IMG/VR virus record: IMGVR_UViG_3300021400_000080
Coordinates: 11,710-75,709 of that record
Direction: 5' to 3' (one strand)
DNA length: 64,000 nucleotides
Source: a virus
Taxonomy: Duplodnaviria; Caudoviricetes
In this document: piece after piece, positions 1 through 64,000 of the stretch
How the letters are laid out: every line of letters begins with the position of its first letter
Position numbering within the stretch: the stretch's first letter is position 1
Program-made: the position numbers and the translations under genes
Notes under the pieces: generated by a model
The model's database searches: none
The model's input: only the letters and a program-made list of their open reading frames with translations
Told to the model about the DNA's origin: nothing

Positions 1-259
1 TGTATTCATTGATGTTCCCCATCTGCGTGCGGTAGTAAGGATAATCTCTGAACACCTTTTTCGAGATCTTGCCGTCATCACCGACAAAATGGGACATCTC
101 GATGCGCCTTGCCGAACCGCACCAAACATCCACAAAGAAGTCGTTGATCCCGCGCTTGAGCAGTTTGCGGATGTACTCCCCTCCGGCATCGTTCTCACAA
201 TTCTTGGTGAACCAACGGCCAGTCGGCAGCTTGTATCCGATCGCGTAACTGATACTCAT
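1..259 (-). CDS. hypothetical protein, partial (runs off window start)
   Basis: ATG at 259 overlaps the stop of the upstream gene; open frame MSISYAIGYKLPTGRWFTKN... to the edge. Confidence 0.5.
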   Translation of the reverse strand, partial: MSISYAIGYKLPTGRWFTKNCENDAGGEYIRKLLKRGINDFFVDVWCGSARRIEMSHFVGDDGKISKKVFRDYPYYRTQMGNINEY

Positions 260-441
260 TCAACATCACCGGTTGAAACAGGGGGGTAGATGTTTGCCGT
301 GAACTTGTCGATGATGTGTGATTCGTATTCGCACCCGCAATACTCTGCGTATGCGAAAACGAAATCAATCTCGTTGTCGAACTTCTCCGTTCTCTCGTAT
401 TCCCCATTGTGTCCGAAGATGTGCAGCTTGTAGGTTGTCAT
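256..441 (-). CDS. hypothetical protein (61 aa)
   Basis: GAGGAATCGAAATG start context, also seen at 12989 and 13259; AT-rich promoter-like region upstream. Confidence 0.6.
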   Translation of the reverse strand: MTTYKLHIFGHNGEYERTEKFDNEIDFVFAYAEYCGCEYESHIIDKFTANIYPPVSTGDVE

Positions 442-535
442 TTCGATTCCTCTTTTTCCCTTGCGCTTCTGCGCTTGTTATTTGAGATATAGCATTAAGC
501 AATATAAATAATTTGTTATCAACCCCCCTTATTAT

Positions 536-547
536 TACGCGCGCGTA
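536..547. promoter_or_regulatory. 12-bp perfect palindrome TACGCGCGCGTA
   Basis: Identical copy at 13115-13126; both are intergenic and next to AT-rich promoter-like DNA. Confidence 0.5.
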
Positions 548-563
548 TAATCACGCGATTGTT

Positions 564-815
564 TCACTCATTGTTTTCTGATTCGACCTTTTCTGGTTCT
601 ACCGGACCCAAACCGTTCCACAATAGGATCGCGGTCTCGCGGTCCTGTGCCAGCGGTCCCCTGAATCCGCACCCGGCGCACTTGACCTGGATGCCGAGGG
701 GACGGAACGACCCCGTGGTCCATGTGCGGTCCGATCCGCACCGGGGACACGGCTGCACGTCCTCCCTCGGTCCGTGCTTCTCCCTGTGCGCTCTCCACTT
801 CTCTCCTATGCTCAT
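564..815 (-). CDS. Lar-like (restriction alleviation) zinc-ribbon protein
   Basis: PCPRCGS...VKCAGCGFRGP...ETAILLWN matches the Lar-family pattern. Confidence 0.6.
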   Translation of the reverse strand: MSIGEKWRAHREKHGPREDVQPCPRCGSDRTWTTGSFRPLGIQVKCAGCGFRGPLAQDRETAILLWNGLGPVEPEKVESENNE

Positions 816-1522
816 AATACCACCTTCTTGTCCAGTCTCTTGATGATGTTCTCGTCATTGACCATCCTCGGAGCCACATAGTAGGACATCCTTACACCGT
901 AGGCATCCCATGTGAACTTCGCAATAGATTGATTCTCCCAATCCACGGTCACGTCCCCCTTGACCATCCTTGCCAGCTTCTTGAGGTAGGCCGCAGCGAA
1001 CAACGTGTATCCGGGTTCCCCGATGTTCCCGTGCATCTTGACACGGATATTGTCCAGTATGCCCATGTAGTGACCTTCGGAGTCGTTCTTGATGTAAATC
1101 ACCGGATCGTCCTTGAGGTCTTGGGATGCCAGCACCTGGATGGTCTTGGAATCAACGGATGCCCGGTAAGGATAGGTCTTGACGAGGACCCTCTTGAGGT
1201 TCGGAGATAGACCCTCTATCACATACTGACGATGGCATACCGTGACATCCGCACCGATGTTGTGCGAACTGCCGTCCTCCGCGAAAGAGATGGTCCCCTT
1301 GAATCTGTTAAGGCCTCTGCCCAACGTTTCTGCCGAGATCGTGAACGGCTGCGTAGCGATTACCGGACCCGTCTCAATGTTCTCGATGGTCAGCATGGTA
1401 CTGCGTATGTTATCCAGCGCGTACATCATATCCTCGCCCAGCTGCGCTGCTGCATCCTTGTTCACGGTCATCAGACACTTGGCGATGTATTTGAGCCGGG
1501 TTGAATCAATTGCCGGATCCAT
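812..1522 (-). CDS. PCNA-like DNA sliding clamp
   Basis: 236 aa, the typical PCNA length; C-terminal MSYYVAPR resembles the archaeal PCNA YYLAPR end; AYLKKLARMVKGDVTV segment. Confidence 0.7.
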   Translation of the reverse strand: MDPAIDSTRLKYIAKCLMTVNKDAAAQLGEDMMYALDNIRSTMLTIENIETGPVIATQPFTISAETLGRGLNRFKGTISFAEDGSSHNIGADVTVCHRQYVIEGLSPNLKRVLVKTYPYRASVDSKTIQVLASQDLKDDPVIYIKNDSEGHYMGILDNIRVKMHGNIGEPGYTLFAAAYLKKLARMVKGDVTVDWENQSIAKFTWDAYGVRMSYYVAPRMVNDENIIKRLDKKVVL

Positions 1523-1772
1523 ATTCGTTCCCTCCGTAGCGGTTCGCCCAATCCAGGATTCCGTGTAATGCTATCCTGTCCTCGTCCGTGGTCGCGGATA
1601 TGCTCACGATGTCGGTTGAACGTATCAGCGTGGTACACGGCTCATCCTCATTATCGGTCGGCAGCTCCCATATCGGGATCCATACTTCCTCTTGCAGACT
1701 CGACAATATGTCCTCCCACAGATGAGGGGTAGCGAACTCCTTGCCGTCCCTTGTCCTGATTATTATGCTCAT
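1506..1772 (-). CDS. hypothetical protein
   Basis: ATGA-coupled ORF MSIIIRTRDGKEF... Confidence 0.55.
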   Translation of the reverse strand: MSIIIRTRDGKEFATPHLWEDILSSLQEEVWIPIWELPTDNEDEPCTTLIRSTDIVSISATTDEDRIALHGILDWANRYGGNEYGSGN

Positions 1773-2887
1773 TCCTTCTTCCTCTCCAATCTCTTGTATC
1801 TCTCGATGTCCTTCTCCGGGGGGTTGAAAACCCATCCCAGGAGCCATGTATCCTTATCGTCCTTGCCCTTCCTGTAAATCTGCCAACGGCTGCCCTTGAT
1901 GTCCCCTGAAAGGGCATCGCAGCCGTAACCCGTGCGCGTGTCCTCGATGTAGCGGGTGAACACCCGATCCTCGGTATATCCCTCCACACGGAGGAAATTA
2001 TCGAAATCGGTGAAATAATCCTCGGCTCCGTCCGACATGGTAGACCCCATGCTCGACCGCCATATCCAGTCGTTGCGCGGGGTCCTCGGTTTGTTCACGG
2101 GATCGGGATACGCTTGGGAACATACCTTGCAATACCTCTTCCCGTCCACCTGGATGTCCTCTCCGTACAATTCGTATCCGCGCCACTTCTTATGGCACAC
2201 GCAGCACTTCGGCTCGTAATCATCGGACAGATACTTGAAGTAGTCATTGACCGCATAGCACCACTTAGATATGTCGTAGTGCATCCCCCCGTTCTTGTCG
2301 CGGTATCCTCCGATACGGTGTCTCTTATCCCCTTCGGAGTCCTCAACGAATGTCAAGGGGAACAACTCGAACGGAATGTCCTCTTCTTTTCTTCCACACG
2401 GATGTTTGCCTCCGTTCCACGACACATCGCAGCGGTAGTCCTTATACTCCGGATTGCAGTACAGTACGTCCGGTATCTGATTGATAGGGTATGTTCCCCA
2501 ATAATTACCCGAACAATTCAGATGTTCGCACGTCTTGAGGTTGATACGGTACTTCTTGGGATCGGACCAATCCTCGCATGTAAATATACCGAGTGGCTTG
2601 TATTCGGGTATGATCTCCGCTTCTATCGTGGGTTCCTCTCCGCACCACGGACATACTTTTAAGTGAAGATCCAGCGACTCCTTGAGCCGGGCGGTAATCT
2701 CCTTCTCCATCTTCTTGGCCTTGAGGTACTGCTCGTGTTCCCTATCCTTCCTCTTCTTCTCCGTGTCTCTCAACTCCCGTAGGTTGTCTGCCGATTCCTG
2801 CAATAACCTCATAAGATTGTTATGGGCGCGTTGCTCCTTCTCGGCTTTCCTCTGCGCCCTTCTGTCCAGCATCCTTCTTACTCCCAT
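1769..2887 (-). CDS. coiled-coil and Cys-rich (zinc-binding) hypothetical protein
   Basis: CPWC and CCVC...CKVC motifs; start uncertain (2872 or 2887 rather than 3040). Confidence 0.6.
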   Translation of the reverse strand: MGVRRMLDRRAQRKAEKEQRAHNNLMRLLQESADNLRELRDTEKKRKDREHEQYLKAKKMEKEITARLKESLDLHLKVCPWCGEEPTIEAEIIPEYKPLGIFTCEDWSDPKKYRINLKTCEHLNCSGNYWGTYPINQIPDVLYCNPEYKDYRCDVSWNGGKHPCGRKEEDIPFELFPLTFVEDSEGDKRHRIGGYRDKNGGMHYDISKWCYAVNDYFKYLSDDYEPKCCVCHKKWRGYELYGEDIQVDGKRYCKVCSQAYPDPVNKPRTPRNDWIWRSSMGSTMSDGAEDYFTDFDNFLRVEGYTEDRVFTRYIEDTRTGYGCDALSGDIKGSRWQIYRKGKDDKDTWLLGWVFNPPEKDIERYKRLERKKE

Positions 2888-3230
2888 CAGTCCACTTCCT
2901 CTCGAAATCCAGTTTTCTCTTCTCCCTTTCCATTTCCCCTTCTTTCCAACATTCGTGCCGCCATTCATCGTACATCTTGGACAGTTTGGCCGCGCATCTC
3001 GGACATACGGTCTCATAAACCTTCGCACGGGGTCTCCCACGGGATTTGCCGTGAATGATAGGGGGATAGCGACATATATTGAAGAACGGTCCTCCGGTCA
3101 TCTTGATCTTCAGGGTCTTAGGGGACACATAGGACCAATCGTTGTATCCTCCGACGTACATGTTTTCTCTGTCAGCGATACGTCCACACACATCGCATAG
3201 CGTTCCCTCAAGAACGATCTTCTTCCTCAT
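2820..3230 (-). CDS. zinc-binding hypothetical protein, tandem paralog A
   Basis: MRKKIVLEGTLCDVCG...CPRC...LDFERKW, similar to 3227-3583. Confidence 0.7.
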   Translation of the reverse strand: MRKKIVLEGTLCDVCGRIADRENMYVGGYNDWSYVSPKTLKIKMTGGPFFNICRYPPIIHGKSRGRPRAKVYETVCPRCAAKLSKMYDEWRHECWKEGEMEREKRKLDFERKWTDGSKKDAGQKGAEESREGATRP

Positions 3231-3583
3231 TCCTCTCCCCCGGTTCTGCCTCCGTATTTCTGCTCGAAATCGAGTATGCGTTTGGCACGTTCCTCTTCGC
3301 CGGCCTTGTCACACTCTCTTATCCATTGATTATAATGGCTTAGAAAACGAGACACACATCTCGGACAGATCTGTTTCTTCCCCGTTCTGATGTTGTGGTA
3401 TCCGTATACCGTTTCGAGACCCCTGTACTTGAGGGGGGATGACATCTTCACGGTCAGTCTTTTTTCGCATACCCACGATATATCATGCCCTGTCACGGGA
3501 TCCTTCTCCACAAGGATGCCCGGGTCTATCACACACCCGCACGTTTCGCAGATCGCTCCGTCCAACACCATCTTCTTTCTCAT
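3227..3583 (-). CDS. zinc-binding hypothetical protein, tandem paralog B
   Basis: MRKKMVLDGAICETCG...CPRC...LDFEQKY. Confidence 0.7.
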   Translation of the reverse strand: MRKKMVLDGAICETCGCVIDPGILVEKDPVTGHDISWVCEKRLTVKMSSPLKYRGLETVYGYHNIRTGKKQICPRCVSRFLSHYNQWIRECDKAGEEERAKRILDFEQKYGGRTGGEE

Positions 3584-3945
3584 ATCCTCAACCTCAATTG
3601 CGTATCTATCGACATATCCCTCTGAACTTCATCGAGATGCTGGCTGATGGGATATGTTCCCCAATACGAATAATTCTCCGCATATTCCTTGATAGTGCCG
3701 CAGCCGTCACCACAATAGAACTGTCTGCGCCATGTCCTCTTGATGTACCACGGCTCCGGGTCCCTTTTTTCGGACAATCTCTTCTTCTTGGACCTCTGAC
3801 CGCATGCACATGTCCAAATGCGCTTGTACTCCGGTCTGTATCCGTTCAGATGATGTTTGCGGTATAAGGGCGAATAGTCGCAATACGGACAGTATGTCCA
3901 TTTGTAGTCGGGGTTGGTGATGTAGTCGGGGATGTAATCACTCAT
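3580..3945 (-). CDS. Cys-rich hypothetical protein
   Basis: CPYC, CACG; shares YWGTYPI(S/N)Q with 1769-2887. Confidence 0.6.
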   Translation of the reverse strand: MSDYIPDYITNPDYKWTYCPYCDYSPLYRKHHLNGYRPEYKRIWTCACGQRSKKKRLSEKRDPEPWYIKRTWRRQFYCGDGCGTIKEYAENYSYWGTYPISQHLDEVQRDMSIDTQLRLRI

Positions 3946-4147
3946 GTCTATCATCTGACACGATACGATGGATAGCGTACTTGATGTTGCACATCGGACA
4001 ATGGCACGGATACTCCCTTTCGTAGCTGTCCTTGTCGCAGCGTGAACAATGTCCGAGATAACGTTCCGCATATCCCTTGATAGGGATCTTCGTTCCGCAC
4101 CACGGACATACGGTCTCGCCGGGTTGTTCTTTCCACTCCCAGGTCAT
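3938..4147 (-). CDS. zinc-finger protein
   Basis: CPWC, CSRC and CPMC motifs; ATGA-coupled. Confidence 0.65.
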   Translation of the reverse strand: MTWEWKEQPGETVCPWCGTKIPIKGYAERYLGHCSRCDKDSYEREYPCHCPMCNIKYAIHRIVSDDRHE

Positions 4148-4725
4148 GCGGCCCACTCGTCCATCGACCTCTGCGGGGTCTTGCCGTCCATATCATCGAC
4201 GATCACACCTAGGATGGCCGCGAAACAATCCACGACCACACTGTTCCCTGCGAAACGGTAGATCGCACTGTTGGAGTAGGTCGGCTTTTCCGTGACCTTG
4301 CCGTTCTTGGCGGTCTTGACGGTCTTGGCATCCATCAGACGATCTATCTCATCGTCGTCGTACCCCATCAGGCGCATACATTCGCGCGGGGTCAGTTTAC
4401 GCACGCGCAATCTGGATACGTCGGTCTCATCGAGGGCATCTCCTATCTCTCCGGCATCGGACATCTTGTAGCTGCCCGACTTGTCGCGGTAGACATAGCC
4501 GACGTAGGGGTTGCCGTCCTTGTCGGTGAACACACCATCCGCGACATCGCCCATATAGCCGACATGCCCTATCTCGTGACCGATCCCGTCGTAAACGGGG
4601 ATGTCCGGACCGTGGACCTCGTGGATACCGTGGCGGTATTCCCATTCCGCGACCGCGCCCTTGAGGGCATCTGTCAGACTGTCGTATCTCTTCGCGTTCT
4701 CTTCCTTACTCAATGTGTATTCCAT
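4144..4725 (-). CDS. C5-cytosine DNA methyltransferase C-terminal subunit (motifs IX-X) fused to a small Tyr/Lys-family domain
   Basis: RKLTPRECMRLMGY (motif IX) and YRFAGNSVVV (motif X); the N-terminal ~100 aa has YDSLTDALKGA and YKMSDAGEIG. Confidence 0.85.
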   Translation of the reverse strand: MEYTLSKEENAKRYDSLTDALKGAVAEWEYRHGIHEVHGPDIPVYDGIGHEIGHVGYMGDVADGVFTDKDGNPYVGYVYRDKSGSYKMSDAGEIGDALDETDVSRLRVRKLTPRECMRLMGYDDDEIDRLMDAKTVKTAKNGKVTEKPTYSNSAIYRFAGNSVVVDCFAAILGVIVDDMDGKTPQRSMDEWAA

Positions 4726-4782
4726 TGTAGCACACTCGTTGTTCTATCCAGTGATTGTAGGTATAAATACAATTCCATACAA

Positions 4783-4968
4783 TCACATACAATCAATTGC
4801 CTTGACTACTACTCCTACCCCGCCGCCGGACCATGTGGTGATGGAGTTGCTTCTGCCGTGGGTGACGGGTGATTTGCTCTTACCGGGGAACTCCGTGAAG
4901 ATGGAATCTCCCTCGTATGCCTACATATATCCCGTAGGGTTATCGGCTCTGATCCTTATGCACTGCAT
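4783..4968 (-). CDS. stand-alone methyltransferase TRD module with in-frame TAG
   Basis: MQCIRIRADNPTGYM*AYEGDSIFTEFPGK...SNSITTWSGGGVGVVV; TAG at 4921-4923 lies inside the GYxxAxEGDSI motif. Confidence 0.75.
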
Positions 4969-5116
4969 CCTCTCTCTCCGTCATAACCATCACTGCCTGA
5001 CCCCCTCCGTTAATCGACGTTATCGTGGGGGATATTCCTCTCGGTGAATAGATCCTCTTCGCCATTATGTAACCCGATGGGATGTCCAATTCGGCTGCGA
5101 CGATTATCCGACACAT
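4940..5116 (-). CDS. stand-alone TRD module (58 aa, not in the ORF track)
   Basis: MCRIIVAAELDIPSGYIMAKRIYSPRGISPTITSINGGGQAVMVM... Confidence 0.8.
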   Translation of the reverse strand: MCRIIVAAELDIPSGYIMAKRIYSPRGISPTITSINGGGQAVMVMTEREDAVHKDQSR

Positions 5117-5288
5117 CCCAAACCACTACTCCCAATTCACCGGGTCTTGCCGTTACGGTTCCCGCTACCCCTCCCCCCATAACGGGGGTATGACGATCCC
5201 CTACATAGGTCAGGAACACACAATCCCAAACATGGGCCGTCTTGAACTTTCTCTCTTGGTTCGCCACTATCCTTACCACGTCGGACAT
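5010..5288 (-). CDS. stand-alone TRD module
   Basis: WDCVFLTYVGDRHTPVMGGGVAGTVTARPGELGVVV, similar to the 4783-4968 class. Confidence 0.65.
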   Translation of the reverse strand: MSDVVRIVANQERKFKTAHVWDCVFLTYVGDRHTPVMGGGVAGTVTARPGELGVVVWDVSDNRRSRIGHPIGLHNGEEDLFTERNIPHDNVD

Positions 5289-5458
5289 AATACCGTACCT
5301 CCTCCGTCCTTACTGCGGATCGTACTGCTCTATCCGTCTGCACTGATTATCGCCTCGCCTTTATAATGCGGGTCTGCTGCGATACGGATGATCCCCGATT
5401 GGGGGGATATACGACCCAGGTTGCTCACCTTCCAATGATTGCGGGTATCTTCTTCCAT
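5273..5458 (-). CDS. stand-alone TRD module with in-frame TAG
   Basis: ...IISADG*SSTIRSKDGGGTVL; TAG at 5330-5332 occupies the x of GxSPTI. Confidence 0.65.
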
Positions 5459-5459
5459 G

Positions 5460-5831
5460 TTAAACCTCCACCGCTATCCAACCCGGATGATTGGCGGTTA
5501 TGGTCGGGGACAATCCTCTTTCGTGATATGCTCTGCCGCCCATCTCGAACACGTTGGGAACGGGGATGCTCACCCCGACTGCATCCCATCCTTCGATGCC
5601 CAACAGATCGCGTACCCTCGGCCATATAGACACTTCCGGGGGTGCGTTGTATCTATCCGTCCTGAACCAATGTTCGGCCTCTGTGACAGGAACGGAAAGA
5701 GCATCCGCTACGCTGCGGATCGTCATCCCCTTACGCATACGCGCATCTTTAAGGACACGGGCGAGTTCTATGGAATCGAAATCCGGACGATGGGATACCG
5801 TGAACAACACATCCAATTCGATGAGTCTCAT
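5460..5831 (-). CDS. XRE-like HTH domain fused to a TRD module
   Basis: LKDARMRKGMTIRSVADALSVPVTEAEHWF followed by RAYHERGLSPTITANHPGWIAV. Confidence 0.75.
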   Translation of the reverse strand: MRLIELDVLFTVSHRPDFDSIELARVLKDARMRKGMTIRSVADALSVPVTEAEHWFRTDRYNAPPEVSIWPRVRDLLGIEGWDAVGVSIPVPNVFEMGGRAYHERGLSPTITANHPGWIAVEV

Positions 5832-5979
5832 ATCCTCTCACCAATATCTTCGGCATCACGTTACCTCCCCCGCCCGTAGGGATGGTCGGACAGATACCCT
5901 CATCGGAATAGACCCTCTTGAGACAGTCGTAGCCGTTGAGGGCGGGCAACGTGCATACCTGTTCACATCTCTTCGTCAT
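5749..5979 (-). CDS. stand-alone TRD module
   Basis: KRVYSDEGICPTIPTGGGGNVMPKILV. Confidence 0.8.
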   Translation of the reverse strand: MTKRCEQVCTLPALNGYDCLKRVYSDEGICPTIPTGGGGNVMPKILVRGYETHRIGCVVHGIPSSGFRFHRTRPCP

Positions 5980-6121
5980 GTATCAGCACCTTGATCTGTG
6001 TCGTTCTCCCGATTGCCGTGTGTATGGTCGGGGAACAATAATCGGGATCGTAGACCCTCCTGTGTTGTTCCAGCCAGCCGGGCCAATCGAGGATGGCTAT
6101 GACCTTGCAACGATTCTCCAT
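5963..6121 (-). CDS. stand-alone TRD module (52 aa, not in the ORF track)
   Basis: MENRCKVIAILDWPGWLEQHRRVYDPDYCSPTIHTAIGRTTQIKVLI. Confidence 0.8.
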   Translation of the reverse strand: MENRCKVIAILDWPGWLEQHRRVYDPDYCSPTIHTAIGRTTQIKVLIHDEEM

Positions 6122-6248
6122 ATACTGCCACCAGTTTAGGGTCCTTATAGTCCCTGGATTCTATCGTGGGGGATATTCCTCTCGAATCGTATATCCTCCC
6201 GGCTTTCTCATAGCTGCAATCAAGGGTCCCTATCTGTCTGCATCTCAT
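5976..6248 (-). CDS. stand-alone TRD module with an out-of-frame tail overlapping the next module
   Basis: MRCRQIGTLDCSYEKAGRIYDSRGISPTIESRDYKDPKLVAV. Confidence 0.8.
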   Translation of the reverse strand: MRCRQIGTLDCSYEKAGRIYDSRGISPTIESRDYKDPKLVAVYGESLQGHSHPRLARLAGTTQEGLRSRLLFPDHTHGNRENDTDQGADT

Positions 6249-6420
6249 CCTCTTCCCTCACGAATATCATGGGTTGGTTCGCCTTGGCGAAAGCCAATGT
6301 TATAGTAGGACACAAACCTCTTCCTCCCCATACGACATTACATTTGTCGAATCCGGACGGACGGTAGTTGGGGAGGACGGCTATCTTCACCAATGCCTTA
6401 ATCGGAGTCATCATCTTCAA
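6220..6420 (-). CDS. stand-alone TRD module
   Basis: CNVVWGGRGLCPTITLAFAKANQPMIFV. Confidence 0.75.
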   Translation of the reverse strand: MKMMTPIKALVKIAVLPNYRPSGFDKCNVVWGGRGLCPTITLAFAKANQPMIFVREEDEMQTDRDP

Positions 6421-6859
6421 TCCTCCTTATTATTCCAAGATGTCCGATGTCCGTAGGTACGAGGGTAGGACAGACACAATCCTCATCCAATAGGTGAGTC
6501 ACCTCGAAAGAGAGCTGCCCGAAAGCAATATCATACCCCATCGGTTCGGACTTATCGGCTACGCGATGCCCATTGGACCATTTTCTCGGATGTCTGTAAT
6601 CAAGATAACCTTTTGCCAACAAATCGTCCAACATGGCTTGCAGTCCGTCACAATCATACAATTCCCGGATCATCTCTGTTGTAAGAGGTCTGCCTTCCTC
6701 TCCGGGATAACGTCTCCATCTGGACAATCTGCGACCCCTCAATATTATGTCCAACAATTCCCTCTGTTCCTTAGAGACTTCTCCTTTCAAGCACATATCC
6801 CACGAATGGATGACATTCTCGCCTCCGCGCTTGTCCGTGACAGTCCATCCGAGATTCAT
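6398..6859 (-). CDS. larger stand-alone methyltransferase variable-region/TRD protein (153 aa)
   Basis: ATG at 6859 (ATGA overlap); DKRGGENVIHSWD...LDDLLAKGYL...LSFEVTHLLDEDCVCPTLV recalls C5-MTase variable regions. Confidence 0.75.
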   Translation of the reverse strand: MNLGWTVTDKRGGENVIHSWDMCLKGEVSKEQRELLDIILRGRRLSRWRRYPGEEGRPLTTEMIRELYDCDGLQAMLDDLLAKGYLDYRHPRKWSNGHRVADKSEPMGYDIAFGQLSFEVTHLLDEDCVCPTLVPTDIGHLGIIRRIEDDDSD

Positions 6860-7017
6860 TTTACACACTCTTCCGAGACCCATACAAGTATGAGGGGAGG
6901 GGGACACTTGATCCCCCAATTGGCTAAGACCGTTGGAGCATCCCCGGACGGGTCGAGGACGAGATCGCGGTTCCCGTAGGTTCCTTTACCCGTCAATCCC
7001 CGTCCGATGATCTTCAA
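6856..7017 (-). CDS. stand-alone TRD module (TTG start, 53 aa)
   Basis: GGTGA RBS then TTG; LKIIGRGLTGKGTYGNRDLVLDPSGDAPTVLANWGIKCPPPLILV. Confidence 0.7.
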   Translation of the reverse strand: MKIIGRGLTGKGTYGNRDLVLDPSGDAPTVLANWGIKCPPPLILVWVSEECVK

Positions 7018-7182
7018 TGCGTACTTCACCGACATAGACCAGACCCTCGATCACATTCTTAGCGAAATGTGCCGTGATAGTGGGTGCTAATCCCCCCCCC
7101 CGTAGACACGGCCGTTCTGACCGAAGTGATTATCACCGAACATAAAGACGATTATACTCTTTTTTGCTGCGGTGCGTGCCAT
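6986..7182 (-). pseudogene. TRD module frameshifted at a G10 homopolymer (7092-7101)
   Basis: ...GQNGRVYGGG then, in the shifted frame, GLAPTITAHFAKNVIEGLVYV; G8 or G11 would restore the frame. Confidence 0.7.
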
Positions 7183-8426
7183 TCCAGGTTGCCTTCCGTT
7201 ATGAGGTAATTGCTGGTCTTTCTGCCACCCTCATGACAACTTATGCACAATGCTTTCCGTTCTCCGTGTTGGGGGTTCCAGCAGAATCCTCGCCCATTCT
7301 CCTTCTCCCTCTCCGTGGACCATATCAGACCCTTCAGACGATCCTGACTAAGATAATACTTCTCGTCCACGGGTTCGGGTTCGAGGTAGTCCCTCATACA
7401 CTTGGTAAGCGGTACGGGTTTGGGCAGCTCCGGGGGTTTGCCATTCAGTTTGCTTATCACGAACAACCTCTTACGGTTCTGTGCAACTCCGTAGTCGCAC
7501 GCATTGAGGACCTTCCAGGTGTGCTGGTAGCCGATTGCGGATAACTCGTCCATCAACTCGTCGAAATTCGCCTTGAACTTCTTGGATACCATCATGGGTA
7601 CTTCTTCCATGACGAGGTACTTGGGTCTCTCCTTCTCTTCCGTATTGCGGAGGATACGAGGAACCTCGAAAGCCAGCGAGGATCTTGTTCCGCTGTCCTT
7701 CGCATTACCCGCCAACCGTCCGGCATTGGAGATGTCCTGACAGTTATGAACGATGATACCGTTCACCGTGAACGAATGGCTGTCCTTGACCGTGAGATCG
7801 TAGACATCCGTTTTCTCGAATCCGAAAGATAAATTCACTATTGGGAACCATGCGAATCCGTTTTTAAATGTGGACCCAGGATACAACGACCAATTCCCGG
7901 CGATAGCATCGGGCCGTCCGAGATAATGCGACATGGTAAGATTTTTCGCCTCTATCCATTCGGGTTCGGTAAGTGACCCATCTACTATCTTACAAGCATA
8001 GAATTTATGGTCGAAAGTGGCTCCGATTTCCTCATTACCGGATGCCTTGATACGCATAATCTCCTTATGTCCGGTCTTGCCCGCCCATTCCACGGGATGC
8101 CATTGGCCGTCGTGGGACATCACCATATTCCCGACCTCGACTTCCTCGATGGGGATGTATCCCCTCTCTTTCGTGAGGACCATATCACCCTTGCGGATGC
8201 ACGGGGGTGTCCAGAACAGAACGTCCACTTGATTCTCCCCTCCGATGTCGCGTACCTGGGTGATGTCCCCCAGGTTGCGGGTCTCTCCATGAAGGGTATC
8301 ATACGCGCGTGCGGTCGGAGGGTCGAACTCGCACTGGAATACCATCTGATAGTCGATCCCCAATCTGTCGGCAGCGGAATGGTGCGCTCCGATCCCGGAA
8401 AAGAATCCTCCGATACGCATCATCAC
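7152..8426 (-). CDS. C5-cytosine DNA methyltransferase catalytic subunit (motifs I-VIII) with a mini-intein; lacks motifs IX-X
   Basis: FFSGIGA (I), GDIT (III), TPP-[intein]-CQDIS (IV), MEEV (VI), AQNRKRLF (VIII). Confidence 0.92.
   Translation of the reverse strand: MMMRIGGFFSGIGAHHSAADRLGIDYQMVFQCEFDPPTARAYDTLHGETRNLGDITQVRDIGGENQVDVLFWTPPCIRKGDMVLTKERGYIPIEEVEVGNMVMSHDGQWHPVEWAGKTGHKEIMRIKASGNEEIGATFDHKFYACKIVDGSLTEPEWIEAKNLTMSHYLGRPDAIAGNWSLYPGSTFKNGFAWFPIVNLSFGFEKTDVYDLTVKDSHSFTVNGIIVHNCQDISNAGRLAGNAKDSGTRSSLAFEVPRILRNTEEKERPKYLVMEEVPMMVSKKFKANFDELMDELSAIGYQHTWKVLNACDYGVAQNRKRLFVISKLNGKPPELPKPVPLTKCMRDYLEPEPVDEKYYLSQDRLKGLIWSTEREKENGRGFCWNPQHGERKALCISCHEGGRKTSNYLITEGNLEWHAPQQKRV
7743..8201 (-). 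mobile_element. 153-aa mini-intein with no homing endonuclease
   Basis: Begins CIRKGDMVLT and ends VYDLTVKDSHSFTVNGIIVHN; the +1 residue is the Cys of PPCQ. Confidence 0.92.
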
Positions 8427-8569
8427 ACATACCTCTCTTCGTAGATGAGATCCCTCTTACAGCGCGGGCAGCGGTAGACCGTCCTGCATCTGATGACCTC
8501 TCCTGCCACGTCGTTCCTCTGTTCCGTAACGACCTCGCGGCCGCACATGCAACAAACCATCTTCGTCAT
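8423..8569 (-). CDS. small zinc-ribbon protein
   Basis: CCMCG...CPRC; ATGA-coupled to the MTase. Confidence 0.6.
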   Translation of the reverse strand: MTKMVCCMCGREVVTEQRNDVAGEVIRCRTVYRCPRCKRDLIYEERYV

Positions 8570-8742
8570 TTCTCTTCCTCTTCCTGTTCTTCCTTGGGTA
8601 TCTTGGTGAGTTTGACACGGACCATATCTCCGGGGTTGAGTCCCATCATGGCCATCTCCCTCGTGATACGCACGACATATCCCGTTCCGCACGGGACGAT
8701 CTTCTTGTCCGACTCAAGGCACTCCATATAGCCGTCGCTCAT
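8566..8742 (-). CDS. AbrB/MazE-like DNA-binding protein
   Basis: GTGYVVRITREMAMMGLNPGDMVRVKL. Confidence 0.7.
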   Translation of the reverse strand: MSDGYMECLESDKKIVPCGTGYVVRITREMAMMGLNPGDMVRVKLTKIPKEEQEEEEK

Positions 8743-8990
8743 TCCGTGCGCCTCCAATATGCGACCTTCATCTTGGAATCCGGGGAATAGTCCAGCCGGG
8801 TCTTGATGACCATCCCGTATTCAGCGAGTACCTTCAGGTATCCGTATGCTTTCGTGACCCTCATGGTCCTGTCCCCGTGGACACGGTTCTTCTCCCAATA
8901 GTCGGCCATGAGATCCGCAATCTCCTGGGTGGTGAACTCACGATCCCCCATTCCCTCGACCAACGTCCTTACATAGTCCAGATGTGACAT
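8739..8990 (-). CDS. winged-helix DNA-binding protein
   Basis: FTTQEIAD...YGYLKVLAEYGMVIK...YWR. Confidence 0.65.
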   Translation of the reverse strand: MSHLDYVRTLVEGMGDREFTTQEIADLMADYWEKNRVHGDRTMRVTKAYGYLKVLAEYGMVIKTRLDYSPDSKMKVAYWRRTE

Positions 8991-9143
8991 TTCACTTCTC
9001 TCCTGTTCTCCATTTCTTGACCTTGCCGCAGCTTGAACATACCGCTTGCCAGCGTTCCGGGGTCATATACCGGGTCTTGTAGACCGCCATCGTGTTGTGG
9101 CATTTCGGACACTCGATATACGAATCCAGGAACATCTTGACCT

Positions 9144-9635
9144 TCATCTCAATATCTCCGTGACGAATCTCCCGCTGTTCAGTCCCTTACGGAACCTGTC
9201 TGCCGAGATCGGCAGCTCGACTATCGTTCTCATCCCTCTTCCAGTAACCTCCGCTGGTATGTATACCCTCACGGGCGCACCGTCCTTGGTTATGCGGTCT
9301 ATCAGTCCGTTGTCGTTGATACGGACCGTGTAATCGTGGATTATATGATCCCCTTCGGACATGACCTTTGTCGGGCGGGTCCTTGCAGCCAGATCGGAAC
9401 GGTACTCGTACATGGTCTTGCGCTCCGATTTGTCGTGCGCGATGTGACCCTTCTTCAACAGATTGCACAGGACCCCCGATATTGTGCGCGCATACAGGGA
9501 ATAACGGGAATCCCCGACCTCGCAGCCGGACACGGCCTTCGTGATGTCGCGTATCGTCATCGGTCCCTCGTCCTTGAGGATGGAGATGATGATCTCTTCG
9601 TTCTCACGGCAGATGCTGTCCCTCTTGAATGTCAT
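9144..9635 (-). CDS. winged-helix protein with a C-terminal extra domain
   Basis: LKDEGPMTIRDIT...LCNLLKKGHI...YEY. Confidence 0.65.
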   Translation of the reverse strand: MTFKRDSICRENEEIIISILKDEGPMTIRDITKAVSGCEVGDSRYSLYARTISGVLCNLLKKGHIAHDKSERKTMYEYRSDLAARTRPTKVMSEGDHIIHDYTVRINDNGLIDRITKDGAPVRVYIPAEVTGRGMRTIVELPISADRFRKGLNSGRFVTEILR

Positions 9636-9758
9636 ACCTTCACTCCCTTGATTTCTAATTTAGTGACCTGAACGGTCTCGGTGTGACCCTCGATCCTCAC
9701 CACGGGGGTAGCATGGGGATAATGGAAACAGTAGATGTATCCCTTGGATTGGCATTTC

Positions 9759-10133
9759 TCACATCTCATCTCCGGTATCCTCCTTCGGCTTTTCATCCTC
9801 GGTATCTTCCTTCCGCTTTATCACGGAACGATAGAAGTCCGGCAAGTCGATGTTCTTCGCTGCATCTGACACATCCCTATTGAGTAAATCCATGCGTATC
9901 TTGAAGTAATCATCCATTTCTTTTTTTGCCGTGAGCATACCGTCCTTCGCCTTACGGATGGAAAGGGCGGTGTCTATCATCCCGGCCATGCAGCGGTCAC
10001 ACAGATAGAATACCTCTCCGCGATAAAGTATTCCTTCGGGTGCGAGACGGAGTTGCGGCTCGTGGATGAACCTATGCCAGAGTACGGTGTCCGTGCTGCC
10101 GCAGACCTTACATGCGGTGGGTGTGACATTCAT
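9759..10133 (-). CDS. zinc-binding hypothetical protein
   Basis: CKVCG...LCDRC. Confidence 0.6.
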   Translation of the reverse strand: MNVTPTACKVCGSTDTVLWHRFIHEPQLRLAPEGILYRGEVFYLCDRCMAGMIDTALSIRKAKDGMLTAKKEMDDYFKIRMDLLNRDVSDAAKNIDLPDFYRSVIKRKEDTEDEKPKEDTGDEM

Positions 10134-10414
10134 TCTACCTTCTCCCCCAGGTCGATGGTGTCTATCTGCTTCGGCTTGCTGCCGAACAATCCGTTGAGGG
10201 TCGCGCTGACGATCTGCTCGATCTCGGACGGTTCGCGCACGTCCTCTTCCTTGGCCTCGATGGCCGCGATGTTGCGTAGATTGATGAACACGGTGTTACC
10301 CTCGACGGTGCGTATGCGTATCCATTCCGTACCGGGTCTGAAAAGGTCGCACTCGATGTCCTGACTGGTCGTGTATGTGCGCCCGTTCCCGGCTATGATC
10401 TTGTAGAAGGTCAT
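10130..10414 (-). CDS. hypothetical protein
   Basis: ATGA-coupled; MTFYKIIAGNG... Confidence 0.55.
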   Translation of the reverse strand: MTFYKIIAGNGRTYTTSQDIECDLFRPGTEWIRIRTVEGNTVFINLRNIAAIEAKEEDVREPSEIEQIVSATLNGLFGSKPKQIDTIDLGEKVE

Positions 10415-10611
10415 CGGCTCATCTCCTGGATGATGTCCTCGACATGATAGAGCATATTGAGTTGATCGTCGAATCCCTCGATGCCGTGCTTGGCGCACAC
10501 ATCCTTGGCGACGGCTTCCATGAGGGAACGGTACTCGCCCGCGCGCCTTAACTCGTCCATCGTGTATTCCTTCATTATCCATTCCCTGCATATCTCCGGA
10601 TGGGGTAACAT
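10411..10611 (-). CDS. hypothetical protein
   Basis: Fits the operon packing; true start may be internal (MKEY). Confidence 0.5.
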   Translation of the reverse strand: MLPHPEICREWIMKEYTMDELRRAGEYRSLMEAVAKDVCAKHGIEGFDDQLNMLYHVEDIIQEMSR

Positions 10612-10968
10612 TCACATCACGTTCTCCTTAATCCATTTTTCAATGCAGATGTCTGCATGCTCTCCGCAGTGGATATAGGCACGCGGCATCTTGTATTCTT
10701 TCGCGTTTATCTTGATGATGATCTCTTCCTCGCACGGCCTGGCGGTCAATACGGAATCCGAGGGTCCGAACTTCATGAGGACGATCGCGTTGTTGTATTC
10801 ACACACATTGGATAGTCCCTTGAGGTCATCGGTCGTGTCCTCCGGGTTCATTGGGGGGTATCCGATGGGCGCGAACCCCATATCCTCAAGTGCCTGGATG
10901 TCGTGGTAGGTTGCCCATACCCTTACCCTCATCTCCTGTTCTCTCTCGATCTCGTTCTGTCTCATCAT
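10612..10968 (-). CDS. hypothetical protein
   Basis: ATGA-coupled; MMRQNEIERE... Confidence 0.55.
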   Translation of the reverse strand: MMRQNEIEREQEMRVRVWATYHDIQALEDMGFAPIGYPPMNPEDTTDDLKGLSNVCEYNNAIVLMKFGPSDSVLTARPCEEEIIIKINAKEYKMPRAYIHCGEHADICIEKWIKENVM

Positions 10969-11366
10969 GTGAACCTCACATCGTAGTCGGTATTGTACTT
11001 GACAACTCCGCTGACCGAGACCTTGCGCGCGTAGGTGATCTCCCCCCCGGTGTCGGAGTAGTCGCACCAATACGCGCCCGGATTGAGACCGCAGTAGTCC
11101 TCGCAGTCCTCCGGGGTTGCCCAAACCATCGCACCGATGGGCGCGTAGTGGTTCTCGGTCTTGTCCTTCTGCCCCTTGAACTGGAAGTAACCCAGGACGT
11201 AACCGGGGGTGTAGATGAGGACATCAGCGGTCAGTTGGGTGTCGCGGTCGATGTTGCCATGTCTTGCCAGCTTCTTATACTCGCGTATGAAGAACGCACG
11301 CACGCTGTTGATGTCGGTCGAGGTATATTCCTCCCCCGTAGGGGGAATGACGATCTTGAACTGCAT
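10965..11366 (-). CDS. hypothetical protein
   Basis: Shares DYxGLxPGAY with 11376-12167. Confidence 0.65.
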   Translation of the reverse strand: MQFKIVIPPTGEEYTSTDINSVRAFFIREYKKLARHGNIDRDTQLTADVLIYTPGYVLGYFQFKGQKDKTENHYAPIGAMVWATPEDCEDYCGLNPGAYWCDYSDTGGEITYARKVSVSGVVKYNTDYDVRFT

Positions 11367-11375
11367 TTTTCTCCC

Positions 11376-12167
11376 TCATGTGAATTTAACGTAAATCCTT
11401 CCGAGTCTGCCCTTGTCAGTGATGTTCTTGGCATATCCGTTGAGATCCCCGAAATATGCTCCGGGCCGCAGACCCCCGTAATCGGCTGCCCATTCCAGAT
11501 TGACCCAACTGCATGAGTCATAGTCGTACCATGATCCCGCAACGTACTGCTCGTACTTGCTCTCCGGTATGACGGGGACGTTGGCATACCCCTTGGGATC
11601 GTTCTTGTAGGTTTTCAGGCGGGTCTTGCAATTCTCTCTGAACGATGCCCTCAAGACATCAAGGTCATCGAAGATCTCGTCCTCGCCCAATCCGTCCTTG
11701 GACCACAACAGACGATACTTGGAGTCACGGTTGGCCTTATCGTCTCTCTCCCATAGAGATTTCCATTCCTCAACGGGGTATTCCGGATCCTCCAGCCACC
11801 TATCTTTCCATTCCTCCGTTTCGGTATTGTATAGGTAATGCGTGGACAGATTGCGACCCCACTCGATATGGAACTTCCCCCCTCTCTTGATGACCTTTCC
11901 GTAGCGTGTTCCCTTGTAGGTATCGCCATCATCGGTCTCGTCCACAGGACCGAAATAGATGGAGACGAACGACCCCTCCCCGGCTTCGGACAATTCCTCG
12001 ACCGCTTTAGCGGTCAGTTTCTCAAATGCCCAAAATTCAAATCTATGAATGAACCTCGGACCGTTGTCCATAGGGGTCTCGATGCTGTCAGCATCCATCC
12101 CGACAGAACTGAAATATCCCCACTCGTTTGAGGACCCATGATACCTCTCGTTGATCATTCGTTGCAC
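11376..12167 (-). CDS. hypothetical two-domain protein
   Basis: C-terminal half resembles 10965-11366 (DYGGLRPGAY). Confidence 0.65.
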   Translation of the reverse strand: MQRMINERYHGSSNEWGYFSSVGMDADSIETPMDNGPRFIHRFEFWAFEKLTAKAVEELSEAGEGSFVSIYFGPVDETDDGDTYKGTRYGKVIKRGGKFHIEWGRNLSTHYLYNTETEEWKDRWLEDPEYPVEEWKSLWERDDKANRDSKYRLLWSKDGLGEDEIFDDLDVLRASFRENCKTRLKTYKNDPKGYANVPVIPESKYEQYVAGSWYDYDSCSWVNLEWAADYGGLRPGAYFGDLNGYAKNITDKGRLGRIYVKFT

Positions 12168-12526
12168 TTCCTTTTATCGTAATAAATGTCCAACTTCTCG
12201 GCAGGTATCTCCTCGTAGGATACGCGGCATCCCGTCTCATCGAATACCTCCGAGGTATAGACAACAGGGCAATTACGCTCTACCTCCGATGTGAACGCGC
12301 CTCTCAATTCCCACGGGTCCTTGTATATGCTCACCAGTGCAAGACCACCCTTGTTACCGCGATCGAAATACAGGGCAAAATCCGGTTGGAGGATGTCATA
12401 GACCCCATCGAGGTAGATTCCCCACCTCATATCGTGTGCCTTGAGCAGCTCGATCTCCTTCACCGCCTCGGCCAAATGGAGATATGACCCCATAGGAATT
12501 CCACGGTCACGGACGATGTAGGTCAC
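12155..12526 (-). CDS. hypothetical protein, paralog of 12523-12750
   Basis: MGSYLHLAEAVKEIE...HDMRWG. Confidence 0.65.
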   Translation of the reverse strand: MTYIVRDRGIPMGSYLHLAEAVKEIELLKAHDMRWGIYLDGVYDILQPDFALYFDRGNKGGLALVSIYKDPWELRGAFTSEVERNCPVVYTSEVFDETGCRVSYEEIPAEKLDIYYDKRKCNE

Positions 12527-12750
12527 GCGACCACCCCTGTGTCTGCGGGATTGATAAGGTTGCCCTTGGAATCATAGACCTCCTCGGCACGAAATTCCTC
12601 GTTGAAATGGATGATTCTGTAACTGTCCTCAACGAACGCGCCAATGCGCCGGTCGTGTTGCTCGAACACTTCGATGGATTCAATCGCATCTTCGATGCAG
12701 CCGTAAGGACCCATCATTATCTCATCCATCTCACGGACGTAGAACGGCAT
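12523..12750 (-). CDS. hypothetical protein
   Basis: MGPYGCIEDAIESIE...HDRRIG. Confidence 0.65.
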   Translation of the reverse strand: MPFYVREMDEIMMGPYGCIEDAIESIEVFEQHDRRIGAFVEDSYRIIHFNEEFRAEEVYDSKGNLINPADTGVVA

Positions 12751-12755
12751 CCCTC

Positions 12756-12989
12756 TCAGGCCTCCTGTCCGGCGATGTATTCGCGGATCTCTCCGACGGT
12801 CACGGAACCGATACACTTACAGTCGATGTCGAACAGGTCCACCTGGGCATCGCTCTTGTAATTGTCGCAGATGATCTCCAAAATCAATGATAATCCGTAA
12901 CCATCAATCTCCTCTTCGGGGTAGTCGATTGCATCATCGCCCGCCCATACAAGAAGGGAGGCAATCTTGTCTGAATCAAGGGTTGTCAT
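12756..12989 (-). CDS. acidic hypothetical protein, first gene of the leftward operon
   Basis: GAGGAATCGAAAATG start context. Confidence 0.65.
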   Translation of the reverse strand: MTTLDSDKIASLLVWAGDDAIDYPEEEIDGYGLSLILEIICDNYKSDAQVDLFDIDCKCIGSVTVGEIREYIAGQEA

Positions 12990-13258
12990 TTTCGATTCCT
13001 CATTTGGCCGTTTCCGGCTTGTTGTGTATAAGTATTACTCGGTAGTATATATATCTATTGTCTATCCCCGTTCGGGTCCGATTGACCGCAGCCGTTCCGA
13101 TCCCCCGTCATATATACGCGCGCGTAACTATAATGCGCGAGTGTAAACAAATTGGTTGTAATTCCGTATCAATGCGAACTTATTTATATTAGCGAGTAAT
13201 ATATTCATTCAGAACCGCGAAAGGCGGCTCACCCGACAGGGATAAAAGAGGAATCGAA
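12990..13258. promoter_or_regulatory. divergent promoter region
   Basis: Strand switch; TATA-like TATATATA and TATTTATA on opposite sides; central TACGCGCGCGTA. Confidence 0.65.
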
Positions 13259-13717
13259 ATGACTGAAGAACTCAGAACTGTGCCGACCGGTCTCACCGGT
13301 CCGAAAGCGAACGACATCCTTAACTCCGTCATCGGACAGCTGTCCGACGGGATCTGGGAGGAAGCGAACAACCTAAGAAGGTTCTGGCATTACGCACACG
13401 TCGGAGAGGACAACTCCATCCTCGTGTCCGAGAGTTACGGCTCCGCTTACCGCGGCAAGACCGATGACTATGTGCGCGGATATTTCGCCAAGAAGATCGT
13501 CCAGATCGTCAAGATATGGAAGGAGGATAACCCCGGACTCGTTGGGGACGAGGATGCGGATGTCAGTTACCTCTCCTACGGAGAGCATATCACCGTTGCG
13601 GATGCCAAGGCCGTTGCCAAGGCACTCCGTCACTACGGGGAGACCTCCAAGGCGGCCGGAACGGTCAAGGACTGCGCCGCTGCGAAGAAGATCAGGACTC
13701 TGGACTGCTTTTTCTGA
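13259..13717 (+). CDS. hypothetical protein
   Basis: Strong RBS; NDILNSVIGQLSDGIWEE. Confidence 0.7.
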   Translation: MTEELRTVPTGLTGPKANDILNSVIGQLSDGIWEEANNLRRFWHYAHVGEDNSILVSESYGSAYRGKTDDYVRGYFAKKIVQIVKIWKEDNPGLVGDEDADVSYLSYGEHITVADAKAVAKALRHYGETSKAAGTVKDCAAAKKIRTLDCFF

Positions 13718-13727
13718 GGTGAGACGA

Positions 13728-14021
13728 ATGGATTACAAGGGGATGAAATTCGAGGTCGGCAAGGTCTATGAGGCCACAACCTACCATGGCAGCAAGAAAC
13801 TCTACAAGGTCATCAAGAGGTCCGAGTCCGGTTACATCACATTCGAGGAGGTATTCTCGACACAATACTGCAAGCCGAAGAAGTTTGCCAGAATCCCTCT
13901 CAAGGGATGGGAACACGCAGACGAGCGCGTGACTATCCAGAAGGGAACATTCGGAAGGGTCTGCTGGACCGGGGGATACGACCTCTACGCAAGAGACCTC
14001 GTGACCGAGCCGAACGAGTGA
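13728..14021 (+). CDS. hypothetical protein, paralog of 14031-14315
   Basis: KFEVGKVY...YKVIKRS. Confidence 0.7.
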   Translation: MDYKGMKFEVGKVYEATTYHGSKKLYKVIKRSESGYITFEEVFSTQYCKPKKFARIPLKGWEHADERVTIQKGTFGRVCWTGGYDLYARDLVTEPNE

Positions 14022-14030
14022 GGCGAGAAG

Positions 14031-14315
14031 ATGGGATCGAAATTTGAAGTCGGACAGATATATGCGGAACACAGGAAACACATCCTGGAGGAATACATCG
14101 TGAGGTATAAGGTAGTCAGGCGCACCGAAAAGACCGTGTGGGTCTGCCGTATCAAGGACGATGGGACGGAGTGTCTGCCGGAGGGTCATAGGGTAGAACC
14201 TTTCGGGGACTGCGAATATATCCACGGACGCGGCATCGGGAACCCCCGGTCCGTATGGTACTCCGACGGTCTCAATCTGTTCTCGAAGGACATAATCGAG
14301 GAGGGATCGGAATGA
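14031..14315 (+). CDS. hypothetical protein
   Basis: KFEVGQIY...YKVVRRTEKTV. Confidence 0.7.
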   Translation: MGSKFEVGQIYAEHRKHILEEYIVRYKVVRRTEKTVWVCRIKDDGTECLPEGHRVEPFGDCEYIHGRGIGNPRSVWYSDGLNLFSKDIIEEGSE

Positions 14316-14971
14316 TCACCGAAGAACGTCTCAACGAGATCATGTCGGAGGTCGGAGCCGAGTACGGCTACGAATCCGCAACCGCCTACCTCGTGCCGAT
14401 GACCGAGGTCAAGGCGAACTGGCGCAGAACGTCCGAATGGGTCCAGATGGACCTCCCGGACTATCTCGTCCACGCACCCGAAGATGCAATCAGGAGCATC
14501 ATCGTGACCGCTTTCCGTCATACCCAGGGCGAACACCCGAAGGGGTATGGGGATGCAGCCGACAAATGGCTCTGCTCCGATGATTTCGTCCGTCAGAACC
14601 AAGCCGTCTATCTGGCGCGCCGCGGCGCGGATACCGTGACGGATGCCGACAAGCTGCACGCGGCTCTGGAGAGGATCAAGGCATACACAACAGTCCCCCC
14701 TATGGCGGTTGTCGCATGGGACGATCCGGTCAATGCGAAGATCACCGGGATGTCCTCTCTGCTGATGAGGTCGGTACTCCTGAACCCGGATCTCAAGGAT
14801 GTCCCCGACTACGTTCTGGACTACATCCTCATCGAGAGGGTCGTTCCCCTGACCTGCCCGTATTTCTGCCGTCCGTTCACCATCGAACGGAGGACCGAGA
14901 AGGCATTGGCAACCTACCCCGACCGTGAGAGGGCGGCCGAATGGCTGGAGGACAGAGGGCTGCCGAGGTGA
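14312..14971 (+). CDS. YgjP/DUF45 (SprT-like) metalloprotease-like protein lacking HExxH
   Basis: WRRTSEWVQMDLPDYLVHAPE...SVLLNPDLKDVPDYVLDYILIE. Confidence 0.5.
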   Translation: MITEERLNEIMSEVGAEYGYESATAYLVPMTEVKANWRRTSEWVQMDLPDYLVHAPEDAIRSIIVTAFRHTQGEHPKGYGDAADKWLCSDDFVRQNQAVYLARRGADTVTDADKLHAALERIKAYTTVPPMAVVAWDDPVNAKITGMSSLLMRSVLLNPDLKDVPDYVLDYILIERVVPLTCPYFCRPFTIERRTEKALATYPDRERAAEWLEDRGLPR

Positions 14972-15197
14972 TCGGGATGGACTGGACTGCGATAAAGGTA
15001 AATCTGTTGAACATCATGGTATTCTGGAAGGTAAATGACTGAGTGAATACCATCCCCGGTACGGACGGAACGAGGGGTCTCGCGAGCATCCCCATTGTAC
15101 GCGCAGGTCCTATTCCTACCTGATCCCCGCCCCTCCCGTAAACCGTGCCGGGTATGTAATTATATACTTCAAACAAAATTCAAGAATGGTGAGCAAT

Positions 15198-15578
15198 ATG
15201 GCTACTGCGAAAAAGCAAGAGATCGGATTTTATGCCGGAGACATTCCCTCCAACGCGAAAATCTATGAAATATCCATCGAACAGATCAAGGTCGGTTCCA
15301 AGTGGCAGACTGTCAAGGTGAAAGGTTCGACGATCACCAAGGAATACTACCTCAACACCGTGTCCAATGACACTCTCAAGTGGTTCAGGGCAATCGGAGG
15401 AACGGAGGTCCGTAAGACTAACTTCACCCCCTACGGAGTCATCGCAACGCAGCTGAACTCTACCGACCCCACTAAGACCAACAGACACATCCGCGAATAC
15501 TACTTCAAGGGTCAGGAGGACTCCTACAAATTCTATCTGGAAAAATGGAAGAGTCAGATCAAGAAGGAGAAGAGGTGA
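15198..15578 (+). CDS. basic hypothetical protein
   Basis: TATA and GGTGA RBS upstream. Confidence 0.7.
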   Translation: MATAKKQEIGFYAGDIPSNAKIYEISIEQIKVGSKWQTVKVKGSTITKEYYLNTVSNDTLKWFRAIGGTEVRKTNFTPYGVIATQLNSTDPTKTNRHIREYYFKGQEDSYKFYLEKWKSQIKKEKR

Positions 15579-15583
15579 CGAAC

Positions 15584-15892
15584 ATGGGTTACTATATTCC
15601 AGTTGGAAACAGTCACAGGGTTTTCGAGAACAATCTCAAGGATGCATACCTGACCGCAGCCAAGGTTCTGATTGGCAAGTACCGTTTTACAAACGGACAG
15701 ATTCACAAGGAGATCCCCGAATATACTGGATCGTATGGTATTCCGATATACGATTCCGCGACCGGCAAGGCAACTTCCCATTGGGTCAAATTCCACAATG
15801 GGAGCAACCCCAAGGACGGCTACGAGGAGTGTTCTTACAACAAGAACATAGGGATGAGTACCAAATCCAAGTCGTTCCCGAAGAACTGGTAA
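15584..15892 (+). CDS. small Tyr/Lys-rich family protein
   Basis: MGYY...NNLKDAYLTAAK...IPIY. Confidence 0.7.
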   Translation: MGYYIPVGNSHRVFENNLKDAYLTAAKVLIGKYRFTNGQIHKEIPEYTGSYGIPIYDSATGKATSHWVKFHNGSNPKDGYEECSYNKNIGMSTKSKSFPKNW

Positions 15893-15931
15893 AACCTCTT
15901 CCCTTTAAAGGGGATCAAAAGGTGATCTCAA

Positions 15932-16312
15932 ATGGGCGCAGTAATATTCGTTGGGACAAGTTATGAGTCGTGGGTTGATCTCAAAAAGATTGCCCAAACG
16001 TCTAACCTGAACAAGAAGTATTCCAAGGTCGCTACAACATATCGGAGTCTGGAAGAATGTAGGCATCGCGTAGCCGATGTCGGCAGCTGGAGTGCTTTCC
16101 ATTCCGAGAGACAACAGGGTTTCGTTTATGATGCCAAGACCGGCAAACTGAAAGGGATGATTAAAGGAGACGGCTGGTATTTCTTCCGTGATGGTATGTG
16201 GTATCACAGATTCATCAACAAAGGCGGCAAATTGGATTCACGCTACCCCGCCCGCCCGCATCCCGAAATCAAGATTGACCCTGATTCAAGACTCAATGTG
16301 GGGAGAGAGTGA
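15932..16312 (+). CDS. small Tyr/Lys-rich family protein
   Basis: YRSLEECRHRVA...FINKGGKL. Confidence 0.7.
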   Translation: MGAVIFVGTSYESWVDLKKIAQTSNLNKKYSKVATTYRSLEECRHRVADVGSWSAFHSERQQGFVYDAKTGKLKGMIKGDGWYFFRDGMWYHRFINKGGKLDSRYPARPHPEIKIDPDSRLNVGRE

Positions 16313-16315
16313 AGT

Positions 16316-16606
16316 ATGTTCTACTTCTACGACGGTACGATCGACAAGGGGTTCCACGGATACAGGACGGAGAAGGCCGCCATCCGTGAGGCCATCATCT
16401 ATGCCAAGAGGTTCCCCCGGAGATACATCGGGGTCTATGAGGAACATAACTACGGAGGGGAGTTCCTCGGCCGTGTGTATATCGGCACTATCAAGGGTAA
16501 AGAAACGGCCAAATACGAGTCCCATTCGGGAACGTACCGGCTGAACAAGGACGGATCGCTCGGCAAATATCTGAACGGCAACAGATATTCCTGTCCGAGA
16601 AATTGA
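16316..16606 (+). CDS. small Tyr/Lys-rich family protein
   Basis: YRTEKAAIREA...YRLNKDGSLGK. Confidence 0.75.
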   Translation: MFYFYDGTIDKGFHGYRTEKAAIREAIIYAKRFPRRYIGVYEEHNYGGEFLGRVYIGTIKGKETAKYESHSGTYRLNKDGSLGKYLNGNRYSCPRN

Positions 16607-16662
16607 TCCTCGACCCCCTTCGGGGGTTTTCCTTTTAAATATGCCAATCGGGATTACTTATC

Positions 16663-17148
16663 ATGCCCTATAAAGTCGGATTCAAACTCGATGACGGAAG
16701 AACCTTATGGCTCAAACAGACCTACGCATCCAAGTCGTATGCGGAGAAGGTGATGAAGAGGGAACGCGCCAAGCTGCTCGAAATGGGGATCAAACTCACC
16801 ATCCCCTATGTGGTGAAGGTCGATGACGGCAATCTCAAACTGGCTACACGTTCGACCGCACCCTCCAGCACCTCGAAGGTCCCCTCCGGCAAGGCATCGT
16901 CCGAGATCTACATCAAACCGTGGTACTGCGCGAAATACCCCACGGATAGTATGGGTCAGGACATCAATCCCAAGGCAACGTTCAAGGGCGCGATGGATGT
17001 CCTGAAACATACCAAGACCTCTTCCGACTTCTATAACTATGTCGATGTCCACGACTCCGTTGTACGCGAACGCATCTTCGATGAACTGGCGAGGAGGAGG
17101 AACCAATCCTACGATACAATCTACCGCGCGTGGTTAGGAGAGATTTGA
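16663..17148 (+). CDS. shared N-terminal module plus distinct C-terminal domain (cassette 1)
   Basis: MPYKVGFKLDDG...LLEMGIK; C-terminal YPTDSMGQDIN...DSVVRERIF. Confidence 0.75.
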   Translation: MPYKVGFKLDDGRTLWLKQTYASKSYAEKVMKRERAKLLEMGIKLTIPYVVKVDDGNLKLATRSTAPSSTSKVPSGKASSEIYIKPWYCAKYPTDSMGQDINPKATFKGAMDVLKHTKTSSDFYNYVDVHDSVVRERIFDELARRRNQSYDTIYRAWLGEI

Positions 17149-17218
17149 TCCACTGAACTGTCTAAAAACCTTTTACCCTCTGGGGTCTTTTTTAATACCG
17201 GTATTCGGATTATCAACC

Positions 17219-17695
17219 ATGTCATATACTGTATATGCCAAGCTGCCTAACGGCAAGGTCATCAAGTACGGAAAACCGCTGCAGACTCTCCCGGAGGTCA
17301 ATAATGCTAAGGCCGAGATGAAATCCGATCTCGAAAAAGCCGGAATCAAGGCGAAGGTCGAGGTATCCATTGATGCCTACGCGACCGGGGGACCTACTGT
17401 CAAGAAACCATCCATCTGCACCGCCAAGAATCCGAGAGGAGGGGACATCGCTGTCAATGGCAACCCCTACAAGCACGATTACTCTGCCGTACTGAAAAAT
17501 GCCCGGAGATTCTACAAGGATGCCGTTGTCGTGGTATGCTATAATAAAGCGGAACTGTGGGGGAGCCGCAGGGATGCGATGTCCTTCTATATGGAGGGCA
17601 TCTATGCGTGCGAGGGAGCCGAACGCGAACGCTACGAGAACATCTACTTCGATCTCCAGGATAAGAAAGACGTTGCCCTCGATGAGTGGTACTGA
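17219..17695 (+). CDS. shared N-terminal module plus distinct C-terminal domain (cassette 2)
   Basis: MSYTVYAKLPNG...DLEKAGIK; C-terminal CEGAERERYENIY. Confidence 0.75.
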   Translation: MSYTVYAKLPNGKVIKYGKPLQTLPEVNNAKAEMKSDLEKAGIKAKVEVSIDAYATGGPTVKKPSICTAKNPRGGDIAVNGNPYKHDYSAVLKNARRFYKDAVVVVCYNKAELWGSRRDAMSFYMEGIYACEGAERERYENIYFDLQDKKDVALDEWY

Positions 17696-17755
17696 AACCC
17701 TTTACCCCTTCAAGGGGGATTTTCCTTTAAATATCTGAATGGGGATATTTTCATT

Positions 17756-18358
17756 ATGTCCGATGAGCGGCGCACATACGCTTTGATCTACGTCGATGGG
17801 GAGAGGAAACTTATCAAAACCAAACCCCATTCTTTTTATTATTCTGACGAAGCCAAAAATGAATTAATACGGGATTTAAAAAAATCCGGACTCAAATATA
17901 ATTTCCTTGGCGAAAGTAAGACCCATATAACAATGGCCTCCATAACCAGAGTAGAAAAACTCGCCAGCAGAATCAACCCTCCGGTCGGAACGTGGTTCGC
18001 TACAAACGCAACTCGCAATTACACAAAATACAATTTTATGAGGATTGCCAAGAAGTGCGGAAATCCTTTCCCCCTCCAAGTCTATGTAAACCAAACCCCA
18101 TATATTGTCCAAGAAGTCGTGATGTCCTTTTATTCCAGCAAACTTCTGAAATCAGAAGGGCCGGGTTACGACAATTACAGCTGGTATCTGCCCGATAAAA
18201 AGACAAACGAAACCGAAACCGGCTACATCAGAATCTCTCCCAATGGCGAACTTACCGTCAATCCCGCACCAACCATGCAGAGTTGGCCTATATGGGAACG
18301 GTGGGATGATCGCAAAAAGGAACCGATAGTTGTCCACACAGCTTACGACCCTTGGTGA
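17756..18358 (+). CDS. shared N-terminal module plus distinct C-terminal domain (cassette 3)
   Basis: YVDGERKLIKTK...AKNELIRDLKKSGLKY. Confidence 0.75.
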   Translation: MSDERRTYALIYVDGERKLIKTKPHSFYYSDEAKNELIRDLKKSGLKYNFLGESKTHITMASITRVEKLASRINPPVGTWFATNATRNYTKYNFMRIAKKCGNPFPLQVYVNQTPYIVQEVVMSFYSSKLLKSEGPGYDNYSWYLPDKKTNETETGYIRISPNGELTVNPAPTMQSWPIWERWDDRKKEPIVVHTAYDPW

Positions 18359-18370
18359 ACACCTTTTCAA

Positions 18371-18404
18371 ACCCTTTACCCCTTCGGGGGTTTTCCTTTT
18401 AATA
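18371..18404 (+). terminator. representative copy of the repeated post-stop hairpin AAACCYYTTA-CCCC-N4-GGGG(G), followed by a T-tract/TATA
   Basis: Similar copies follow stops at 15892, 16606, 17148, 17695, 18992, 32371, 39076, 41121 and 49674. Confidence 0.65.
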
Positions 18405-18425
18405 CGGAAACGTGGATTATCATCT

Positions 18426-18992
18426 ATGCCGCAATATGCATACGCAGTCGTAATCGTAGACGGGAAGAAGAAGGTCATCAAGACCAAGGGATATTCCGAT
18501 GCCAAGGTCATACTTGCCAAGAACGAATTGGAGAAGGATTTGAAAGCCGCCGGGATCAAATACACCTACATCGGCATCAGCGAACATCCCCCGACCGCTG
18601 CCGACTTGGATGCCTCGAAGAGAGAAATTCGCAGGACAGAAAAACAGAAGGACACCATATCGAAAATGGGGAAAAAGACCCCAAGAAAGAGTGCATACGA
18701 TGAAAAACTGCCCAAAAACGGAGATATTTATGTTTGCACCTACGGACCCTACTCAACCGTAGAATTTTATATGGTTAAAGGAACTAAAGAATCCTCTCTG
18801 TATAACCTCGTCTCCATATCGAAAGAGATGTATGATGATGAAAACGTAATCCCTGATCCTCACGATGTCTTGACAGTTGGAAAATGGTACAAATACAACC
18901 CCGAATCAAGATCGTTCCAGATATATCCCCATATTCACGCAATAAAATGGGATGGTAAACCCGTTTATACCAGCGATTTTGAATACGCATAA
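18426..18992 (+). CDS. shared N-terminal module plus distinct C-terminal domain (cassette 4)
   Basis: IVDGKKKVIKTK...AKNELEKDLKAAGIKY; C-terminal WDGKPVY. Confidence 0.75.
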   Translation: MPQYAYAVVIVDGKKKVIKTKGYSDAKVILAKNELEKDLKAAGIKYTYIGISEHPPTAADLDASKREIRRTEKQKDTISKMGKKTPRKSAYDEKLPKNGDIYVCTYGPYSTVEFYMVKGTKESSLYNLVSISKEMYDDENVIPDPHDVLTVGKWYKYNPESRSFQIYPHIHAIKWDGKPVYTSDFEYA

Positions 18993-19052
18993 ATCCATTC
19001 CCCCCTCCACGGGGGATTCATTCTTTTTATACTCCCGTGACCATCCGCAATC

Positions 19053-19268
19053 ATGGTATTCTTTGTCATCGGTGGACACTATCACAAGGACAACACGCAC
19101 ATAATCATCACCGGGATAAGCAAGGATCACGTCACCTATATGCGTGCCAACGGGCGCACGGAGTACCGCGCGAAACTCTATTGGGCGAAGATGAAACATT
19201 CCCAACACGTCCTCCAATACATCCGGCTGGACGGCAAGAGGATCTACTCGGTCAATGTGGGCGATTAA
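19053..19268 (+). CDS. hypothetical protein
   Basis: Own TATA; MVFFVIGGHYHKD... Confidence 0.55.
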   Translation: MVFFVIGGHYHKDNTHIIITGISKDHVTYMRANGRTEYRAKLYWAKMKHSQHVLQYIRLDGKRIYSVNVGD

Positions 19269-19352
19269 TGGTATTGCTTTAAATACGCACGCATTGATAA
19301 GGAGATTGCGGCCTACCGTTCAAGGGTTGTCGCGGGAGGCCGCCCTCGTACC

Positions 19353-20174
19353 ATGTCAAGGAGTCTTTCTGTTCTGACGGGAATATGTGTCGGAACGATC
19401 ATCTTCCTGACCATCGTTTTCCCCGCGCAGATATGCTCCTGTTACAAGGACGTGAAGGTCTCCGAATACGAAGGGGACAGTATCGTATCGTGGTATATGC
19501 CCGTGTTCGACGATTCCGGGATGGTGAAGTTACAATACCCCGTCACCACGGATACCGGTATCACCGAAGAGGATTTCCGGGAGGCGATGGATTCCCCCAT
19601 GTGCCGTAGGATCCTCGGCTCCACGGGGTACGGGATGTCCGACATACCCGACTGCCCTCAAGGGGTCGTGGACGGCATAGACGATGCCCTGGGACGGGTA
19701 GGGATGACCGCTGCGGACCTCACGGAGCATCAGCTGTGCGTGGTGATCTCGGCTTTCGTGAGGACGGGGATAGGATACGCTTACGATGACGATCTCTACG
19801 GCTGCCCGGATTACGCGGCATCGCCTACGGAGACGGTCTATCTCGGACGGGGTGACTGCGAGGACGTCGCCATATTGTTCGTGTCCATCGCGCGCGCATA
19901 CGGGATAGATGCCGTCCTGATAGGTTACTCGGACCATTGTAATGCCGGGATCAGGGTAAGCGGATGGGAAGGGTGGAACACCGTGGAGGGATACACGGTC
20001 GTGGAATGTACGTCCTCGTATTGGTACGTCGATAGGATCTTCTCACCGGACTGCGGAGAGGGAAGGGTACTCGGTCAATCCGCTGCGGACCGCATCGTGG
20101 ACTCCTATGTGACGTTCTGCGACCGTACCCTGCCGTTCAACCCCATTCTTTATATCGCACGGATGCTTTCGTAA
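19353..20174 (+). CDS. secreted or membrane-anchored transglutaminase-like cysteine protease
   Basis: N-terminal hydrophobic helix; GDCEDVAILF...DHC. Confidence 0.8.
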   Translation: MSRSLSVLTGICVGTIIFLTIVFPAQICSCYKDVKVSEYEGDSIVSWYMPVFDDSGMVKLQYPVTTDTGITEEDFREAMDSPMCRRILGSTGYGMSDIPDCPQGVVDGIDDALGRVGMTAADLTEHQLCVVISAFVRTGIGYAYDDDLYGCPDYAASPTETVYLGRGDCEDVAILFVSIARAYGIDAVLIGYSDHCNAGIRVSGWEGWNTVEGYTVVECTSSYWYVDRIFSPDCGEGRVLGQSAADRIVDSYVTFCDRTLPFNPILYIARMLS

Positions 20175-20254
20175 TTCCGCGATTAGAATGATCTCCGAAA
20201 TCGGTAGGAATTAACGATTTGCCCGCTTGACCGGGCGAAAAGGTCTCCCGGACC

Positions 20255-20562
20255 GTATTTTGTAATACGGAAGTCCGGTTCTGTATTTCATGTATTACGT
20301 TCTGTATTGCTTCTGTATTACTTCTGTATTGCACCCCGCTACAATCGCGCGCCTTTAAAGATTTAAACGCTCGCGCGTGCGCGCCCGCAGGAAAACCTAT
20401 TGTATGGATATGACCTATATCTGCCCTATATAGTTTTTATAAATTCCTTGTTCTGTATTACACTTTAAATACTCTTTAAATACTAACCTACTAAAATGAT
20501 AATACAGAAGTAATACAGAAGCACTACGGAAGGCAAAAATGTAATACAGAAGCACTACGGAA
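20255..20562. repeat. putative replication origin with 11-bp iterons TTCTGTATT(A/G)C in direct and inverted orientation around an AT-rich core
   Basis: Copies at about 20279, 20300, 20311, 20322 and 20451; inverted copies at about 20500, 20510 and 20541; directly upstream of the helicase. Confidence 0.7.
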
Positions 20563-20636
20563 CAAGGGATGCGAGCCGGAAATGTGGGAAAATTAGGTAT
20601 TTCGTTAAATAGTGTGAGAAACGATAAGTCCAACCG

Positions 20637-22142
20637 ATGCCCGAAAACGACAACCCGCAGACAGATTACCGCCCTATCGAGGTTCCCACTCCCGATCCCA
20701 CACGGTATTCGATTTTCAAGCAGGGTCCGAAGGGCGGTCTGACGTTCTATCCCAGGAACATCATCAAGTACCTCGCGGCGAAATGGATCGTCTACGACGG
20801 TCATACCCCACGCATATTCAACGGGCGGTCATATCAGGTCATCCCCGACAATAAGTTCGTCGCCATGGTCGCGGATTCCGTCGATGCCTACATGACGGAC
20901 ACGCTCGTATCGAAAGGGCAATACCAATCAATCTTCTTCAATGCCGAGGCGATCCTGGACTTCGACAGGGTCCCGTACTTCGAGGACCCCGAACAGAGGG
21001 ACGATTACTCCGTGGTCGAGGATCAGCGCATAGCCGGGGGTCTCTTCGCTTTCGAGAACGGCATCCTGAACACCGCCAACGACAAGTTCCTCCCCTTCAC
21101 CCATCATCTCATGGTGAGGTCGTGCTACAACTGCCGCTACGACCCCTCCGTGGAGACGTGCCGTGCGGAGAGCATAATCGAGGGGATATTGCCTGATGCC
21201 GACACGAGGAGGTTCTTCTTCGAGATGGTAGGGTCCATCCTCTTCGGGGACATGAACCCGCCCGCCATCTTTGTCATATACGGTCCGGGTGAGACGGGTA
21301 AATCCGCATTGGCGAACATGCTGACCACACTCATGGGCGACGATATGGTATCGAGGGAAACCCTCAAGCAGCTCGGCACGGATAAATACTCCCCCGCAGA
21401 ATTGGAGGGCAAACGTCTCAACGTGTCAGGGGAGACGGGTGCTGTGAAGAACAAGTACACCACCCCCGACGGGGAATTGATAAAACAGCTTTCGGACGGT
21501 CAGGAGATCTCGGTCCAGCGCAAATACGGGCATCCCTATAAGATCCGCAACACCGCCAAACTGTTGTTCCTCACCAACACCGTACCGGACTTCGGTGACA
21601 CATCCAGCGGTCTCTACCGCCGCCTTTATACCATCCCATGCCGCACGAAACAGGATCCGGCACTCAACATCTACAAACTCATGACAGACCCCCAATCCCT
21701 TTCATGGCTGACTAACCGCGCCCTTGAGGGATACATGAGGGTCAAATCCAGGGGATTCAAGTTCGAGCCGTCCGAAGAGATGCAGAAGGAATGGCAGAAC
21801 ATGAGGGTCCAGGACCCCGTGTTCGACTTCCTCTACACGACATTCGATTCCACGGACATCCACGATATATGCGGTCAGATCGTAGCGCACTCCGAGTACA
21901 AGAGGACGAAGTTCATCTACGACAGATACCGCGAGTTCTGTTACGCGAACAACGTGACCCCGTTGGGATCGCGCAAGTTCTACGAGAAGATGAGGAACGA
22001 GACCGAATTGGACATCGGGAAGAACCCCGTTATGTTCCGTGTGGACGGAGTACCTACGAGTACCCGTGTGTTCCAATGGAAAGAATCGGTCCTCAAGGCG
22101 CATTTACAGTCCAAGACGGGTAAGGACAAGGGGAAGCCATGA
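20637..22142 (+). CDS. D5/P4-type SF3 replicative helicase (no recognisable primase domain)
   Basis: FAFENGIL (D5_N), GPGETGKS Walker A, NTVPDFGDTSSGLYRRL, C-terminal winged helix. Confidence 0.9.
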   Translation: MPENDNPQTDYRPIEVPTPDPTRYSIFKQGPKGGLTFYPRNIIKYLAAKWIVYDGHTPRIFNGRSYQVIPDNKFVAMVADSVDAYMTDTLVSKGQYQSIFFNAEAILDFDRVPYFEDPEQRDDYSVVEDQRIAGGLFAFENGILNTANDKFLPFTHHLMVRSCYNCRYDPSVETCRAESIIEGILPDADTRRFFFEMVGSILFGDMNPPAIFVIYGPGETGKSALANMLTTLMGDDMVSRETLKQLGTDKYSPAELEGKRLNVSGETGAVKNKYTTPDGELIKQLSDGQEISVQRKYGHPYKIRNTAKLLFLTNTVPDFGDTSSGLYRRLYTIPCRTKQDPALNIYKLMTDPQSLSWLTNRALEGYMRVKSRGFKFEPSEEMQKEWQNMRVQDPVFDFLYTTFDSTDIHDICGQIVAHSEYKRTKFIYDRYREFCYANNVTPLGSRKFYEKMRNETELDIGKNPVMFRVDGVPTSTRVFQWKESVLKAHLQSKTGKDKGKP

Positions 22143-22188
22143 AAAATGCCTTAGAAGGCGATTCCGATAGATTAGGAGGGAGATCACG

Positions 22189-23685
22189 ATGACACGCACA
22201 TACGCACAACCGCTGCACAATCCGGAGAAGTTCACGCTCAAGGAACATCAGACCTTCGCATCAGAGATGATGGAGAACGTGGAATGTCTCGCCCTTTTCT
22301 ACGAGGCGGGAACAGGAAAGACCATGTGCGTACTCGATTGGGCCTACCGCGCGGTCGAGAGAGGGGATCTGAACTCCCTCCTGGTGATATGTCCCGCCAA
22401 CATCGTGGGGGTATGGACATCAGCGGTCGATAAGATGATCGAGTTCGAGGGATACACCAAGGACGGCATCGCCCGGCTCAAGAGCATCATGACCGTCCGT
22501 TCGTTCCAAAAGACCTACAAGACGGAGACCCGCGAGGTACAGCACAGGAACGGCAGCAAGGGACAGAAAAAGACCCGCGACATCCGTCCGGACATCAACC
22601 GCTATTGGGGAGCCATAGTCGTGGACGAGTCGCACAGTATTGGCGCGCACCAATCCGTCCAGACGAAGGCCGCCCTCGCCCTCGCCATGAAAGCATCCAA
22701 ACGGTTCATCCTCACAGGCACACCCGTGTCGGGAGGAGGAGGCGCGGGAGATTATAAGAAACTCTACGGACAACTGAAATTCCTGGACAACACGGTATGG
22801 GCATCGTGGACGGACTTCTGCAAGAGGTATGTGCTGGCTTTCGACGTGTTCCGCAACCCCGTCCGTTACCGCGAGGCCGAGTTGAAGAAACTGATGGAGG
22901 ACTACGGGATCGTCGCAAGACTGGACATGTGCTACGACATGCCGGATTCGTCCGAGATCGTCATCCCGTGCGAGTTGAAGGAACCCCAGGCATACAAGCG
23001 TATCCGTGAGGGAGATACCGCCACCTACGGATTCGAGATACGCACGGGAGGGGGTCAGTACATCAAGCTGCTGGAACTCGTGTCCGGATTCGTCAAGACC
23101 GACGATAAGGAGGTATCCCCCGGCAAATTCACCAAGGAAGTGCTGAAATTCAAGTGCGAGAAACAGGATGCCCTCAAGACCATCATCACGGGAACGGACG
23201 ATAAGGTCGTGGTATTCTGCAAATTCCGTGAGAGCATAGACGATGCCTACGAGGTATGCTCCAAGATGGGCGAGACGGTCGTGTTCGACGGTCGGTCCAA
23301 CAAGGACACATGGCGCGACTTCCAGTACGGGGATGCCCGCTATCTGATCTGCCAGTACCAGTCGGGAGGGGTCGGACTCGATCTCTACGCGAGTCACACG
23401 ATGGTATTCTACGAACCGGAATGGTCCTCCCTGCTGCTGGAACAGGCGAAGGCGCGTATCCGGAGGAAAGGTCAGACCAAACGCTGCATCTACTACTGGC
23501 TGTCCACGAAGGGGACCATCGAGGAAGATGCGATCCAGTCCGTGAGGAACGGAGTCACCGTCACCACCGAACTCCTTGAGATGTGGGCGAAACGCGAGAT
23601 GAAGAACACGGTCAGCAACGACGATGAAGATGAGGACAACCCCGACACCGACAACCCGGATGAGACGGGAGAATCCGAGATATGA
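22189..23685 (+). CDS. SNF2-like SF2 helicase
   Basis: EAGTGKT, VVDESH, LTGTP, GGVGLDL, QAKARIRRKGQ. Confidence 0.92.
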   Translation: MTRTYAQPLHNPEKFTLKEHQTFASEMMENVECLALFYEAGTGKTMCVLDWAYRAVERGDLNSLLVICPANIVGVWTSAVDKMIEFEGYTKDGIARLKSIMTVRSFQKTYKTETREVQHRNGSKGQKKTRDIRPDINRYWGAIVVDESHSIGAHQSVQTKAALALAMKASKRFILTGTPVSGGGGAGDYKKLYGQLKFLDNTVWASWTDFCKRYVLAFDVFRNPVRYREAELKKLMEDYGIVARLDMCYDMPDSSEIVIPCELKEPQAYKRIREGDTATYGFEIRTGGGQYIKLLELVSGFVKTDDKEVSPGKFTKEVLKFKCEKQDALKTIITGTDDKVVVFCKFRESIDDAYEVCSKMGETVVFDGRSNKDTWRDFQYGDARYLICQYQSGGVGLDLYASHTMVFYEPEWSSLLLEQAKARIRRKGQTKRCIYYWLSTKGTIEEDAIQSVRNGVTVTTELLEMWAKREMKNTVSNDDEDEDNPDTDNPDETGESEI

Positions 23686-24011
23686 CATGGAGAGAACGCA
23701 AGGCAAGGCGCACGATATGGAGATACTGGAACCGCAGGATGTCCCTCATCGGGCGCAGATTGAGGGAGACCACGACATCCGACGAGGATCTTGTGGGGTA
23801 GTGGGATGCGTGTTCCTCCGAGAGCAAGGACAGATTCGTGAAGGACATCAGGTCGCAGTTGGAGAACCAGCACACGGAATACGGGGAGGACTACCGCACG
23901 TTCGCCATCCTGGACGAGTCGTGCGCGGTCCTGTTGGGTATCGAGTACACCATAGCCATGGCGAGGGTGAGGATAGCCAAGAAGAGGGCATCCCGTGTAT
24001 TCCTCAATTGA
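23682..24011 (+). CDS. hypothetical protein with in-frame TAG (109 codons)
   Basis: ATGA-coupled to SNF2; TAG at 23799-23801, then 69 more sense codons to TGA. Confidence 0.65.
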
Positions 24012-24084
24012 CCGAGTATGTGATTGTATGGAAATGTATATAATCGTACGAGATAATCGAGGAATACCGAAAGGTGAAATGCGA

Positions 24085-24822
24085 ATGACAGACGAGAATA
24101 AAGCGATTCTGGATAAGGTCGCGCAACTGTCCGAGAGGATAGCCGCGTGCGACTGGACCCCGGACGGAGAGTACCCCGTGAAGGGCAAACCCCTCCGTTA
24201 TGTCACCGGGAAGAAGATCAAGCGCACCCTCCGTCCTATCCTCAACGAGATGGGCATCGTGTTCCGCTACGACATGGCAGACGTTCAGTCGCTACCGGCA
24301 TGCGGGGTCAAGGAGAACCACGTCCTCATCAGGGGATTCGTCACCCTGACCGACAAGGTAACGGGTCAGTCCATCCAATACTCCGTCATATCGGAGGGCG
24401 CGGATGCGGGCGATAAGGCGGTCATGTCGGGAGCCGCGTATGCGAAGAGGTTGTTCTGGATAAGCAATTTCGACATCGTGGACGGCATGGAGAACACCGA
24501 GGACGAGGGAGGGGTCTCATCCTCCGATGTCGCGGCCAATCTCATCAGACAGGCGATCCCCGAAACCCCCGCACCGACCCCGACCCCCGTCCATCCCGTC
24601 ACCGGATCCGCGGGCGAACCCGTCACATCGCCCGGAGAGGGCAACATCGCCAAGATGCAGGTCCGTGCTATGGACAACGCACTGGCGGCCATCAAGAGGG
24701 CAGACGACGAGGGACGTATCCTCCACGAATACTACGAGAAGGCACTTGAGATCCGCAAGAAGGCATCCTGCAAGGAGGATGTCGAAGCTCTGCTCAACAT
24801 CAAGAGGGAACTCGGACTATGA
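24085..24822 (+). CDS. ERF-family ssDNA-annealing protein
   Basis: LRPILNEMGIVF...GADAGDKAVMSGAAYAKR. Confidence 0.8.
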   Translation: MTDENKAILDKVAQLSERIAACDWTPDGEYPVKGKPLRYVTGKKIKRTLRPILNEMGIVFRYDMADVQSLPACGVKENHVLIRGFVTLTDKVTGQSIQYSVISEGADAGDKAVMSGAAYAKRLFWISNFDIVDGMENTEDEGGVSSSDVAANLIRQAIPETPAPTPTPVHPVTGSAGEPVTSPGEGNIAKMQVRAMDNALAAIKRADDEGRILHEYYEKALEIRKKASCKEDVEALLNIKRELGL

Positions 24823-25856
24823 GGAACTATGTGGCTCCCCGCTATCCGTTCACCATCGCGGATAACCGTGTCTACACGGAGGCCGACGAAGTATACCATG
24901 TGACGGGGACATCCATCGGTGCGCTGCTCGGTCAGTCACCGTGGGAATCCCCGTTCACGGCATCCGCGAAACTGCTCGGATTGTGGCTCGAAGCGGATGT
25001 CGGGGACAAGCCGGCAGTGAACACCGGAAAGGTACTCGAAGAGAGGATCATCGACTACGTTGCGGAGAAACACCCGGATGTCGGACAGTTCTTCCGTGCG
25101 GAGGATCTGTTCGCACCCCGCGAGGGGGACCATGAGAAGTGGCCCTCCGATTTCGAGGATGAGGATTTCCACGGCCATGTCGATGGTATAATCTCGAAGG
25201 ACGGAGTGGACTACATCCTTGAGGTCAAGACCGTGAACGAACGCGGCCTTTCCGCATGGAACGGCTCGATCCCCGCCCATTACCTCTGGCAAGTGTATCT
25301 CTACAATCACTTCCTGACCCAACAGGATAAGGCATATTTCGCTATCGGACTCGTGAACAGCGACACCTACGCGAACCCCTATGTGTGGGTCCCGAACAAG
25401 AACAACTGCCTGCTCATCGAGGTCCCGATAGACCGCGAGATGGTAGCCGCCAAGATCGAAGAGGTACGCGCTATCCGTCATAAGATCGTGGAGGAACGTG
25501 CTACGCTCCCCGCTGATTTCAACGATCCGCGCGATAAGGAACTCATGGTACATCTCATGGACATCTCCGGGGACACCGACAGACTGTTGGATGCCACCGC
25601 ACGTTATGAGGAACTCATGAGACAGATCGACGAGGCCGAGTCGAGGATAAAGCCGCTGAAGGACCAAGCCGAGGACTACAAGACACGCATCAAGGACATG
25701 ATGGTCGCACATTCGCTGTCCAGGTGCGCCAATCTCAATCTGACTACGCAGACCCGCGAAACGTTCGATTTCGCCAAGGCGCGCGCGGATGGATTGAACA
25801 TCGACCCGTACACCAAAACCACAACCACGAAGATATTAAGGAGGTCTAAGATATGA
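24819..25856 (+). CDS. YqaJ/lambda-exonuclease-like recombination nuclease
   Basis: GTSIGALLGQSPWESP, GHVDG, LEVKT, YLWQVYLY. Confidence 0.88.
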   Translation: MRNYVAPRYPFTIADNRVYTEADEVYHVTGTSIGALLGQSPWESPFTASAKLLGLWLEADVGDKPAVNTGKVLEERIIDYVAEKHPDVGQFFRAEDLFAPREGDHEKWPSDFEDEDFHGHVDGIISKDGVDYILEVKTVNERGLSAWNGSIPAHYLWQVYLYNHFLTQQDKAYFAIGLVNSDTYANPYVWVPNKNNCLLIEVPIDREMVAAKIEEVRAIRHKIVEERATLPADFNDPRDKELMVHLMDISGDTDRLLDATARYEELMRQIDEAESRIKPLKDQAEDYKTRIKDMMVAHSLSRCANLNLTTQTRETFDFAKARADGLNIDPYTKTTTTKILRRSKI

Positions 25857-26305
25857 TTACACCTACACCCTGGATTCTAAGCAGCATGGTCGCAAAAGCA
25901 ACCGTCCCTCTCTGCGAGGGCAACCACACCCTTCAGATCACGGAGGCATCGTTCAAGGACGATGAGAACTACTACTCCCTCACCCTCAAGTCCCTCGACG
26001 AAGAGGACGAGCAGTCCACCCTCCGCTACTACATCATCAAGAAGGACGGGACCAGGAACGAACAGGCCATCGGCACGCTGAACAAACTCGGACACTGCAT
26101 TTTCGGACTTCCGGAGGATCAGGTCGGAATCCCCAACCCGGAGGACATCGTGAACGGCATCGTCAGGGGATTCGTCAAGCACAATGTCTACGAGGGCAAG
26201 GAGTTCGTGAACATCTACGAGTACACCCCCGTAGACAAAAAGACCCTTGAGATCGCCAAGGAATCCGGCATCACCGTTCTGGACCAGTACGCAATCGAGG
26301 GATGA
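25853..26305 (+). CDS. putative single-stranded DNA-binding (DUF669-like) protein
   Basis: Follows the exonuclease/annealase pair; EGNHTLQITEAS beta pattern. Confidence 0.5.
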   Translation: MITPTPWILSSMVAKATVPLCEGNHTLQITEASFKDDENYYSLTLKSLDEEDEQSTLRYYIIKKDGTRNEQAIGTLNKLGHCIFGLPEDQVGIPNPEDIVNGIVRGFVKHNVYEGKEFVNIYEYTPVDKKTLEIAKESGITVLDQYAIEG

Positions 26306-26595
26306 GTATGGTATTCGTCCGTACATCCACCATCAAGAACAAGGGGAACGGACGGGTAATCTACATCCCCGCAGAATGGGGATTCAAGGCGGGGGATTGG
26401 GTCACTATCCGCATGGCTAAAACCGGTGCGACGTGGCCCTATTCCCTCACGACCCGTATCAAGCCGCAGAAAACGGGATCGGATTACATCAATATCCCCC
26501 CCGAATGGCCGTTGTTCATCGGGGATATGGTCGATGTGAAGATCACCTATGCAGACATCCCCAGGACGGAGATGGCGAAGGATGCCAACCCCTGA
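26302..26595 (+). CDS. tandem AbrB-like swapped-hairpin protein
   Basis: Two repeats: IYIPAEWGFKAGDWVTI and INIPPEWPLFIGDMVDV. Confidence 0.7.
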   Translation: MSMVFVRTSTIKNKGNGRVIYIPAEWGFKAGDWVTIRMAKTGATWPYSLTTRIKPQKTGSDYINIPPEWPLFIGDMVDVKITYADIPRTEMAKDANP

Positions 26596-26911
26596 ACAGC
26601 TCATCAAGAGGGACCTCAAGAGGTTCATCGAGGGCATCGGGGGTTATTGGGTATCCGTCCAAGGGGGACCCGGCTCCAAGCCGGGGGACCCCGACATCAT
26701 CGCATGTATCGACGGAAGGTTCATCGGCATCGAGGCCAAGACCGACACGGGAAGATAGTCGGAGATCCAAAAGCACCGCTGCGAACAGATAATGTCGGCA
26801 GGGGGAGTCTATCTTACTGTGCGGTCGTTGGAGGACCTTAGACAAGGACTCCGCGATGCGGGGATTCCCGGACTCCGAGACGGGCGCGAAACCCGTCCTA
26901 AAACCCCTTAA
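26582..26911 (+). CDS. VRR-NUC nuclease with in-frame TAG
   Basis: GDPDIIACIDGRFIGIEAKTDTGR*SEIQKHRCEQIMSAGGVYLTVRSLEDL; TAG at 26756-26758 splits the domain. Confidence 0.85.
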
Positions 26912-26983
26912 CCACTTTTCGATTATCCATTAGTCCTAACACCACGAAATACCTTAAATAGTCCATATTTTGATTCATTCATC

Positions 26984-27226
26984 ATGGCAGATATGATGGA
27001 CAAAACCATTAGCGCGATACTCACTGCGTTCGTCGCGGTGATATTGATCGCTTCTGCGTTCATCCCTACTGCCATTCAGCAGATCGACACTCTCAACGAC
27101 AAGTACGGGTCGGATGTAGCGGGTTACACCGCACTCATCTCGACGGTCATCATTGTGACGATTGTCGGTATCATAATCGGCATAGTGAAAACCTACTCCT
27201 CCGGAAAAGGCGATGGAGACCGTTGA
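26984..27226 (+). CDS. two-helix hydrophobic capsid-like protein (minor, VP3-like)
   Basis: Hydrophobic helix-Pro-loop-hydrophobic helix, 80 aa. Confidence 0.6.
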   Translation: MADMMDKTISAILTAFVAVILIASAFIPTAIQQIDTLNDKYGSDVAGYTALISTVIIVTIVGIIIGIVKTYSSGKGDGDR

Positions 27227-27253
27227 TCTGACGAATATCGGAAGGTATGAACA

Positions 27254-27496
27254 ATGAACACCGAAGATTTCACCAGCAAAGTTGTCGGCATCGTGATTGC
27301 CGTCATCGTGATCGCGGTCGTTGCCATCCCCATCATCAATGGCATGATCGGAACCGACGGAACCCCTGAGGGATCCACCTACCCCATCCAGTCCGGCTCC
27401 ACCGAAGCTACCATCATCAAGGTCATCCCCATCTTCCTCATCCTGGCCGTCCTGATGGGAGTCGTCTACATGTTCCTCAACGGAAAGAAGAACTGA
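27254..27496 (+). CDS. putative major capsid protein of spindle-shaped-virus type
   Basis: IVIAVIVIAVVAIPIIN...ATIIKVIPIFLILAVL parallels the SSV1 VP1 pattern (LLPVIVSQV...ATLLNLVPLFYIL). Confidence 0.7.
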   Translation: MNTEDFTSKVVGIVIAVIVIAVVAIPIINGMIGTDGTPEGSTYPIQSGSTEATIIKVIPIFLILAVLMGVVYMFLNGKKN

Positions 27497-27503
27497 AGGA
27501 GGC

Positions 27504-27725
27504 ATGAAAATGAACACCGAAGATTTCACCAGCAAGGTTGTCACCGTTGTCATCGCGGTCATCGTGATTGCTGTCGTGGCCATCCCCGTCATCAATCAGG
27601 CGGCCGAGGAAAGCGGAGCCGACAACACCACCAAGACCATCCTGGGAGTCATTCCCATCTTCCTCATCCTGGCCGTCCTCATGACCGTGGTCTACATGTT
27701 CATGAACGGCAAGAAGGACAACTGA
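27504..27725 (+). CDS. putative major capsid protein paralog with a shorter loop
   Basis: Near-identical helices to 27254-27496; different loop. Confidence 0.7.
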   Translation: MKMNTEDFTSKVVTVVIAVIVIAVVAIPVINQAAEESGADNTTKTILGVIPIFLILAVLMTVVYMFMNGKKDN

Positions 27726-27907
27726 TCGCAGAACCACGGGGGGTAGGGTTTACCCCCCAACCTTTTTTCACGACTGCGTAGTTTTTATACATCCCACTCA
27801 TTAGGAGGATTGAGGTTGCCTACATCCTCCGGGGGGTTCTCGATTCCTCCCCCCGATATTCCTTTTTTGTATGCACGTTTTATAAACCACGTTTCCGATA
27901 ATCGAGT

Positions 27908-30418
27908 ATGCAGACAGGAATGAAAGCGGGTCTTGCAATCGTCCTCGCGGTATTCCTCACGGGCATCGTGGGGTTCCTCACCGCAGTCGTGCCGGAGGAC
28001 GAGGAAAGGACCTATTACGACCAAGTGAGCGATCTGACTCCGATTGTGGATGCCAGCGCAATCGACTCGTACACGGAATATAACCCGGTGACGAATGTCA
28101 GCGGATGGGCGAACATAGAAGGTGTGACGATCCCCACATTAACGACTGGCATATCTGCATATCCGTACAGATATACCACTGCCGGAGAGGATAGCGATAT
28201 ATCCAGATCGGTGAAGTTCGCAGCAGTCCTCGATGAATATCCTGATGATCCAGAGAAGTCATATTTCTGGCCCGTTGCTAAAATCTATTCGTTGTATGAA
28301 TCCTCAATCCCTAACAGTATCGAGTACAACGATGTAGAGATAGCAACGTCGGGCAGAGGTAATATAAGCGTAACCAAGGAGTATCAGGAAGGGGAATCGT
28401 TCGCAATCTGCATACTCCACATAGATACGCAAACGGCACAGCCAATCCATCAATTCACATACGAGGTCCACGTTAGTCCAACGTCTCAAAACAATTTCCG
28501 TCAGACCATCTCGACACTGGCGGTATTGGATAACCAGACATCGAGGACGATAACCGTGGGATGGGGGGAGAACTTCGAGTTACAGATCAATGTGTCATTG
28601 GGCGCACATCAGACCATCCGTGTGGACATGTTATCCCACGAAGGATATAGAGGACAGAATATCTTGTTAGATAATGGCGAGATCGTCAATGGTTTTTCAT
28701 CGAATCCGGTATCGCCTAAAGAATATTACGGAGGGGGATTGGATCAGCAGTATGCCCAAGGCGCACCTTCCACACGCACGACCTCTATCTCCAATTATCT
28801 TGTAGTGGACGGCCGCCATCTGACTACCGAATACGGAGCATACACCGTATATCCGCTGTCCATGTATTTCCCGCAGTCGGCATCCATCCAGGACGGGACC
28901 TTCATATCCATAGCCGGACTGAAATATGCGATGCCCACAACGTTCTATCATGGCACACGGACATGGGACGGCGGAGATTCAGGAGATGATGTATCGGGAA
29001 CGTGCCGTACCAACATATCCTCGATAGGGTATGACCATCTTGTTTATGTCAAGGATAACGAGAAGTGGTATCCGGGAGTATTGTCCGAGAACGGGTTGTA
29101 TTATGAGGCCGACATGACTAAACCGGGATATGGTATCGACGAGATATTCATGTTCGCATACGGGTTCAAGCAAGCTGCGACAATCAATGCAACGGAGATC
29201 GAGGTACAGTACGAATATATCGACGGTACTAAATTCGTTACAGTTGCAGACGGTATCACTGCGAAATGGTCCAATTACATGGACAGTACGGTAGGCGGCA
29301 AGACGGTGACGGTTCCCTATAACAACGGAGCAATCGTGCTTTTGACCGAGCCGGGAACAACCATATCGTCCGATAAAGTGTTCTATAAGGACACCGACGG
29401 CAACGTGACCCAAGGTAGTATGACACTTACCGTTCCTACATCCATCCCCTACTCGATGGCCCGTGTGACGTTGGACTTCCAGAACAATACCTACTATGCA
29501 CAGGGTATCGTGTGGGGATCCATCGACGAGGACGAGAGGGGAACGGGCAACTGGACCCTCCGTCCTTACCAGTATCCGATCTCAATCGGACTGAATGGCA
29601 TCCCTGACGTATCCTACGTCCAGGGGATCTCCGTTGAAAAAGCCGGGGGAACCAAGGTATTCGTTCTTGAGACCAGCGTGCAGACCGACCCGATGGGCAG
29701 ATTATGGGGTGATCCCACCATCTATCTCGGATACTTCTTCCCTGACTACTTCACCCACGACAGTGCAACCGGCAACACGGGAGTACCTACGACCGCCATC
29801 CGTATGCTCATCAACGGAGTTGTGAGTTACGGGACCTCGCTGACTATCAACGGACAGTATATGCCCGTGGCAGACGGGAACATCACGTTCACCTACTACA
29901 CCTACGAGACGGAGACCATTCCCTCCACCGACCCGAACGTCCCGCCTACAACCAACACGATCACCGTCACCAACGAGGGCAACATGCCGGTCAAGGGTAT
30001 GGCGATAGATTGGGAGGATGGGCATGTCTATCTTGTGTTCACCGAACAGGGTAAGACCCGTTACGATCTCGGAGAATACGATACGACCGCGGCCAATGTG
30101 GTCATCGCGGGTACGGACACAGGGAAGGACACCGTTGTAACGGACATCATAAGCGGAACGGGGACATGGTATTGGCAGTCCAACCTCTACACGATTAACC
30201 ACGAGATCGAAACGGTCCTCAAACTCGACCTCACACAAGGTTTGTCGGGTTGGGGAATGACGTTACAGGTCTCGATGCTGCTCTTCGCGGGTATGCTCAT
30301 CGTGGGGGTTGCCATCGTCCACTACTACTACCGCGACTCCGACGAACCGATGGGAATCCTTGATTGGGTTATTATAGGATTAGCGATATTGTTATGCTTA
30401 GGAGTTGCAGCAATATGA
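27908..30418 (+). CDS. large virion surface or tip protein (836 aa) with an N-terminal TM and two C-terminal TMs
   Basis: Hydrophobic ends and a Thr/Tyr-rich beta ectodomain; directly follows the capsid genes. Confidence 0.7.
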   Translation: MQTGMKAGLAIVLAVFLTGIVGFLTAVVPEDEERTYYDQVSDLTPIVDASAIDSYTEYNPVTNVSGWANIEGVTIPTLTTGISAYPYRYTTAGEDSDISRSVKFAAVLDEYPDDPEKSYFWPVAKIYSLYESSIPNSIEYNDVEIATSGRGNISVTKEYQEGESFAICILHIDTQTAQPIHQFTYEVHVSPTSQNNFRQTISTLAVLDNQTSRTITVGWGENFELQINVSLGAHQTIRVDMLSHEGYRGQNILLDNGEIVNGFSSNPVSPKEYYGGGLDQQYAQGAPSTRTTSISNYLVVDGRHLTTEYGAYTVYPLSMYFPQSASIQDGTFISIAGLKYAMPTTFYHGTRTWDGGDSGDDVSGTCRTNISSIGYDHLVYVKDNEKWYPGVLSENGLYYEADMTKPGYGIDEIFMFAYGFKQAATINATEIEVQYEYIDGTKFVTVADGITAKWSNYMDSTVGGKTVTVPYNNGAIVLLTEPGTTISSDKVFYKDTDGNVTQGSMTLTVPTSIPYSMARVTLDFQNNTYYAQGIVWGSIDEDERGTGNWTLRPYQYPISIGLNGIPDVSYVQGISVEKAGGTKVFVLETSVQTDPMGRLWGDPTIYLGYFFPDYFTHDSATGNTGVPTTAIRMLINGVVSYGTSLTINGQYMPVADGNITFTYYTYETETIPSTDPNVPPTTNTITVTNEGNMPVKGMAIDWEDGHVYLVFTEQGKTRYDLGEYDTTAANVVIAGTDTGKDTVVTDIISGTGTWYWQSNLYTINHEIETVLKLDLTQGLSGWGMTLQVSMLLFAGMLIVGVAIVHYYYRDSDEPMGILDWVIIGLAILLCLGVAAI

Positions 30419-30681
30419 TGTCACCGCAGGAGTTCATCGACATGCTTGCCCAGGCCTTCTTCCAGGGCAATACGCAGATCGCGGGCATAGTCGTGTTCAC
30501 CGCTGTCCTCGCCATCATATACCTCCTGTTCGCGCAGAGGAATATCACCGTAGGTCTTATCCTTACCCTCCCTACGACCCTCGTGTTCTCGCTGATGGGT
30601 ATTCTGCCGGAGGTCCTGACCATCCTCGTGGTGATCGTAACCATCCTCGCCCTCGTCCATAAGTTCAAGGAGATGTCGTGA
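30415..30681 (+). CDS. small 3-TM membrane protein
   Basis: Hydrophobic; ATGA-coupled. Confidence 0.75.
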   Translation: MMSPQEFIDMLAQAFFQGNTQIAGIVVFTAVLAIIYLLFAQRNITVGLILTLPTTLVFSLMGILPEVLTILVVIVTILALVHKFKEMS

Positions 30682-31910
30682 TGATAAGCAGTATGGGGGG
30701 TTCCATGCTCGCCAATGCCCTTTCGGGCGGCGGCGGAGCATCGGAATGGATGCACAAATGGATGCTCATAGGTTTGGGTATCCTGGTATTCACCCCCCTG
30801 CTGTTCAGTCTGTGGTTCCCTACGGAGTATGAAGGCGAATATGCGGATGTTCAGAACGATATAGAGGAACAGTACCTCCACATGACCGGATCCTACTCCA
30901 CACCCCAACAGAACATCTGGACCCTGACGGGAATCTATACACCATACAATTCCGAGAAATTCGGCTGGACCGATGATGGCTGGCTGTATGGTTCGGAGGT
31001 CAAGACCTATTCCCCGTCGCAGTATCAATCGACCGATCAATTCCCCGGAACGCTGACAGTGAAAAAAGCGGATAACGGGATCTGGTATTACACGTCCGTA
31101 CCCAACAACTTCCAGGGGATAACCCTCGCCACATGGGACGGGGATAAGGTCACCAATCCGAAGGAGGCATCCGTCTATTCGAGCATCTATTTCGATAATG
31201 CCCACAAGTCGGACAGATTCTTCACCACTACCACGAAAACGGAGACCGCCCAGGGATACTACTACGATTATTCGGGATACAGATACACCTATCAGCCGTT
31301 GAGCAACTACAATATCGACGTGTCAGGTACGATCACCAAGGTGGATAGGGATACGACATCCCTTTCCCTGATATGGTATCAGTATTCCACGTTAAGCGGC
31401 ATAGCCGGGCAGCTCACTATATCGGGCAGCGATTCAGGGGTCAGTTATATCACGTCGGATGACATCATAAGAGTGTTCAACTCCGCGAACAGCACCGCAG
31501 TGTTCGACATGACCTTCAACGGGGTTCCCATGCATCTCCTTATCAGAATGGATCCCTCGCGCCTCGCGTGGTTGAGCGTAGCGGATTGTTACAACAGCGG
31601 ATACTGGAACGTCATGGTATACAGCGATGCGGTCGCGGCATCCCTCTCCGGGGACACCTACGAGTTCAACATCAATACGATGTGGGACACCATCGTCAAT
31701 ATCTTCACATTCAACCTCGCCAATGAATACGACATCGACGGTTGGGAGGGATTCGTGGTATCCGTCCTGTTCTCGATGGTCCTCTACTCCGTCCTGCTCA
31801 TCATCGCTATGGATCACCCCTTCGTGTTCATAATCATCGGACTGATAGGACTCATTCAGGCAGCTACATCGTTCCTCGGCAGCGGTTCGGGGTTGTTCGA
31901 TTTCCTGTGA
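30678..31910 (+). CDS. membrane protein with an extracellular domain (N-terminal TM, two C-terminal TMs)
   Basis: Hydrophobic segments at both ends. Confidence 0.75.
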   Translation: MMISSMGGSMLANALSGGGGASEWMHKWMLIGLGILVFTPLLFSLWFPTEYEGEYADVQNDIEEQYLHMTGSYSTPQQNIWTLTGIYTPYNSEKFGWTDDGWLYGSEVKTYSPSQYQSTDQFPGTLTVKKADNGIWYYTSVPNNFQGITLATWDGDKVTNPKEASVYSSIYFDNAHKSDRFFTTTTKTETAQGYYYDYSGYRYTYQPLSNYNIDVSGTITKVDRDTTSLSLIWYQYSTLSGIAGQLTISGSDSGVSYITSDDIIRVFNSANSTAVFDMTFNGVPMHLLIRMDPSRLAWLSVADCYNSGYWNVMVYSDAVAASLSGDTYEFNINTMWDTIVNIFTFNLANEYDIDGWEGFVVSVLFSMVLYSVLLIIAMDHPFVFIIIGLIGLIQAATSFLGSGSGLFDFL

Positions 31911-31954
31911 TAAACCTCTTAATCCTTTTATATGGACAACCGCGATACGAAAGT

Positions 31955-32371
31955 ATGGCAGAATATTGGCTCTATTGGAGCAAGTTCGAGGACAACAATA
32001 AACGTCCCGGACTGCCCGGAGGATTCAGGACCCTAAAGGATGCGCGCGAATGTGCGTATGAGAACGTTGTCACCAACCATCCCATCGAGATCGACGGGTC
32101 GGGCGAGGTCATCAAGAAGATCAAGGGCATCGTCTACTCCGAGAAGTCGGGTCGTTCGGGACCTGTCCGTCAGCGTGTCCTCAAGGACGGTTCCGTGTCC
32201 AAGACCAAGATTTTCGTCAATCCCGTCAATACCGCAGCCAAACTTAAAGCCAAGACTGCATCCAAGACATCCTCCAAGACCAAGACCGCGCCCAAGAAGA
32301 AACGCAAATACGGGGAGATCCTGGGCGATGCAGCGGTCGAGTTCGGGTCCGGACTCCTTTCACATCTCTGA
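31955..32371 (+). CDS. small Tyr/Lys-rich family protein with a Lys/Thr/Ala tail
   Basis: FRTLKDARECA...VLKDGSV. Confidence 0.75.
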   Translation: MAEYWLYWSKFEDNNKRPGLPGGFRTLKDARECAYENVVTNHPIEIDGSGEVIKKIKGIVYSEKSGRSGPVRQRVLKDGSVSKTKIFVNPVNTAAKLKAKTASKTSSKTKTAPKKKRKYGEILGDAAVEFGSGLLSHL

Positions 32372-32442
32372 AACCCCTTATCCCCCCTACGGGGGGAATC
32401 TACCCGTCCTTTTTATATGCGCTATCGTGATTACTTCATAAA

Positions 32443-34035
32443 GTGATAGCCATGCTCAACAAGAAGATCGTATCCGTCCTCGCAGTCACGCTCATGCTGA
32501 CTATGGGGGTCGGAGTTGTTTTCATCGGTAATGACGAGTCGGAGGCAGTCACGTCCGAAATGCCTGTTTCGTCAGTCGTGGGGGACGTGGAGACGTTGTT
32601 CTATACTTCCGTCCCGCCTGTACTGACAATGACTCAAAAGGTCGCTAACGGTACTTATTTCAATATCACCAACACATATAACGGACCTTGGGAATTTCTC
32701 ATCAAAGGGATTAACGGCACGGCTACGGCAATCGGTTCGACTTCAGATGGCCTTCTTCATACTGCCCAGGGAATCTCTGGAACGTTATCGACCAACCTGT
32801 CCACCCTTTCTATCGAGTGGGTGGCGCACAATGAGACAGAGGGAGTGGTTGAAGAAGAAGAATATTCATCTGTTTTCACCGTGGTAGACACGGGAAGTTC
32901 GCAGAACAACCCCTATCTCGATACAATCTCCCTACCAGTCAAGATCTTCCAAATGACACAGGACTACTATGCTAACGTGGGAATCACGGTCAACCTCACC
33001 CACGAGACTGTGAACGGTCTTGAATACGGTGTGACTTCAGTCACATCTGGTTTCGGCTTGACTGTGGACAGCAACACTACAAGTCTATCGGGAACAATCT
33101 CGCACGCTGGAACGATTACCGTGGAGACTTATGTTACGGATGGACATGATATTGAGGAAGAAACTCACACAATCTACGTTACCGACTATACTCACGCGGA
33201 TGTCCGTATGATCGGAGGGGAGACGTGGACGTACACCCCCTCGACCAATATGACCTCTGTCCTGTCCATCTCCGGCACGGCTACCTCCTGGGTCTCCCTG
33301 ACATCGGGAACGGTCAGTGGGACCGCGCCCACGAACACTTCCGTTGGGCAGACCTACGACCTCACCATAACCGCCTCGACCTCCGACCCCAATCAGAACG
33401 TCACGCAGACGGTCACGTTCACCGTGGACCCGCAGATCACCCTGACCGCACCCGCCACTTACACCGTCCAGTTCGGCACGGATACCAGCAACGTCCTCGG
33501 CAGCAACTTCGAGGACGGAACCAGGAACATCTACTCCATCACCGGGGGTACTGCCACGGGATTCACCGTGAACGCGGCAACGGGGGTATTGGGATGGAAT
33601 AACCCCTCTGCGGGAACGATCACATTCACCGCTGCATCCCCCTACACATACACCAGCGGCGCGACCAACACGGCAACGGCTACCGTGGACGTGACCGTGA
33701 CGGGTATCCTCACGGCATCCGTCTCCAGCACGCTCTACCTCGTTACGGGGAAAACGGTTCCCAACACCCCTGCCGAGGCAGTCACCCTCAACCACAATGA
33801 TGTCGGGGTTGGAACCTACACCTGGGCGGTCGTGGGAACGAACAACAGCGGAGTCACAGTGGCATCGGACGGCACATTGGGGGGTACTCCGGGAGCCGTC
33901 GGCAGCTACACCGTAACCATTCGCTGCACGTCCGTGGTAGGGAGTACGACACAGACCGCTGACACTACCCTCAACATCGTCATCGTCCAGGTCCTCGCTT
34001 TCACGTCCTTGCCCTCTTCGGGAACCGTCAGGTGA
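32443..34035 (+). CDS. secreted Thr-rich Ig-like repeat (putative Ig/He_PIG-type) adhesin
   Basis: Signal peptide ending ESEA; repeated LSGT/ISGT...Y.LTITA modules. Confidence 0.7.
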   Translation: MIAMLNKKIVSVLAVTLMLTMGVGVVFIGNDESEAVTSEMPVSSVVGDVETLFYTSVPPVLTMTQKVANGTYFNITNTYNGPWEFLIKGINGTATAIGSTSDGLLHTAQGISGTLSTNLSTLSIEWVAHNETEGVVEEEEYSSVFTVVDTGSSQNNPYLDTISLPVKIFQMTQDYYANVGITVNLTHETVNGLEYGVTSVTSGFGLTVDSNTTSLSGTISHAGTITVETYVTDGHDIEEETHTIYVTDYTHADVRMIGGETWTYTPSTNMTSVLSISGTATSWVSLTSGTVSGTAPTNTSVGQTYDLTITASTSDPNQNVTQTVTFTVDPQITLTAPATYTVQFGTDTSNVLGSNFEDGTRNIYSITGGTATGFTVNAATGVLGWNNPSAGTITFTAASPYTYTSGATNTATATVDVTVTGILTASVSSTLYLVTGKTVPNTPAEAVTLNHNDVGVGTYTWAVVGTNNSGVTVASDGTLGGTPGAVGSYTVTIRCTSVVGSTTQTADTTLNIVIVQVLAFTSLPSSGTVR

Positions 34036-34039
34036 CGGA

Positions 34040-34312
34040 ATGAAAGTGGATCCCGTAGCGATATTGGCCGTCGCCCTCTTCCTCGCGGGGATGGCTGGCA
34101 TAGCGATAGCGCACGCAGAAACCTACGACAACCCTCAAGACGAACCTAACCCCGTTGAACCGGAGATCGTGTCGCAGACGGAGGGATAGACCCTCTACCG
34201 CCTTGACCTTCAGGGCGGTCCTCTCTACTACTACGAATGTGACACCGAGGACGGCACGATCACCAAGATAGTGGCGATAAAGACCGTCACGATGGATATA
34301 GAAGTCGCGTAA
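34040..34312 (+). CDS. small exported protein with in-frame TAG
   Basis: Signal-like N-terminus; TAG at 34187-34189; frame continues to TAA, directly followed by the AACCTCTT motif. Confidence 0.7.
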
Positions 34313-34373
34313 AACCTCTTAAAAATCCCCCTTCCTCAATATATCTATAATAAATGTTGCAGATAAGTTCAAC

Positions 34374-37300
34374 ATGGCATTGAACACGGCTTGTTCGTTG
34401 AATGAGCAAGGCATGAGCATAAAATGGGTCGGTATCCTGATTTTAGGTATGGCCGCCCTATTTGGATGTATCGTAGCATTTGAATCGGATGATGCGGATG
34501 CAGCTACCGCCAACCCCAATTATAGGGATGGGGATTGGGGTTATGATCTCGTTACGGAAAACGGTCTTACTACCGCCAAGATCGTATCATACTCCGGAAC
34601 AGGCGGGGGTGCGATAACCATCCCCACTACAATCGGAGGATATACCGTAACCCAGGTCGGTAAAAATGCAGACTACGGTAACAACAATGTTTTTGAACCG
34701 ACATTGGTCGCAACCGATCTCATAATCCCCGATGGGATTTTGAAAATCAATAAGTTCGCATGTCAGAATCTTTCCAATTTCACGGGTACGTTAAGTCTCG
34801 GTAACACAGTAACTACGCTTGGGCTTAGTTGTTTTAGTAATGGTGGTTTTACAGGAACTCTGACACTGCCAAGAAGTATTACCACAATTATTTATTCAAC
34901 AGGTAATTACGCAGCATTTTACAATTGTGCCGGTTTCACGGAATTAGTTATCGAGAACGGTATGTCGGGGGACATCGGACATGATATGTTCCGTAATTGT
35001 ACGGGATTCACGGGTGCATTGGTGATACCGGATAGTGTAACTTATATCGGAATGAGGGCATTTCAGGGTTGTTCCGGATTCACATCCTTGTCGATAGGAT
35101 CCAACGTGACTACGATATATGATAGCGCATTTTACAATTGTACCGGATTCAAGGGCAGTCTCACGATTCCCGACAGTGTTACGACATTCGGAGGATATTA
35201 TTCGAGTACCAACCAGGGTATATTCCAGAATTGCAGAGGATTCGACGGAGTATTGAAAATCGGTAATGGAATCACTAAAATTCCAGCAGCATGTTTCATG
35301 AATTGCAGCGGATTCACCGAATTGATCTTAGGAAATTCCTTGACCGAGATTCAGGATTATTCGGATTATGGTGTATTTAAAGGTTGTACGGGATTGACGG
35401 GTAATCTTACGCTACCGAATACGCTTACCAAGATAGGTAACAGTGCGTTCGATGGATGCAGCGGCCTTACTGGAGCATTAGTGATACCCAACAATGTAAC
35501 ATACATCGGATCAGTGGCTTTCAGGAATTGCAGCGGTTTCACTTCATTGACATTGAGTAACAGTCTTACCGAAATCAAGTCAAGTACGTTCAGCGGATGC
35601 ACATCCATGACGGGTGATCTGATCATCCCTGACAGTGTGACAACCATATACTACCCATTCAGTTCTTCTTCTTCTACGAGCAGTCCTTTTTACAATTGCG
35701 GTTTCGGAGGATCGTTGATTATAGGCGATGGACTTACAGCGGTTGGACAATACATGTTCGACGGATGCGTGTTCAACGATAATCTGGTTATCGGAGATTC
35801 GATTACGGACATCCCATCTGGTGCATTTGCATGTTGTAAGACTGCGACAGGTACGCTTACCATCGGAAGCGGGGTTCAATCAATCGGAAACAGCGTATTC
35901 TATCAGTATAAATTCACAGGGTCTCTCGTATTACCCAACGGTCTGAAAACCATCAGGGATCAGGCATTTGCTCAATGCACCGGATTCACGGGATCTCTTG
36001 TAATCCCGTCCACCGTGACAACGATCGGAGTCCATAGTTCATCCACATCAAATTCATCCGGAGCATTTAGAGGATGTACCGGATTCACGGGTGCATTGGT
36101 GATACCGGATAGCGTGACTTTACTCGGAGATAGGACATTCCAGGGATGCACGGGACTTACCGGAACATTGACGATAGGTACGGGGGTCACGGACATCAAT
36201 CCGTATTGTTTCTATGGTTGTAAATTCACGGGTAATCTGAATATTCCCGGGAACGTGGTTAAGATTCTTGATTATGCGTTCGGCAACAATACCGGATTCA
36301 CATCCCTTACATTACAGGAAGGTCTCGATCTGATTTGGACCCGTGCATTTTCGGAGTGTACCGGGATGACGGGAGTGTTGGCAATACCTGATTCCGTGAC
36401 CACGTTGGGTCCGAAGTCGTATGCGAATGGTTGTTTCTACAATTGTTCCGGATTCACCGGACTGAACCTTGGAGACGGAGTGGAAATCATCGGGGATACC
36501 TGTTTCTGGAATTGTACCGCTATGGCAGGAAGTCTGATCATCCCGGATAGTGTGGAATATATCGGAAAGTGTGCATTTTATGAATGTGCCTTCGATGGTA
36601 CTCTTACTATCGGGAATAATGTATCGGAGATAGGATACGGAGCATTTTACAGTTATAATCACGGATCGTTCATAGGCGATCTGGTAATCCCTGATAGTGT
36701 GACTGTGTTCGGGAATCCCAACAGTCAGGGTTATAATCAAGAGCCGATTTTCTGGTATGCGGGATTCACGGGTTCGCTGACTATCGGGAACGGGATAACC
36801 GTCATTCCCCAAGGCACGTTCTATGGATGCGGATTCACAGGTACGCTTACCATCGGGAATAACGTGACACAGATAGGATCATACGATGGAAATACAGGTG
36901 CTTTTGAGAATGTACCGTTCACAGGCGCATTGGTCATCCCGGATAGTGTGACTAAGATCATGGGACGTTCATTCAAGGGATGCAGCGGATTCACGACATT
37001 ATCCCTCGGTTCGGGATTGACACAGATCACGGGATATGATACATTTAGGGATTGCACCGGATTCACGGGTGCATTGGTGATACCCGATACCGTCCAGTAT
37101 CTCGGACCCAAAAATACATCAGGTACTACCTTTACAGGAGGTCGTGCGTTCATGGGATGTACGGGATTCACATTCCTTACCATCGGTAAGAATGTGGAAC
37201 TCATCGGACCCGGAACGTTCAGTGGATGTACGGGATTCAGAGGGGACCTGGTGATTCCCGACAGTGTTGTAGAGATCGCGTATGGATCATATTATCATCC

Positions 37301-38378
37301 GGATACAACCACTCCCTTCTATAATTGCGGATTCGACGGTTCGCTCATCATCGGAGACGGGTTGTCAGCTGTTTATGACTATATGTTCAACGGCTGTGCG
37401 TTCCAGAACGACCTTGTAATCGGAGATTCCATCGTAGGTATTCCCATAGGTACTTTTGACAGTTGCAGGAATTGTACGGGTACTCTGACCCTGGGAAACG
37501 GTCTGAAATCAATAGAGAGACAAGCGTTCAGCGGTTATAAATTCACAGGGGAATTGATACTTCCCGAAGGAATGACTGAATTGAAATACGGTGCTTTTGA
37601 GAATTGCAAGGGATTCACGGGACCTCTTGTCATTCCGGATAGCATGATAACCTTGGGTAATAACAATTCATCGAATAATGATGGGGTATTCGCAGGTTGT
37701 TCCGGATTCACATCCCTTGTCCTCGGCAGCTCGCTTGAGATGATAGGCCGCAGTACTTTTGCATCATGCACCGGTATGACAGGCGATCTGATAATCCCGG
37801 ATAGCGTGACTGTGATCGGATACAATGCGTTCAACGGTTGTTCATTCACATCATTGGATATAGGCAGCGGATTAACGTCCATTCCCGGACAGGCATTTTA
37901 CGGAAATAAATTCGCAGGAACACTGGTGATCCCGGATAATATACAGACGATAGCAAGCCACGCATTTTATTTCAATAATAATTCAAGAGTGGATACATTG
38001 GTGTTGGGTAGGGGACTCACATCCATCGGAACTTACTCATTCGATACAGCGTATGCAGCACAATCCAGACTGGATAATATCGTGGCATTATCCGACCCCA
38101 CTATCGGCACGGGTGCGTTCAGAGGATCAACAGTATCCCAAATCCTGAATCTGACTGGTTCGGATCTGACCAATGTCGTACCTGGAAACGGAGACATCCC
38201 CTCGACAGCTACGATCCGCACAGCTTTCGAGGATACGGCTATGCTCCAACACACTACCGAGACCATCGTGGTAGATAAAGAAGGGATGGAATACAGTATC
38301 ATGCGGGTGATCCCGATTATAATGGCATTGGCAATACTGATCGGGGTTGCATATTACATCAGGGGGAATAAGATATGA
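34374..38378 (+). CDS. BspA-type leucine-rich-repeat (LRR_5) adhesin anchored by a capsid-like helix 2
   Basis: Many CTGFTG.L.IPDSVT.IG..AF repeats; signal peptide (start probably 34413); C-terminus SIMRVIPIIMALAILIGVAYYIRGNKI. Confidence 0.9.
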   Translation: MALNTACSLNEQGMSIKWVGILILGMAALFGCIVAFESDDADAATANPNYRDGDWGYDLVTENGLTTAKIVSYSGTGGGAITIPTTIGGYTVTQVGKNADYGNNNVFEPTLVATDLIIPDGILKINKFACQNLSNFTGTLSLGNTVTTLGLSCFSNGGFTGTLTLPRSITTIIYSTGNYAAFYNCAGFTELVIENGMSGDIGHDMFRNCTGFTGALVIPDSVTYIGMRAFQGCSGFTSLSIGSNVTTIYDSAFYNCTGFKGSLTIPDSVTTFGGYYSSTNQGIFQNCRGFDGVLKIGNGITKIPAACFMNCSGFTELILGNSLTEIQDYSDYGVFKGCTGLTGNLTLPNTLTKIGNSAFDGCSGLTGALVIPNNVTYIGSVAFRNCSGFTSLTLSNSLTEIKSSTFSGCTSMTGDLIIPDSVTTIYYPFSSSSSTSSPFYNCGFGGSLIIGDGLTAVGQYMFDGCVFNDNLVIGDSITDIPSGAFACCKTATGTLTIGSGVQSIGNSVFYQYKFTGSLVLPNGLKTIRDQAFAQCTGFTGSLVIPSTVTTIGVHSSSTSNSSGAFRGCTGFTGALVIPDSVTLLGDRTFQGCTGLTGTLTIGTGVTDINPYCFYGCKFTGNLNIPGNVVKILDYAFGNNTGFTSLTLQEGLDLIWTRAFSECTGMTGVLAIPDSVTTLGPKSYANGCFYNCSGFTGLNLGDGVEIIGDTCFWNCTAMAGSLIIPDSVEYIGKCAFYECAFDGTLTIGNNVSEIGYGAFYSYNHGSFIGDLVIPDSVTVFGNPNSQGYNQEPIFWYAGFTGSLTIGNGITVIPQGTFYGCGFTGTLTIGNNVTQIGSYDGNTGAFENVPFTGALVIPDSVTKIMGRSFKGCSGFTTLSLGSGLTQITGYDTFRDCTGFTGALVIPDTVQYLGPKNTSGTTFTGGRAFMGCTGFTFLTIGKNVELIGPGTFSGCTGFRGDLVIPDSVVEIAYGSYYHPDTTTPFYNCGFDGSLIIGDGLSAVYDYMFNGCAFQNDLVIGDSIVGIPIGTFDSCRNCTGTLTLGNGLKSIERQAFSGYKFTGELILPEGMTELKYGAFENCKGFTGPLVIPDSMITLGNNNSSNNDGVFAGCSGFTSLVLGSSLEMIGRSTFASCTGMTGDLIIPDSVTVIGYNAFNGCSFTSLDIGSGLTSIPGQAFYGNKFAGTLVIPDNIQTIASHAFYFNNNSRVDTLVLGRGLTSIGTYSFDTAYAAQSRLDNIVALSDPTIGTGAFRGSTVSQILNLTGSDLTNVVPGNGDIPSTATIRTAFEDTAMLQHTTETIVVDKEGMEYSIMRVIPIIMALAILIGVAYYIRGNKI

Positions 38379-39076
38379 GCCAAGAGGAACTGTCCAATAA
38401 CATAGCCGGTATCGCGGTGTGCGTGGTCGTGTTCGCGGTCATAGCCATACCGATCTTCTACGGACTTACCACCGAACCGTATACCAATGTGAATGAAGAT
38501 GCGATAGGTGAATTACGTCTCGGATACCAGGAACAGGTTTTCAGGGAGGAGATCATAGAAGCCGAGACGGAGGAAGAAGAGGACGAAGTGATATTGGTCG
38601 ATATTACTGCCTATGTTGCAAAATCGTATCTCTTCACGATCAACGGAGATACTATATCGGTATCGGGTGATTGGACGGGCGAATTATCCTTGTCCGACAA
38701 TCAGATCATCATCGGCTCCGACAATTACCAATTGACCATCCAGTACGGAAAACTGATCGAGTCTGTCGATGGATATGGTGTGGAAGTGTTTTCACCCCTC
38801 CAAGTGTCCATCCACGACGGTTCCGTGAAGGATGTTCCGTACACGTTCCTCTATTATCCGGATGCGAAAGGCCCGTATGCCAATTACCAATCCTATCGGT
38901 ATGACATCACCGACCACTATTCTGTCGGAACATTCGCAGGGGTAACGGTTTCCGCGATCAATGACGAGGTAAAGGGCGATAACCAATACGGTTTCGGAGC
39001 CGAGACACAGACCGAAGATGGTACAACGACCGGAGTGGTATATTCGCCAAGAACGGAAGAACAGACCGAATCGTAA
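38375..39076 (+). CDS. capsid-like helix 1 plus ectodomain (no helix 2)
   Basis: IAGIAVCVVVFAVIAIPIFYGL matches the capsid helix 1; ATGA-coupled to the LRR gene. Confidence 0.75.
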   Translation: MSQEELSNNIAGIAVCVVVFAVIAIPIFYGLTTEPYTNVNEDAIGELRLGYQEQVFREEIIEAETEEEEDEVILVDITAYVAKSYLFTINGDTISVSGDWTGELSLSDNQIIIGSDNYQLTIQYGKLIESVDGYGVEVFSPLQVSIHDGSVKDVPYTFLYYPDAKGPYANYQSYRYDITDHYSVGTFAGVTVSAINDEVKGDNQYGFGAETQTEDGTTTGVVYSPRTEEQTES

Positions 39077-39162
39077 ACCTCTTACCCCCCTACGGGGGAT
39101 TTATATTCTATCACCATAATTTCCGTTCCATAGGGTATTTATAACCTTACGAGGCCGAGAAT

Positions 39163-41121
39163 ATGGCAGAAGAAAAGAGCATAACGAGTATGGCGATCAC
39201 CGTGGTCATCGCGTTGGTCGTGACATGCACCGTACTCTTCCCGGTCATCAACAGTGTTAATGATGGCGGGAACGGGGGAGGCAGCGGAGGTGGAAGTGCA
39301 GTAGGGTCCGCAGCCGGTCCGCTGACCTACACCAACGAGGGGGACTACTACTACCAGGATTATGATAAGGCAACGGCAGATGCTATGGCGATCAGTATGT
39401 CCTTGTCCAGTGGCAGCGATGTCGGAATGAGCATCAATGTAGGGGGAGATGTGATCAACACCCCCACATATCCTGCAACCTGGACATCAGCAGTAGGAGA
39501 CCCCAACGAATGTCAGATTATTCTGCCTCTCTTATACATCGAGCAAATTCCTGGGAATTTTAGCGGAATTTTGATGTATCTCAACGGGCATTATGAACTG
39601 CCTGGTCCTGCATATACATTCGACATATGTTTCCTTGCAACTGGGACATCCGGCGGGAATCCGATGGCGATTTCGATGGGTATGCCACTCACTAACGAGA
39701 TGCTTGCAGGGGTTACATCGGTAAACACACTTTTGGGATTGTTGCCATTCTTCCCTCCAGGTACAACGATAAGTTACGATACCATTCGCCTACTGGCTTC
39801 TGAAGGAGATTATGTTTCAGCCAAGAATCCTGTGGTCGGGAACGAAAGCGATGCGTGGCTGTTCAATGCAACGTATGATTATTCCTGGGATGAAAGTGAG
39901 ATTTACGGCATATACAAGTATTATGTATGGTGGATTGATGGTGTGGAGACTCATACCGAGATTTCATACAATGGTGGATCCGGATACAGCCAGTATGGGA
40001 ACGATCCTACAATAGTCGTGAACAGATCTACAATCAACGATTTGTCAAGAGTGGATAGCTTCACGGTCCAGTATGTCGGAACTTCCTCTGATCGTCACGC
40101 GTATCTCGATTATTCCGATGTTTATGCGATTATACCTAAGACCGTAGAATACACGCTTGCATCGGGCGATAATTCAGATAATGTGACCGCACATGCGACA
40201 TATTATGAGACTGCACCTAATCTGAATATCGCAGTGTCCTATACCACGGAAACACGCGAGGCCGCTGTTTGGGGTGAAACTAATACTGTGACTTCAGTTG
40301 ATACTCTTACATTATCCTATGACGGACATTCAATCACAGTCGATAACCGCGCTAATCTTAATGAGTATTTCACCAGGATGGCGAGTGCAACGACCAATGA
40401 TGAGTGGACCGAGATAGATAATTGGATGTATTCGGTTAATTCTGTTCCTATCTTATTCAATCCACCTATCAATAATGAGACAAGTTCGTTGAGTGATAGG
40501 ATAGTCACGATTTGGCTACCTTATGCAGTGCCACAAGGGGAGTTTGAAAATGTTTCTTCCGACATACCCACCTCAATATCCATTACCCCTACGCAGGTCA
40601 CTGTAACATCGCCTAACGACTCGCGGGATTATCCCATAGATGGCCCGTGCTATATTATCAGTGACACGGGGGATTACGGAGTATTCACCCAAAACAATCT
40701 GTCCGAGGGAGTTTATGTGGGTTCCGATATTCTGACCGATTTCAACGGCCCTATTACCGGACAAGATTCGGTTTTGAGATTCGTTCAGATATTCAATATG
40801 AATTTCAGTACGAGTATGTATGAGACTTCCTCACGTCTCCAGGACACCTATGCCTTGACCATCGAGGACGGTATGCTCAAGGACATAGGATGGGAGGGAG
40901 GATACAGGCAGACGGGCAACAATCCCATGGCCGAATACGGACACATCTCCGCGCAGTATGTCATTCTGCCCTTATCCGCAGACAACGGTTCGGGAGGCGG
41001 TTCCTCCGGCAACGGAAACCTCGGAGTAGCCGGAACGATCCTCGCGGTCGTACCAATCTTCGTGGTCCTGGGCATCCTAATGTATGCCGTCCAGTATTTC
41101 CGCGATCCCCGGAAGCTTTGA
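39163..41121 (+). CDS. capsid-hairpin paralog with an ~570-aa passenger between Gly linkers
   Basis: ITVVIALVVTCTVLFPVINS-GGNGGGSGGG...GGGSSGNG-VAGTILAVVPIFVVLGILM. Confidence 0.85.
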   Translation: MAEEKSITSMAITVVIALVVTCTVLFPVINSVNDGGNGGGSGGGSAVGSAAGPLTYTNEGDYYYQDYDKATADAMAISMSLSSGSDVGMSINVGGDVINTPTYPATWTSAVGDPNECQIILPLLYIEQIPGNFSGILMYLNGHYELPGPAYTFDICFLATGTSGGNPMAISMGMPLTNEMLAGVTSVNTLLGLLPFFPPGTTISYDTIRLLASEGDYVSAKNPVVGNESDAWLFNATYDYSWDESEIYGIYKYYVWWIDGVETHTEISYNGGSGYSQYGNDPTIVVNRSTINDLSRVDSFTVQYVGTSSDRHAYLDYSDVYAIIPKTVEYTLASGDNSDNVTAHATYYETAPNLNIAVSYTTETREAAVWGETNTVTSVDTLTLSYDGHSITVDNRANLNEYFTRMASATTNDEWTEIDNWMYSVNSVPILFNPPINNETSSLSDRIVTIWLPYAVPQGEFENVSSDIPTSISITPTQVTVTSPNDSRDYPIDGPCYIISDTGDYGVFTQNNLSEGVYVGSDILTDFNGPITGQDSVLRFVQIFNMNFSTSMYETSSRLQDTYALTIEDGMLKDIGWEGGYRQTGNNPMAEYGHISAQYVILPLSADNGSGGGSSGNGNLGVAGTILAVVPIFVVLGILMYAVQYFRDPRKL

Positions 41122-41186
41122 AACCTCTTACCCCCTATGGGGGTTCATGGGATAATCTAATATCCGACAACCCTGTTTTTCACATT

Positions 41187-41447
41187 ATGAGATATATCCT
41201 GTCATATTCGGATAAAGCTGCGGAACAGATAGACGGCACGGCAACCTTCGACGATCTGGACAAGGCGAGGAAGAGGGCATGCTCCCTGCTCCGCGCGGAA
41301 TCGCTGGTGCGCGTGCATCTGTTCCGCAACGGACGTTATATGGGGTGGGTATCGCACAACACGGCCTACAACTGGTTCCCCCATCACGACGGTCAGAAGG
41401 AGTGGGAAGTCTATCAACTCGACCCCGCAACGGGCAAGGTCGTGTAA
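41187..41447 (+). CDS. small Tyr/Lys-rich family protein
   Basis: FDDLDKARKRAC...YQLDPATGKV. Confidence 0.75.
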   Translation: MRYILSYSDKAAEQIDGTATFDDLDKARKRACSLLRAESLVRVHLFRNGRYMGWVSHNTAYNWFPHHDGQKEWEVYQLDPATGKVV

Positions 41448-41465
41448 GACGTTTTTATACCGCAA

Positions 41466-41996
41466 TTGGGATATGAGTCTATGGACATGCAGAAGAGCAT
41501 CAACCCCATCATACTGGCATTTATCGGTATGGTCATAGTGGGTATGCTCCTGATCCCGTTCCTGCTGGATGTCACCCATGAGCCGGACATCAACCAGGGC
41601 AGTACGGTCAGTTACCAACCCCGTACCAACCTCGATGCCGACTTCACCTATTCGGGTACGCTGCTCGAACATTCGCAGTACACTATCGACCCGGAGACGG
41701 ACGGGATAACGATCACATTCACCGAAGAGGGAACATTCACCCTTATAGTGACCGCGACATCCCATAACCCCTATCAGACCGCCACACAGACGATAGAATA
41801 CGAAGTAGGGGAATACGGGGAATACCACGATTACAAACCGCTGCTGCTCCTCGTTCCCACTATGTTCCTCGTAGCGTTCATGATGCTGGTCCTCGGACGT
41901 AAATCAGGCGGTGACGGGTTCGGGGATGACTCCGGGTTCGGAGGGGGATCGGACATCGCCGGGAAGTTCGGCAGAGGCGGATTCGGGAAACGCTGA
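41466..41996 (+). CDS. capsid-hairpin-like protein with a single Ig-like passenger and a Gly-rich tail
   Basis: IGMVIVGMLLIPFL...Ig module...KPLLLLVPTMFLVAFMM. Confidence 0.7.
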   Translation: MGYESMDMQKSINPIILAFIGMVIVGMLLIPFLLDVTHEPDINQGSTVSYQPRTNLDADFTYSGTLLEHSQYTIDPETDGITITFTEEGTFTLIVTATSHNPYQTATQTIEYEVGEYGEYHDYKPLLLLVPTMFLVAFMMLVLGRKSGGDGFGDDSGFGGGSDIAGKFGRGGFGKR

Positions 41997-42064
41997 TACC
42001 GTTCATCTTATATATGGTCGGGAACGATTAATCTGCATAGAACCTACAAGGTTTGGTGATTAAT

Positions 42065-42400
42065 ATGGCAGAGACCAAATATGCGGTTGTCAAGGGATTG
42101 AGTTGTAACGATCCCTCTAAATTGAAGAAGATGACCTTGACTGAGGCGCGTATAGAAGCGTGCAGACTGGCGAAAAAGCATCTTAATTCTCACACGAGGA
42201 TCGGTATTTTCGCAGAGGACAAATATCACATCTCCGGCGGCAGATATATGCCGAAATGTATTGAGGATGTGCGTTATGTTGATGATGGGATAGGCCGTAA
42301 GGGGTTCTATCTGCTTCAGTGGGAAAAGAACAGGAATTATAGGGTATCCCCTACATCCGGACGTTTGATGGATTACAGCCGCGAGTGGAAGTACATTTGA
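42065..42400 (+). CDS. small Tyr/Lys-rich family protein
   Basis: MTLTEARIEACRLA...YRVSPTSGRL. Confidence 0.75.
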   Translation: MAETKYAVVKGLSCNDPSKLKKMTLTEARIEACRLAKKHLNSHTRIGIFAEDKYHISGGRYMPKCIEDVRYVDDGIGRKGFYLLQWEKNRNYRVSPTSGRLMDYSREWKYI

Positions 42401-42410
42401 GGCGAAAGAT

Positions 42411-42752
42411 ATGGCGAAACGCGGCTCCGATCTGCTCCCCCACAATGCGCCCGGTTATGTCTGGAAACTCGGTTCGAGGTTCGGCACGGGGAAGAAGATG
42501 ACCTACGGTCAGTACCTCAAGACGGGCAGCGGATTCAGTTGGGGAGGTCAGGACGGTCCGCAGATAACGAGGGATCGTAAGGTCTACAACTACTCCGATG
42601 AGTTCATAACCAAGACCTATCGTGGCGAGGAATATGTGTTCTACTCCGTCCAGGTGTATGTGGATGGTTCCCGCAGATACATCCTACCCGGAACAAGGAC
42701 GGGAAGAGGATACAAGGACTGGAAGAAGGACGGCATCGTGAGGTTCTATTAA
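42411..42752 (+). CDS. hypothetical protein
   Basis: In operon; Gly/Tyr/Lys-rich. Confidence 0.65.
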   Translation: MAKRGSDLLPHNAPGYVWKLGSRFGTGKKMTYGQYLKTGSGFSWGGQDGPQITRDRKVYNYSDEFITKTYRGEEYVFYSVQVYVDGSRRYILPGTRTGRGYKDWKKDGIVRFY

Positions 42753-42761
42753 GGTGAAGAT

Positions 42762-43127
42762 ATGGTGTATAGCATCGAGACATATTCAATGGGGGATAGG
42801 AAGTTCATCGTACTTAGAGACGATATAAAGACCATCAAGACCGCAAGGATTTTAGCATGCAGATATGCTAAAGAATACAGTAAGGTTGCAATCTACCCCG
42901 CACGCAAAAGCGATCTTCAAAAATTCGGACAAAAAGTTTTCACGGAAGGAGCATTTGCGAAAGAGGAAATCTATTATAACAGGTCGAAAGCGTGTTATAT
43001 CTCTGAAAAAAAGGAAGAGATCCTCGATGGAAAAAAGGGTTACAGTCCCATTGTCAATAAGTATTACAAGGTCAATGGAAGAACAGGGGAGATCACACTT
43101 ATTGAAGAATATCGCAAAAAATGGTAA
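42762..43127 (+). CDS. small Tyr/Lys-rich family protein
   Basis: IKTIKTARILAC...YKVNGRTGEI. Confidence 0.75.
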   Translation: MVYSIETYSMGDRKFIVLRDDIKTIKTARILACRYAKEYSKVAIYPARKSDLQKFGQKVFTEGAFAKEEIYYNRSKACYISEKKEEILDGKKGYSPIVNKYYKVNGRTGEITLIEEYRKKW

Positions 43128-43144
43128 ACTATCGAGGTGATGAT

Positions 43145-43498
43145 ATGGCATATTACGTCCGTAATGCTAAATGGTGGAACAGGGAGAGCAAAAGCGAATA
43201 CACATCCTACTCTACGCTTTCGGAGGCGAGGGTTGCAGCGGCCCGTCTCCTATCCCACGAATACTATGACGGAGAGAGTGTTCCGATCTACATCAAGAAA
43301 AGCAACAGATATTCCATCTATGCTTTCGTCCGTGAGGTCATTGGATCTTACGAGGGAGAGGATGAGGACATTCCTGTGGGTTCATCCAAATTCGTATATC
43401 GTACCGCTTCCGGAACGGAATGTCTCATGTCCAAATCGGGTGAGTTGGGCAAGACCAGATGGAGATCGTGGTTCAAACTCGAATATCCGAGACACTGA
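43145..43498 (+). CDS. small Tyr/Lys-rich family protein
   Basis: YSTLSEARVAAA...MSKSGELGK. Confidence 0.75.
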   Translation: MAYYVRNAKWWNRESKSEYTSYSTLSEARVAAARLLSHEYYDGESVPIYIKKSNRYSIYAFVREVIGSYEGEDEDIPVGSSKFVYRTASGTECLMSKSGELGKTRWRSWFKLEYPRH

Positions 43499-43511
43499 AA
43501 GGCGAAACAAG

Positions 43512-43847
43512 ATGGCTGGATGTGAGGACGTTTTGGAGAAGATCGTTAAGCCGGGGTATTTGGAGATTCCGTCCCTGGATGCCTACGTTGAGGTCACGGG
43601 CGATGATGATTTCGATGATGAATATCTTAGCGTGACCCTTGGCGGGTGGATCTCGTTCCTATTCACAAGGGACGGTTCCAGATGTATCGAGATATGGGAC
43701 ATCCATACCGGGGAGGAAACGATCTTCGAGGAGGATGAGGTCGGGGATGCCATAAAGGAATGGTATTCGGCCGCATACGAGAAGAGGGTATTGCCGACTC
43801 TCCGTGAGTTCTTGAAGGGGGAAAAGAATGAAGATACCCAACAGTGA
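43512..43847 (+). CDS. acidic hypothetical protein
   Basis: D/E-rich, 111 aa. Confidence 0.65.
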   Translation: MAGCEDVLEKIVKPGYLEIPSLDAYVEVTGDDDFDDEYLSVTLGGWISFLFTRDGSRCIEIWDIHTGEETIFEEDEVGDAIKEWYSAAYEKRVLPTLREFLKGEKNEDTQQ

Positions 43848-44136
43848 AGCGCGTTTGATGATCGGGAAAAGGGTACTCTACGAGGTCTGCCGTACCGTGC
43901 AGGCAGAGGTAAGGCACGAAGGGGATAATGTCAAGGCATATCATTACTTCTACTCCGATCGGGATTCCGCTATCGCCAAGTATGATGAGCTGTGCTGCAA
44001 ATATCCGTATCCGAAGTCCAGACATATCACGTTGAAGAGATGGAATACATCAGGGATGCTCGTTACCGACATCTATACGAACAGATTTCTTCATAACGAC
44101 GGCAAGACGTACCGTGATGTTTCGAAACTGAAATGA
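43828..44136 (+). CDS. hypothetical protein
   Basis: In operon; RBS upstream. Confidence 0.6.
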   Translation: MKIPNSEARLMIGKRVLYEVCRTVQAEVRHEGDNVKAYHYFYSDRDSAIAKYDELCCKYPYPKSRHITLKRWNTSGMLVTDIYTNRFLHNDGKTYRDVSKLK

Positions 44137-44184
44137 TCGTTTTAAACCCCTTCTTTTTTTATATGATGATTCGGATTATTTATT

Positions 44185-44541
44185 ATGTCCAAAACATCGA
44201 AAGTCCACGGACCTTATTATCTGGAGTACAAGGGATGGAGTGGCGGTTACAAACCCGTCAGGGATGCCAAGACACCCGGATATGCGACACAGTACAAGAC
44301 CATCACCGAGGCGAGGAAGAAGGCGGTCCTCTTCATCAAGCACAACTCCTGCCAGTTGGTCGGGATTCAGGGAGAGGTCGGCAAGAGGACATACGGCCGC
44401 GATGGGAGGCCCATCGTCCAGGGCGGCACCGCCGGTATCGTGGAGAGGGAGTACGACGGATACACGTTCATCTACCGCGACTACAATTCCGGCAATACCT
44501 ACCGTATCAACAAGGACGGATCGGTCAAGAAGATGGAGTGA
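44185..44541 (+). CDS. small Tyr/Lys-rich family protein
   Basis: YKTITEARKKAV...YRINKDGSV. Confidence 0.78.
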   Translation: MSKTSKVHGPYYLEYKGWSGGYKPVRDAKTPGYATQYKTITEARKKAVLFIKHNSCQLVGIQGEVGKRTYGRDGRPIVQGGTAGIVEREYDGYTFIYRDYNSGNTYRINKDGSVKKME

Positions 44542-44546
44542 GAGAT

Positions 44547-45263
44547 ATGGGAAGATTCACAGTCAAGATCGGCGGCGAGGAAAAGGTATTCAAGGATGCC
44601 GACAACCTCCGCAGATACGTTATGCGTTACGGAGACAAGACCAAGAGATATACCTATCAGGGAGAGGGCGGTCAGTTCATTGACGGCTATGGGGTCATGT
44701 ATTACACGCAGAAGGACGGTTGGAAAGTCAAACTCAAGACCGGAAGCATATATCAGATTGACAGAAGGTCTGGAGAGATTTTCGAGGGTGGCAGATACAC
44801 AGTCAGGATGGCAGGAAAGGGTGAGTCAAATCCTCGCATCTTCTCTACTGATGATTTCTCCGATGCGATCAACAAGGCAATCACTCAGTATGCCCGGAAC
44901 CGTGGAAGAAAAGTCTATATCTACGATAAGGACAAGAAACTCGGACGTATCGGAGAGAGAAGCGGATACGCAACGTGGATAGACCACAAGACCAAGAGAA
45001 CGACATCGTTCAAGGATGATGATTACGAAGTGCCGAGGAAACCCGCCGGACTTACCCCCAAGCAGCCCGGTTGGATCATCGCCGGCAGGAGAGCCGGAAG
45101 CAAGGGCGCGTTCAAATACTTCTCCGGAGAGTCATTCGCGGCCAAGAAGTATGCGATGGTATGGCCTTACAACAAGTACGAACAGGCAGAGAAAACCATC
45201 GAGGAGCTGCGCTGGTACGGTGAGTATGAACATTACGAGTTCAAGATCGTAAGAGAGTCTTGA
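44547..45263 (+). CDS. multi-module Tyr/Lys-rich family protein
   Basis: Tandem units: FKDADNLRRYV...YQIDRRSGEI and DDFSDAINKA. Confidence 0.7.
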   Translation: MGRFTVKIGGEEKVFKDADNLRRYVMRYGDKTKRYTYQGEGGQFIDGYGVMYYTQKDGWKVKLKTGSIYQIDRRSGEIFEGGRYTVRMAGKGESNPRIFSTDDFSDAINKAITQYARNRGRKVYIYDKDKKLGRIGERSGYATWIDHKTKRTTSFKDDDYEVPRKPAGLTPKQPGWIIAGRRAGSKGAFKYFSGESFAAKKYAMVWPYNKYEQAEKTIEELRWYGEYEHYEFKIVRES

Positions 45264-45283
45264 TTTCGGAAAGGTGTCCAAAT

Positions 45284-45640
45284 ATGGCAGAATATCAGTT
45301 CAGACTGGAACAGTGGGTTCTACATTCTGTTAAGAACAGTCGTGGATACTACGATTACACATCGGAATACACCCCCATCGGTAAGATGTCCAAGAAGTAT
45401 AAGTCTCTTCAAGAGTGCCGTGCCGCTGCCCGGAAGTATCTTATCGACAATAAGATCTCGTCAGGCACATCAAGTCCGAGGAAAGTGGCCGTCATCTATC
45501 TCAATGGGAAAAAGAGTACCGGGTACGATCTGGTATGTTATGGTGGTATGGTCTTGCTTTTCGGAGCATCGGGCGAGACGGTCGTTTCCGAGAACGGCAA
45601 CACGTTCAAATTGAGGACATTCGGTGGAATGTATCACTGA
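45284..45640 (+). CDS. small Tyr/Lys-rich family protein
   Basis: YKSLQECRAAAR...VSENGN. Confidence 0.75.
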   Translation: MAEYQFRLEQWVLHSVKNSRGYYDYTSEYTPIGKMSKKYKSLQECRAAARKYLIDNKISSGTSSPRKVAVIYLNGKKSTGYDLVCYGGMVLLFGASGETVVSENGNTFKLRTFGGMYH

Positions 45641-45968
45641 TTGGGAATTGATGGGATTTCCTTAAATACCCAATGTCCGATTCTATCTATGCCGTCCTTG
45701 AAGGATGGGTCAGGGACGGCAATCCGATAGTAGCGATCGTGTCACTTTTCCTATGCACCTCTCCCATCCGCTTATCACACTTTTATATACCCCGACACGG
45801 ATTCATAATACGGAGGATAGCCGCGGTCCGTCTCCTCCTAACGCAGTCCGAACATCAGACGGCCGCGCGACGAGGGTTCCTTGTAGCCACGATGCCGGGT
45901 CCCGAAGTCGGTCATTTCGCCCGGCATCAACACTTTTCTTTTTATATAGCCATTCTAATTTATGAACT

Positions 45969-46322
45969 ATGCCGCCATCGTCGATTCGCAGATTCAAACC
46001 TTCGACATTCTATTTCTACGACTATCCCCACAACGGAGATATGATATACGTCCTCAAGAGGGAACTTGTGAAATCCAGTCCGGACACTTGGCGCATCACA
46101 TTCGTGGATACGGACAATTATTTTGACGAAGAAGATGGAATGATGCGTATCACAAGCGCAACCGTAAGTCTGGCAGATTATGGGTATTACATTACCGAAG
46201 TGTTGAACAGCCATAGGGTTTCTGCAACCAGAAGTATGTCCAATAAGGACAGTTACTACAAACCTTTCAAAAAGCACGTTCAGTCTTTTTTAAAGCGTTC
46301 TAAAGCGAAAGGCAAGTATTAA
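45969..46322 (+). CDS. hypothetical protein
   Basis: TTTTATATA promoter upstream. Confidence 0.6.
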   Translation: MPPSSIRRFKPSTFYFYDYPHNGDMIYVLKRELVKSSPDTWRITFVDTDNYFDEEDGMMRITSATVSLADYGYYITEVLNSHRVSATRSMSNKDSYYKPFKKHVQSFLKRSKAKGKY

Positions 46323-46375
46323 TCTGATAAACAACCCCCCATCTATGATGGGGGGAAAGGGGATAATACATACTA

Positions 46376-47011
46376 TCAATCGTTCTTGAGGATCACATAC
46401 AAGAACACGTTTTGCGCGGTCCTTCCGCTGCCGTCATCGTAGTGTGCAGTAATGGATATGTCCACAACTCCGTCAGCGGAATAATACCAGCCGTCATGAT
46501 CCACGACATCCTTGAAGTTGGATCTGTTCCACTGTTCCGTGCCGTCGATGTAGTGGCAGAGATACCTGTTGAATCCGCTTAGCTGCGTGTTCGCACCATA
46601 GGAATGGGAACTGGACTGACCGTTGATGATCACATTGTCAATATCCACATAGGTCACTATACGGTAGTCCTCCCCGTTGTATATCCTTATCACGAACGGG
46701 GTGTTCTCCGGGATGCTCAATGCGACATTCACATTCCCGTCGGAGTCTGCGATACCTCCGTTGGCATTGTCCTTACTGGATATGGTTATCATGTCGTATT
46801 CGACCCCTTTATAGGTTGTGGAACCGCCCTCCGTGTTATAATCGGGGGTAGAAGGGTCAATCGTTATGGGGATGTTCGAGGATATGTACGTCACGGAGAT
46901 CGTGTTGCCGTCTATCGTGGTGACGGACGTAATAGGAAGTGCGGAGACGATTGTGACGGGAACGAGCAGCAAGGCGGTCAGAAGAACACATGCGACGATT
47001 CCTTTTCTCAT
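46376..47011 (-). CDS. exported beta-rich protein, paralog of 47063-47698
   Basis: N-terminal hydrophobic helix, then SVTTIDGNTISVTYI. Confidence 0.7.
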   Translation of the reverse strand: MRKGIVACVLLTALLLVPVTIVSALPITSVTTIDGNTISVTYISSNIPITIDPSTPDYNTEGGSTTYKGVEYDMITISSKDNANGGIADSDGNVNVALSIPENTPFVIRIYNGEDYRIVTYVDIDNVIINGQSSSHSYGANTQLSGFNRYLCHYIDGTEQWNRSNFKDVVDHDGWYYSADGVVDISITAHYDDGSGRTAQNVFLYVILKND

Positions 47012-47062
47012 TCCTTCGTCCTCCGAGATAGAATAGATGGGGTCCGAGGACCCCTAAAGGGT

Positions 47063-47698
47063 TTAAGGTTCGGGGATCTCCGCAACGAATGTGAAGATAC
47101 TGCCGGGGTTCTGTGCATCCTGGTAGTTGGTGAATCCGAGGGTAGCACCGGGGTTGGTGTCGATGGACTGCGCCTGTGCGTTGGTATACGCAACGTAGAG
47201 TTCAACATCGTATTCCGTGGAGAGGGCAAGACTCGTGAAGAGCCATCCCGACTGGCCGCGGTCGTTGTGTGCCTGGTATGTGGCAACTTCGCTGCCGACG
47301 GTCATGATGTAGTCCAGTCCGGTAACGGGGGTGAACAGGGTGCAGGTGACGAACAGGTCGAAAGAGGACCCGACATCGCCCGTGGGGGTGACGGTGAAGG
47401 ATATGGCATCCGTGTTGGAGATCTTCGCACATGCCTTTCCGTCCACGGTATTGTCCGTGTTCAGTTTGTATGTGATGGTCTGCGTGTTCCCGGCGGGTCC
47501 ATTGACAACGGTGTCGAATTTCGCGCTGCCCAGGAAGTCGGACGTGTCGGTCGCAGAGATGACGATGTACTCGTTGTCGAGAGTGTTGTCCGTGACATCC
47601 GTCTGCGACTTGATGAGATATGCGGCAGTGACCGATCCGGCAGTGAACAGAATCACGAACAGGACAACGGCCACGATAGCGGTTGTTTTCTTGATCAT
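47063..47698 (-). CDS. exported protein with a TasA/SipW-substrate-like N-terminus
   Basis: Hydrophobic helix, then TAAYLIKSQTDVTDNTLDNEYIVI. Confidence 0.65.
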   Translation of the reverse strand: MIKKTTAIVAVVLFVILFTAGSVTAAYLIKSQTDVTDNTLDNEYIVISATDTSDFLGSAKFDTVVNGPAGNTQTITYKLNTDNTVDGKACAKISNTDAISFTVTPTGDVGSSFDLFVTCTLFTPVTGLDYIMTVGSEVATYQAHNDRGQSGWLFTSLALSTEYDVELYVAYTNAQAQSIDTNPGATLGFTNYQDAQNPGSIFTFVAEIPEP

Positions 47699-47814
47699 AG
47701 AGATACCTCTTGTCAGCAGTCTGACATATTACAATCTGTGTGAGGGATTAAAAGCATATCCCAACAATCCCCATTTCCGCAATCCTTTTTATTCCCTCCC
47801 TCCCATACTTATTC

Positions 47815-49674
47815 ATGGAACAGAATGTTCTTATTACGAAAATGATAGGGATAATCGTTGCCGTTATCGTGGCAGCGGTTGTCCTTGTACCGATATGCAA
47901 CTCCCTGACCGAAGGGAACGGGGGTAGCGGAGGAGGAGGAGTAACAGGGATTCAGGTTGCCAATCCCAACTATGTTTCCCCCTCCGTATTCATGACAGAT
48001 GAGATAGGTTGGACGGCTATGACAAATACGGATATGGAGGCATATTTCCCCACATCCGGAGATTACATCGAAGGATATTCCAATATCGTATCCGGGAGGA
48101 ACAAGATCGCATTTGTAGATGATATTTCCATGACCGAATGTACCCTTACCTATTGGAACAGATACCTTGATTCAAGCAGTAATGGTAATCCTATATGGTA
48201 TATCTCATTCCCCGGACAGGTGGAAGGATTCGGAGATGCGTCCTCTTGGAGTCTTTCGTCCGATGGTAATATCACGATAACCTACAAGGTTTCAGGAATG
48301 TCGAATTATACCACAAAAACATTCAAGGCATTGTATCTATGGTATGATGCTCCCACGGGTAATTACCACAACCTTAGTGGTATCACATACGATCAGAATC
48401 TTGAAAAACTCGGAGGTTTCGCTGGTGTCGGTGATTACATCGGAATATCCGGACAAGTCCAGAGTCAGTATAACCCCGGAATGTTACCGTTCGTATATAT
48501 GGGTCAGATTCCTGAAAGCATGAATGTATCCATATCATACACGGACTATCAGTTCGATCAAGCCACTGAAACTATCACCCCTATCCCGTCCACGGCCAAT
48601 ATCGACCTGACGGCTATATCCTACTCGGTTCAGTTGGAGGATGGCAGATACTATTTCCCTACTGCGTTCGCGGTTGCTCCGACCTATACGTTCGAGGGTC
48701 ACTACGAGGATCGTGTCATGACACTGGATTGGATAAAACAGAAAATGTCGGAGGACGATGGTCTATGGGGATTCGATTATTCTGATGCACCGGGATACGA
48801 GGATACTATCCTATGTTTCAACGGGTTCGGTAAGATCGGGACGATGGCGCAGTATTGGGTCTATCCTACGGACGGTCAATGGAGTGAAGGCAGAATGGAA
48901 CGTGTAGCCACTACCGCAGCGGATTTCGCTATGGTTTTCGACAATGGTTATGGAACCGGATGCCTTTTGCAGATTGAACGTGAAAAAGAAGTAGGTAGTG
49001 AGACTTGGAGTTATCAGGGTCTTGAGATAACAGAGGATATTGTATTGGGTGAGGTCAATATCAGTTCTTACGACACTGCATATCTCTCGAAAGCGAATAT
49101 GGGGAATGTGATGTACTATCGTGATACATTCATGAACAATCAGTTTACAGGACAGTATATCGCGCAGTTCTCGGAAAATGCTAACGGATTTTGGCTCATT
49201 CCTAATTCGGAGGTCATATCGGATGAGGATTTCGATTGGAGCAGTGTTCCTGAAGATTTCCTTATCCCCAATCCCGTATCGTGGGAAACCGCGCTTGCTA
49301 ACAACCCAATAACCATAACAAATCTGGCGGTAAAGGATGCTATCTACCCCTATTATGATTTCATCCTTGATAATACAGGAAAGGCATACATGTTTGAATC
49401 TCCTTCTTCGGAGTATGAGCGTCAGGGACCCGAATACAATGAAGTTGCAATTTGGACACCTGGAACGTCTCCGTTGAATTGTGCAATACCCATGTCATAC
49501 GATTATAGGGTACTCGCAGCCGGAGAGGGGGATTCGTCTAATGGCGGCGGTTCTTCGGGAGGTAACGACCTCGGAGTAGCCGGAACGATCATCGGCATCA
49601 TCCCCGTGTTCGTGATACTCGCCATCCTAATGGGAGCTGCCGGACTGTTCTACCAGAACCGTAAGACGATCTGA
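47815..49674 (+). CDS. capsid-hairpin paralog with an ~540-aa passenger between Gly linkers
   Basis: IGIIVAVIVAAVVLVPICNS-GNGGSGGGG...GGGSSGGN-VAGTIIGIIPVFVILAILMG. Confidence 0.85.
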   Translation: MEQNVLITKMIGIIVAVIVAAVVLVPICNSLTEGNGGSGGGGVTGIQVANPNYVSPSVFMTDEIGWTAMTNTDMEAYFPTSGDYIEGYSNIVSGRNKIAFVDDISMTECTLTYWNRYLDSSSNGNPIWYISFPGQVEGFGDASSWSLSSDGNITITYKVSGMSNYTTKTFKALYLWYDAPTGNYHNLSGITYDQNLEKLGGFAGVGDYIGISGQVQSQYNPGMLPFVYMGQIPESMNVSISYTDYQFDQATETITPIPSTANIDLTAISYSVQLEDGRYYFPTAFAVAPTYTFEGHYEDRVMTLDWIKQKMSEDDGLWGFDYSDAPGYEDTILCFNGFGKIGTMAQYWVYPTDGQWSEGRMERVATTAADFAMVFDNGYGTGCLLQIEREKEVGSETWSYQGLEITEDIVLGEVNISSYDTAYLSKANMGNVMYYRDTFMNNQFTGQYIAQFSENANGFWLIPNSEVISDEDFDWSSVPEDFLIPNPVSWETALANNPITITNLAVKDAIYPYYDFILDNTGKAYMFESPSSEYERQGPEYNEVAIWTPGTSPLNCAIPMSYDYRVLAAGEGDSSNGGGSSGGNDLGVAGTIIGIIPVFVILAILMGAAGLFYQNRKTI

Positions 49675-49733
49675 AACCTCTTACCCCCGAAAGGGGGTTT
49701 ACTTTTTTTATATATCTATCTACATTTTCAATT

Positions 49734-50045
49734 ATGGTAAAATACTACCTATGTTACATGAAAGATGACCGTCATGGGGGTAACAATCTGAAAAAGAGTA
49801 CCCTCATTGAAGTCAGCAGTATCGTGGTTGCGCGTGCAAAAGCGATAAAGTACCTAAAGGACAACATGAAGAGCAATCGGGATTATGTAGAGATTCAGAA
49901 GGTTGTCCGTAACGGGGTTAAGGATGTTTGCGAGGTCTATTTCAAGAAGGGAAATTACGTTGCCTATTATTACGATAGAAACGGTGAGATCGTCAGCAAA
50001 TACCTGAATGTGAAAGGATCATTGGGTAAATCATTCTCTTATTGA
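49734..50045 (+). CDS. small Tyr/Lys-rich family protein
   Basis: SSIVVARAKAI...YLNVKGSLGK. Confidence 0.75.
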   Translation: MVKYYLCYMKDDRHGGNNLKKSTLIEVSSIVVARAKAIKYLKDNMKSNRDYVEIQKVVRNGVKDVCEVYFKKGNYVAYYYDRNGEIVSKYLNVKGSLGKSFSY

Positions 50046-50134
50046 GATTCGAGGGGGGATTCCTCCCCCCATAAACGGTTTACTTTTTTCCTTTTTCCAT
50101 AATTTATATATTCTCTACCCCCGATATTTTTATC

Positions 50135-50434
50135 ATGGTATCATACTACCTTGTCAGATATAAAAACAAGAAGAGGATCGAGGACCCCCGTGAGTTCTCT
50201 ACCCTTGATGCAGCACGCAAGGCCGCGATGCGTATGGGTATTCCCGAAGGGGAAAACGTATATGTGTTCCGTTTGGTTGATTCCAAGTCCGAGGATAAGA
50301 AATTCGGGATTGTGGAAAACTACGGAGACCATTGGGTATGGGTCAAGTACGTCCCCGGTAAAGGCGGCCGTCTTTCATACCCCTCATACCCGATTTACAG
50401 AAACGGCAGTATAGGTAAAGAATTCAGATATTGA
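50135..50434 (+). CDS. small Tyr/Lys-rich family protein
   Basis: FSTLDAARKAA...IYRNGSIGK. Confidence 0.78.
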   Translation: MVSYYLVRYKNKKRIEDPREFSTLDAARKAAMRMGIPEGENVYVFRLVDSKSEDKKFGIVENYGDHWVWVKYVPGKGGRLSYPSYPIYRNGSIGKEFRY

Positions 50435-50460
50435 GGGGGTTCTACCCCCTCATAAACGGT

Positions 50461-51522
50461 TTAATCCTTTTTCCCGTCCTCGTTCTCCGTCCTCGGATCG
50501 CACAGCTCTTTTGCATAGCCGTCCGTGTCGAAGAAGGCGAACACATGGCCGTTGTGCTTGTTATTGAGTGTGACGAGCAGATAGGTCATCAGGAAGAACA
50601 GGAACACATTGGAGATCGCCATCACATATCCCCAAATATCCCATACCGGCTTGATCGGTTCGATGACGATATACGAAAGGACGGTACAGAGTACCGAATA
50701 CCCGACCATCATCAGCAGACCGTATTTCGCACCCTCCTCATAGCGCATCGCACCGTGGAGGACCGCGCTGGACACAGGCCAATAGACGTATGTGCGGAGC
50801 ATGAAAGCACCCACGATGAAAGCGAGGAAGAACGCAACGGTCGCTCCGTCCCCGGAATCGAGATGCTTCCCGATTGTCGCAACGATGGACAGTAAGACCA
50901 TCATGGAGATGAACGCGGCAGAATACCTCTTGACGTTCACATAGGTGCGATGACCGTCCCAACTGACCTCGGCCTTGCCCGGATTGGGCAGATCCATTTC
51001 CGACCGGGACTCCATGACCTCTCTCTCGGTGAACCGCTTGATGCGGAGTTTCAGGGTTTTCTCTTTGGCTTCCCTCTCGATCCTGTCCTCGTATTTCTCT
51101 CCGTTCTTATCCTTGCGTTGGAGCATGTATACCCATACCCCGATTATCACGGTTGCAGCAAGGAGATAGAGTCCGATCTCTACCCAATCAACGTCATCCC
51201 TTTTCATCACGTCAAGCATCGCAATAAGGAATACCGCGAACAGGATCCAATAGAATATTTTAAGGGTCAGACGGATCAACGGATGGATGTTGTCGCATCC
51301 GTTGATGAATCTGTCGGAAATCAGATTGATAAACAGTCCACAGGCCAATGCGGAGATATAGATCACATCTTCCGGGGAGTATCTCTCTCTCGGTTCCATC
51401 CATCCGTAATGGGTGCAAATGGCGATGATGGTGAATATCATGCACAGAACACTCAAATATCCGTAGTACAACAACTGAGTTGGATTCTTTTCTCTTTTTT
51501 CGTTTTCAGTCATTTTTCTCAC
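50461..51522 (-). CDS. polytopic membrane protein (two blocks of about 4 TMs)
   Basis: About 8 hydrophobic segments. Confidence 0.75.
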   Translation of the reverse strand: MRKMTENEKREKNPTQLLYYGYLSVLCMIFTIIAICTHYGWMEPRERYSPEDVIYISALACGLFINLISDRFINGCDNIHPLIRLTLKIFYWILFAVFLIAMLDVMKRDDVDWVEIGLYLLAATVIIGVWVYMLQRKDKNGEKYEDRIEREAKEKTLKLRIKRFTEREVMESRSEMDLPNPGKAEVSWDGHRTYVNVKRYSAAFISMMVLLSIVATIGKHLDSGDGATVAFFLAFIVGAFMLRTYVYWPVSSAVLHGAMRYEEGAKYGLLMMVGYSVLCTVLSYIVIEPIKPVWDIWGYVMAISNVFLFFLMTYLLVTLNNKHNGHVFAFFDTDGYAKELCDPRTENEDGKKD

Positions 51523-51533
51523 CTTATAATCAG

Positions 51534-51944
51534 TTAGTCAGTTAGGTGCGTTACGTTCCAAATGTGGATCACTCTAAGTATAGCGTACCCTATCAAGGGT
51601 AATGGGTAGCCGAAGGCCACGAATACGAGTCCCGCGACCGCATCCATCATATCGAACAGGGCGAGTATACTTAGAATCGCCGCGCATCCGATCATTACGA
51701 CCAGATATACATCAAGGACGGTAAGGGCGATCAGATAACGGTCTATGTATCCGTTTTTCGGCATCATCAGACATCTGCCGCCTGTCAGCATACCAAGAAG
51801 GATTGAGCATATCGCTATGCACCCTACGGCCAATCTTGAATCCTCCTCGTCTATCACCGATGCTATGGATAACACGATGAATCCGAATAGGAAGAAGAAC
51901 AGGATCGTAACCGTTCTCTTGTCAGCGATTATCGACTTGCACAT
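51534..51944 (-). CDS. 4-TM membrane protein
   Basis: Hydrophobic segments. Confidence 0.7.
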   Translation of the reverse strand: MCKSIIADKRTVTILFFFLFGFIVLSIASVIDEEDSRLAVGCIAICSILLGMLTGGRCLMMPKNGYIDRYLIALTVLDVYLVVMIGCAAILSILALFDMMDAVAGLVFVAFGYPLPLIGYAILRVIHIWNVTHLTD

Positions 51945-52183
51945 TTTTCAGCACCTATAATTAGTTGGATGTATATTCCACCCAAAAACCTACACACGCG
52001 CACGCGCATACGCACGCACGGGCGCGGATGCCCGGCAGATCGCTTTTCTCCGGGGGGAGGGGGGAGGCAACCCCGACCGACACGGGAATGGTGACGGAGG
52101 GGTTATCGGGAAGTCCGAAAGGGTTATCGTCAAGGACCCCACAATCGAACACGGCACGATTACCCCTAACCGAACACATTACC

Positions 52184-53008
52184 TTACTCCTCCTTACCCT
52201 TACCGATTACTACCCTTGCCGAACACTCGTATGCGGCCTTCACGGCCTCCAATCTGCCCGTTGCTTTCAGCAGCTCGTAGAAGGTCGATTGAGGGACATA
52301 CAACTTGGTAAGGGCGATAGCACGGAGACTCAATCCTTCGGATGCCCATGCTAACACTTCGGGCATAGTCGTGATCTTCGTCTTGTGCTTGACGTTATCA
52401 TCGAACCGCAGCAATCCCTCGGCCTTGTAGAGTCCGGCATCAATGTCCTCTTGGAACACGATCCTCATCGGGCGGGAATTGTGCTTTCCGGCGGCCTTAC
52501 GCTGACGGAGGGCCATCTTGGTGTTCTCGCTGATCTTCTTCCTTTCCTGTTCGGCTTGCCATGCTCCGATGGTAGCGATCAATTGACCTTCCATCGTCTC
52601 CGGCTTGGTCGATTCATTGACGAACCTGATACGGCATCCGAACTGTTCGACCTGATGCTGGATGTTCATGTAGTCGCGCTGATCCCTCGATATGCGTGAG
52701 ATGTTCCACGCTATGAGCAGATCGACCTTACATGTTTCGGGGTCGAAAGGTGCTGGATGGTCGGGGTCGGATTCCACATACTTGGATGCGAAATAACCCT
52801 TGGACAACCTTGCTATCATATCCAGGAATTGTGGACGGTTGATGTCCTTCCCGGATTTCTCGTCTATGAACCGTCCTACGATGGTTATACCCTCGTTACG
52901 GCAATATTCTTCCATGACCGCTATCTGCGCTGCGGTATCCTGTCCTTTATCGTCCGTGGATACCCTCGCGTATAAGACGGCCGTCTGACCTGCGTATTCG
53001 CCCGTCAT
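52184..53008 (-). CDS. serine recombinase (resolvase family)
   Basis: LYARVSTDDKGQ, SGKDINRPQF, ISRISRD, IKENTK-like helix. Confidence 0.92.
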   Translation of the reverse strand: MTGEYAGQTAVLYARVSTDDKGQDTAAQIAVMEEYCRNEGITIVGRFIDEKSGKDINRPQFLDMIARLSKGYFASKYVESDPDHPAPFDPETCKVDLLIAWNISRISRDQRDYMNIQHQVEQFGCRIRFVNESTKPETMEGQLIATIGAWQAEQERKKISENTKMALRQRKAAGKHNSRPMRIVFQEDIDAGLYKAEGLLRFDDNVKHKTKITTMPEVLAWASEGLSLRAIALTKLYVPQSTFYELLKATGRLEAVKAAYECSARVVIGKGKEE

Positions 53009-53064
53009 ACCACGCTATTCGATTATCGGTATATAGAACGTGGACTTACCGATAAGATAATAGA

Positions 53065-53165
53065 GGGAGTGCCGGACCGATAGTGGGTACACATCCCATA
53101 CCTGCTTGTATGGCGATAAGGTTCCCGTCCGGCACAGGGGTTAGCCGCTAAGAGCCGCATCTCCC
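53065..53165 (-). ncRNA. candidate structured non-coding RNA
   Basis: GGGAG/CTCCC, TGCCGGAC/GTCCGGCA and CCATAC/GTATGG nested stems; TATA-like element ~25 nt upstream on the minus strand. Confidence 0.3.
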
Positions 53166-53301
53166 TATTTTTTCCATCCTTGTCTATGGATATATGCTTT
53201 TCCTAACGTCTACGGCTCCGTAGGAGCCGTCAAAAGGGGTCAAAAGGTATGGATGGGTGGGTTAAGCGGTTTTGAGGGGTTTTAACGGGCGATAGAGACG
53301 T

Positions 53302-53607
53302 TCACCACCATTCTTCGATTTTTCTGGATTTTGCGGGATTAGGATTCTTACGGCTTTTCGCATGGAGAGATGCCTTGGACGGACCGAGATCGACCTTGAT
53401 AAGCTGTACGCAACGGGGGTCCTGACGGTGAAGATGGACGTTCATATCCCCGTCATAGGCATCCAGTATGGCATCCAGCATAACGAATCCGTCACCGTAT
53501 TGGGCATCGGTTTTTCTCTTCCTGGGGGTTGTAGATCTAAGAATCTTCTCTCTGCCTTTATCGTCATAAAAAGTAACACTGGCGATATATCCGATCATTA
53601 ATATCAC
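53302..53607 (-). CDS. hypothetical protein
   Basis: ORF in the leftward cluster. Confidence 0.55.
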   Translation of the reverse strand: MILMIGYIASVTFYDDKGREKILRSTTPRKRKTDAQYGDGFVMLDAILDAYDGDMNVHLHRQDPRCVQLIKVDLGPSKASLHAKSRKNPNPAKSRKIEEWW

Positions 53608-53643
53608 CCCGTAGGGGTGAGGGGGTAGAACCCCCTTATGGTT

Positions 53644-54090
53644 TCACTCGATGACATACTTGCCGCTGGCAAGCAGTTTCTCGAAGTTGGTCTTGGGCGC
53701 AGAAGCACGGCTGCCAGTCTTTCTGGAAGTCCTCGGTGCGGAGGTAGTGGGAGCCGTGGTCTTGGATCTGGCTTTCGTTCCGGTCGTGGTCTTGGCCTTG
53801 GGGGTCTTGGCAGCGGCCTTCTTCTTCGCCTCAGCGGCCTTTTTCTTCTCAGCCAGTGCCTTCTCGGTCCTCTTCTTGGCGGCGGCGCGCCTTTCAGCGT
53901 ATGCCTGTTCGCGGGTCTTGTATCCCTTGGGGACCTTTCCGGTGCGTGCCTTGACCTTACTGGCGAAGTCCTCGTTGGACTCACCGTGGGTCTTGATCGT
54001 GAGTTCACGGTCATTGTAGTAAACAATGGTCTCTCCGGGTTTGACGTATTTGACCTCGCGGTATCCGGTGTTGCCCTTGGGGTTGCTCAC
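53644..54090 (-). CDS. Lys/Ala/Thr-rich histone-H1-like basic protein
   Basis: AAAKKRTEKALAEKKKAAEAKKKAAAKTPKAK. Confidence 0.7.
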   Translation of the reverse strand: MSNPKGNTGYREVKYVKPGETIVYYNDRELTIKTHGESNEDFASKVKARTGKVPKGYKTREQAYAERRAAAKKRTEKALAEKKKAAEAKKKAAAKTPKAKTTTGTKARSKTTAPTTSAPRTSRKTGSRASAPKTNFEKLLASGKYVIE

Positions 54091-54362
54091 TGTCTACCCC
54101 TCCTGTCGCTGTAATACTCAACGGTCTTTTTACCGATCTTGGCCTGTCCAGCGCGGTAGCCGTACTTGGTTCCGTGCATGACTCCCTGCTTGTGGGTAGA
54201 CCCATTGGATCTGCGAACAGTCCTCTGGTGCAGCTTGCTCTTGTCATCGCGGAGTTGTCTGGATGAAACGGGCCTGGGGGACCTCTTGGAGATGCTGCCG
54301 CCACTCCTGTTTTCACCCATATATGTGCCGGTAAACGGCTTGTACTTCTTTGCAACGCTCAT
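54087..54362 (-). CDS. small highly basic (Arg/Lys/Ser/Gly-rich) protein
   Basis: Composition; coupled to the H1-like gene. Confidence 0.65.
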   Translation of the reverse strand: MSVAKKYKPFTGTYMGENRSGGSISKRSPRPVSSRQLRDDKSKLHQRTVRRSNGSTHKQGVMHGTKYGYRAGQAKIGKKTVEYYSDRRGRQ

Positions 54363-54856
54363 AGTACCACTCCTGTCTTTATAGACGGATATAATAGAAT
54401 CTCCATCCTTTTATATAAAATTCAAGGTGGTATGGGGGTCAAATGTGCCTTTTTCGACCATCCAGTATCCTTCGATATGCATTTTCCCCTCTATCTCCTC
54501 CTGATCCCCCGGTATCCTCCTTTTCCCCGACCCGATCCCCTTGTCCGTTCTTGTTCCCTTTATATACTCCCCCTTCTCCCGGCAGTTCTCGATCGCCTTG
54601 TGTCGTATCGTGTTCCAAACCCATTTTTCACACAATCTGGAACACAAATCGGCATCCCCCTCGGCAAAAATCAACAAAAGGTACTACGAACACCGAATTT
54701 CGAGGTAACATGACCTCGGTTAGACCTCTGGGCGAAACCGCGCTACCCCCCCTCGCGTAAGCCACACCTACCGACGGGCGCGTGCGAAAATTTTTTTTCG
54801 AGATTTTTGCGAACAAGTTGTGCGCGCTTTAAATAAAAAAACTGCAATCCCCAAAC

Positions 54857-55096
54857 ATGGCCGAAATCGTCATAATCCTTTTTCTCGCCGCGGTGGCGAT
54901 TTTTCTCGCGCGCTATGTGCTGCGTGCCGAAGGGGTCGAGTACCTTTCGATGGTCGTATCCGCGATGGCGATGTTCTCGTCCCTTTTGGACGAAACTCTG
55001 GTGAATATGGACAAAATGTTCATTTTCATACCCACACTGTTCATGATGATGATCTCCGCGCTTTCGCTCACGAAAGGCGGTAAGAAGAGGTGGTGA
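54857..55096 (+). CDS. small 3-TM membrane protein
   Basis: Hydrophobic; TTTAAATA promoter upstream. Confidence 0.75.
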   Translation: MAEIVIILFLAAVAIFLARYVLRAEGVEYLSMVVSAMAMFSSLLDETLVNMDKMFIFIPTLFMMMISALSLTKGGKKRW

Positions 55097-55494
55097 AGTT
55101 GGCAGACCCGCGCCCGGCTACCGACCTCTTGGATGACCCGATCATCCAGGAAGGTGACATCGAGGACCTTAATGAAGTCGAAGGGGTCACTCCGTTCGAT
55201 AAAGCGTATGGCGCGCTGATGACCATCAACGGTCCGAGGTTGGAGCTGCTTACGCGCACGACCCCGAAACTGGCGGTAGCCATCGACCATGCGTTCAACC
55301 GTATCGCTAACTACGGCTCCATCTATCTGACGAGGCGCATAGCCACGATTGAGAGGTTATCCGTCTCTATGGACGGTAAGGGACGTGCCGAGTTGATTCA
55401 GGCACTGCAAGCAGGTGCGGGAGTACCGGGCGAGTTCTACTCCGAAGGTGCTACCCGTGTAAGTGCGTTCAGCGATGATGCACCGGACGAGTGA
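55090..55494 (+). CDS. hypothetical protein preceding the ATPase
   Basis: Operon packing. Confidence 0.7.
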   Translation: MVKLADPRPATDLLDDPIIQEGDIEDLNEVEGVTPFDKAYGALMTINGPRLELLTRTTPKLAVAIDHAFNRIANYGSIYLTRRIATIERLSVSMDGKGRAELIQALQAGAGVPGEFYSEGATRVSAFSDDAPDE

Positions 55495-55495
55495 T

Positions 55496-56338
55496 ATGGC
55501 AGAAAAACAGTACAAGGGTAGGCGCGTGCGTAACACCCACACGAACAAGTACATGCATCTGGTCGCACGTTATAAATTCCAGGGACGTATCGAGGGGATT
55601 TACTCCGATGCTTTCGACATATTCGTGGATGAGTTAGCGAAGCGTATCAGACGTGATCAGCAGAACGTTGTCGTGGTCGAGGGGGATACGGGTTCGGGCA
55701 AATCGGCTTTCGCCCTGAATCTCTGCGTGGCACTATCCCGTAAGTTGGGAAAATCATTCGATCTTTCGAAGGATTACATCTACGCGAGTTCAGACCTATG
55801 GGCGAAATTGGCAGACCCCGATGCCGGACCCATATCCCTACTCGATGAGGGATCGGTCACTATCGCAAGTATGAACGCAACCCGTAAGGACGATAAGGAC
55901 ATCATGACCCTCTTCAATACGATGAGGTCGAGGGGGTGGACCACGATCATCTGCAACCCCTCTATCATGAGGATCAATCAAGCCGTGAGGATGGACCACG
56001 TTGATTACAAGATAAGGTGCAACTCCCCGGAGAAACCCCTCATCCGTGGATTCGGTCGCGGGTTCTTCCAATGCCGTAAGGCGAACCGCCACGAGTTCAA
56101 GAAGGGCGATCCGTTTTGGGAATTGATCTACACGGGGGTGTTCGGAGATTACCCCGCCAGTCTTAAGGACGAGTATCTGGCAATCAAGAACAGTCACCAG
56201 GATGAATTGATGGAAAGAATGGTAAGACGTGCCAAGACCGAAGAGGCCCAGGAGAGGGCGAAAGCGGAGAAGTATCTCAATACTCCCCCCGAAGATCCCT
56301 CCGAAAGACCTCCCCCGGCATGGGCAGATGAGGAATGA
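55496..56338 (+). CDS. P-loop ATPase, candidate packaging/assembly ATPase (SSV1 B251- or Zot-like)
   Basis: EGDTGSGKS Walker A, LLDEG Walker B, TMRSRG. Confidence 0.8.
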   Translation: MAEKQYKGRRVRNTHTNKYMHLVARYKFQGRIEGIYSDAFDIFVDELAKRIRRDQQNVVVVEGDTGSGKSAFALNLCVALSRKLGKSFDLSKDYIYASSDLWAKLADPDAGPISLLDEGSVTIASMNATRKDDKDIMTLFNTMRSRGWTTIICNPSIMRINQAVRMDHVDYKIRCNSPEKPLIRGFGRGFFQCRKANRHEFKKGDPFWELIYTGVFGDYPASLKDEYLAIKNSHQDELMERMVRRAKTEEAQERAKAEKYLNTPPEDPSERPPPAWADEE

Positions 56339-56754
56339 ATATGAGCAGACAGATTATATTGATCATAGGCAAGAACCGTGCGGAGTTCTGCCGCCCGAAA
56401 CCGAAGGATGTCGATGTCAAACATTTCTTCGTGACCCGCAACCAACTGTACAAGGTCTACCCCGACATGTATGTGAAGTGCCGTTGGTACTGGTGCGATG
56501 TCGAGATGGGTACGGACGAGTTCGTGGTCTATCCGGAGAATGGTATCCGTCCCCACATTCAGGCGGGCGCGTACACGAATTTCGACAAACTGATGATGGA
56601 TATTGACGAGCATAAAATGAGTGCCAACGGCATACACAAAAAACCGTTCGGCATGTTGAGCAGCAAGACCGTAGGCCACTTGAAGGATCTGTTCCCGTTC
56701 ATAATCCTGGGAGCTGTGCTGGCATACGCTTTCCTGTCTAACGGAGGACTGTAA
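56335..56754 (+). CDS. C-terminally anchored membrane protein
   Basis: FPFIILGAVLAYAFL at the C-terminus. Confidence 0.7.
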   Translation: MNMSRQIILIIGKNRAEFCRPKPKDVDVKHFFVTRNQLYKVYPDMYVKCRWYWCDVEMGTDEFVVYPENGIRPHIQAGAYTNFDKLMMDIDEHKMSANGIHKKPFGMLSSKTVGHLKDLFPFIILGAVLAYAFLSNGGL

Positions 56755-56755
56755 G

Positions 56756-57700
56756 ATGGTTGTAGAGGACATACCCGATTGGGCGAAGGACGAGAACGAC
56801 CCCCCCAAGAAGATGTGGGAGAAAAAAGAGGTCAAGGACGAGGACTCCGAGGGAATCCCGGAAGATGATGCCAAGGACACCAAGGAGGAAACCGTAAAGG
56901 ATGATACCGAGGAAATCCCGGAGGACGAGGATACCGATGATGAGGAATCCGAGGATGATCCCGAAGAGGGCGATGAGGACGAGGACATGGGCGAACCCAT
57001 CGACGAGGACGAAGAATCGAAAGAAGAAGAAGGGGAAGAACCGGAAGAGGACGAGGATGATACCGAGGACGATGAGGACGAAGAACCCGTTGTCGAAATC
57101 GACCCCGATGATGATCTACCCCCGTCACGCGACACGGCATCCCTTGACTCCCTTGTTCCCGTCGAAGAGAACGATAAGGACATAATTACGACACCCCTAA
57201 ATCCCGAAAAAGGTACTGACACACAGACCGAGGGCGAAAATGCCCGTAAAAAGCGTCCTAAGAGGTCATTTAAAAACTGGCTCAACGGAACCCCGGAGAA
57301 TCCATTACCGTTATTCAGTTTGAGGGCGAGATTCAAGAGATGGAGGTTGATTAAATTCCACAACCACGTCTGGCTCCGCATCATGTCCTACGACAAGAAC
57401 ACGAATGAGTACACGATCTGCGAGAATCTTATCCCCAGGAGCAGATTACCCAAGACCGCTGTCCACTGCACGAATGAGAAACATGTGTGGTTCGACAAAC
57501 TGTTCGAGGTCCCCTATGAGCCGTGGAAGGACAATGGGTTCGGAGCCATGAACGCATACCTATACATGAAGGATACATCAATCGACGAGGCCCTACTCCT
57601 ATTGTGGCAGGGACCCAAGATGAATATGAGGACGATGGCAATCATCGGCATTATCGCGGTCGCAGCCATATTCTACATATTCTACATGATGCAGGGATGA
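56756..57700 (+). CDS. membrane-anchored protein with a very acidic N-terminal ~130 aa
   Basis: D/E low-complexity tract; C-terminal TM. Confidence 0.75.
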   Translation: MVVEDIPDWAKDENDPPKKMWEKKEVKDEDSEGIPEDDAKDTKEETVKDDTEEIPEDEDTDDEESEDDPEEGDEDEDMGEPIDEDEESKEEEGEEPEEDEDDTEDDEDEEPVVEIDPDDDLPPSRDTASLDSLVPVEENDKDIITTPLNPEKGTDTQTEGENARKKRPKRSFKNWLNGTPENPLPLFSLRARFKRWRLIKFHNHVWLRIMSYDKNTNEYTICENLIPRSRLPKTAVHCTNEKHVWFDKLFEVPYEPWKDNGFGAMNAYLYMKDTSIDEALLLLWQGPKMNMRTMAIIGIIAVAAIFYIFYMMQG

Positions 57701-57704
57701 TACG

Positions 57705-58343
57705 ATGGAAGAATACAAGGGATTGACCGAAGAAGAGATCGCAGCTATGAACATAGATGTATCCGAGGACGATGAGGATGAGCCGGAACACATCATGACC
57801 GAAGAAGAACTGGAGCAGACCGAAGAATATCAGAATCTTGACGAAGAACAGAAGGGCGCGCTGAAAGGATTGCGCGAGAGGTTCAAGGGCAGGATGGAAA
57901 GAGGACAGGCGAAAGCCGCATCCAATTTCCTCCAACGCTGGTCCGAGTTATCCGGCTATCCCGGTGACTATGACCGCATAGACTACGACAACCCCTACAT
58001 CCGGTTGGAATATGCCATGTGCGATCCCAAGACACTGATGAAACTGTCATCGCCCAAGTTGAGGGAAAAAACGCTGGCTACATTCCCCGAAGATGTCCAA
58101 AAAATATTCTACGAGAAGGGTCCCGGCAACTCCAAGAGGTATTGCGACACCATCCTGACACCGGGGATGGTCAGGCGCAGCGCAAAAACGCAGATCAGAC
58201 ACGACCGCAAGATAGCCAAGCGCACGTCCTCGTTATCGGATGATGAGAAGGAGAAATACAAGCAGCTCAAGGCCGAACAAAAAGCCATCAATAAAATGCG
58301 TATGAAAGAAGCACGGCTGGCTAAGAAGAACAAGAGGAAATGA
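57705..58343 (+). CDS. hypothetical protein (acidic N-terminus, basic C-terminus)
   Basis: Operon packing. Confidence 0.7.
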   Translation: MEEYKGLTEEEIAAMNIDVSEDDEDEPEHIMTEEELEQTEEYQNLDEEQKGALKGLRERFKGRMERGQAKAASNFLQRWSELSGYPGDYDRIDYDNPYIRLEYAMCDPKTLMKLSSPKLREKTLATFPEDVQKIFYEKGPGNSKRYCDTILTPGMVRRSAKTQIRHDRKIAKRTSSLSDDEKEKYKQLKAEQKAINKMRMKEARLAKKNKRK

Positions 58344-58344
58344 G

Positions 58345-58554
58345 ATGTTCGACCCGCTGGACCTTATGTATAAGGATATGGAAATCGGATTATTCGTGGC
58401 ATCCCATGTCATAGACGTGGAACAATCCGTTGCAAAAGTCATGCGCGATAAACTGACACAAGAGGAACGTGATATGTACTTCGACGAGGATATGGCATTT
58501 GACGATGGATACGAGGTATACCGATGTTGGACATATTCGAGTTATCCCCATTGA
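58345..58554 (+). CDS. hypothetical protein
   Basis: Operon packing. Confidence 0.5.
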   Translation: MFDPLDLMYKDMEIGLFVASHVIDVEQSVAKVMRDKLTQEERDMYFDEDMAFDDGYEVYRCWTYSSYPH

Positions 58555-58703
58555 CCGAGGACGATCTGGAATTGATAGACAAGGGCATCGAGGACGAGGA
58601 AGCGATGTGTTCCTGTATCGCATATCTGTTATGGGAAGAACACAAGATGGAGATTATCGAAAAACTGAATGAAAGTTTGAAGAACGTCAATCTCAAGGCA
58701 TAA
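58524..58703 (+). CDS. acidic hypothetical protein (59 aa)
   Basis: GAGGT RBS; MLDIFELSPLTEDDLELIDKG; ends at the AAACCTTTT motif. Confidence 0.55.
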   Translation: MLDIFELSPLTEDDLELIDKGIEDEEAMCSCIAYLLWEEHKMEIIEKLNESLKNVNLKA

Positions 58704-58736
58704 AACCTTTTAAACGACAACCCACATTCTTTTCGT

Positions 58737-59096
58737 ATGGCAACTTACTATTATGCCGCGTTCCAGGATGAATACACCGGGTTCGGTAAACCCGGCAAGA
58801 CAGACTCCATATCCGCAGCCAGGAAGAATCTCATCGCACGCATGAAGAGGAATTATGCCGAGGCGGGAGTGATCGCCACCGTTCCCGACCTGGACGGTAT
58901 CTCCGAACGTGACCGTGCTTTTGTCGGCTCAATCAATGCCAGTGCCGGACCCGTGATCAACGGGAAGATGACCGCAGATTACTACATCTGGTTCCCGAAA
59001 GGAAGCAAAAAGAAATACCTCGTCAAGTCCGATGGCAGCGTGGTCGAATATCAGGGAATGAAACAGATCATCGAAATGAGAACTAAAAGGAAATGA
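58737..59096 (+). CDS. small Tyr/Lys-rich family protein
   Basis: DSISAARKNL...YLVKSDGSV. Confidence 0.75.
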   Translation: MATYYYAAFQDEYTGFGKPGKTDSISAARKNLIARMKRNYAEAGVIATVPDLDGISERDRAFVGSINASAGPVINGKMTADYYIWFPKGSKKKYLVKSDGSVVEYQGMKQIIEMRTKRK

Positions 59097-59150
59097 ATTG
59101 ATCGGAGAATTTGCTGAAACCTTTTAAACCCCCCATTCTATTCAATTTGT

Positions 59151-59432
59151 ATGTACTACACATACTACAACAAACCCTGCTGTTCAAGTATAACCTACCG
59201 TACGAAAATCATCGAGATACCCAATGCGACATCCATCAACGCAGCCCGCAAGGGAGCGATAATGATGTGCAACCGGGGGATACTCGACCCTCACGAGGTA
59301 TTCATCAGTCGTGGGGGATGGGGTCAAGGCACTCTGTCAAAAAAGAACGGGATCTGGTATTGGAGCCGTGCCAAAACCCACAACCGCTATGTCGTAGACC
59401 CCGACACAGGACAGATTTCCAAACAGGATTAA
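59151..59432 (+). CDS. small Tyr/Lys-rich family protein
   Basis: TSINAARKGA...YVVDPDTGQI. Confidence 0.75.
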   Translation: MYYTYYNKPCCSSITYRTKIIEIPNATSINAARKGAIMMCNRGILDPHEVFISRGGWGQGTLSKKNGIWYWSRAKTHNRYVVDPDTGQISKQD

Positions 59433-59457
59433 ATAAGATAATCTTCATTTTTGTATC

Positions 59458-59787
59458 ATGACCTACTATACCGTAGTGATGGAGAATTTCAACGATAAAT
59501 CTCGTAATCCCCATACCACCAGGAAGATGTTTGATACAGTGGACGAGGCGCGCAGATTCGCGTGCAGGGAACTTGTGAATAGCGGTCATCCGAGGAACTA
59601 CCTTGCCGGCATTTATAGGATTGCCGAAGAACTCGCCTGGACCGATGTTCCTCCCAAGAAGAACCGTGTCGGAGAAGTCCACAGATGGGCAGATGGCAAA
59701 TTCATGTACTACCACGAGCATCCGGTCAAATACCGTAAAGCGTGGGTCAATCCGCGGACCGGCAAGATCGGAAAAGGAATGTGGTGA
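59458..59787 (+). CDS. small Tyr/Lys-rich family protein
   Basis: FDTVDEARRFAC...VNPRTGKIGK. Confidence 0.78.
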   Translation: MTYYTVVMENFNDKSRNPHTTRKMFDTVDEARRFACRELVNSGHPRNYLAGIYRIAEELAWTDVPPKKNRVGEVHRWADGKFMYYHEHPVKYRKAWVNPRTGKIGKGMW

Positions 59788-59824
59788 AAAATTAAAAAGG
59801 GGGTCATCCCCCCTATCTTTTTTT

Positions 59825-60334
59825 TTAATTCGGACGGCAGATTATGAATTTGCCTTTCCGGATCGCGTTTGCAAAAGGAGTCATAAACCTAAGATACGAT
59901 AGGGTCGGTTCATTCCTCTGATAACCCTTGATCGTAGGTTTTCCGACTCCTGTCTTATTTCCCTCGTATATGGCGAATATCACGATGGTATCCTTATCAC
60001 ACAATCCCTTGATCTCCTTGACTATGCCCTTGATTACCGATTCTTCCTGTATCACATTAAGGACATTACTGCACACGATGACATCCGGAGGGGTTCTCTT
60101 GAACTTCTGCATAACCGCCTTGTTATGAGATGGGGTACGATTGAATGGATCATAGATACTTACATCCACTCCATATCCTTTCATAAACTCCTTACCGAGA
60201 TCGTATTTCCCACCGCCATAATCCAATACCCTATCGCCCTTGCGGAATAACCGATTATTGGGTTTGGTGAACGTGGTATAGACCGCACACACTTGCACCA
60301 GGGATGTATCCTTGGATTCGTACTTCTGCACCAT
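59825..60334 (-). CDS. class I SAM-dependent methyltransferase-like protein
   Basis: VLDYGGG, SIYDP, CSNVLNVI. Confidence 0.75.
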   Translation of the reverse strand: MVQKYESKDTSLVQVCAVYTTFTKPNNRLFRKGDRVLDYGGGKYDLGKEFMKGYGVDVSIYDPFNRTPSHNKAVMQKFKRTPPDVIVCSNVLNVIQEESVIKGIVKEIKGLCDKDTIVIFAIYEGNKTGVGKPTIKGYQRNEPTLSYLRFMTPFANAIRKGKFIICRPN

Positions 60335-60367
60335 TTTTCTCCTCTACGATATAATGGGATTATAGTA

Positions 60368-60417
60368 TTTTAAGGAACTTTAGGGAATTTTAAGGAATTT
60401 TAAGGAATTTTAAAGAG
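60368..60417. repeat. tandem 10-bp repeat TTTTAAGGAA (about 5 imperfect copies)
   Basis: Directly visible; intergenic. Confidence 0.8.
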
Positions 60418-60922
60418 GATTGGAAATCCTACCGAATATCCAGTATGCGGCCATAAGGGAAAGGCCGTCTATGAGGATGGTATCATACATCGTCATGGGT
60501 ATGCCGAACAAGGTCATAGGGAACTCCCTCATACCGAGGTCGGCTCCCCACAGATGGGATATGACCCATAAGACTCCGATAACTGCCATGAGGACACACG
60601 ACATGTACCATTCCCGGTTGTCTTTATGGTACTGGACCGTAAGAGTATCCATTATCTCCCCGATCTCCGCAGCAGACTTCTTGACCCATCCCTCTTCGGT
60701 TCTGATGAGGGATCCGTCCTCTCCGCACATGTCGTTAAGCACGGTCTCCACGGAAGGATCTATGTCCTCCGGGGTGAATCCATCGAGGTCGGTCATAGCG
60801 ATTATATCGGCCACGACAACGGGTGCATCGAACGGAAGGGTATCTACATACATCCGTGCAACTGGTTGTATGCGCGTGCGTATCTCGTACCTCCGCATCG
60901 GGGGAGTCCAATTCTCCATCAC
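60410..60922 (-). CDS. winged-helix-like N-terminus with two C-terminal TMs
   Basis: Hydrophobic C-terminal segments. Confidence 0.6.
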   Translation of the reverse strand: MMENWTPPMRRYEIRTRIQPVARMYVDTLPFDAPVVVADIIAMTDLDGFTPEDIDPSVETVLNDMCGEDGSLIRTEEGWVKKSAAEIGEIMDTLTVQYHKDNREWYMSCVLMAVIGVLWVISHLWGADLGMREFPMTLFGIPMTMYDTILIDGLSLMAAYWIFGRISNPL

Positions 60923-61194
60923 CGGAACATCACATCCTCTTTATCGTGGATGATACGGAATGTGAGGACGGCCCTCTGATTGTTCTTATTGTCATTCACA
61001 TTCAGGACGTATTCAGGGATGTCCTCGTCCTTGATATGAAGGGACATATAATTGACAACGGCATCCAGGACCTCCCTTGTCACATTGACCCTACGATCCT
61101 TGTGAAAATGGTCCTTGCCCTTCTTGACCTCTCCGAGATATATCTCTCCGTCATCCAGGCACATGATGTCCAGTCCTACGTCCTTCTTGCTCAT
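60919..61194 (-). CDS. hypothetical protein
   Basis: ATGA-coupled. Confidence 0.6.
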   Translation of the reverse strand: MSKKDVGLDIMCLDDGEIYLGEVKKGKDHFHKDRRVNVTREVLDAVVNYMSLHIKDEDIPEYVLNVNDNKNNQRAVLTFRIIHDKEDVMFR

Positions 61195-61253
61195 CGTATC
61201 ACAATCACGGTTCTATTTTATTGGCTTTTGCCCATTCTTCCCACGAATGGTCA

Positions 61254-61433
61254 TCAGTCATCAAAACACCGTTCATAGCATGTTTCCATCTCATCGAACT
61301 GCCCGTCCACACCCAATCCGGTAGTATCGGATGCAGTGTCCATCAGCGCACCCAACATGTCCTCGTAGTCCGTTATATCCGCATTGGACGGGTATTTGAC
61401 GTAGATCGTGAACTTCACGAATTTGTCAGGCAT
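61254..61433 (-). CDS. acidic hypothetical protein
   Basis: GGAGT RBS; MPDKFVKF. Confidence 0.55.
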   Translation of the reverse strand: MPDKFVKFTIYVKYPSNADITDYEDMLGALMDTASDTTGLGVDGQFDEMETCYERCFDD

Positions 61434-61669
61434 CACTCCTCCCTCCAACGTGCCATGACTATCCTATCGGTCTCTCCGCGCACTTCCCTGCCGCAGCCCG
61501 GACATGTGATGACCCACTCCGCTTTTGCGAAATCGTAGTAGTAGTCCGGCTCGTCCTCACAGTCGCATTGACCGCACGGAGGAACGTTCTCGACATTCCC
61601 GATAACGTCCTCTTCCAGATCGTGTACGGCATCCTCCTTGAATCTCTCGATGTCGTAGGGGTCGTTCAT
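61433..61669 (-). CDS. Lar-like zinc-ribbon protein
   Basis: PPCGQC...ITCPGCG...MARW. Confidence 0.55.
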   Translation of the reverse strand: MNDPYDIERFKEDAVHDLEEDVIGNVENVPPCGQCDCEDEPDYYYDFAKAEWVITCPGCGREVRGETDRIVMARWREE

Positions 61670-61941
61670 TCGATCACCTTGATACCCATCACGCAGTACC
61701 CTTCGGGGATACCGTCGGGGAACATGTCGTGGGTGATTATGTATGTGACCGCTACTCTCACATCCCTTCCCGTGAACCTCTCCGCATCCAGATCGGTCTC
61801 CAGGTCGGGGTTGTATTCGCGTAGGCGCAGCGTATCGCCCACTTTATAGTCACGGTCGCTTTTGCGTATCTCGAACGTCTTGATGCCATTCTTGACGGCA
61901 TCGTAGTATTGTGGTACTATCTTCAATACATGCAGTGTCAT
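61666..61941 (-). CDS. ASCH-superfamily (DUF3850-like) protein
   Basis: HVLKIVPQYYDAVKNGIKTFEIRKSDRDYKVGDTLRLREY. Confidence 0.85.
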   Translation of the reverse strand: MTLHVLKIVPQYYDAVKNGIKTFEIRKSDRDYKVGDTLRLREYNPDLETDLDAERFTGRDVRVAVTYIITHDMFPDGIPEGYCVMGIKVIE

Positions 61942-61965
61942 TTCATCTCTCTCCTGTCGTTTATC

Positions 61966-62130
61966 TCATTCCATGAATCCTTCCCAAATACAGAACTATG
62001 CTACGGCATCACATTTGGGACAAGTCAGATAGGTCACGCTGCCCATCCCGGAATCTTCTCCGCACGCTTCATCATAATTGAAATCCGATCTCCAAGTCAT
62101 CTCTGCTCCGCAGAACCAACAAGTTGTCAT
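61966..62130 (-). CDS. zinc-ribbon protein with in-frame TAG
   Basis: MTTCWFCGAEMTWRSDF...YLTCPKCDAVA*FCIWE; TAG at 61996-61998. Confidence 0.6.
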
Positions 62131-62286
62131 TCAATCTCCCTCATCAATGCCGCGATACTGGATCATACTCGACCAAACATCGGCATCCATATCGAGACTG
62201 ATATTGGTTGCGATCTCGTCTGCATCTTCTTTCGTAGGTGCTTGTATCACAACATCGTATTCCAGATGGTATAGGTATGCAGTCAT
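62131..62286 (-). CDS. small acidic protein (51 aa)
   Basis: ATGA-coupled; MTAYLYHLEYDVVIQAPTKEDADEIA. Confidence 0.55.
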   Translation of the reverse strand: MTAYLYHLEYDVVIQAPTKEDADEIATNISLDMDADVWSSMIQYRGIDEGD

Positions 62287-63206
62287 TCCTCCTCACTCCT
62301 GTCGTTTCCCCTCAATGTCAATCCTACGATGGTCTTGCATCTCGCACACTGATACTCGTAGGTCCAGCGCGCGTCCCTGTCTGCCGGAACGGTCTGCGCG
62401 AATGTATCGAACTCTCCGCATCCGCACCTCGGACATGTGAAATACACCGTACCATCGTGGTCGGGCAGATAATCTTTCCCTCTATCGGTCATTCTTTCAC
62501 TCTTCATCTTCTTGTAAGCCAATCTCTCGTAAACCGTATACAGCTCATCGGCTTCTTCCTTCGTGACATATCCGTAGGATTTGAATGGACGGTAATTGTT
62601 GGAGGTCATCTCCCATGCGAATCCTTCGACATCGAACTCCCTCTTATCACGGTCGGGTTGATCATCCCTGAATGTGACGATGCACACGCACTTCGCTTTA
62701 TTACCGTCGGATGCCGTGTAATCCGTGGGTATCCAATGGATGTCCGGCACGGTCACGATGACTATGCGGCCTTTCCCCAACATATCGTCTATGGCCGCCC
62801 TGAAATCCTTGGTGAACGCAGTAAGGTATGTGTCGAGTTGAAATGCTCTTCCGTCCTTCGGGATGGTCCCATATCTCGGATTGCCGGGTACGGCATCGCT
62901 TACGTCTATTATCATATCGGGATCGTCATAACCGTTGAACTCCCTCAAGAGTTTCAGAGCCAGCGTACTCTTTCCGCACCCTACCTTTCCGCAGATGATC
63001 ACCAACGTGCCGTGGCTGGCATGTTTGATACGCTGCATAACATCATTGAACATCATTATCGTTGCCGTATCCTCGTCCTCCTTCTTGATGATATAACGGT
63101 TCTCCCATCTAACCTTACATTCAGGGCAGAACTGGACCCATCCGTAGATCGTCCTCAATCTTTTCGTACCCTTGATGTTACGGTGACAGATGTCGCACCT
63201 CATCAT
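62283..63206 (-). CDS. P-loop NTPase flanked by zinc fingers
   Basis: CDIC...CPEC, CGKVGCGKST, CPRC...CARC. Confidence 0.75.
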   Translation of the reverse strand: MMRCDICHRNIKGTKRLRTIYGWVQFCPECKVRWENRYIIKKEDEDTATIMMFNDVMQRIKHASHGTLVIICGKVGCGKSTLALKLLREFNGYDDPDMIIDVSDAVPGNPRYGTIPKDGRAFQLDTYLTAFTKDFRAAIDDMLGKGRIVIVTVPDIHWIPTDYTASDGNKAKCVCIVTFRDDQPDRDKREFDVEGFAWEMTSNNYRPFKSYGYVTKEEADELYTVYERLAYKKMKSERMTDRGKDYLPDHDGTVYFTCPRCGCGEFDTFAQTVPADRDARWTYEYQCARCKTIVGLTLRGNDRSEEE

Positions 63207-63658
63207 TTCCTCTCCCGGAAAGCCGCTGACACTGAAAGGCGCACGGCATCGTCGATACCCTGTTCCATATTCCTGTGTACCTCATCGTGGCACTCCACAC
63301 ACAATCCGATGAGGTTGCACGGATCGGATTCACTCCCCTTGAGGTATCTCGGACGGATGTGGTGTATCTCCACGGTCCTGCGCTGCCCACATATCGCACA
63401 CACGGGATAACGCATACGCATGACCTTGGTTATCGGCTCCCATAACGAACCGAACGTAAACGTATAGTCGGGCATCCTTATGCGCGTTCCGGTCGGCTCC
63501 GGACCCTTCTTCATCCTGTCGATGATCCAGTCTATCGTCCTCTCCTTGTCCATCTCCCTCTTGCGGTTGATTTCGGGGTCCTTGACGTACCAAACCTCGA
63601 TGTCGTGTTCCAGCTGTTCCTTTATTTCGTTCCAATCATAGATCGTATCCATCTTCAT
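63203..63658 (-). CDS. HNH endonuclease
   Basis: CAICG...EIHHIRP...NLIGLCVECHDEVH. Confidence 0.88.
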   Translation of the reverse strand: MKMDTIYDWNEIKEQLEHDIEVWYVKDPEINRKREMDKERTIDWIIDRMKKGPEPTGTRIRMPDYTFTFGSLWEPITKVMRMRYPVCAICGQRRTVEIHHIRPRYLKGSESDPCNLIGLCVECHDEVHRNMEQGIDDAVRLSVSAAFRERK

Positions 63659-63839
63659 CCCTCTTGAATTGAATGACGAACATAGCCACGCAGAATATGG
63701 CAGCGACCACACCCACGGCTATCACTCCCGTCTTGTCAAGCCAGTGGTAGATCCAGTTCATACGGAGTACGGTAATGGCAACGGCTATGCTCCCGATCCC
63801 GATACCCCGGAATATCCCGACTTCCTCTATGTCAAACAT
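63636..63839 (-). CDS. small 2-TM membrane protein
   Basis: Two hydrophobic segments. Confidence 0.6.
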   Translation of the reverse strand: MFDIEEVGIFRGIGIGSIAVAITVLRMNWIYHWLDKTGVIAVGVVAAIFCVAMFVIQFKRDEDGYDL

Positions 63840-64000
63840 TCTTGGTCCTCTCCTTCTCGCGCTCACGCGCCTTGACTTTCTCTAACATCTCGCGGGATTG
63901 TTCCAGCATACGCTCGTATCCCTTGTCGATGGAATCCGAGACTTCAATATCGTACTCATACATATCCAGAATGTCGAACACCGTGGGTTCGTTACAATAT

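Follow-up and report, generated by a model that had tools for sequence, protein, structure and literature searches.

The stretch of DNA analysed here (the window, 64,000 nucleotides) belongs to a 75.7 kb virus genome, whose host group is possibly the gut methanogenic archaea. It carries a DNA cytosine methyltransferase (C5-MTase) divided into a catalytic gene, a separate C-terminal gene with motifs IX-X, and 12 tiny genes between the two. All parts lie on the minus strand, in the order catalytic gene, modules m1 to m12, and IX-X gene:

7152..8426, minus strand: catalytic subunit gene with C5-MTase motifs I-VIII and TRD0 at its C-terminal end (PF00145)
7743..8201, minus strand: mini-intein of 153 aa within the catalytic gene (PF14890)
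7155..7290 (approximate limits), minus strand: TRD0, the TRD-like segment GFCWNPQHGERKALCISCHEGGRKTSNYLI that closes the catalytic gene (alignment with relatives)
6986..7182, minus strand: m1, TRD1 family (...PTITAH.AKN..EGLVYVG), ATG at 7182, split by a G10 run at 7092-7101
6856..7035, minus strand: m2, free TRD module of 59 aa with GDAPTVLANWG (ORF)
6398..6859, minus strand: m3, TRD module with a large insertion, 153 aa, its ATG overlapping the m2 stop (ATGA)
6220..6420, minus strand: m4, TRD module of 64-66 aa, GLCPTITLAFAKANQP, with AAGGAGG before the start
5976..6248, minus strand: m5, TRD module with a core of ~46 aa and an unconserved tail over m6 (ORF)
5963..6121, minus strand: m6, TRD module of 52 aa (dN/dS, database homologue)
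5749..5979, minus strand: m7, TRD module with a core of ~50 aa and a tail (dN/dS, alignment with P0099)
5460..5831, minus strand: m8, TRD module with an HTH-like insertion, 123 aa (weak HTH_31 match)
5273..5458, minus strand: m9, class-B-like module with an in-frame TAG at 5330-5332
5010..5288, minus strand: m10, class-B TRD module GDRHTPV...GTVTARPGELGVVV, core of ~57 aa and a tail (dN/dS)
4940..5116, minus strand: m11, TRD module of 58 aa, RIYSPRGISPTIT (ORF)
4783..4968, minus strand: m12, class-B TRD module with an in-frame TAG at 4921-4923
4144..4725, minus strand: C-terminal subunit gene, an N-domain of ~100 aa and unknown kind followed by motifs IX-X (PF00145)

The two core genes match PF00145 at positions 1-227 and 254-322, respectively, in agreement with the sequence-only reading, which had placed motifs I-VIII in 7152-8426 and motifs IX-X in 4144-4725. 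Specifically, the match is divided over the two genes, with 124.7 bits for the first (E 7e-36; profile positions 1-71 and 71-227) and 27.7 bits for the second (E 2.4e-6), against a curated cut-off of 22 bits. The translations contain the C5-MTase motifs FSGIG, PP-intein-CQ (PPCQ after splicing), QNRKR, RKLTPRE, and GNSVVV, while motif VI reads EEV, not ENV, here and in most of the family. The architecture is that of two-subunit enzymes of the M.AquI type, in that the IX-X gene is separate and the catalytic gene stops after TRD0, a segment that aligns with GF.FEP.DG..AHTITTR.G.RKTDN..I in every relative, split or unsplit. Catalytic-only homologues of 245-305 aa form more than 100 clusters. Stand-alone homologues of the IX-X gene number 20, and in most of these a class-B TRD replaces the N-domain; the second subunit begins with a TRD in relatives and with a different domain in this window.

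The catalytic precursor is 424 aa long, and ~271 aa once the intein is removed. The intein is inserted at the catalytic Cys of motif IV (TPP/C...VHN/CQD) and matches PF14890 with 39.7 bits (E 5.6e-10; curated cut-off 35.8); its termini, CIRKGD...IVHN/C, show the N-terminal Cys and the HN followed by Cys+1. In L005, a relative of 92% identity, the site is precisely empty and reads TPPCQDIS, and the intein is also found in L008 and in P0025, P0027, P0028, and P0039.

Between motifs VIII and IX, several TRDs stand in tandem, TRD0 followed by 12 TRD-like units. TRDs and core do not form one polypeptide, being separate ORFs in alternating frames, an arrangement conserved in relatives. Each of the 12 units is out of frame with its neighbour, as the earlier note had it, and all 12 have an ATG start. 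An SD-like 4-mer is found at -4 to -17 before 10 of these ATGs, against a background of 19.7% (p = 4e-6). When the full 75.7 kb genome is translated in all six frames, the pattern R[IV]Y..G.[SCA]PT[ILV] has five strict and seven loose matches, all within the array, versus 0.1 and 1.5 expected from shuffled sequence. The count of about 12 small TRD ORFs holds at 12 modules, but not all are open frames, as m1, m9, and m12 are interrupted. For example, 6986-7182 had been listed as a single ORF, but translation from ATG 7182 meets a TAG at 7087-7089 after 31 aa; the LAPTITAH part lies one frame over, behind the G10 run, and a run of G11 or G8 would give an intact module of ~64 aa. Likewise, 5273-5458 and 4783-4968 had been taken as open, and each holds the in-frame TAG given above, while the start of m2 is the ATG at 7035, not 7017. 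Three other modules, m5, m7, and m10, end in unconserved C-terminal tails of 26-45 aa that run over the next module. TRD0, the intein, the three interrupted modules, the fused module forms in relatives, and the family-wide repeat layer described below were absent from the sequence-only reading.

Comparisons with relatives demonstrate selection on the modules. Pooled dN/dS for m4, m6, m7, m8, and m10 against L005 is 0.10 in their own frames (46 synonymous and 18 nonsynonymous changes), and 1.8 and 2.5 when the same five modules are read in the other two frames; for m1-m4 against L100, the value is 0.15. Values for single modules range from 0.04 to 0.23. Against L005, these are 0.22 for m4, 0.10 for m6, 0.04 for m7, 0.08 for m8 (17 synonymous, 5 nonsynonymous), and 0.13 for m10; against L100, they are 0.18 for m2, which also has an orthologue in L008, 0.07 for m3 (27.5 synonymous, 8.5 nonsynonymous), and 0.23 for m4. 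For m6 against L008, dN/dS is 0.05, and m11 against L008 has a pN of 0.25 and a pS of 0.69. The interrupted modules also show constraint or relatives with an intact codon. Specifically, m1 against L100 has a dN/dS of 0.08 before the tract and 0.07 after it (4 synonymous, 1 nonsynonymous), each part in its own frame; the m9 TAG is shared with L100, and the 13 codons past it carry 4 synonymous and 0 nonsynonymous changes; and the m12 TAG position is a Glu in the L100 and L008 orthologues. The core genes are under similar selection (dN/dS 0.08-0.19), with 0.08-0.17 for the catalytic gene against L005 and L100 and 0.19 for the IX-X gene, and in this window no variable module stands in cis beyond TRD0. 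Decay, for which a dN/dS near 1 had been proposed as the sign, is not what the shared modules show (0.10-0.15 in their own frame, more than 1 in the others). These data support the modules as genuine coding units, each with its own start and kept by purifying selection, and neither frameshift errors nor decay; their separate translation has good support. As the modules are conserved as real proteins, a single core could produce many different methylation patterns.

The split layout recurs in independent assemblies (L005, L006, L007, L008, L009, L096, L098, L099, L100, and L102). Two of these, L009 and L098, are clean operons with ATGA overlaps and a GGGAGG site ahead of every 43-62 aa gene, and a 149 aa gene of L098 is the homologue of m3. 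Among relatives, gains and losses of whole modules break up blocks that are 88-94% identical. With such turnover between relatives of 88-92% identity, the modules behave as cassettes that can be exchanged; a comparison of array contents across genomes had been suggested as a check. The same modules are found on their own, joined in chains of 2-7, or attached to one or other of the core genes. For example, L005 has no m5, and the catalytic genes of L008 and P0023 carry a fused m5-like TRD; L008 also joins a module of the m12 class in frame to its IX-X gene; and the YIEIPTWPEY... module is fused in L014 and has its own ATG in L013.

Unsplit relatives (47-54% identity) consist of motifs I-VIII, TRD0, exactly one module, and then IX-X, so that each free module corresponds exactly to their single TRD; m7 is the closest to it (aligned with P0099). 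A model of the unsplit P0099, on which the fold was tested rather than on the window's own chains, has the two-domain fold of M.HhaI and matches M.MpeI and M.HhaI (Z 31-33; 33.5 to 4dkj and 31.6 to HhaI entries, over 296-306 residues). In the unsplit relatives, the module occupies the place of HhaI residues 198-268, and AlphaFold2 pLDDT for this region is below 50 even in the unsplit P0099. A module profile retrieves 1916 proteins, including single-TRD proteins of 52-57 aa, two-TRD proteins of 93-118 aa, TRD-only proteins of 178-199 aa, poly-TRD plus IX-X proteins that have no catalytic domain, and classical multi-TRD enzymes. Free-standing database proteins of 53 aa represent the m6 type (P0161) and m7 (P0191), and the poly-TRD protein P0142 contains a module of the m8 type.

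Across relatives, the locus is crowded with G8-11 and (GA)6-11 repeats, and the length of each determines whether a frame is ON or OFF. There are 39 simple repeats in 26.75 kb of loci and 10 in 150.6 kb of flanks, a 22-fold enrichment (p = 1.5e-23). Relatives have 2-6 tracts per locus, while the window retains a single one, the G10 run of m1, which lies inside coding sequence and sets the frame by its length, as in a contingency locus, and is currently OFF. This tract is G10 in the window, L100, and L102, and none of the three relatives seen has it at an ON length. The counterparts of m4 and m10 are frameshifted in L005 and L102, at a G11 and a G10 run, respectively; OFF frames of the catalytic gene in relatives are exactly one GA unit away from ON; and P0021 and P0022, which are 99% identical, continue in different frames past a G tract. 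In single cases, homopolymer length differences between assemblies could be sequencing errors. With this family-wide layer, the picture shifts from a fixed library of subunits to a partly phase-variable one.

Taken as a whole, the locus probably encodes a functional C5-cytosine DNA methyltransferase of the virus, split into parts and with many modules, whose TRDs would be used in cis or in trans. The catalytic gene through m12 probably form a single operon, and the IX-X gene sits behind its own 57-nt AT-rich spacer, which has no SD. The catalytic subunit (motifs I-VIII and TRD0) would be made and become active once the intein is spliced out. Judging from the overlapping ATGs and SD-like sites, coupled re-initiation may yield intact TRD peptides of 50-150 aa, about nine in number and each translated as a free chain, and the IX-X subunit would be translated as well. 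The two core subunits would then associate as in M.AquI, and any one of the TRDs (TRD0 in cis, or one of the free modules in trans) would fill the single-module place between TRD0 and IX and set the sequence that is methylated. Several observations weigh against this reading: TRD0 in cis might be enough by itself, three of the 12 modules are interrupted, m5, m7, and m10 have unconserved tails, the m1 tract is OFF in the relatives seen, motif VI is EEV, the module is modelled with low pLDDT, and some homopolymer differences could be errors. In the wider family, slippage of the G8-11 and (GA)6-11 tracts in the DNA may decide which modules (and sometimes whether the core) are made or fused, giving mixed populations. 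A fuller version, which we hold tentatively and with somewhat less than even confidence, is a holoenzyme of three kinds of part, each made separately: the catalytic subunit, the IX-X subunit, and one free recognition subunit of 50-150 aa, drawn from a set of about ten. The module set would be varied stochastically by slippage at G runs and GA repeats and possibly, if the archaeal host uses pyrrolysine, by reading through amber codons.

One alternative is that only the two-subunit enzyme (catalytic subunit with TRD0, and IX-X) is active and that the modules are spare cassettes, useful after recombination or tract slippage fuses them. The gain and loss of whole modules, a junction recombined at the MRCR start, and a G tract in TRD0 whose frame sets the end of the catalytic gene versus run-on into the next module (L005, L008, L096, and L098) fit this view. 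However, purifying selection on the modules equals that on the core genes, the modules keep an ATG and mostly an SD that silent cassettes would not need, and long direct or inverted repeats that could drive frequent exchange are absent from the array; as such, we regard spare cassettes as unlikely. Slightly less likely still, the modules work only when covalently joined, with ribosomal frameshifting or transcriptional slippage giving a classical single- or few-chain multispecific enzyme. The fused forms of the same modules in relatives agree with this, and polymerases are prone to slip on sequence such as G runs and (GA)n tracts, but 11 of the 12 junctions in the window have no repeat tract, the frame changes are both +1 and -1 with no common slippery motif, start signals stand before the modules, stop and start codons overlap (as in ATGA) in the manner of coupled separate genes, and the split state is kept over a pS of 0.2-0.4. 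A decaying multispecific gene, or an assembly with frameshift errors, would account for the three interruptions and the unconserved tails, but is very improbable given the frame-specific constraint, which persists on both halves of m1, and the identical frame layout in independent assemblies from other samples.

A split enzyme with TRDs used in cis or in trans has partial counterparts in known systems. The temperate phages of Bacillus encode multispecific C5-MTases, among them M.SPRI, M.Phi3TI, M.Rho11sI, and M.H2I (Trautner laboratory). These phages array their TRDs in one chain (PMC12707154). As there, the locus is phage-borne and places several short TRDs, with modules of ~40-60 aa and a conserved T[LIV] core, between motifs VIII and IX of one catalytic core, presumably for protection from many restriction systems. 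By contrast, each of the 12 modules here has a gene of its own, with the frame alternating along the array, the core too is divided into a catalytic and an IX-X gene, and repeat tracts or amber codons interrupt some modules. M.AquI and M.EcoHK31I, together with fragment complementation of M.BspRI, M.BsuRI, M.HhaI, and M.SssI, demonstrate that parts of C5-MTases can assemble (PMC3404938). The gene split between motifs VIII and IX is shared with M.AquI and M.EcoHK31I, and in L009 and L012 the second chain is a TRD plus IX-X, as in the M.AquI beta subunit; the window's IX-X subunit differs by its non-TRD N-domain. M.AquI and M.EcoHK31I have two fixed parts and one specificity, whereas a third class of part, the free TRD, is present here in many alternative copies. 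We found no published description of such a split methylase locus with free TRD genes.

Simple repeats also underlie phase-variable methyltransferases, namely Type III mod and Type I hsdS/hsdM phasevarions (PMC5909438, PMC7383803). The family resembles these in having homopolymer or dinucleotide tracts that set the frame within coding sequence, and the near-identical P0021 and P0022 may be an instance of the length variants seen there. Phasevarion methyltransferases are cellular, modify adenine at N6, and are switched as complete enzymes, whereas the repeats here lie in single modules and the core of a viral C5 enzyme, and the window retains only one. In Type I systems, HsdS is a separate specificity protein that is exchangeable between related cores (PMC12707154); the likeness is by analogy only, as HsdS has an unrelated fold, two TRDs per subunit, a fixed stoichiometry, and serves adenine methylation.

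If the modules do act in trans, C5 enzymes would gain an exchangeable specificity subunit, functionally like the HsdS of Type I systems, and C5 target recognition would be more portable than is known, with a 50-aa peptide docking on a shared core. Such modules would also be a natural toolkit toward programmable cytosine methylation. In the repeat tracts of the family, phase-variable methylation specificity would have an example from viruses. For the virus, its DNA would be protected against many restriction systems at once, with protection from a dozen of them packed into 2.4 kb and reshuffled module by module.

The virus record (75.7 kb, complete, with direct terminal repeats), of which the window covers bases 11710-75709, carries a split C5 methyltransferase locus lying entirely on the minus strand. 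Six-frame reading and matches to Pfam PF00145 bear out the separation of a catalytic gene, with motifs I-VIII, from a gene for motifs IX-X that had been proposed from the sequence alone:

8426-7152, minus strand: catalytic gene; PF00145 profile positions 1-227 (E 7e-36)
8201-7743, minus strand: mini-intein of 153 aa (PF14890), exactly at the catalytic cysteine of motif IV (TPP/C...VHN/CQD)
4725-4144, minus strand: separate motif IX-X gene; PF00145 profile positions 254-322 (E 2.4e-6)
Residues 1-100 of 4144-4725, minus strand: N-terminal domain of the IX-X subunit, not a TRD

The 2.4 kb between these core genes are occupied by 12 TRD-like units (modules m1-m12), with neighbors always differing in reading frame. 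The units form two classes, A (core R[IV]Y...G.xPT[IL]) and B (core GD[GS]I...xT[IL]T...GVV), and a conserved TRD-like segment, TRD0, ends the catalytic gene. Genome-wide, all 5 strict and all 7 loose matches to the TRD motifs fall inside the array, compared with 0.1 and 1.5 in shuffled sequence. Every unit starts with ATG, and 10 of 12 starts are preceded by a Shine-Dalgarno (SD)-like 4-mer (background 19.7%; P = 4e-6). Three modules (m5, m7, and m10) extend as tails across the following one. The sequence-only reading had listed these units as open minigenes, and while 12 units are indeed present between the core genes, 3 are not open as described: m1 meets a stop 31 aa after its ATG at 7182, with its LAPTITAH half one frame over, and m9 and m12 have in-frame TAG codons at 5330-5332 and 4921-4923 (minus strand), respectively.

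The first 100 residues of the IX-X subunit have no Pfam match, and an Atlas search returned only sub-threshold unnamed matches. At this position most relatives have a class-B TRD instead, and both are present in L008 (a related viral contig) and P0009 (a database protein). The IX-X gene follows an AT-rich spacer of 57 nt (4726-4782) that contains a TTTATA element and lacks an SD site. This spacer is 89–92% conserved in the related contigs L005, L100, and L102; the equivalent stretch of L008 is coding and read through, fusing a module to IX-X. Motif VI (7600-7610, minus strand) reads EEV rather than the canonical ENV across nearly the whole family, including unsplit relatives, with ENV found only in L099. 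The mini-intein lacks an endonuclease domain and is a mobile insertion, because it is missing from the 92%-identical L005 and found in L008 and several database relatives. Outside the window, a 221-aa ORF (genome 2922-3587) gives a weak second PF00145 match (profile positions 2-111) of 18 bits, below the cut-off.

What a module corresponds to is indicated by unsplit relatives of the catalytic gene, i.e. single-chain enzymes of 357–390 aa and 47–54% identity (P0099, P0103, P0108, P0115, and P0118), in which motifs I-VIII are followed by TRD0, a single class-A module, and motifs IX-X. In phmmer alignments, P0099 residues 9-198 match M.HhaI 16-197, and residues 307-356 match HhaI 269-314. The AlphaFold2 model of P0099 (mean pLDDT 84, with the module region below 50) matches M.MpeI and M.HhaI at Z 31–33. 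Together, domain order, alignment, and model indicate that the free modules correspond exactly to an ordinary enzyme's variable region, excised at both ends.

The split layout recurs among relatives. The IX-X protein has 20 stand-alone homologues, and their contigs keep the order of catalytic gene, row of small genes, and IX-X gene (L005-L009, L096, L098-L100, and L102, which derive from different samples and different assemblers). Clean ORFs of 43–62 aa make up the row of small genes in L009 and L098, each with an ATG overlapping the preceding stop (ATGA) and a GGGAGG site upstream. Compared with L005, the window consists of blocks 88–94% identical, set apart by whole-module gains and losses, and the same pattern is found in L100 and L102. 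The layout persists over pS of 0.2–0.4. Substitutions in the modules were counted by the Nei-Gojobori method with our own script:

Window vs L005, m4, m6, m7, m8, and m10 pooled: own-frame dN/dS 0.10 (46 synonymous, 18 nonsynonymous); other two frames 2.5 and 1.8
Window vs L100, m1-m4 pooled: own-frame dN/dS 0.15
Window vs L100, m1 before its G10 run: own-frame dN/dS 0.08
Window vs L100, m1 after its G10 run: own-frame dN/dS 0.07 (4 synonymous, 1 nonsynonymous)
Window vs L005 and L100, core genes: dN/dS 0.08–0.19

These low own-frame values argue that each module is translated in its own frame, and they contradict the view that the array reflects decay or an assembly artefact. No match to the locus was found by blastn against public phages, and a viral-contig scan with the IX-X protein found no relative. 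A scan of GTDB genomes with an IX-X profile returned only distant ordinary C5 methyltransferases (45% identity or less), with no provirus and no host.

Modules are also widespread beyond this locus. A profile built from 19 modules and searched against 1.84 billion representatives matched 1,916 proteins. The best matches include one-module proteins of 52–57 aa (P0161, P0191, and P0200), two-module proteins of 93–118 aa, proteins of 178–199 aa that carry three or four modules and lack any Pfam domain (P0154 and P0157), five- or six-module chains that end in IX-X and have no catalytic domain (P0142 and P0150), and classical full-length multi-TRD enzymes (P0148 and P0156). Catalytic-only proteins of 245–305 aa form more than 100 clusters. 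One module (YIEIPTWPEY...) lies within a four-module ORF in L014 and has its own ATG in L013, so covalent linkage appears to be optional in the family.

The locus of every relative also carries simple repeats, namely G8-G11 runs at Gly-Gly-Gly positions after PT[IL] and in TRD0, and (GA)6-(GA)11 tracts at ERER positions in the motif V-VI linker, before TRD0, and at module N-termini. Both types are present even in L099, the catalytic gene of which is only about 44% identical. We count 39 tracts in 26.75 kb of loci vs 10 in 150.6 kb of flanks (P = 1.5e-23), and several flank tracts sit within other methyltransferase genes. Pure G9 encodes 16 of the 62 Gly-Gly-Gly occurrences inside loci vs 9 of 161 outside, and pure (GA)6 encodes 29 of the 40 ERER occurrences inside loci; this codon choice suggests that the nucleotide repeat itself is under selection.

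Frame states differ among relatives in a manner that fits slipped-strand phase variation. L009, L013, and L014 have the catalytic gene out of frame, each exactly one GA unit off the in-frame length, and the TRD-IX-X gene is broken at a G8/G9 run in L011, L013, L014, and L098. Modules m4 and m10 are OFF (out of frame) in L005 and L102; in the window, where their tracts are broken, both are fixed ON. P0021 (303 aa) and P0022 (262 aa), which share 99% identity, follow different frames after the TRD0 G tract, one finishing TRD0 and stopping, the other continuing into the next module. Most modules at the locus are tract-free and stably separate, and the sole tract retained in the window is the m1 G10 run (7092-7101), OFF here and in L100; L102 has G10 as well, with a differing following base, and is also OFF.

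Runs of 10–12 G/C are also seen inside the other DNA methyltransferase genes (N6/N4 and Dam-like) of this virus group, and a G12 run splits the Dam-like gene of L096:

Genome 5869 (5.8 kb before the window); L096 3217; L099 947; L012 3400 and 3864: G/C runs in other methyltransferase genes

As for the amber codons, the m9 TAG is kept in L100 (at about 5750) despite only about 75% nucleotide identity of the module, and all four changes in the 13 codons that follow are synonymous. The m12 TAG is replaced by Glu in L100 and L008, and L008 carries a TAG (5584-5586) at the same alignment position of a different class-B module. TAG terminates 1 of 50 ORFs of 150 aa or more, and reading it as sense genome-wide does not make genes clearly longer. 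The genome has no tRNA genes, and the virus thus brings no amber suppressor of its own. Among public phages, the catalytic subunit, queried with P0021 (the intein-less L005 protein, 92% identical), is best matched by Caudoviricetes sp. vir335 (BK063680.1, L104; 40% identity), which is also the best match of the D5-type primase (20637-22142; 30% identity, E 1e-46). The stated host of vir335 is Methanomassiliicoccales, and our virus may likewise be archaeal and from the gut. Methanomassiliicoccales decode TAG as pyrrolysine; read-through of the module TAGs in the host is therefore possible. The conservation after the m9 TAG could instead reflect constraint on the m10 start signals, which overlap the m9 end. 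Elsewhere in this genome, a 1,334-aa protein (34374-38378, plus strand) with ten BspA-type leucine-rich repeat stretches (PF13306, E 1e-166) is probably a host-adhesion or tail-fibre protein.

The best-supported reading is a three-part enzyme in which free modules would act in trans. The case for such action is indirect: TRD0 is the only recognition segment that either core gene of the window has in cis, constraint on the modules equals that on the core, each module retains its own start signals, and modules are found free or fused with no apparent penalty. A rival is that the modules serve as a reservoir of spare cassettes, which leaves the retained start signals unexplained. Joining of modules during expression by frameshifting or slippage is unlikely at this locus, as the junctions share no slippery site and the frame shifts run both ways. 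Inversion or shufflon-type switching and an intron or ribozyme were rejected, since the array has no long direct or inverted repeats, Rfam gave no matches, and no promoters or terminators rose above background.

Under this proposal, the TRD0-bearing catalytic subunit would associate with the IX-X subunit in the fashion of M.AquI, an associating two-part C5 methyltransferase (PMC3404938). The free modules would be produced by coupled translation and would alternate at the place that a single module occupies in unsplit relatives. The set of protected sequences would thereby be widened, as in Bacillus phage enzymes, where the TRDs that broaden protection lie within one chain (PMC12707154). In the literature we found neither free-standing C5 TRD genes nor repeat-switched viral or phage C5 enzymes described, and we class the locus as a variant of the multispecific and split kinds of C5 methyltransferase.

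Follow-up and report, generated by a model that had tools for sequence, protein, structure and literature searches.

Stop-codon-recoded bacteriophages reportedly read TAG as Gln (code 15) or TGA as Trp (code 4), and phages of the TAG=Gln kind are known from gut metagenomes. Recoded phages carry suppressor tRNAs, use the recoded codon often and mainly in late genes, and frequently follow a code unlike that of their host. Among the archaea, TAG makes up 1.6% of the stops of Ca. M. alvus, in which 16 extra pyrrolysine (Pyl) proteins are predicted (Borrel et al. 2014, PMC4153887), and proteomics of M. alvi shows that TAG means Pyl genome-wide (Kivenson et al., bioRxiv 10.1101/2024.09.30.615893), while Methanosarcina acetivorans reads UAG both as a stop and as Pyl (PMC12626013). 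This host-side code ("Genetic Code 34") is already published. Neither Kivenson et al. (10.1101/2024.09.30.615893) nor Borrel et al. 2014 (PMC4153887) mentions viruses, and we found no report of a Pyl-decoded TAG in viruses in the searchable literature.

The virus analysed here is a complete genome of 75.7 kb (~76 kb) with direct terminal repeats, most of which is covered by the stretch of 64,000 nt that we call the window. It is uncultivated and apparently non-tailed, with a host-associated (gut-type) methanogen of the Methanomassiliicoccales type as its apparent host. Our own gene caller, run with the standard code, counted 119 TGA, 26 TAA and 6 TAG stops (about 78-80%, about 17% and <5% of the gene ends), and the six TAG-ended ORFs were all short (42-76 aa). 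This agrees with the original prediction, according to which TAG is avoided as a terminator, and resembles the stop profile of Ca. M. alvus (TGA about 80%, TAA about 17%, TAG <5%). Six in-frame TAGs followed by coding sequence had also been proposed, and all six were found in the positions and frames given here:

4783..4968, minus strand: mini-ORF resembling a target-recognition domain (TRD), in the C5 methyltransferase region, 61 codons, with an in-frame TAG (CTA on the plus strand) at 4921-4923, codon 16
5273..5458, minus strand: TRD-like mini-ORF, 61 codons, with an in-frame TAG (CTA) at 5330-5332, codon 43
23682..24011, plus strand: ORF of 109 codons for a small replication-module protein, with an in-frame TAG at 23799-23801, codon 40
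26582..26911, plus strand: stand-alone VRR-NUC/Hjc-type PD-(D/E)xK nuclease, 109 codons, with an in-frame TAG at 26756-26758, codon 59
34040..34312, plus strand: secreted small protein of 90 codons with a signal peptide and a conserved C-terminal domain, with an in-frame TAG at 34187-34189, codon 50
61966..62130, minus strand: zinc-ribbon mini-protein, with a TAG (CTA) at 61996-61998 after codon 44 and a TGA 9 codons later

The further claim that TAG is a sense codon throughout the genome was overstated. There are at most 13 in-frame TAGs in 23,200 codons, against 362 CAG, and none lies in a large gene, including the large genes of the virion module (for which searches yielded no Pfam or PHROG family and no match in the phage collection, nor did the 527-aa protein bring up an IMG/VR relative). 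TAG is therefore not a common sense codon in this virus. Re-prediction with TAG as sense, a check put forward with the original prediction, raised the coding density from 90.4% to 92.0%, and the density dropped when TAA or TGA was taken as sense instead. Under the standard code, the ORFs ending at 26758 and 34189 are followed by gaps of 225 and 223 nt, respectively, the median intergenic gap being 9 nt, and extension through TAG created an out-of-frame overlap with the next gene of at most 16 nt in every case. TAG is a very rare codon in Genetic Code 34 archaea too. Genes there hardly ever end on it, and reading through it makes no large out-of-frame overlaps (no "Category 4"), traits that the virus may share. 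The proportion of TAG-bearing genes is higher than in M. alvus (from at least three to about nine of 154 in the virus versus about 1%). Two TAG-ending ORFs, at -9797 (outside the window) and at 61996, extend by just 6 and 9 codons, so that TAG might still terminate there; the close relative G001 lacks the zinc-ribbon gene, whose TAG, with its 9-codon tail, may be either a stop or a sense codon.

In read-through screens, the alignment of close relatives in all frames gave too much noise, and only hits to distant homologs were kept. The TAG at 23799 was present in all of 11 related genomes from different samples, that at 26756 in 10 of 10 and that at 34187 in 5 of 5. Counted by codon position in the alignments of relatives, the variable sites were [2,1,9] upstream and [1,4,16] downstream of the TAG for 23799, [1,1,5] and [4,5,14] for 26756, and [14,8,22] and [4,1,15] for 34187, so that the third-position excess downstream had binomial P values of 7e-5, 6e-3 and 2e-4, respectively. 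The alignments show TAGs that lie in frame, with purifying selection on both sides, and that are conserved across independent assemblies. On this evidence, 23799, 26756 and 34187 are proven in-frame sense positions. The start of the first of these ORFs overlaps the stop of the SNF2 helicase gene (ATGA, read directly), and public gene calls break it into ORFs of 39 and 70 aa. In the secreted protein, the best-conserved part is the segment after the TAG; all six of its database clusters end at 49 aa, and a distant homolog (L173) bears a TAG at a different position with homology continuing past it.

In the nuclease, the TAG falls in the loop that follows the E-x-K strand, and no start codon follows before residue 71. 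The Pfam Hjc match spans it (23.5 bits, cut-off 21.1) and 12 full-length homologs align across it with Q, L or P in that column, as expected from the original prediction, which had proposed such alignments as a check. D38, E51 and K53 are invariant, and the D...E-x-K catalytic motif and the alpha-beta-beta-beta-alpha-beta fold are both present. The AlphaFold2 model of the read-through product (pLDDT 85) had as best PDB matches the VRR-NUC structures 4qbn (stand-alone; TM 0.78 on the target for 4qbn_A), 4qbo and 4qbl, followed by archaeal Hjc, and it is thus predicted to fold as a complete VRR-NUC-like nuclease. Approximately 40% of this modelled fold lies after the TAG and is lacking in the 58-aa N-terminal piece, which is what public protein catalogues call as the nuclease.

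The coding continuation proposed for the remaining sites held to different degrees, 61996 adding only its 9 codons. The 4783..4968 product matched an intact C5 methyltransferase of 603 aa in its variable region (relative L123; 45% identity over 49 aa, E 1e-5), no start codon follows its TAG, and a sense reading at 4921 is supported since the TAG aligns with a Val of that enzyme. At 5330, the TAG is inside a G-x-[SC]-P-T-I core motif common to the sibling modules (here G-O-S-S-T-I); this TRD motif hints at a sense reading, and the support is weak because no relative covers the stretch. The TRD/methyltransferase region, made of short, frame-shifted modules, may be decaying. Homology on both sides of TAGs inside conserved genes, as at 23799, 26756, 34187 and 4921, is likewise a trait of Genetic Code 34 or TAG-minimised archaea ("Category 1").

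The search for decoding machinery in the virus was negative: ARAGORN and the Rfam tRNA model detected no tRNA, either in the window, as originally noted, or in the whole 75.7-kb genome, and there was no pylT, pylS or pylBCD, which sets this carrier apart from the Genetic Code 34 archaea. In contrast, a metagenome-assembled genome (G002) that contains fragments of the virus (87-97% identity, one including the 23799 TAG) bears on contig C276 a complete pylT-pylS-pylB-pylC-pylD cassette, encoding tRNA-Pyl(CUA), a short PylS, PylB, PylC and PylD, the four proteins scoring above curated NCBIfam cut-offs. G002 also has McrA (Mch was not found in it), a GC content of 52.7% and stops (TGA 89, TAA 13, TAG 3) whose usage mirrors that of the virus. 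G002 is a Methanomassiliicoccales-type, pyrrolysine-decoding genome, and a short PylS is encoded by 160 of 261 genomes assigned to its GTDB order. In BK063680, a published virus whose host belongs to that order, the annotated genes end 62 times on TGA, 6 times on TAA and once on TAG. The Pyl-decoding Methanomassiliicoccales host anticipated by the original prediction is supported by G002, which, judging from the binning of small contigs and from shared codon habits, is probably the true host. Of the two routes suggested for host assignment, pyl genes were found in G002 and CRISPR spacers gave no match: the 25-43-nt hits in same-order genomes, checked at four places, had no repeat array, and no spacers were found for a second 20-kb segment. 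No integration site of the virus was found either. Two contigs of the order that share the replication module (G169:C2 and G172:C1) were considered as chromosomal integrations; both carry a terminase and are themselves viral, and are therefore no proof of integration.

We believe, with a probability of about 0.78, that the viral TAGs are read by the host tRNA-Pyl. According to this explanation, UAG would be a poor or unused terminator in the host because the latter produces pyrrolysine and has a tRNA-Pyl that reads the amber codon. The virus would have adapted by closing its genes on TGA or TAA, and by tolerating a few in-frame TAGs that are stably inherited. Reading of these by the Pyl-charged host tRNA would yield full-length forms of the replication-module protein, the VRR-NUC/Hjc-type nuclease, the secreted protein and, probably, one or two specificity modules of the methyltransferase. 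The decoding machinery would be borrowed from the host, since the virus itself encodes neither a tRNA nor a pyl gene. Pyrrolysine would then be the residue inserted, and read-through would presumably be efficient. It is quite unlikely that selection keeps the conserved TAGs, be it as a lock that confines productive infection to cells whose pyrrolysine system is active (a host-range or superinfection barrier) or as a sensor through which the nuclease, the secreted protein and the replication-module protein would depend on the methylamine or Pyl status of the host.

It is possible, although unlikely, that UAG is ambiguous in this host as in Methanosarcina, and that each viral TAG yields a mixture of truncated and full-length products. 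The TAGs would then be retained because the proportion of the two, governed by Pyl supply, adjusts or gates the expression of these genes as a Pyl-dependent switch. M. acetivorans reads the codon both ways, with read-through depending on Pyl supply and demand (PMC12626013), so that truncated viral products may also be made; there too the tRNA-Pyl is supplied by the host, UAG-containing messages can give long forms and a low TAG frequency is a genomic adaptation. A switch would also suit the restriction of TAGs to small accessory and replication genes, with none in the large virion genes, and the persistence of three TAGs in every relative sampled, where none has drifted to a sense codon. In Methanosarcina, UAG terminates at a measurable rate and 4-5% of the genes end in TAG (PMC12626013). 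Against a switch in the present host, the 3 TAG stops in 105 of G002 are the signature of constitutive decoding, as in genomes of the M. alvus type. Moreover, the 58-aa piece of the nuclease would be an incomplete fold, and there was neither a PYLIS-like structure common to the sequences after the TAGs (z-scores of -0.7, -1.4, -2.1 and -0.1) nor a common sequence context around them. Turnover of TAG positions at variable residues between close relatives, as near-neutral drift predicts, points in the same direction: G001 has three more in-frame TAGs where the virus has Tyr, Glu and Leu. Variable TAG positions that are not conserved between lineages are also typical of Genetic Code 34 archaea.

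A decoding without pyrrolysine, in which TAG stands for one of the standard amino acids (Gln, as in code 15, or a residue inserted by near-cognate read-through), seems very improbable. Among the 12 full-length homologs closest to the nuclease, 8 have Gln in the TAG column, and the simplest nonsense mutation converts CAG into TAG. Consistent Gln at the aligned residue together with an amber tRNA-Gln had been named beforehand as the finding that would favour code 15. The complete genome, however, encodes no tRNA of any kind, and hence not the CUA suppressor tRNA that marks code-15 phages (ARAGORN, Rfam); the residues aligned with the other TAGs are Val, Glu, Tyr, Leu, Gly, Ile, Cys and Ser; the few TAGs contrast with the abundance of CAG; the frequent TAGs aligning with Gln in late or structural genes are absent; and the linked host has a dedicated tRNA-Pyl(CUA). 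We accordingly reject TAG=Gln (code 15). The virus is similar to recoded phages in that correct reading needs a non-standard stop meaning and standard callers fragment its genes, and differs from them in having only a handful of TAGs in small genes and in that it appears to share, rather than oppose, the code of its host. A last reading takes the TAGs as true stops, in split and decaying pseudogenes or through errors of assembly. In its favour, many genomes use TAG least among the three stops, frameshifts seem to have broken up the methyltransferase TRD region and a candidate at 61213 is out of frame in G001. On the other side are an identical TAG in up to 11 independent assemblies, reading-frame selection persisting past the TAG, the nuclease without an early restart and the conservation of the post-TAG domain of the secreted protein, and on these alignments a true-stop or pseudogene reading is close to refuted.

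Confirmation of pyrrolysine at these sites would extend the reach of the 22nd amino acid, and of the archaeal TAG=Pyl code, into the virosphere. Since the host most likely reads TAG as pyrrolysine, standard annotation shortens the viral proteins described here, as public protein catalogues systematically do. TAG-free stops combined with in-frame TAGs could serve as a sequence-only host marker for uncultivated archaeal viruses, and the short, well-conserved genes described here would be convenient natural test cases for the efficiency of UAG reading in Methanomassiliicoccales and for Pyl limitation of the virus.

Several other positions were inspected. The candidate in-frame TAG at 61213 was discarded because in G001 the stretch from the TAG to the ATG contains an indel that disrupts the frame, and an ORF at 45775-45978 with three TAGs was not considered a gene, given its low coding score and a TGG at one of the sites in G001. 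No relative covering the sites outside the window (-9797, -7528 and -4236) was found. More distant relatives have in-frame TAGs of their own, in a primase (L149) and in a 263-aa protein (L001 and L039), in line with a sense reading of TAG; the SNF2 gene of relative L120, which stops at TAG where that of L123 stops at TAA, speaks against it.

The original prediction held TAG to be a sense codon throughout this viral genome, on the basis of six in-frame TAGs whose coordinates and frames all proved correct. Under the standard code, a simple self-trained gene caller gave 152 genes, with 119 TGA, 26 TAA and six TAG stops. TAG was the rarest terminator, and the six ORFs ending in it were all short (42-76 aa). 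When genes were called again with TAG as sense, the coding density was 92.0% instead of 90.4% and the summed coding score was higher too, while both fell when TAA or TGA was treated as sense instead. Under the standard code, the ORFs that stop with TAG at 26758 and 34189 were followed by gaps of 225 and 223 nt, the median gap being 9 nt, and the read-through extensions intruded into the next gene by 16 nt at most. Among 23,200 codons, no more than 13 were in-frame TAGs, and the large virion-module genes had none; the two remaining frames gave 224 and 83, and each neighbour codon of TAG was present 256-996 times. As a sense codon, TAG is therefore very rare rather than used throughout.

In-frame TAG codons, with variable sites by codon position and the binomial P for the third-position excess of variable sites downstream of the TAG
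23799, plus strand, 109-codon ORF (23682-24011), TAG as codon 40: kept in 11/11; upstream 2, 1, 9; downstream 1, 4, 16; P 7e-5
26756, plus strand, nuclease (26582-26911), TAG as codon 59: kept in 10/10; upstream 1, 1, 5; downstream 4, 5, 14; P 6e-3
34187, plus strand, secreted protein (34040-34312), TAG as codon 50: kept in 5/5; upstream 14, 8, 22; downstream 4, 1, 15; P 2e-4
4921, minus strand, mini-ORF like a target-recognition domain (TRD) (4783-4968)
5330, minus strand, TRD-like mini-ORF (5273-5458)
61996, minus strand, zinc ribbon (61966-62130)

The three plus-strand sites were compared with those of G001, a 46-kb relative collinear with this genome at 83-90% DNA identity, and of eight relatives (L154-L161) sequenced in different projects, a fragment from a metagenome-assembled genome (MAG; L148) and three contigs (L162-L164). 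Judged by the third-position bias, the frame downstream of these TAGs is under purifying selection. Since the TAGs were kept across relatives and the variation around them was biased in this way, they are neither assembly errors nor fresh nonsense mutations, and both explanations were ruled out. In the secreted protein, the part downstream of the TAG was the best conserved; all six database clusters of this protein (6/6), which come from standard gene calling, end at 49 aa.

The nuclease could be followed across its TAG, as twelve full-length homologs aligned over the entire 109-codon read-through product and the Pfam Hjc match spanned the codon. Invariant or near-invariant residues lie both before (D38, E51, K53) and after it (S60, Q63, G74, G75, R81), and opposite the TAG, eight homologs have Q, three have L and one has P. 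An AlphaFold2 model (mean pLDDT 85, pTM 0.76) placed the TAG residue in a predicted loop, followed by a helix (61-72), a strand (76-80) and a second helix (83-92). The solved structures best matching this model were the stand-alone VRR-NUC proteins 4qbn, 4qbo and 4qbl, and then archaeal Hjc resolvases, so that the VRR-NUC label first given to the gene stands.

The minus-strand sites are weaker cases. The mini-ORF at 4921, with no start codon downstream of its TAG, matched (45% over 49 aa) the variable region of the intact 603-aa C5 methyltransferase of a relative (L123), which has Val opposite the TAG, and the TAG at 5330 lies inside the G-x-[SC]-P-T-I core common to sibling modules. Both are within the 2.4-kb stretch of short modules listed here.

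Methyltransferase region
window 7152-8423, minus strand, C5 methyltransferase N-terminal part, flanking the TRD modules
window 4700-7150, minus strand, roughly ten short modules resembling TRDs (R-V/I-Y ... G-x-[SC]-P-T-I), in all three frames
window 4144-4725, minus strand, C5 methyltransferase C-terminal part, flanking the TRD modules

This stretch was covered by no relative and has at least one apparent frameshift, located in a G run; from its sequence, the region may be decaying. The peptides RVYGGG and GGGLAPTIT, which are read in different frames near 7090-7130, would become continuous over a G run, which suggests a frameshift, slippage or decay. By its matches to Pfam Intein_splicing and Hint_2, the N-terminal methyltransferase part contains an intein, as does the methyltransferase of a relative (L172:4857-6695). 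At 61996, nine codons separate the TAG from a TGA, and the gene is missing from G001; this TAG may equally be a stop or a sense codon. An extra candidate at 61213 was rejected on account of a frame-breaking indel in G001.

TAG positions turned over among relatives. G001 has three private in-frame TAGs opposite Tyr, Glu and Leu of the present genome, the last in a serine recombinase, and L001 and L039 carry a TAG in a 263-aa protein at a position taken by Ser in a homolog. In a distant family member (L173), the secreted-protein homolog bears its TAG elsewhere, with homology extending past it. A terminase-bearing tailed-virus contig in a MAG of the same order (G169:C2), which has the replication module in common with this virus, carries an in-frame TAG inside a DUF5906/D5-type primase (L149:9068). 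The SNF2 helicase genes of L120 (3802-5121) and L123 (2452-3771) share their last residue, but the former stops with TAG and the latter with TAA; in some members of the group, TAG may still be a terminator or give a 31-codon SNF2 tail.

Reading of TAG as Gln (code 15) would agree with the eight Gln residues in the nuclease column, but we rejected it because the genome lacks suppressor tRNAs, TAG occurs far too seldom and various residues align with it. ARAGORN and the Rfam tRNA model found zero tRNAs in the window or in the whole genome. According to the best-supported explanation, the viral UAGs are decoded by Pyl-tRNA-Pyl of the host, yielding full-length proteins in which we infer pyrrolysine (Pyl) at these positions. 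UAG would be unreliable as a terminator in the host cell, and the virus would have shed it as a gene terminator for that reason. The viral pattern matches that reported for such hosts, in which TAG is rare as a stop and read as Pyl: in Ca. M. alvus, TAG makes up 1.6% and TAA 17% of stops, and 16 additional Pyl proteins are predicted (PMC4153887), and proteomics showed that M. alvi reads TAG as Pyl genome-wide, a code called Genetic Code 34 (10.1101/2024.09.30.615893). By analogy with M. acetivorans, where UAG is decoded both ways (PMC12626013), decoding of the viral UAGs may be partial; no shared structure or sequence context was found downstream of the TAGs. While TAG=Pyl is already published on the host side, viruses are unmentioned in the two key papers, and other searches, which did not extend to the 2023 compendium of methanogen viruses, found no paper on viral TAG=Pyl. 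What the present case offers is a candidate host identified as pyl-positive, along with comparative support of unusual depth.

The nuclease search led to a 45-kb contig (L001) in MAG G002, which also includes small contigs with 87-97% identity to the virus; between them, these contigs carry the SNF2 end, with TAG 23799, as well as the 836-aa virion protein and three small capsid-like proteins. G002 has a contiguous tRNA-Pyl(CUA)-pylS-pylB-pylC-pylD cassette, with all four proteins scoring above the curated NCBIfam cut-offs. Its PylS is the short form (274 aa, without N-terminal domain) found in 160/261 genomes of its GTDB order. Because of these features, together with McrA present and no Mch found in G002, its gene content fits Methanomassiliicoccales; its NCBI title, "uncultured Methanomicrobiales archaeon", looks wrong. 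In a 109-kb sample, G002 had 52.7% GC, close to the 50.8% of the virus, and 89 TGA, 13 TAA and three TAG stops. The stop pattern was alike in relatives of the virus, and the published but unrelated virus BK063680, whose assigned host is Methanomassiliicoccales, had 62 TGA, six TAA and one TAG. Hosts of the M. alvus type are poor in TAG, and those of the M. luminyensis type are rich in it (11%). We consider G002 a pyl-positive candidate host, linked to the virus by binning and codon habits only. Searches of host-order genomes returned neither a CRISPR spacer nor an integration site for the virus. Same-order contigs with the replication module were discarded as host-chromosome evidence, being themselves viral.

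The viral record (75,709 bp, the window being its bases 11710-75709) is rated complete and has a 107-bp direct terminal repeat (1-107 and 75603-75709). As G001 aligns straight through the end junction (G001 4088-5303), the genome is, on this alignment, circular or circularly permuted; IMG/VR classes G001 as a provirus despite its reading across that junction. The replication module comprises primase, SNF2 helicase, YqaJ exonuclease and the small nuclease, and further genes include the intein-bearing methyltransferase and a BspA-type leucine-rich-repeat (LRR) protein.

Virion-module and LRR proteins
window 26984-27725, three small hydrophobic proteins (70-80 aa), always preceding the 836-aa protein
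window 27908-30418, 836-aa virion protein, with 61 representatives in 1.8 billion clustered proteins, all metagenomic
window 34413-38378, BspA-type LRR protein, 1321 aa

A block of large proteins had no Pfam or PHROG family match, and no terminase, portal or HK97 capsid family was matched among the ten scanned against Pfam or the slightly different ten scanned against PHROGs; the virus is apparently non-tailed. Five genomes of the putative host order (G133, G137, G138, G171, G204) match, at 100% identity, a 25-nt stretch of the virus (window 32108-32132, within gene 31955-32371), which may represent an attachment core, a conserved host motif or a chance match. Along about 190 nt, the LRR gene is 68% similar in DNA to a chromosome contig of megabase size from a same-order genome (G050:C1), a hint that virus and host have exchanged genes.

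What the first reader, a model, noticed from the sequence alone, without database searches (positions are those of the whole stretch)
15584..59787. About 17 dispersed paralogs of an unnamed ~100-aa Tyr/Lys-rich protein family
Seen: there is a shared pattern of M-x-Y-Y/h, then [FY]x[ST][LI]x[EDA]ARxxA, beta strands, and a C-terminal Y-x-[ILV]-x-x-x-G-x-[LIV]-(GK). It appears at 15584, 15932, 16316, 31955, 41187, 42065, 42762, 43145, 44185, 44547 (tandem), 45284, 49734, 50135, 58737, 59151 and 59458, plus the N-terminus of 4144-4725. The copies are highly divergent, and many have their own TATA and post-stop hairpin. Inference: a diversifying family of basic nucleic-acid-binding or anti-defence effectors. 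Such an expansion in one genome is unusual.
Basis: partly seen in the sequence, partly recalled or inferred. Interest (0 to 1): 0.75.

Follow-up and report, generated by a model that had tools for sequence, protein, structure and literature searches.

The report
Fourteen-copy orphan protein family, archaeal virus
A 75.7-kb virus of gut methanogens carries 14 very old, very divergent copies of a small protein domain found only in its closest relatives; its function is unknown, but one copy sits where the DNA-reading part of a DNA methyltransferase normally sits.

Summary
The family is real, but it has 14 members, not 17. In a leave-one-out HMM test, 12 held-out copies rank first among about 800 window ORFs and decoys. 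Copies 15584 and 15932 fail; 44547 is marginal. Paralogues are 11-29% identical. Two AlphaFold models from independent alignments (pLDDT 87 and 85) give the same beta-beta-alpha-beta4 fold. No Pfam, PHROG or solved-structure relative is significant; the best is AcrIF9 at Z 6.2 and 4.8, below the noise bar.

Among 1.84 billion representatives there are 19 hits, all but one (P0001, a likely spurious repeat protein) from sister viruses. The host is probably Methanomassiliicoccales, and the capsid genes are of the spindle-virus type.

The copies are old and individually kept: orthologues are 54-94% identical and dN/dS is 0.21. They lie in islands that a sister virus (core about 88% nt) lacks; it has 3 copies against 14.

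One copy is fused to C5-methyltransferase motifs IX-X and is conserved in seven orthologues. Homologous subunits carry a canonical target-recognition domain at that position.

Best reading (0.4): a non-enzymatic, probably DNA-associated binding module. An anti-defence role, as for the 12 AcrID1 homologues of SIRV2, is nearly as likely.

The parts
4144..4725 (-). Fused copy. The family domain (aa 1 to ~105, acidic, pI 4.6) is joined by a linker of ~8 aa to C5 DNA methyltransferase motifs IX and X.
   Evidence: Leave-one-out rank 1, E 0.009. PF00145 matches aa 87-175 to profile positions 254-322 of 324, above cut-off. Seven orthologues of 184-193 aa; P0038 at 53% identity scores E 2e-10 against the family HMM without having been in its training set.
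16316..16606 (+). Family member, 96 aa, inside an operon.
   Evidence: Leave-one-out rank 1, E 9e-5. Orthologue P0006 at 86%; the tandem-fused relative P0016 has two family domains. Absent from sister virus G001.
31955..32371 (+). Family member, 138 aa. Domain, then a Lys/Ser/Thr-rich linker, then a conserved hydrophobic C-terminal peptide also found at the end of the upstream gene p410.
   Evidence: Leave-one-out rank 1. Eight orthologues with a nearly invariant domain and a linker of variable length. Tail motif shared only with 30678-31910. TATA at -28.
41187..41447 (+). Family member, 86 aa. The best-conserved copy and the only clean orthologue pair with G001.
   Evidence: Leave-one-out rank 1. 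85% aa identity to G001, dN/dS 0.21. The P0012 cluster has 48 member sequences.
42065..42400 (+). Family member, 111 aa. The second modelled paralogue.
   Evidence: Leave-one-out rank 1, E 2e-5. AF2 model from its own orthologues only: pLDDT 85, pTM 0.80, same order of elements.
42762..43127 (+). Family member, 121 aa, preceded by a ribosome site.
   Evidence: Leave-one-out rank 1. Orthologues P0002 and P0020 at 81-86%.
43145..43498 (+). Family member, 117 aa, preceded by a ribosome site.
   Evidence: Leave-one-out rank 1, E 5e-6. Orthologue P0013 at 54%.
44185..44541 (+). Family member, 118 aa, with its own TATA at -27.
   Evidence: Leave-one-out rank 1, E 9e-7. Orthologue P0005 at 76%.
45284..45640 (+). 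Family member, 118 aa. The most divergent copy.
   Evidence: Leave-one-out rank 1, E 0.002.
49734..50045 (+). Family member, 103 aa, with its own TATA and a terminator hairpin.
   Evidence: Leave-one-out rank 1, E 0.019. Signals. Absent from G001.
50135..50434 (+). Family member, 99 aa. The first modelled paralogue.
   Evidence: Leave-one-out rank 1, E 2e-6. AF2 pLDDT 87, pTM 0.77. The syntenic G001 copy is only 44% identical, with dN 0.49.
58737..59096 (+). Family member, 119 aa.
   Evidence: Leave-one-out rank 2, E 0.077. 76 bits against the core HMM. Orthologue P0004 at 92%.
59151..59432 (+). Family member, 93 aa.
   Evidence: Leave-one-out rank 2, E 0.12. Carries both motifs.
59458..59787 (+). 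Family member, 109 aa, with a terminator hairpin after the stop.
   Evidence: Leave-one-out rank 1, E 4e-6. Orthologue P0003 at 94%.
44547..45263 (+). Claimed tandem copy, 238 aa. Membership is marginal.
   Evidence: Leave-one-out rank 22. Second half iE 0.014 with the wider HMM. hhalign probability 1.6%.
15584..16312 (+). Two claimed copies (15584-15892 and 15932-16312) that are not supported as members.
   Evidence: Leave-one-out ranks 40 and 5 with E 18 and 2.5. hhalign probability 0.1% and 3%, helix motif only.

Best explanation
Shown: the window holds 14 ancient paralogues of one compact alpha+beta domain of about 90-100 aa, with the element order beta-beta-alpha-beta-beta-beta-beta. The domain is known only from this virus and a handful of sister viruses. 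The virus is a 75.7-kb genome with direct terminal repeats, probably of Methanomassiliicoccales, and it has spindle-virus-type capsid genes. The conserved positions are core aromatic and aliphatic residues, a Gly turn, and four Arg/Lys positions. There is no catalytic-type set of residues, so the domain is a binding module and not an enzyme. The genes are real and constrained, but they are accessory: most lie in islands that a close sister virus lacks.

Inferred: the module is DNA-associated. In one conserved gene it takes the place of the target-recognition domain in the small C-terminal subunit of a split C5 cytosine methyltransferase. There it would either read DNA itself or dock the separately encoded recognition modules. 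The 13 stand-alone, mostly basic copies would then be small DNA- or RNA-binding accessory proteins with paralogue-specific surfaces. One of them (31955) would be tethered, through a Lys-rich histone-H1-like linker and a C-terminal peptide, to the same virion or membrane partner as its upstream neighbour.
For: Family and fold. The two independent models share the same top neighbours.

Binding module: only M, Y, A-R-x-x-A, I, Y, Y and G are conserved in at least 9 of 14 copies. The conserved basic columns are R28, K29, position 86 and K95.

Restricted range: 19 hits in 1.84 billion representatives. The family is absent from vir335, the closest named relative found through the primase.

Constraint: dN/dS 0.21; orthologues at 54-94%; a near-invariant domain in the 31955 group.

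DNA link: the fused copy matches PF00145 motifs IX-X. The fusion is kept in seven orthologues down to 53% identity. Homologous small subunits (P0042, P0044, P0045, P0047-P0051) carry a canonical TRD core (xPT[ILV]) in the same slot.

Other support: Lys-rich tail plus a shared C-terminal peptide. Tandem-fused two-domain relatives P0016 and P0018 suggest the domains work in pairs. Stand-alone copies have pI 7.9-9.9. The copies lie in the structural module and share its promoter type with capsid genes.
Against: No known DNA-binding fold or family is detectable. The fused copy is acidic (pI 4.6) and has Leu in place of the conserved Arg, so it may be an adaptor and not a DNA reader. The basic charge is not significantly above the small-ORF background. 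Copy number of 14 against 3 between close relatives, and allele replacement, fit arms-race genes better than DNA-handling genes. No model coordinates were available, so I could not test for a basic surface patch.
Confidence: 0.4

Rival explanations
1. Anti-defence or host-takeover effectors. Each paralogue would be a small inhibitor that binds a different host protein, such as a CRISPR-Cas, restriction or other defence component. The closest parallel is the AcrID1 family, which has 12 homologues in the rudivirus SIRV2.
For: Small, non-enzymatic, and restricted to one clade. The copies lie in islands missing from a sister virus with ~88% identical core DNA: 14 copies against 3. Two syntenic slots hold copies only 44% and 30% identical, while flanking genes have dS of 0.3-0.5. 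Half are single-gene units with a TATA promoter. AcrIF9 is the top structural neighbour of both independent models (Z 6.2 with rmsd 3.2 over 70 residues, and Z 4.8). Precedent in PMC11065993.
Against: All Z values are under the tool's own noise bar of about 7-8. There is no sequence link to any Acr. No private early-promoter motif and no Aca-like regulator were seen, and the promoter type is shared with capsid genes. The copies sit in the structural module and not at the genome ends. Each orthogroup is strongly conserved. The conserved MTase fusion is not explained by this reading.
Confidence: 0.3
2. Virion-associated adaptors or assembly chaperones for the many large hairpin-anchored surface proteins encoded next to the copies.
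For: Copies follow p410, p652, p176 and p619, all of which have N- and C-terminal hydrophobic helices. The 31955 copy shares its C-terminal peptide with p410. The copies share promoter and terminator junctions with capsid genes.
Against: Adjacency is weak evidence in a compact genome. G001 keeps a family copy where the 619-aa neighbour is absent. The cluster at 42065-45640 has no large partners. The MTase fusion is not explained.
Confidence: 0.12
3. Not a family. The shared pattern reflects Tyr/Lys-rich composition and chance short motifs in unrelated small ORFs.
For: No pairwise phmmer hit at E<1. The C-terminal motif alone is as common in decoys as in real ORFs. Three of the listed copies fail every test.
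Against: Leave-one-out ranks. Reversed members score at background. The helix motif is found in 11 family ORFs, 1 other ORF and 0 decoys. An unseen relative, P0038, is recovered at E 2e-10. Two independent AF2 models give the same fold.
Confidence: 0.02

Closest known systems
AcrID1 family of Sulfolobus rudiviruses (12 homologues in SIRV2; PMC11065993)
   Same: Many divergent copies of one small non-enzymatic protein in a single archaeal virus genome. Many are single genes behind a strong TATA promoter. Copy number differs between related viruses.
   Different: No sequence or fold link was detected; AcrID1 is not among the 50 best structural rows. The copies here are mostly basic, lie in the structural module and not at the genome termini, and have no private regulatory motif. 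No anti-CRISPR activity is known for them.
AcrIF9 (PDB 7CHR, 7BB5)
   Same: It is the best structural neighbour of both models: a small beta-sheet-plus-helix protein, with 65-70 of its 76 residues aligned at rmsd 3.0-3.2.
   Different: Z of 6.2 and 4.8 is below the level that separates kinship from a common arrangement. Identity is 9-16%. The models have extra C-terminal strands. The hosts and defence systems are unrelated.
Beta subunit of split C5 cytosine methyltransferases such as M.AquI (own knowledge), and the small TRD + IX + X subunits found here (P0042-P0051)
   Same: The 4144-4725 protein is a separate small polypeptide ending in motifs IX and X, as these subunits do.
   Different: The canonical target-recognition core (xPT[ILV]) is missing from this protein. 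The family domain occupies that position. TRD-like modules are encoded as separate short ORFs upstream.
Small basic chromatin or virion DNA-binding proteins of archaea and their viruses (MC1; SSV1 VP2, own knowledge)
   Same: About 90-120 aa, basic, a beta-sheet with one helix, encoded by a methanogen-associated spindle-type virus.
   Different: The MC1 HMM PF05854 finds nothing in the genome at E <= 10. There is no fold match. Fourteen paralogues with variable presence are not typical of chromatin proteins.

Membership tests
AcrIF9 anti-CRISPR family | Detectable sequence similarity to AcrIF9 | tested here: not met
   A profile of the 14 copies searched against all PDB sequences at E <= 10 does not list AcrIF9. 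Structural alignments show 9-16% identity.
AcrIF9 anti-CRISPR family | Same fold at a significant level | tested here: inconclusive
   Top hit for both models, but Z is 6.2 and 4.8, below the tool's noise bar of 7-8. Foldseek E 0.37, TM 0.44/0.55.
AcrIF9 anti-CRISPR family | Inhibits the type I-F Csy complex | not testable with these tools
   This needs an interference assay. The CRISPR type of the host is unknown.
AcrID1 family | Sequence or fold similarity to AcrID1 | tested here: inconclusive
   No AcrID1 entry appears in the 50 best rows of either wide structural search. No direct comparison was run.
AcrID1 family | Multi-paralogue, single-gene organisation with strong TATA promoters | tested here: met
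   14 copies, 7 with a TATA at -40..-20. This is an analogy of organisation only, and the promoter type is not specific to the family.
MC1 archaeal chromatin protein (PF05854) | Match to the family HMM | tested here: not met
   No match in the whole genome at E <= 10, while the control genomes did give matches.
HicB-like antitoxin (PF15919) | Match to the family HMM | tested here: not met
   No match at E <= 10.
LPD16 domain of polyvalent proteins (PF18830) | Match to the family HMM, or a recurring structural similarity | tested here: not met
   No HMM match. The TM 0.49 lead for one paralogue did not recur for a second paralogue.
C5 cytosine DNA methyltransferase (PF00145), fused copy only | Motifs IX and X | tested here: met
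   aa 87-175 match profile positions 254-322 of 324, 27.7 bits against a cut-off of 22.
C5 cytosine DNA methyltransferase (PF00145), fused copy only | Canonical target-recognition core before motif IX | tested here: not met
   There is no xPT[ILV] core in 4144-4725 or its seven orthologues, whereas 8 of the 13 related subunits carry one.
C5 cytosine DNA methyltransferase (PF00145), fused copy only | Catalytic motifs I-VIII in the same polypeptide | tested here: not met
   These motifs are encoded separately at 7152-8426, interrupted by an intein.

The most novel reading that the evidence does not exclude
The domain is a previously unseen DNA-recognition fold that can stand in for the target-recognition domain of a C5 methyltransferase. 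The virus has expanded it into 13 free-standing sequence or structure readers, which could act as regulators, genome-to-capsid tethers or site-blocking anti-restriction factors.
Probability: 0.2. Interest if true: 0.75.

Novelty: new variant of a known kind. Interest (0 to 1): 0.5.

Why it matters
Viruses of gut methanogens are almost unstudied, and most of their genes have no annotation. This family makes up 14 of roughly 110 genes in one such virus. It has a confidently predicted fold with no clear solved relative. It also has one conserved fusion that gives a concrete, testable lead: a link to the DNA-recognition slot of a methyltransferase. If the DNA-binding reading holds, this is a new recognition module for a well-studied enzyme class. 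If the anti-defence reading holds, it would be, to my knowledge, the first expanded counter-defence family described for methanogen viruses, parallel to AcrID1 in Sulfolobus viruses. Either result would help annotate a group of viruses that infect methane-producing archaea in animal guts.

Tried and rejected
- Pairwise phmmer among the copies gave nothing at E<1.
- Pfam and PHROG scans of the copies gave only sub-threshold noise.
- Foldseek against PDB and BFVD gave nothing at E <= 0.001.
- A profile search against PDB sequences gave nothing relevant.
- The MC1, LPD16 and HicB-like HMMs gave no match in the genome.
- ESM Atlas: feature scores were 0.79-0.83, which is noise level. The LPD16 structural lead did not recur.
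- The four neighbouring genes at 16663-18992 share an N-terminal module that looks similar by eye, but hhalign gives probability 0.2%, so they are a separate family.
- ORF 13259-13717 has the helix motif in the wrong context and is not a member.
- P0001 (3093 aa, 31 short repeated matches to the helix motif only) is treated as a spurious repeat hit.
- Searches for more sister genomes: the alignment was too divergent for the search for related loci. P0016 and P0018 are not in IMG/VR. Two genome-contig scans were empty. The one metagenome hit is the same virus as G001.
- No longer protein carries the fused copy's domain (weak evidence).
- The island neighbours have no informative annotation.
Full report
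**Context**

The window is bases 11710-75709 of a complete 75,709-bp virus record with direct terminal repeats. The replication genes are a D5-type primase-helicase, an SNF2 helicase and a RecE-like exonuclease. The closest named relative found through the primase is 'Caudoviricetes sp. vir335', at 30% identity and E 1e-46. Its host is recorded as Methanomassiliicoccales and its source as baboon faeces.

Three tandem proteins of 73-80 aa at 26984-27725 each have two hydrophobic helices. The first matches the His1 spindle-virus capsid family (PF25665, E 2e-5, just under cut-off), and the second weakly matches fusellovirus VP1/VP3. Several large neighbours carry an N-terminal and a C-terminal hydrophobic helix. 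I found no terminase, portal or HK97-type capsid gene.

First genes of transcription units have a TTTATATA-like box about 25-32 nt before the ATG and no Shine-Dalgarno sequence. Genes inside operons have a GGTGA-type site. TAG is a rare stop: 2 of 41 long ORFs, and none of the 14 family genes. All of this fits an archaeal virus of a pyrrolysine-using methanogen, probably spindle-shaped.

**Is the family real?**

Pairwise phmmer finds nothing at E<1, so I used a leave-one-out test. An HMM built from 16 claimed copies was searched against all 411 window ORFs of at least 50 aa plus their reversed sequences.
- Twelve held-out copies ranked first (E 9e-7 to 0.019) and two ranked second.
- 15584, 15932 and 44547 ranked 40th, 5th and 22nd.
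- Reversed members, which have the same composition, stayed at background.

The helix motif is found in 11 family ORFs, one unrelated ORF and no decoy. The C-terminal motif alone is not specific. A whole-genome profile search returns exactly the 14 supported copies. A wider HMM that includes outside relatives lifts only the second half of 44547, to iE 0.014. hhalign aligns only the short helix motif for the three doubtful ORFs, at probabilities of 0.1-3%. My count is therefore 14 members, one marginal and two unsupported.

**Fold**

AlphaFold2 on copy 50135 with the 14-paralogue alignment gives pLDDT 87 and pTM 0.77, with the order beta-beta-alpha-beta-beta-beta-beta. As an independent test I modelled copy 42065 using only its own four orthologues. 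That gives pLDDT 85, pTM 0.80 and the same order of elements.

Wide structural searches with the two models share several of their best neighbours: AcrIF9 first in both, plus 1ztp, 3msw, YkuJ, Dmd and PsaD.

No neighbour is significant. Z is 6.2 (rmsd 3.2, 70 residues) and 4.8, below the tool's stated noise level of 7-8. Foldseek finds nothing at E <= 0.001 in PDB or BFVD. ESM Atlas neighbours are unnamed clusters of small virus proteins.

**Range and evolution**

Among 1.84 billion representatives, only 19 proteins match at E <= 0.001. All but one (a repeat protein, probably spurious) are orthologues of individual window copies or further members from sister viruses. These include two tandem two-domain fusions. 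vir335 lacks the family.

Paralogues are 11-29% identical, with a mean of 20%, and none is recent. Orthologues are 54-94% identical, and the 31955 domain is almost invariant in nine sequences.

Against the one sister genome I could read (G001, the same virus as contig L007; core 83-90% nt):
- The 41187 pair has dN/dS 0.21, with dN about 2.5-5 times that of the replication genes.
- Most copies lie in segments that G001 lacks. Window 15156-18998 corresponds to 0.37 kb in G001, and 41989-45634 to 0.5 kb.
- Copy 31955 is replaced by 2.3 kb of other DNA.
- G001 has 3 copies against 14. Two of them sit in syntenic slots but are only 44% and about 30% identical to the copies here, while flanking genes have dS of 0.3-0.5.

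The pattern is old, individually constrained genes that are gained, lost and swapped as cassettes. It is not ongoing hypermutation.

**Clues to function**

1. Only core aromatic and aliphatic positions, a Gly turn and four Arg/Lys columns are conserved. This points to a binding module and not an enzyme.

2. The minus-strand gene 4144-4725 joins the family domain directly to C5-methyltransferase motifs IX-X (PF00145).
 - Motifs I-VIII are in a separate gene (7152-8426) that carries an intein.
 - Between the two genes lie short ORFs in all three frames, each with a TRD-like '...SPTIT...' core.
 - The fusion is conserved in six orthologues at 87-91% and one at 53%. That last one scores E 2e-10 against the family HMM although it was not used to build it.
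 - Related small subunits carry a canonical TRD core in exactly that slot, and two carry another unrelated insert.
 - So the family domain occupies the DNA-recognition slot of a split methyltransferase subunit. The fused copy is acidic and lacks the conserved Arg, so it could be an adaptor for the separate TRD modules and not a DNA reader itself.

3. The 31955 orthogroup adds a Lys/Ser/Thr-rich linker of variable length ('TAPKKKRK') and a C-terminal peptide that is shared only with the adjacent hairpin protein p410. This suggests a tethered, possibly DNA-binding, virion-associated form.

4. Stand-alone copies have pI 7.9-9.9. Against a crude small-ORF background this is not significant; the Tyr-richness is.

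5. The promoter and terminator junction (stop, AAACCYYTT, GC hairpin, T run, TATA) is shared with capsid and structural genes. There is no private early-gene signal.

**Weighing the readings**

The methyltransferase fusion, the conserved basic positions, the H1-like tail and the position in the structural module favour a DNA-associated binding module (0.4). The island distribution, allele replacement, narrow range, single-gene units and the repeated but weak AcrIF9 resemblance favour anti-defence effectors (0.3). The latter has a published precedent: 12 AcrID1 homologues in SIRV2 (PMC11065993). The two readings are not exclusive. An assembly or adaptor role is possible (0.12). A purely compositional artefact is excluded for the 14 members.

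**Limits**

No model coordinates were available for surface analysis. The background gene call used for the pI comparison is crude. No experiment bears on function.

Noticed in passing
window 7152-8426 (-): The N-terminal half of the C5 methyltransferase (motifs I-VIII) has a mini-intein of ~150 aa inserted inside the catalytic PC motif (Intein_splicing E 6e-10, above cut-off).
   Followed up: partly
window 4786-7100 (-): About 8-10 short ORFs in all three frames each end in a TRD-like R(I/V)Yxxx G(I/L)(S/C)PT(I/L) core. Several contain in-frame TAGs. One TGA and one TAG separate the last module from the fused family copy. How these pieces make a working multi-specific enzyme is unexplained.
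   Followed up: partly
window 26984-27725 (+), and 27908-30418, 30678-31910, 34374-38378, 39163-41121, 41466-41996, 47815-49674: Three tandem His1/fusellovirus-like capsid genes, and many large proteins with one N-terminal and one or two C-terminal hydrophobic helices, including a 1334-aa BspA-type LRR protein. At 75.7 kb this would be a very large spindle-type virus.
   Followed up: partly
window, at least 15 sites, e.g. 15892, 17695, 32371, 39075, 41121, 49674: A conserved gene-junction element: stop codon, AAACC[TC][CT]TT, a C5/G5 hairpin, a T run, then a TATA box about 28 nt before the next ATG. Family genes and structural genes both have it.
   Followed up: partly
window 16663-18992 (+): Four consecutive genes share an N-terminal module of ~55 aa (MxYxV, hairpin, helix, GIK strand) with unrelated C-terminal halves. 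hhalign finds no relation to the family studied here (probability 0.2%). All four are absent from G001.
   Followed up: yes
window 30678-31910 and 31955-32371 (+): Both proteins end in the same AAxxF(L)GSG..L[FL]x[FH]L peptide, which is found nowhere else in G000 or G001. It may be a shared docking or sorting signal.
   Followed up: partly
window 19353-20174 (+): A 273-aa protein with a transglutaminase-like core (PF01841, E 2e-7, above cut-off) and hydrophobic segments. It may be a protease or a cross-linking enzyme.
   Followed up: no
L001-L004 and L007 (G001 = IMGVR_UViG_3300031994_005341; Ga0247608_10000612): The IMG/VR record labelled 'provirus' (46.3 kb, 61% complete) is cut from a 55.5-kb metagenome contig. 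It is collinear with this genome across its terminal repeat. The missing part matches the methyltransferase region, so it is probably a whole smaller sister genome and not a provirus.
   Followed up: partly
window 1769-3040 (-): A 423-aa protein with a weak match to the Lar restriction-alleviation family (PF14354, E 0.009, below cut-off).
   Followed up: no
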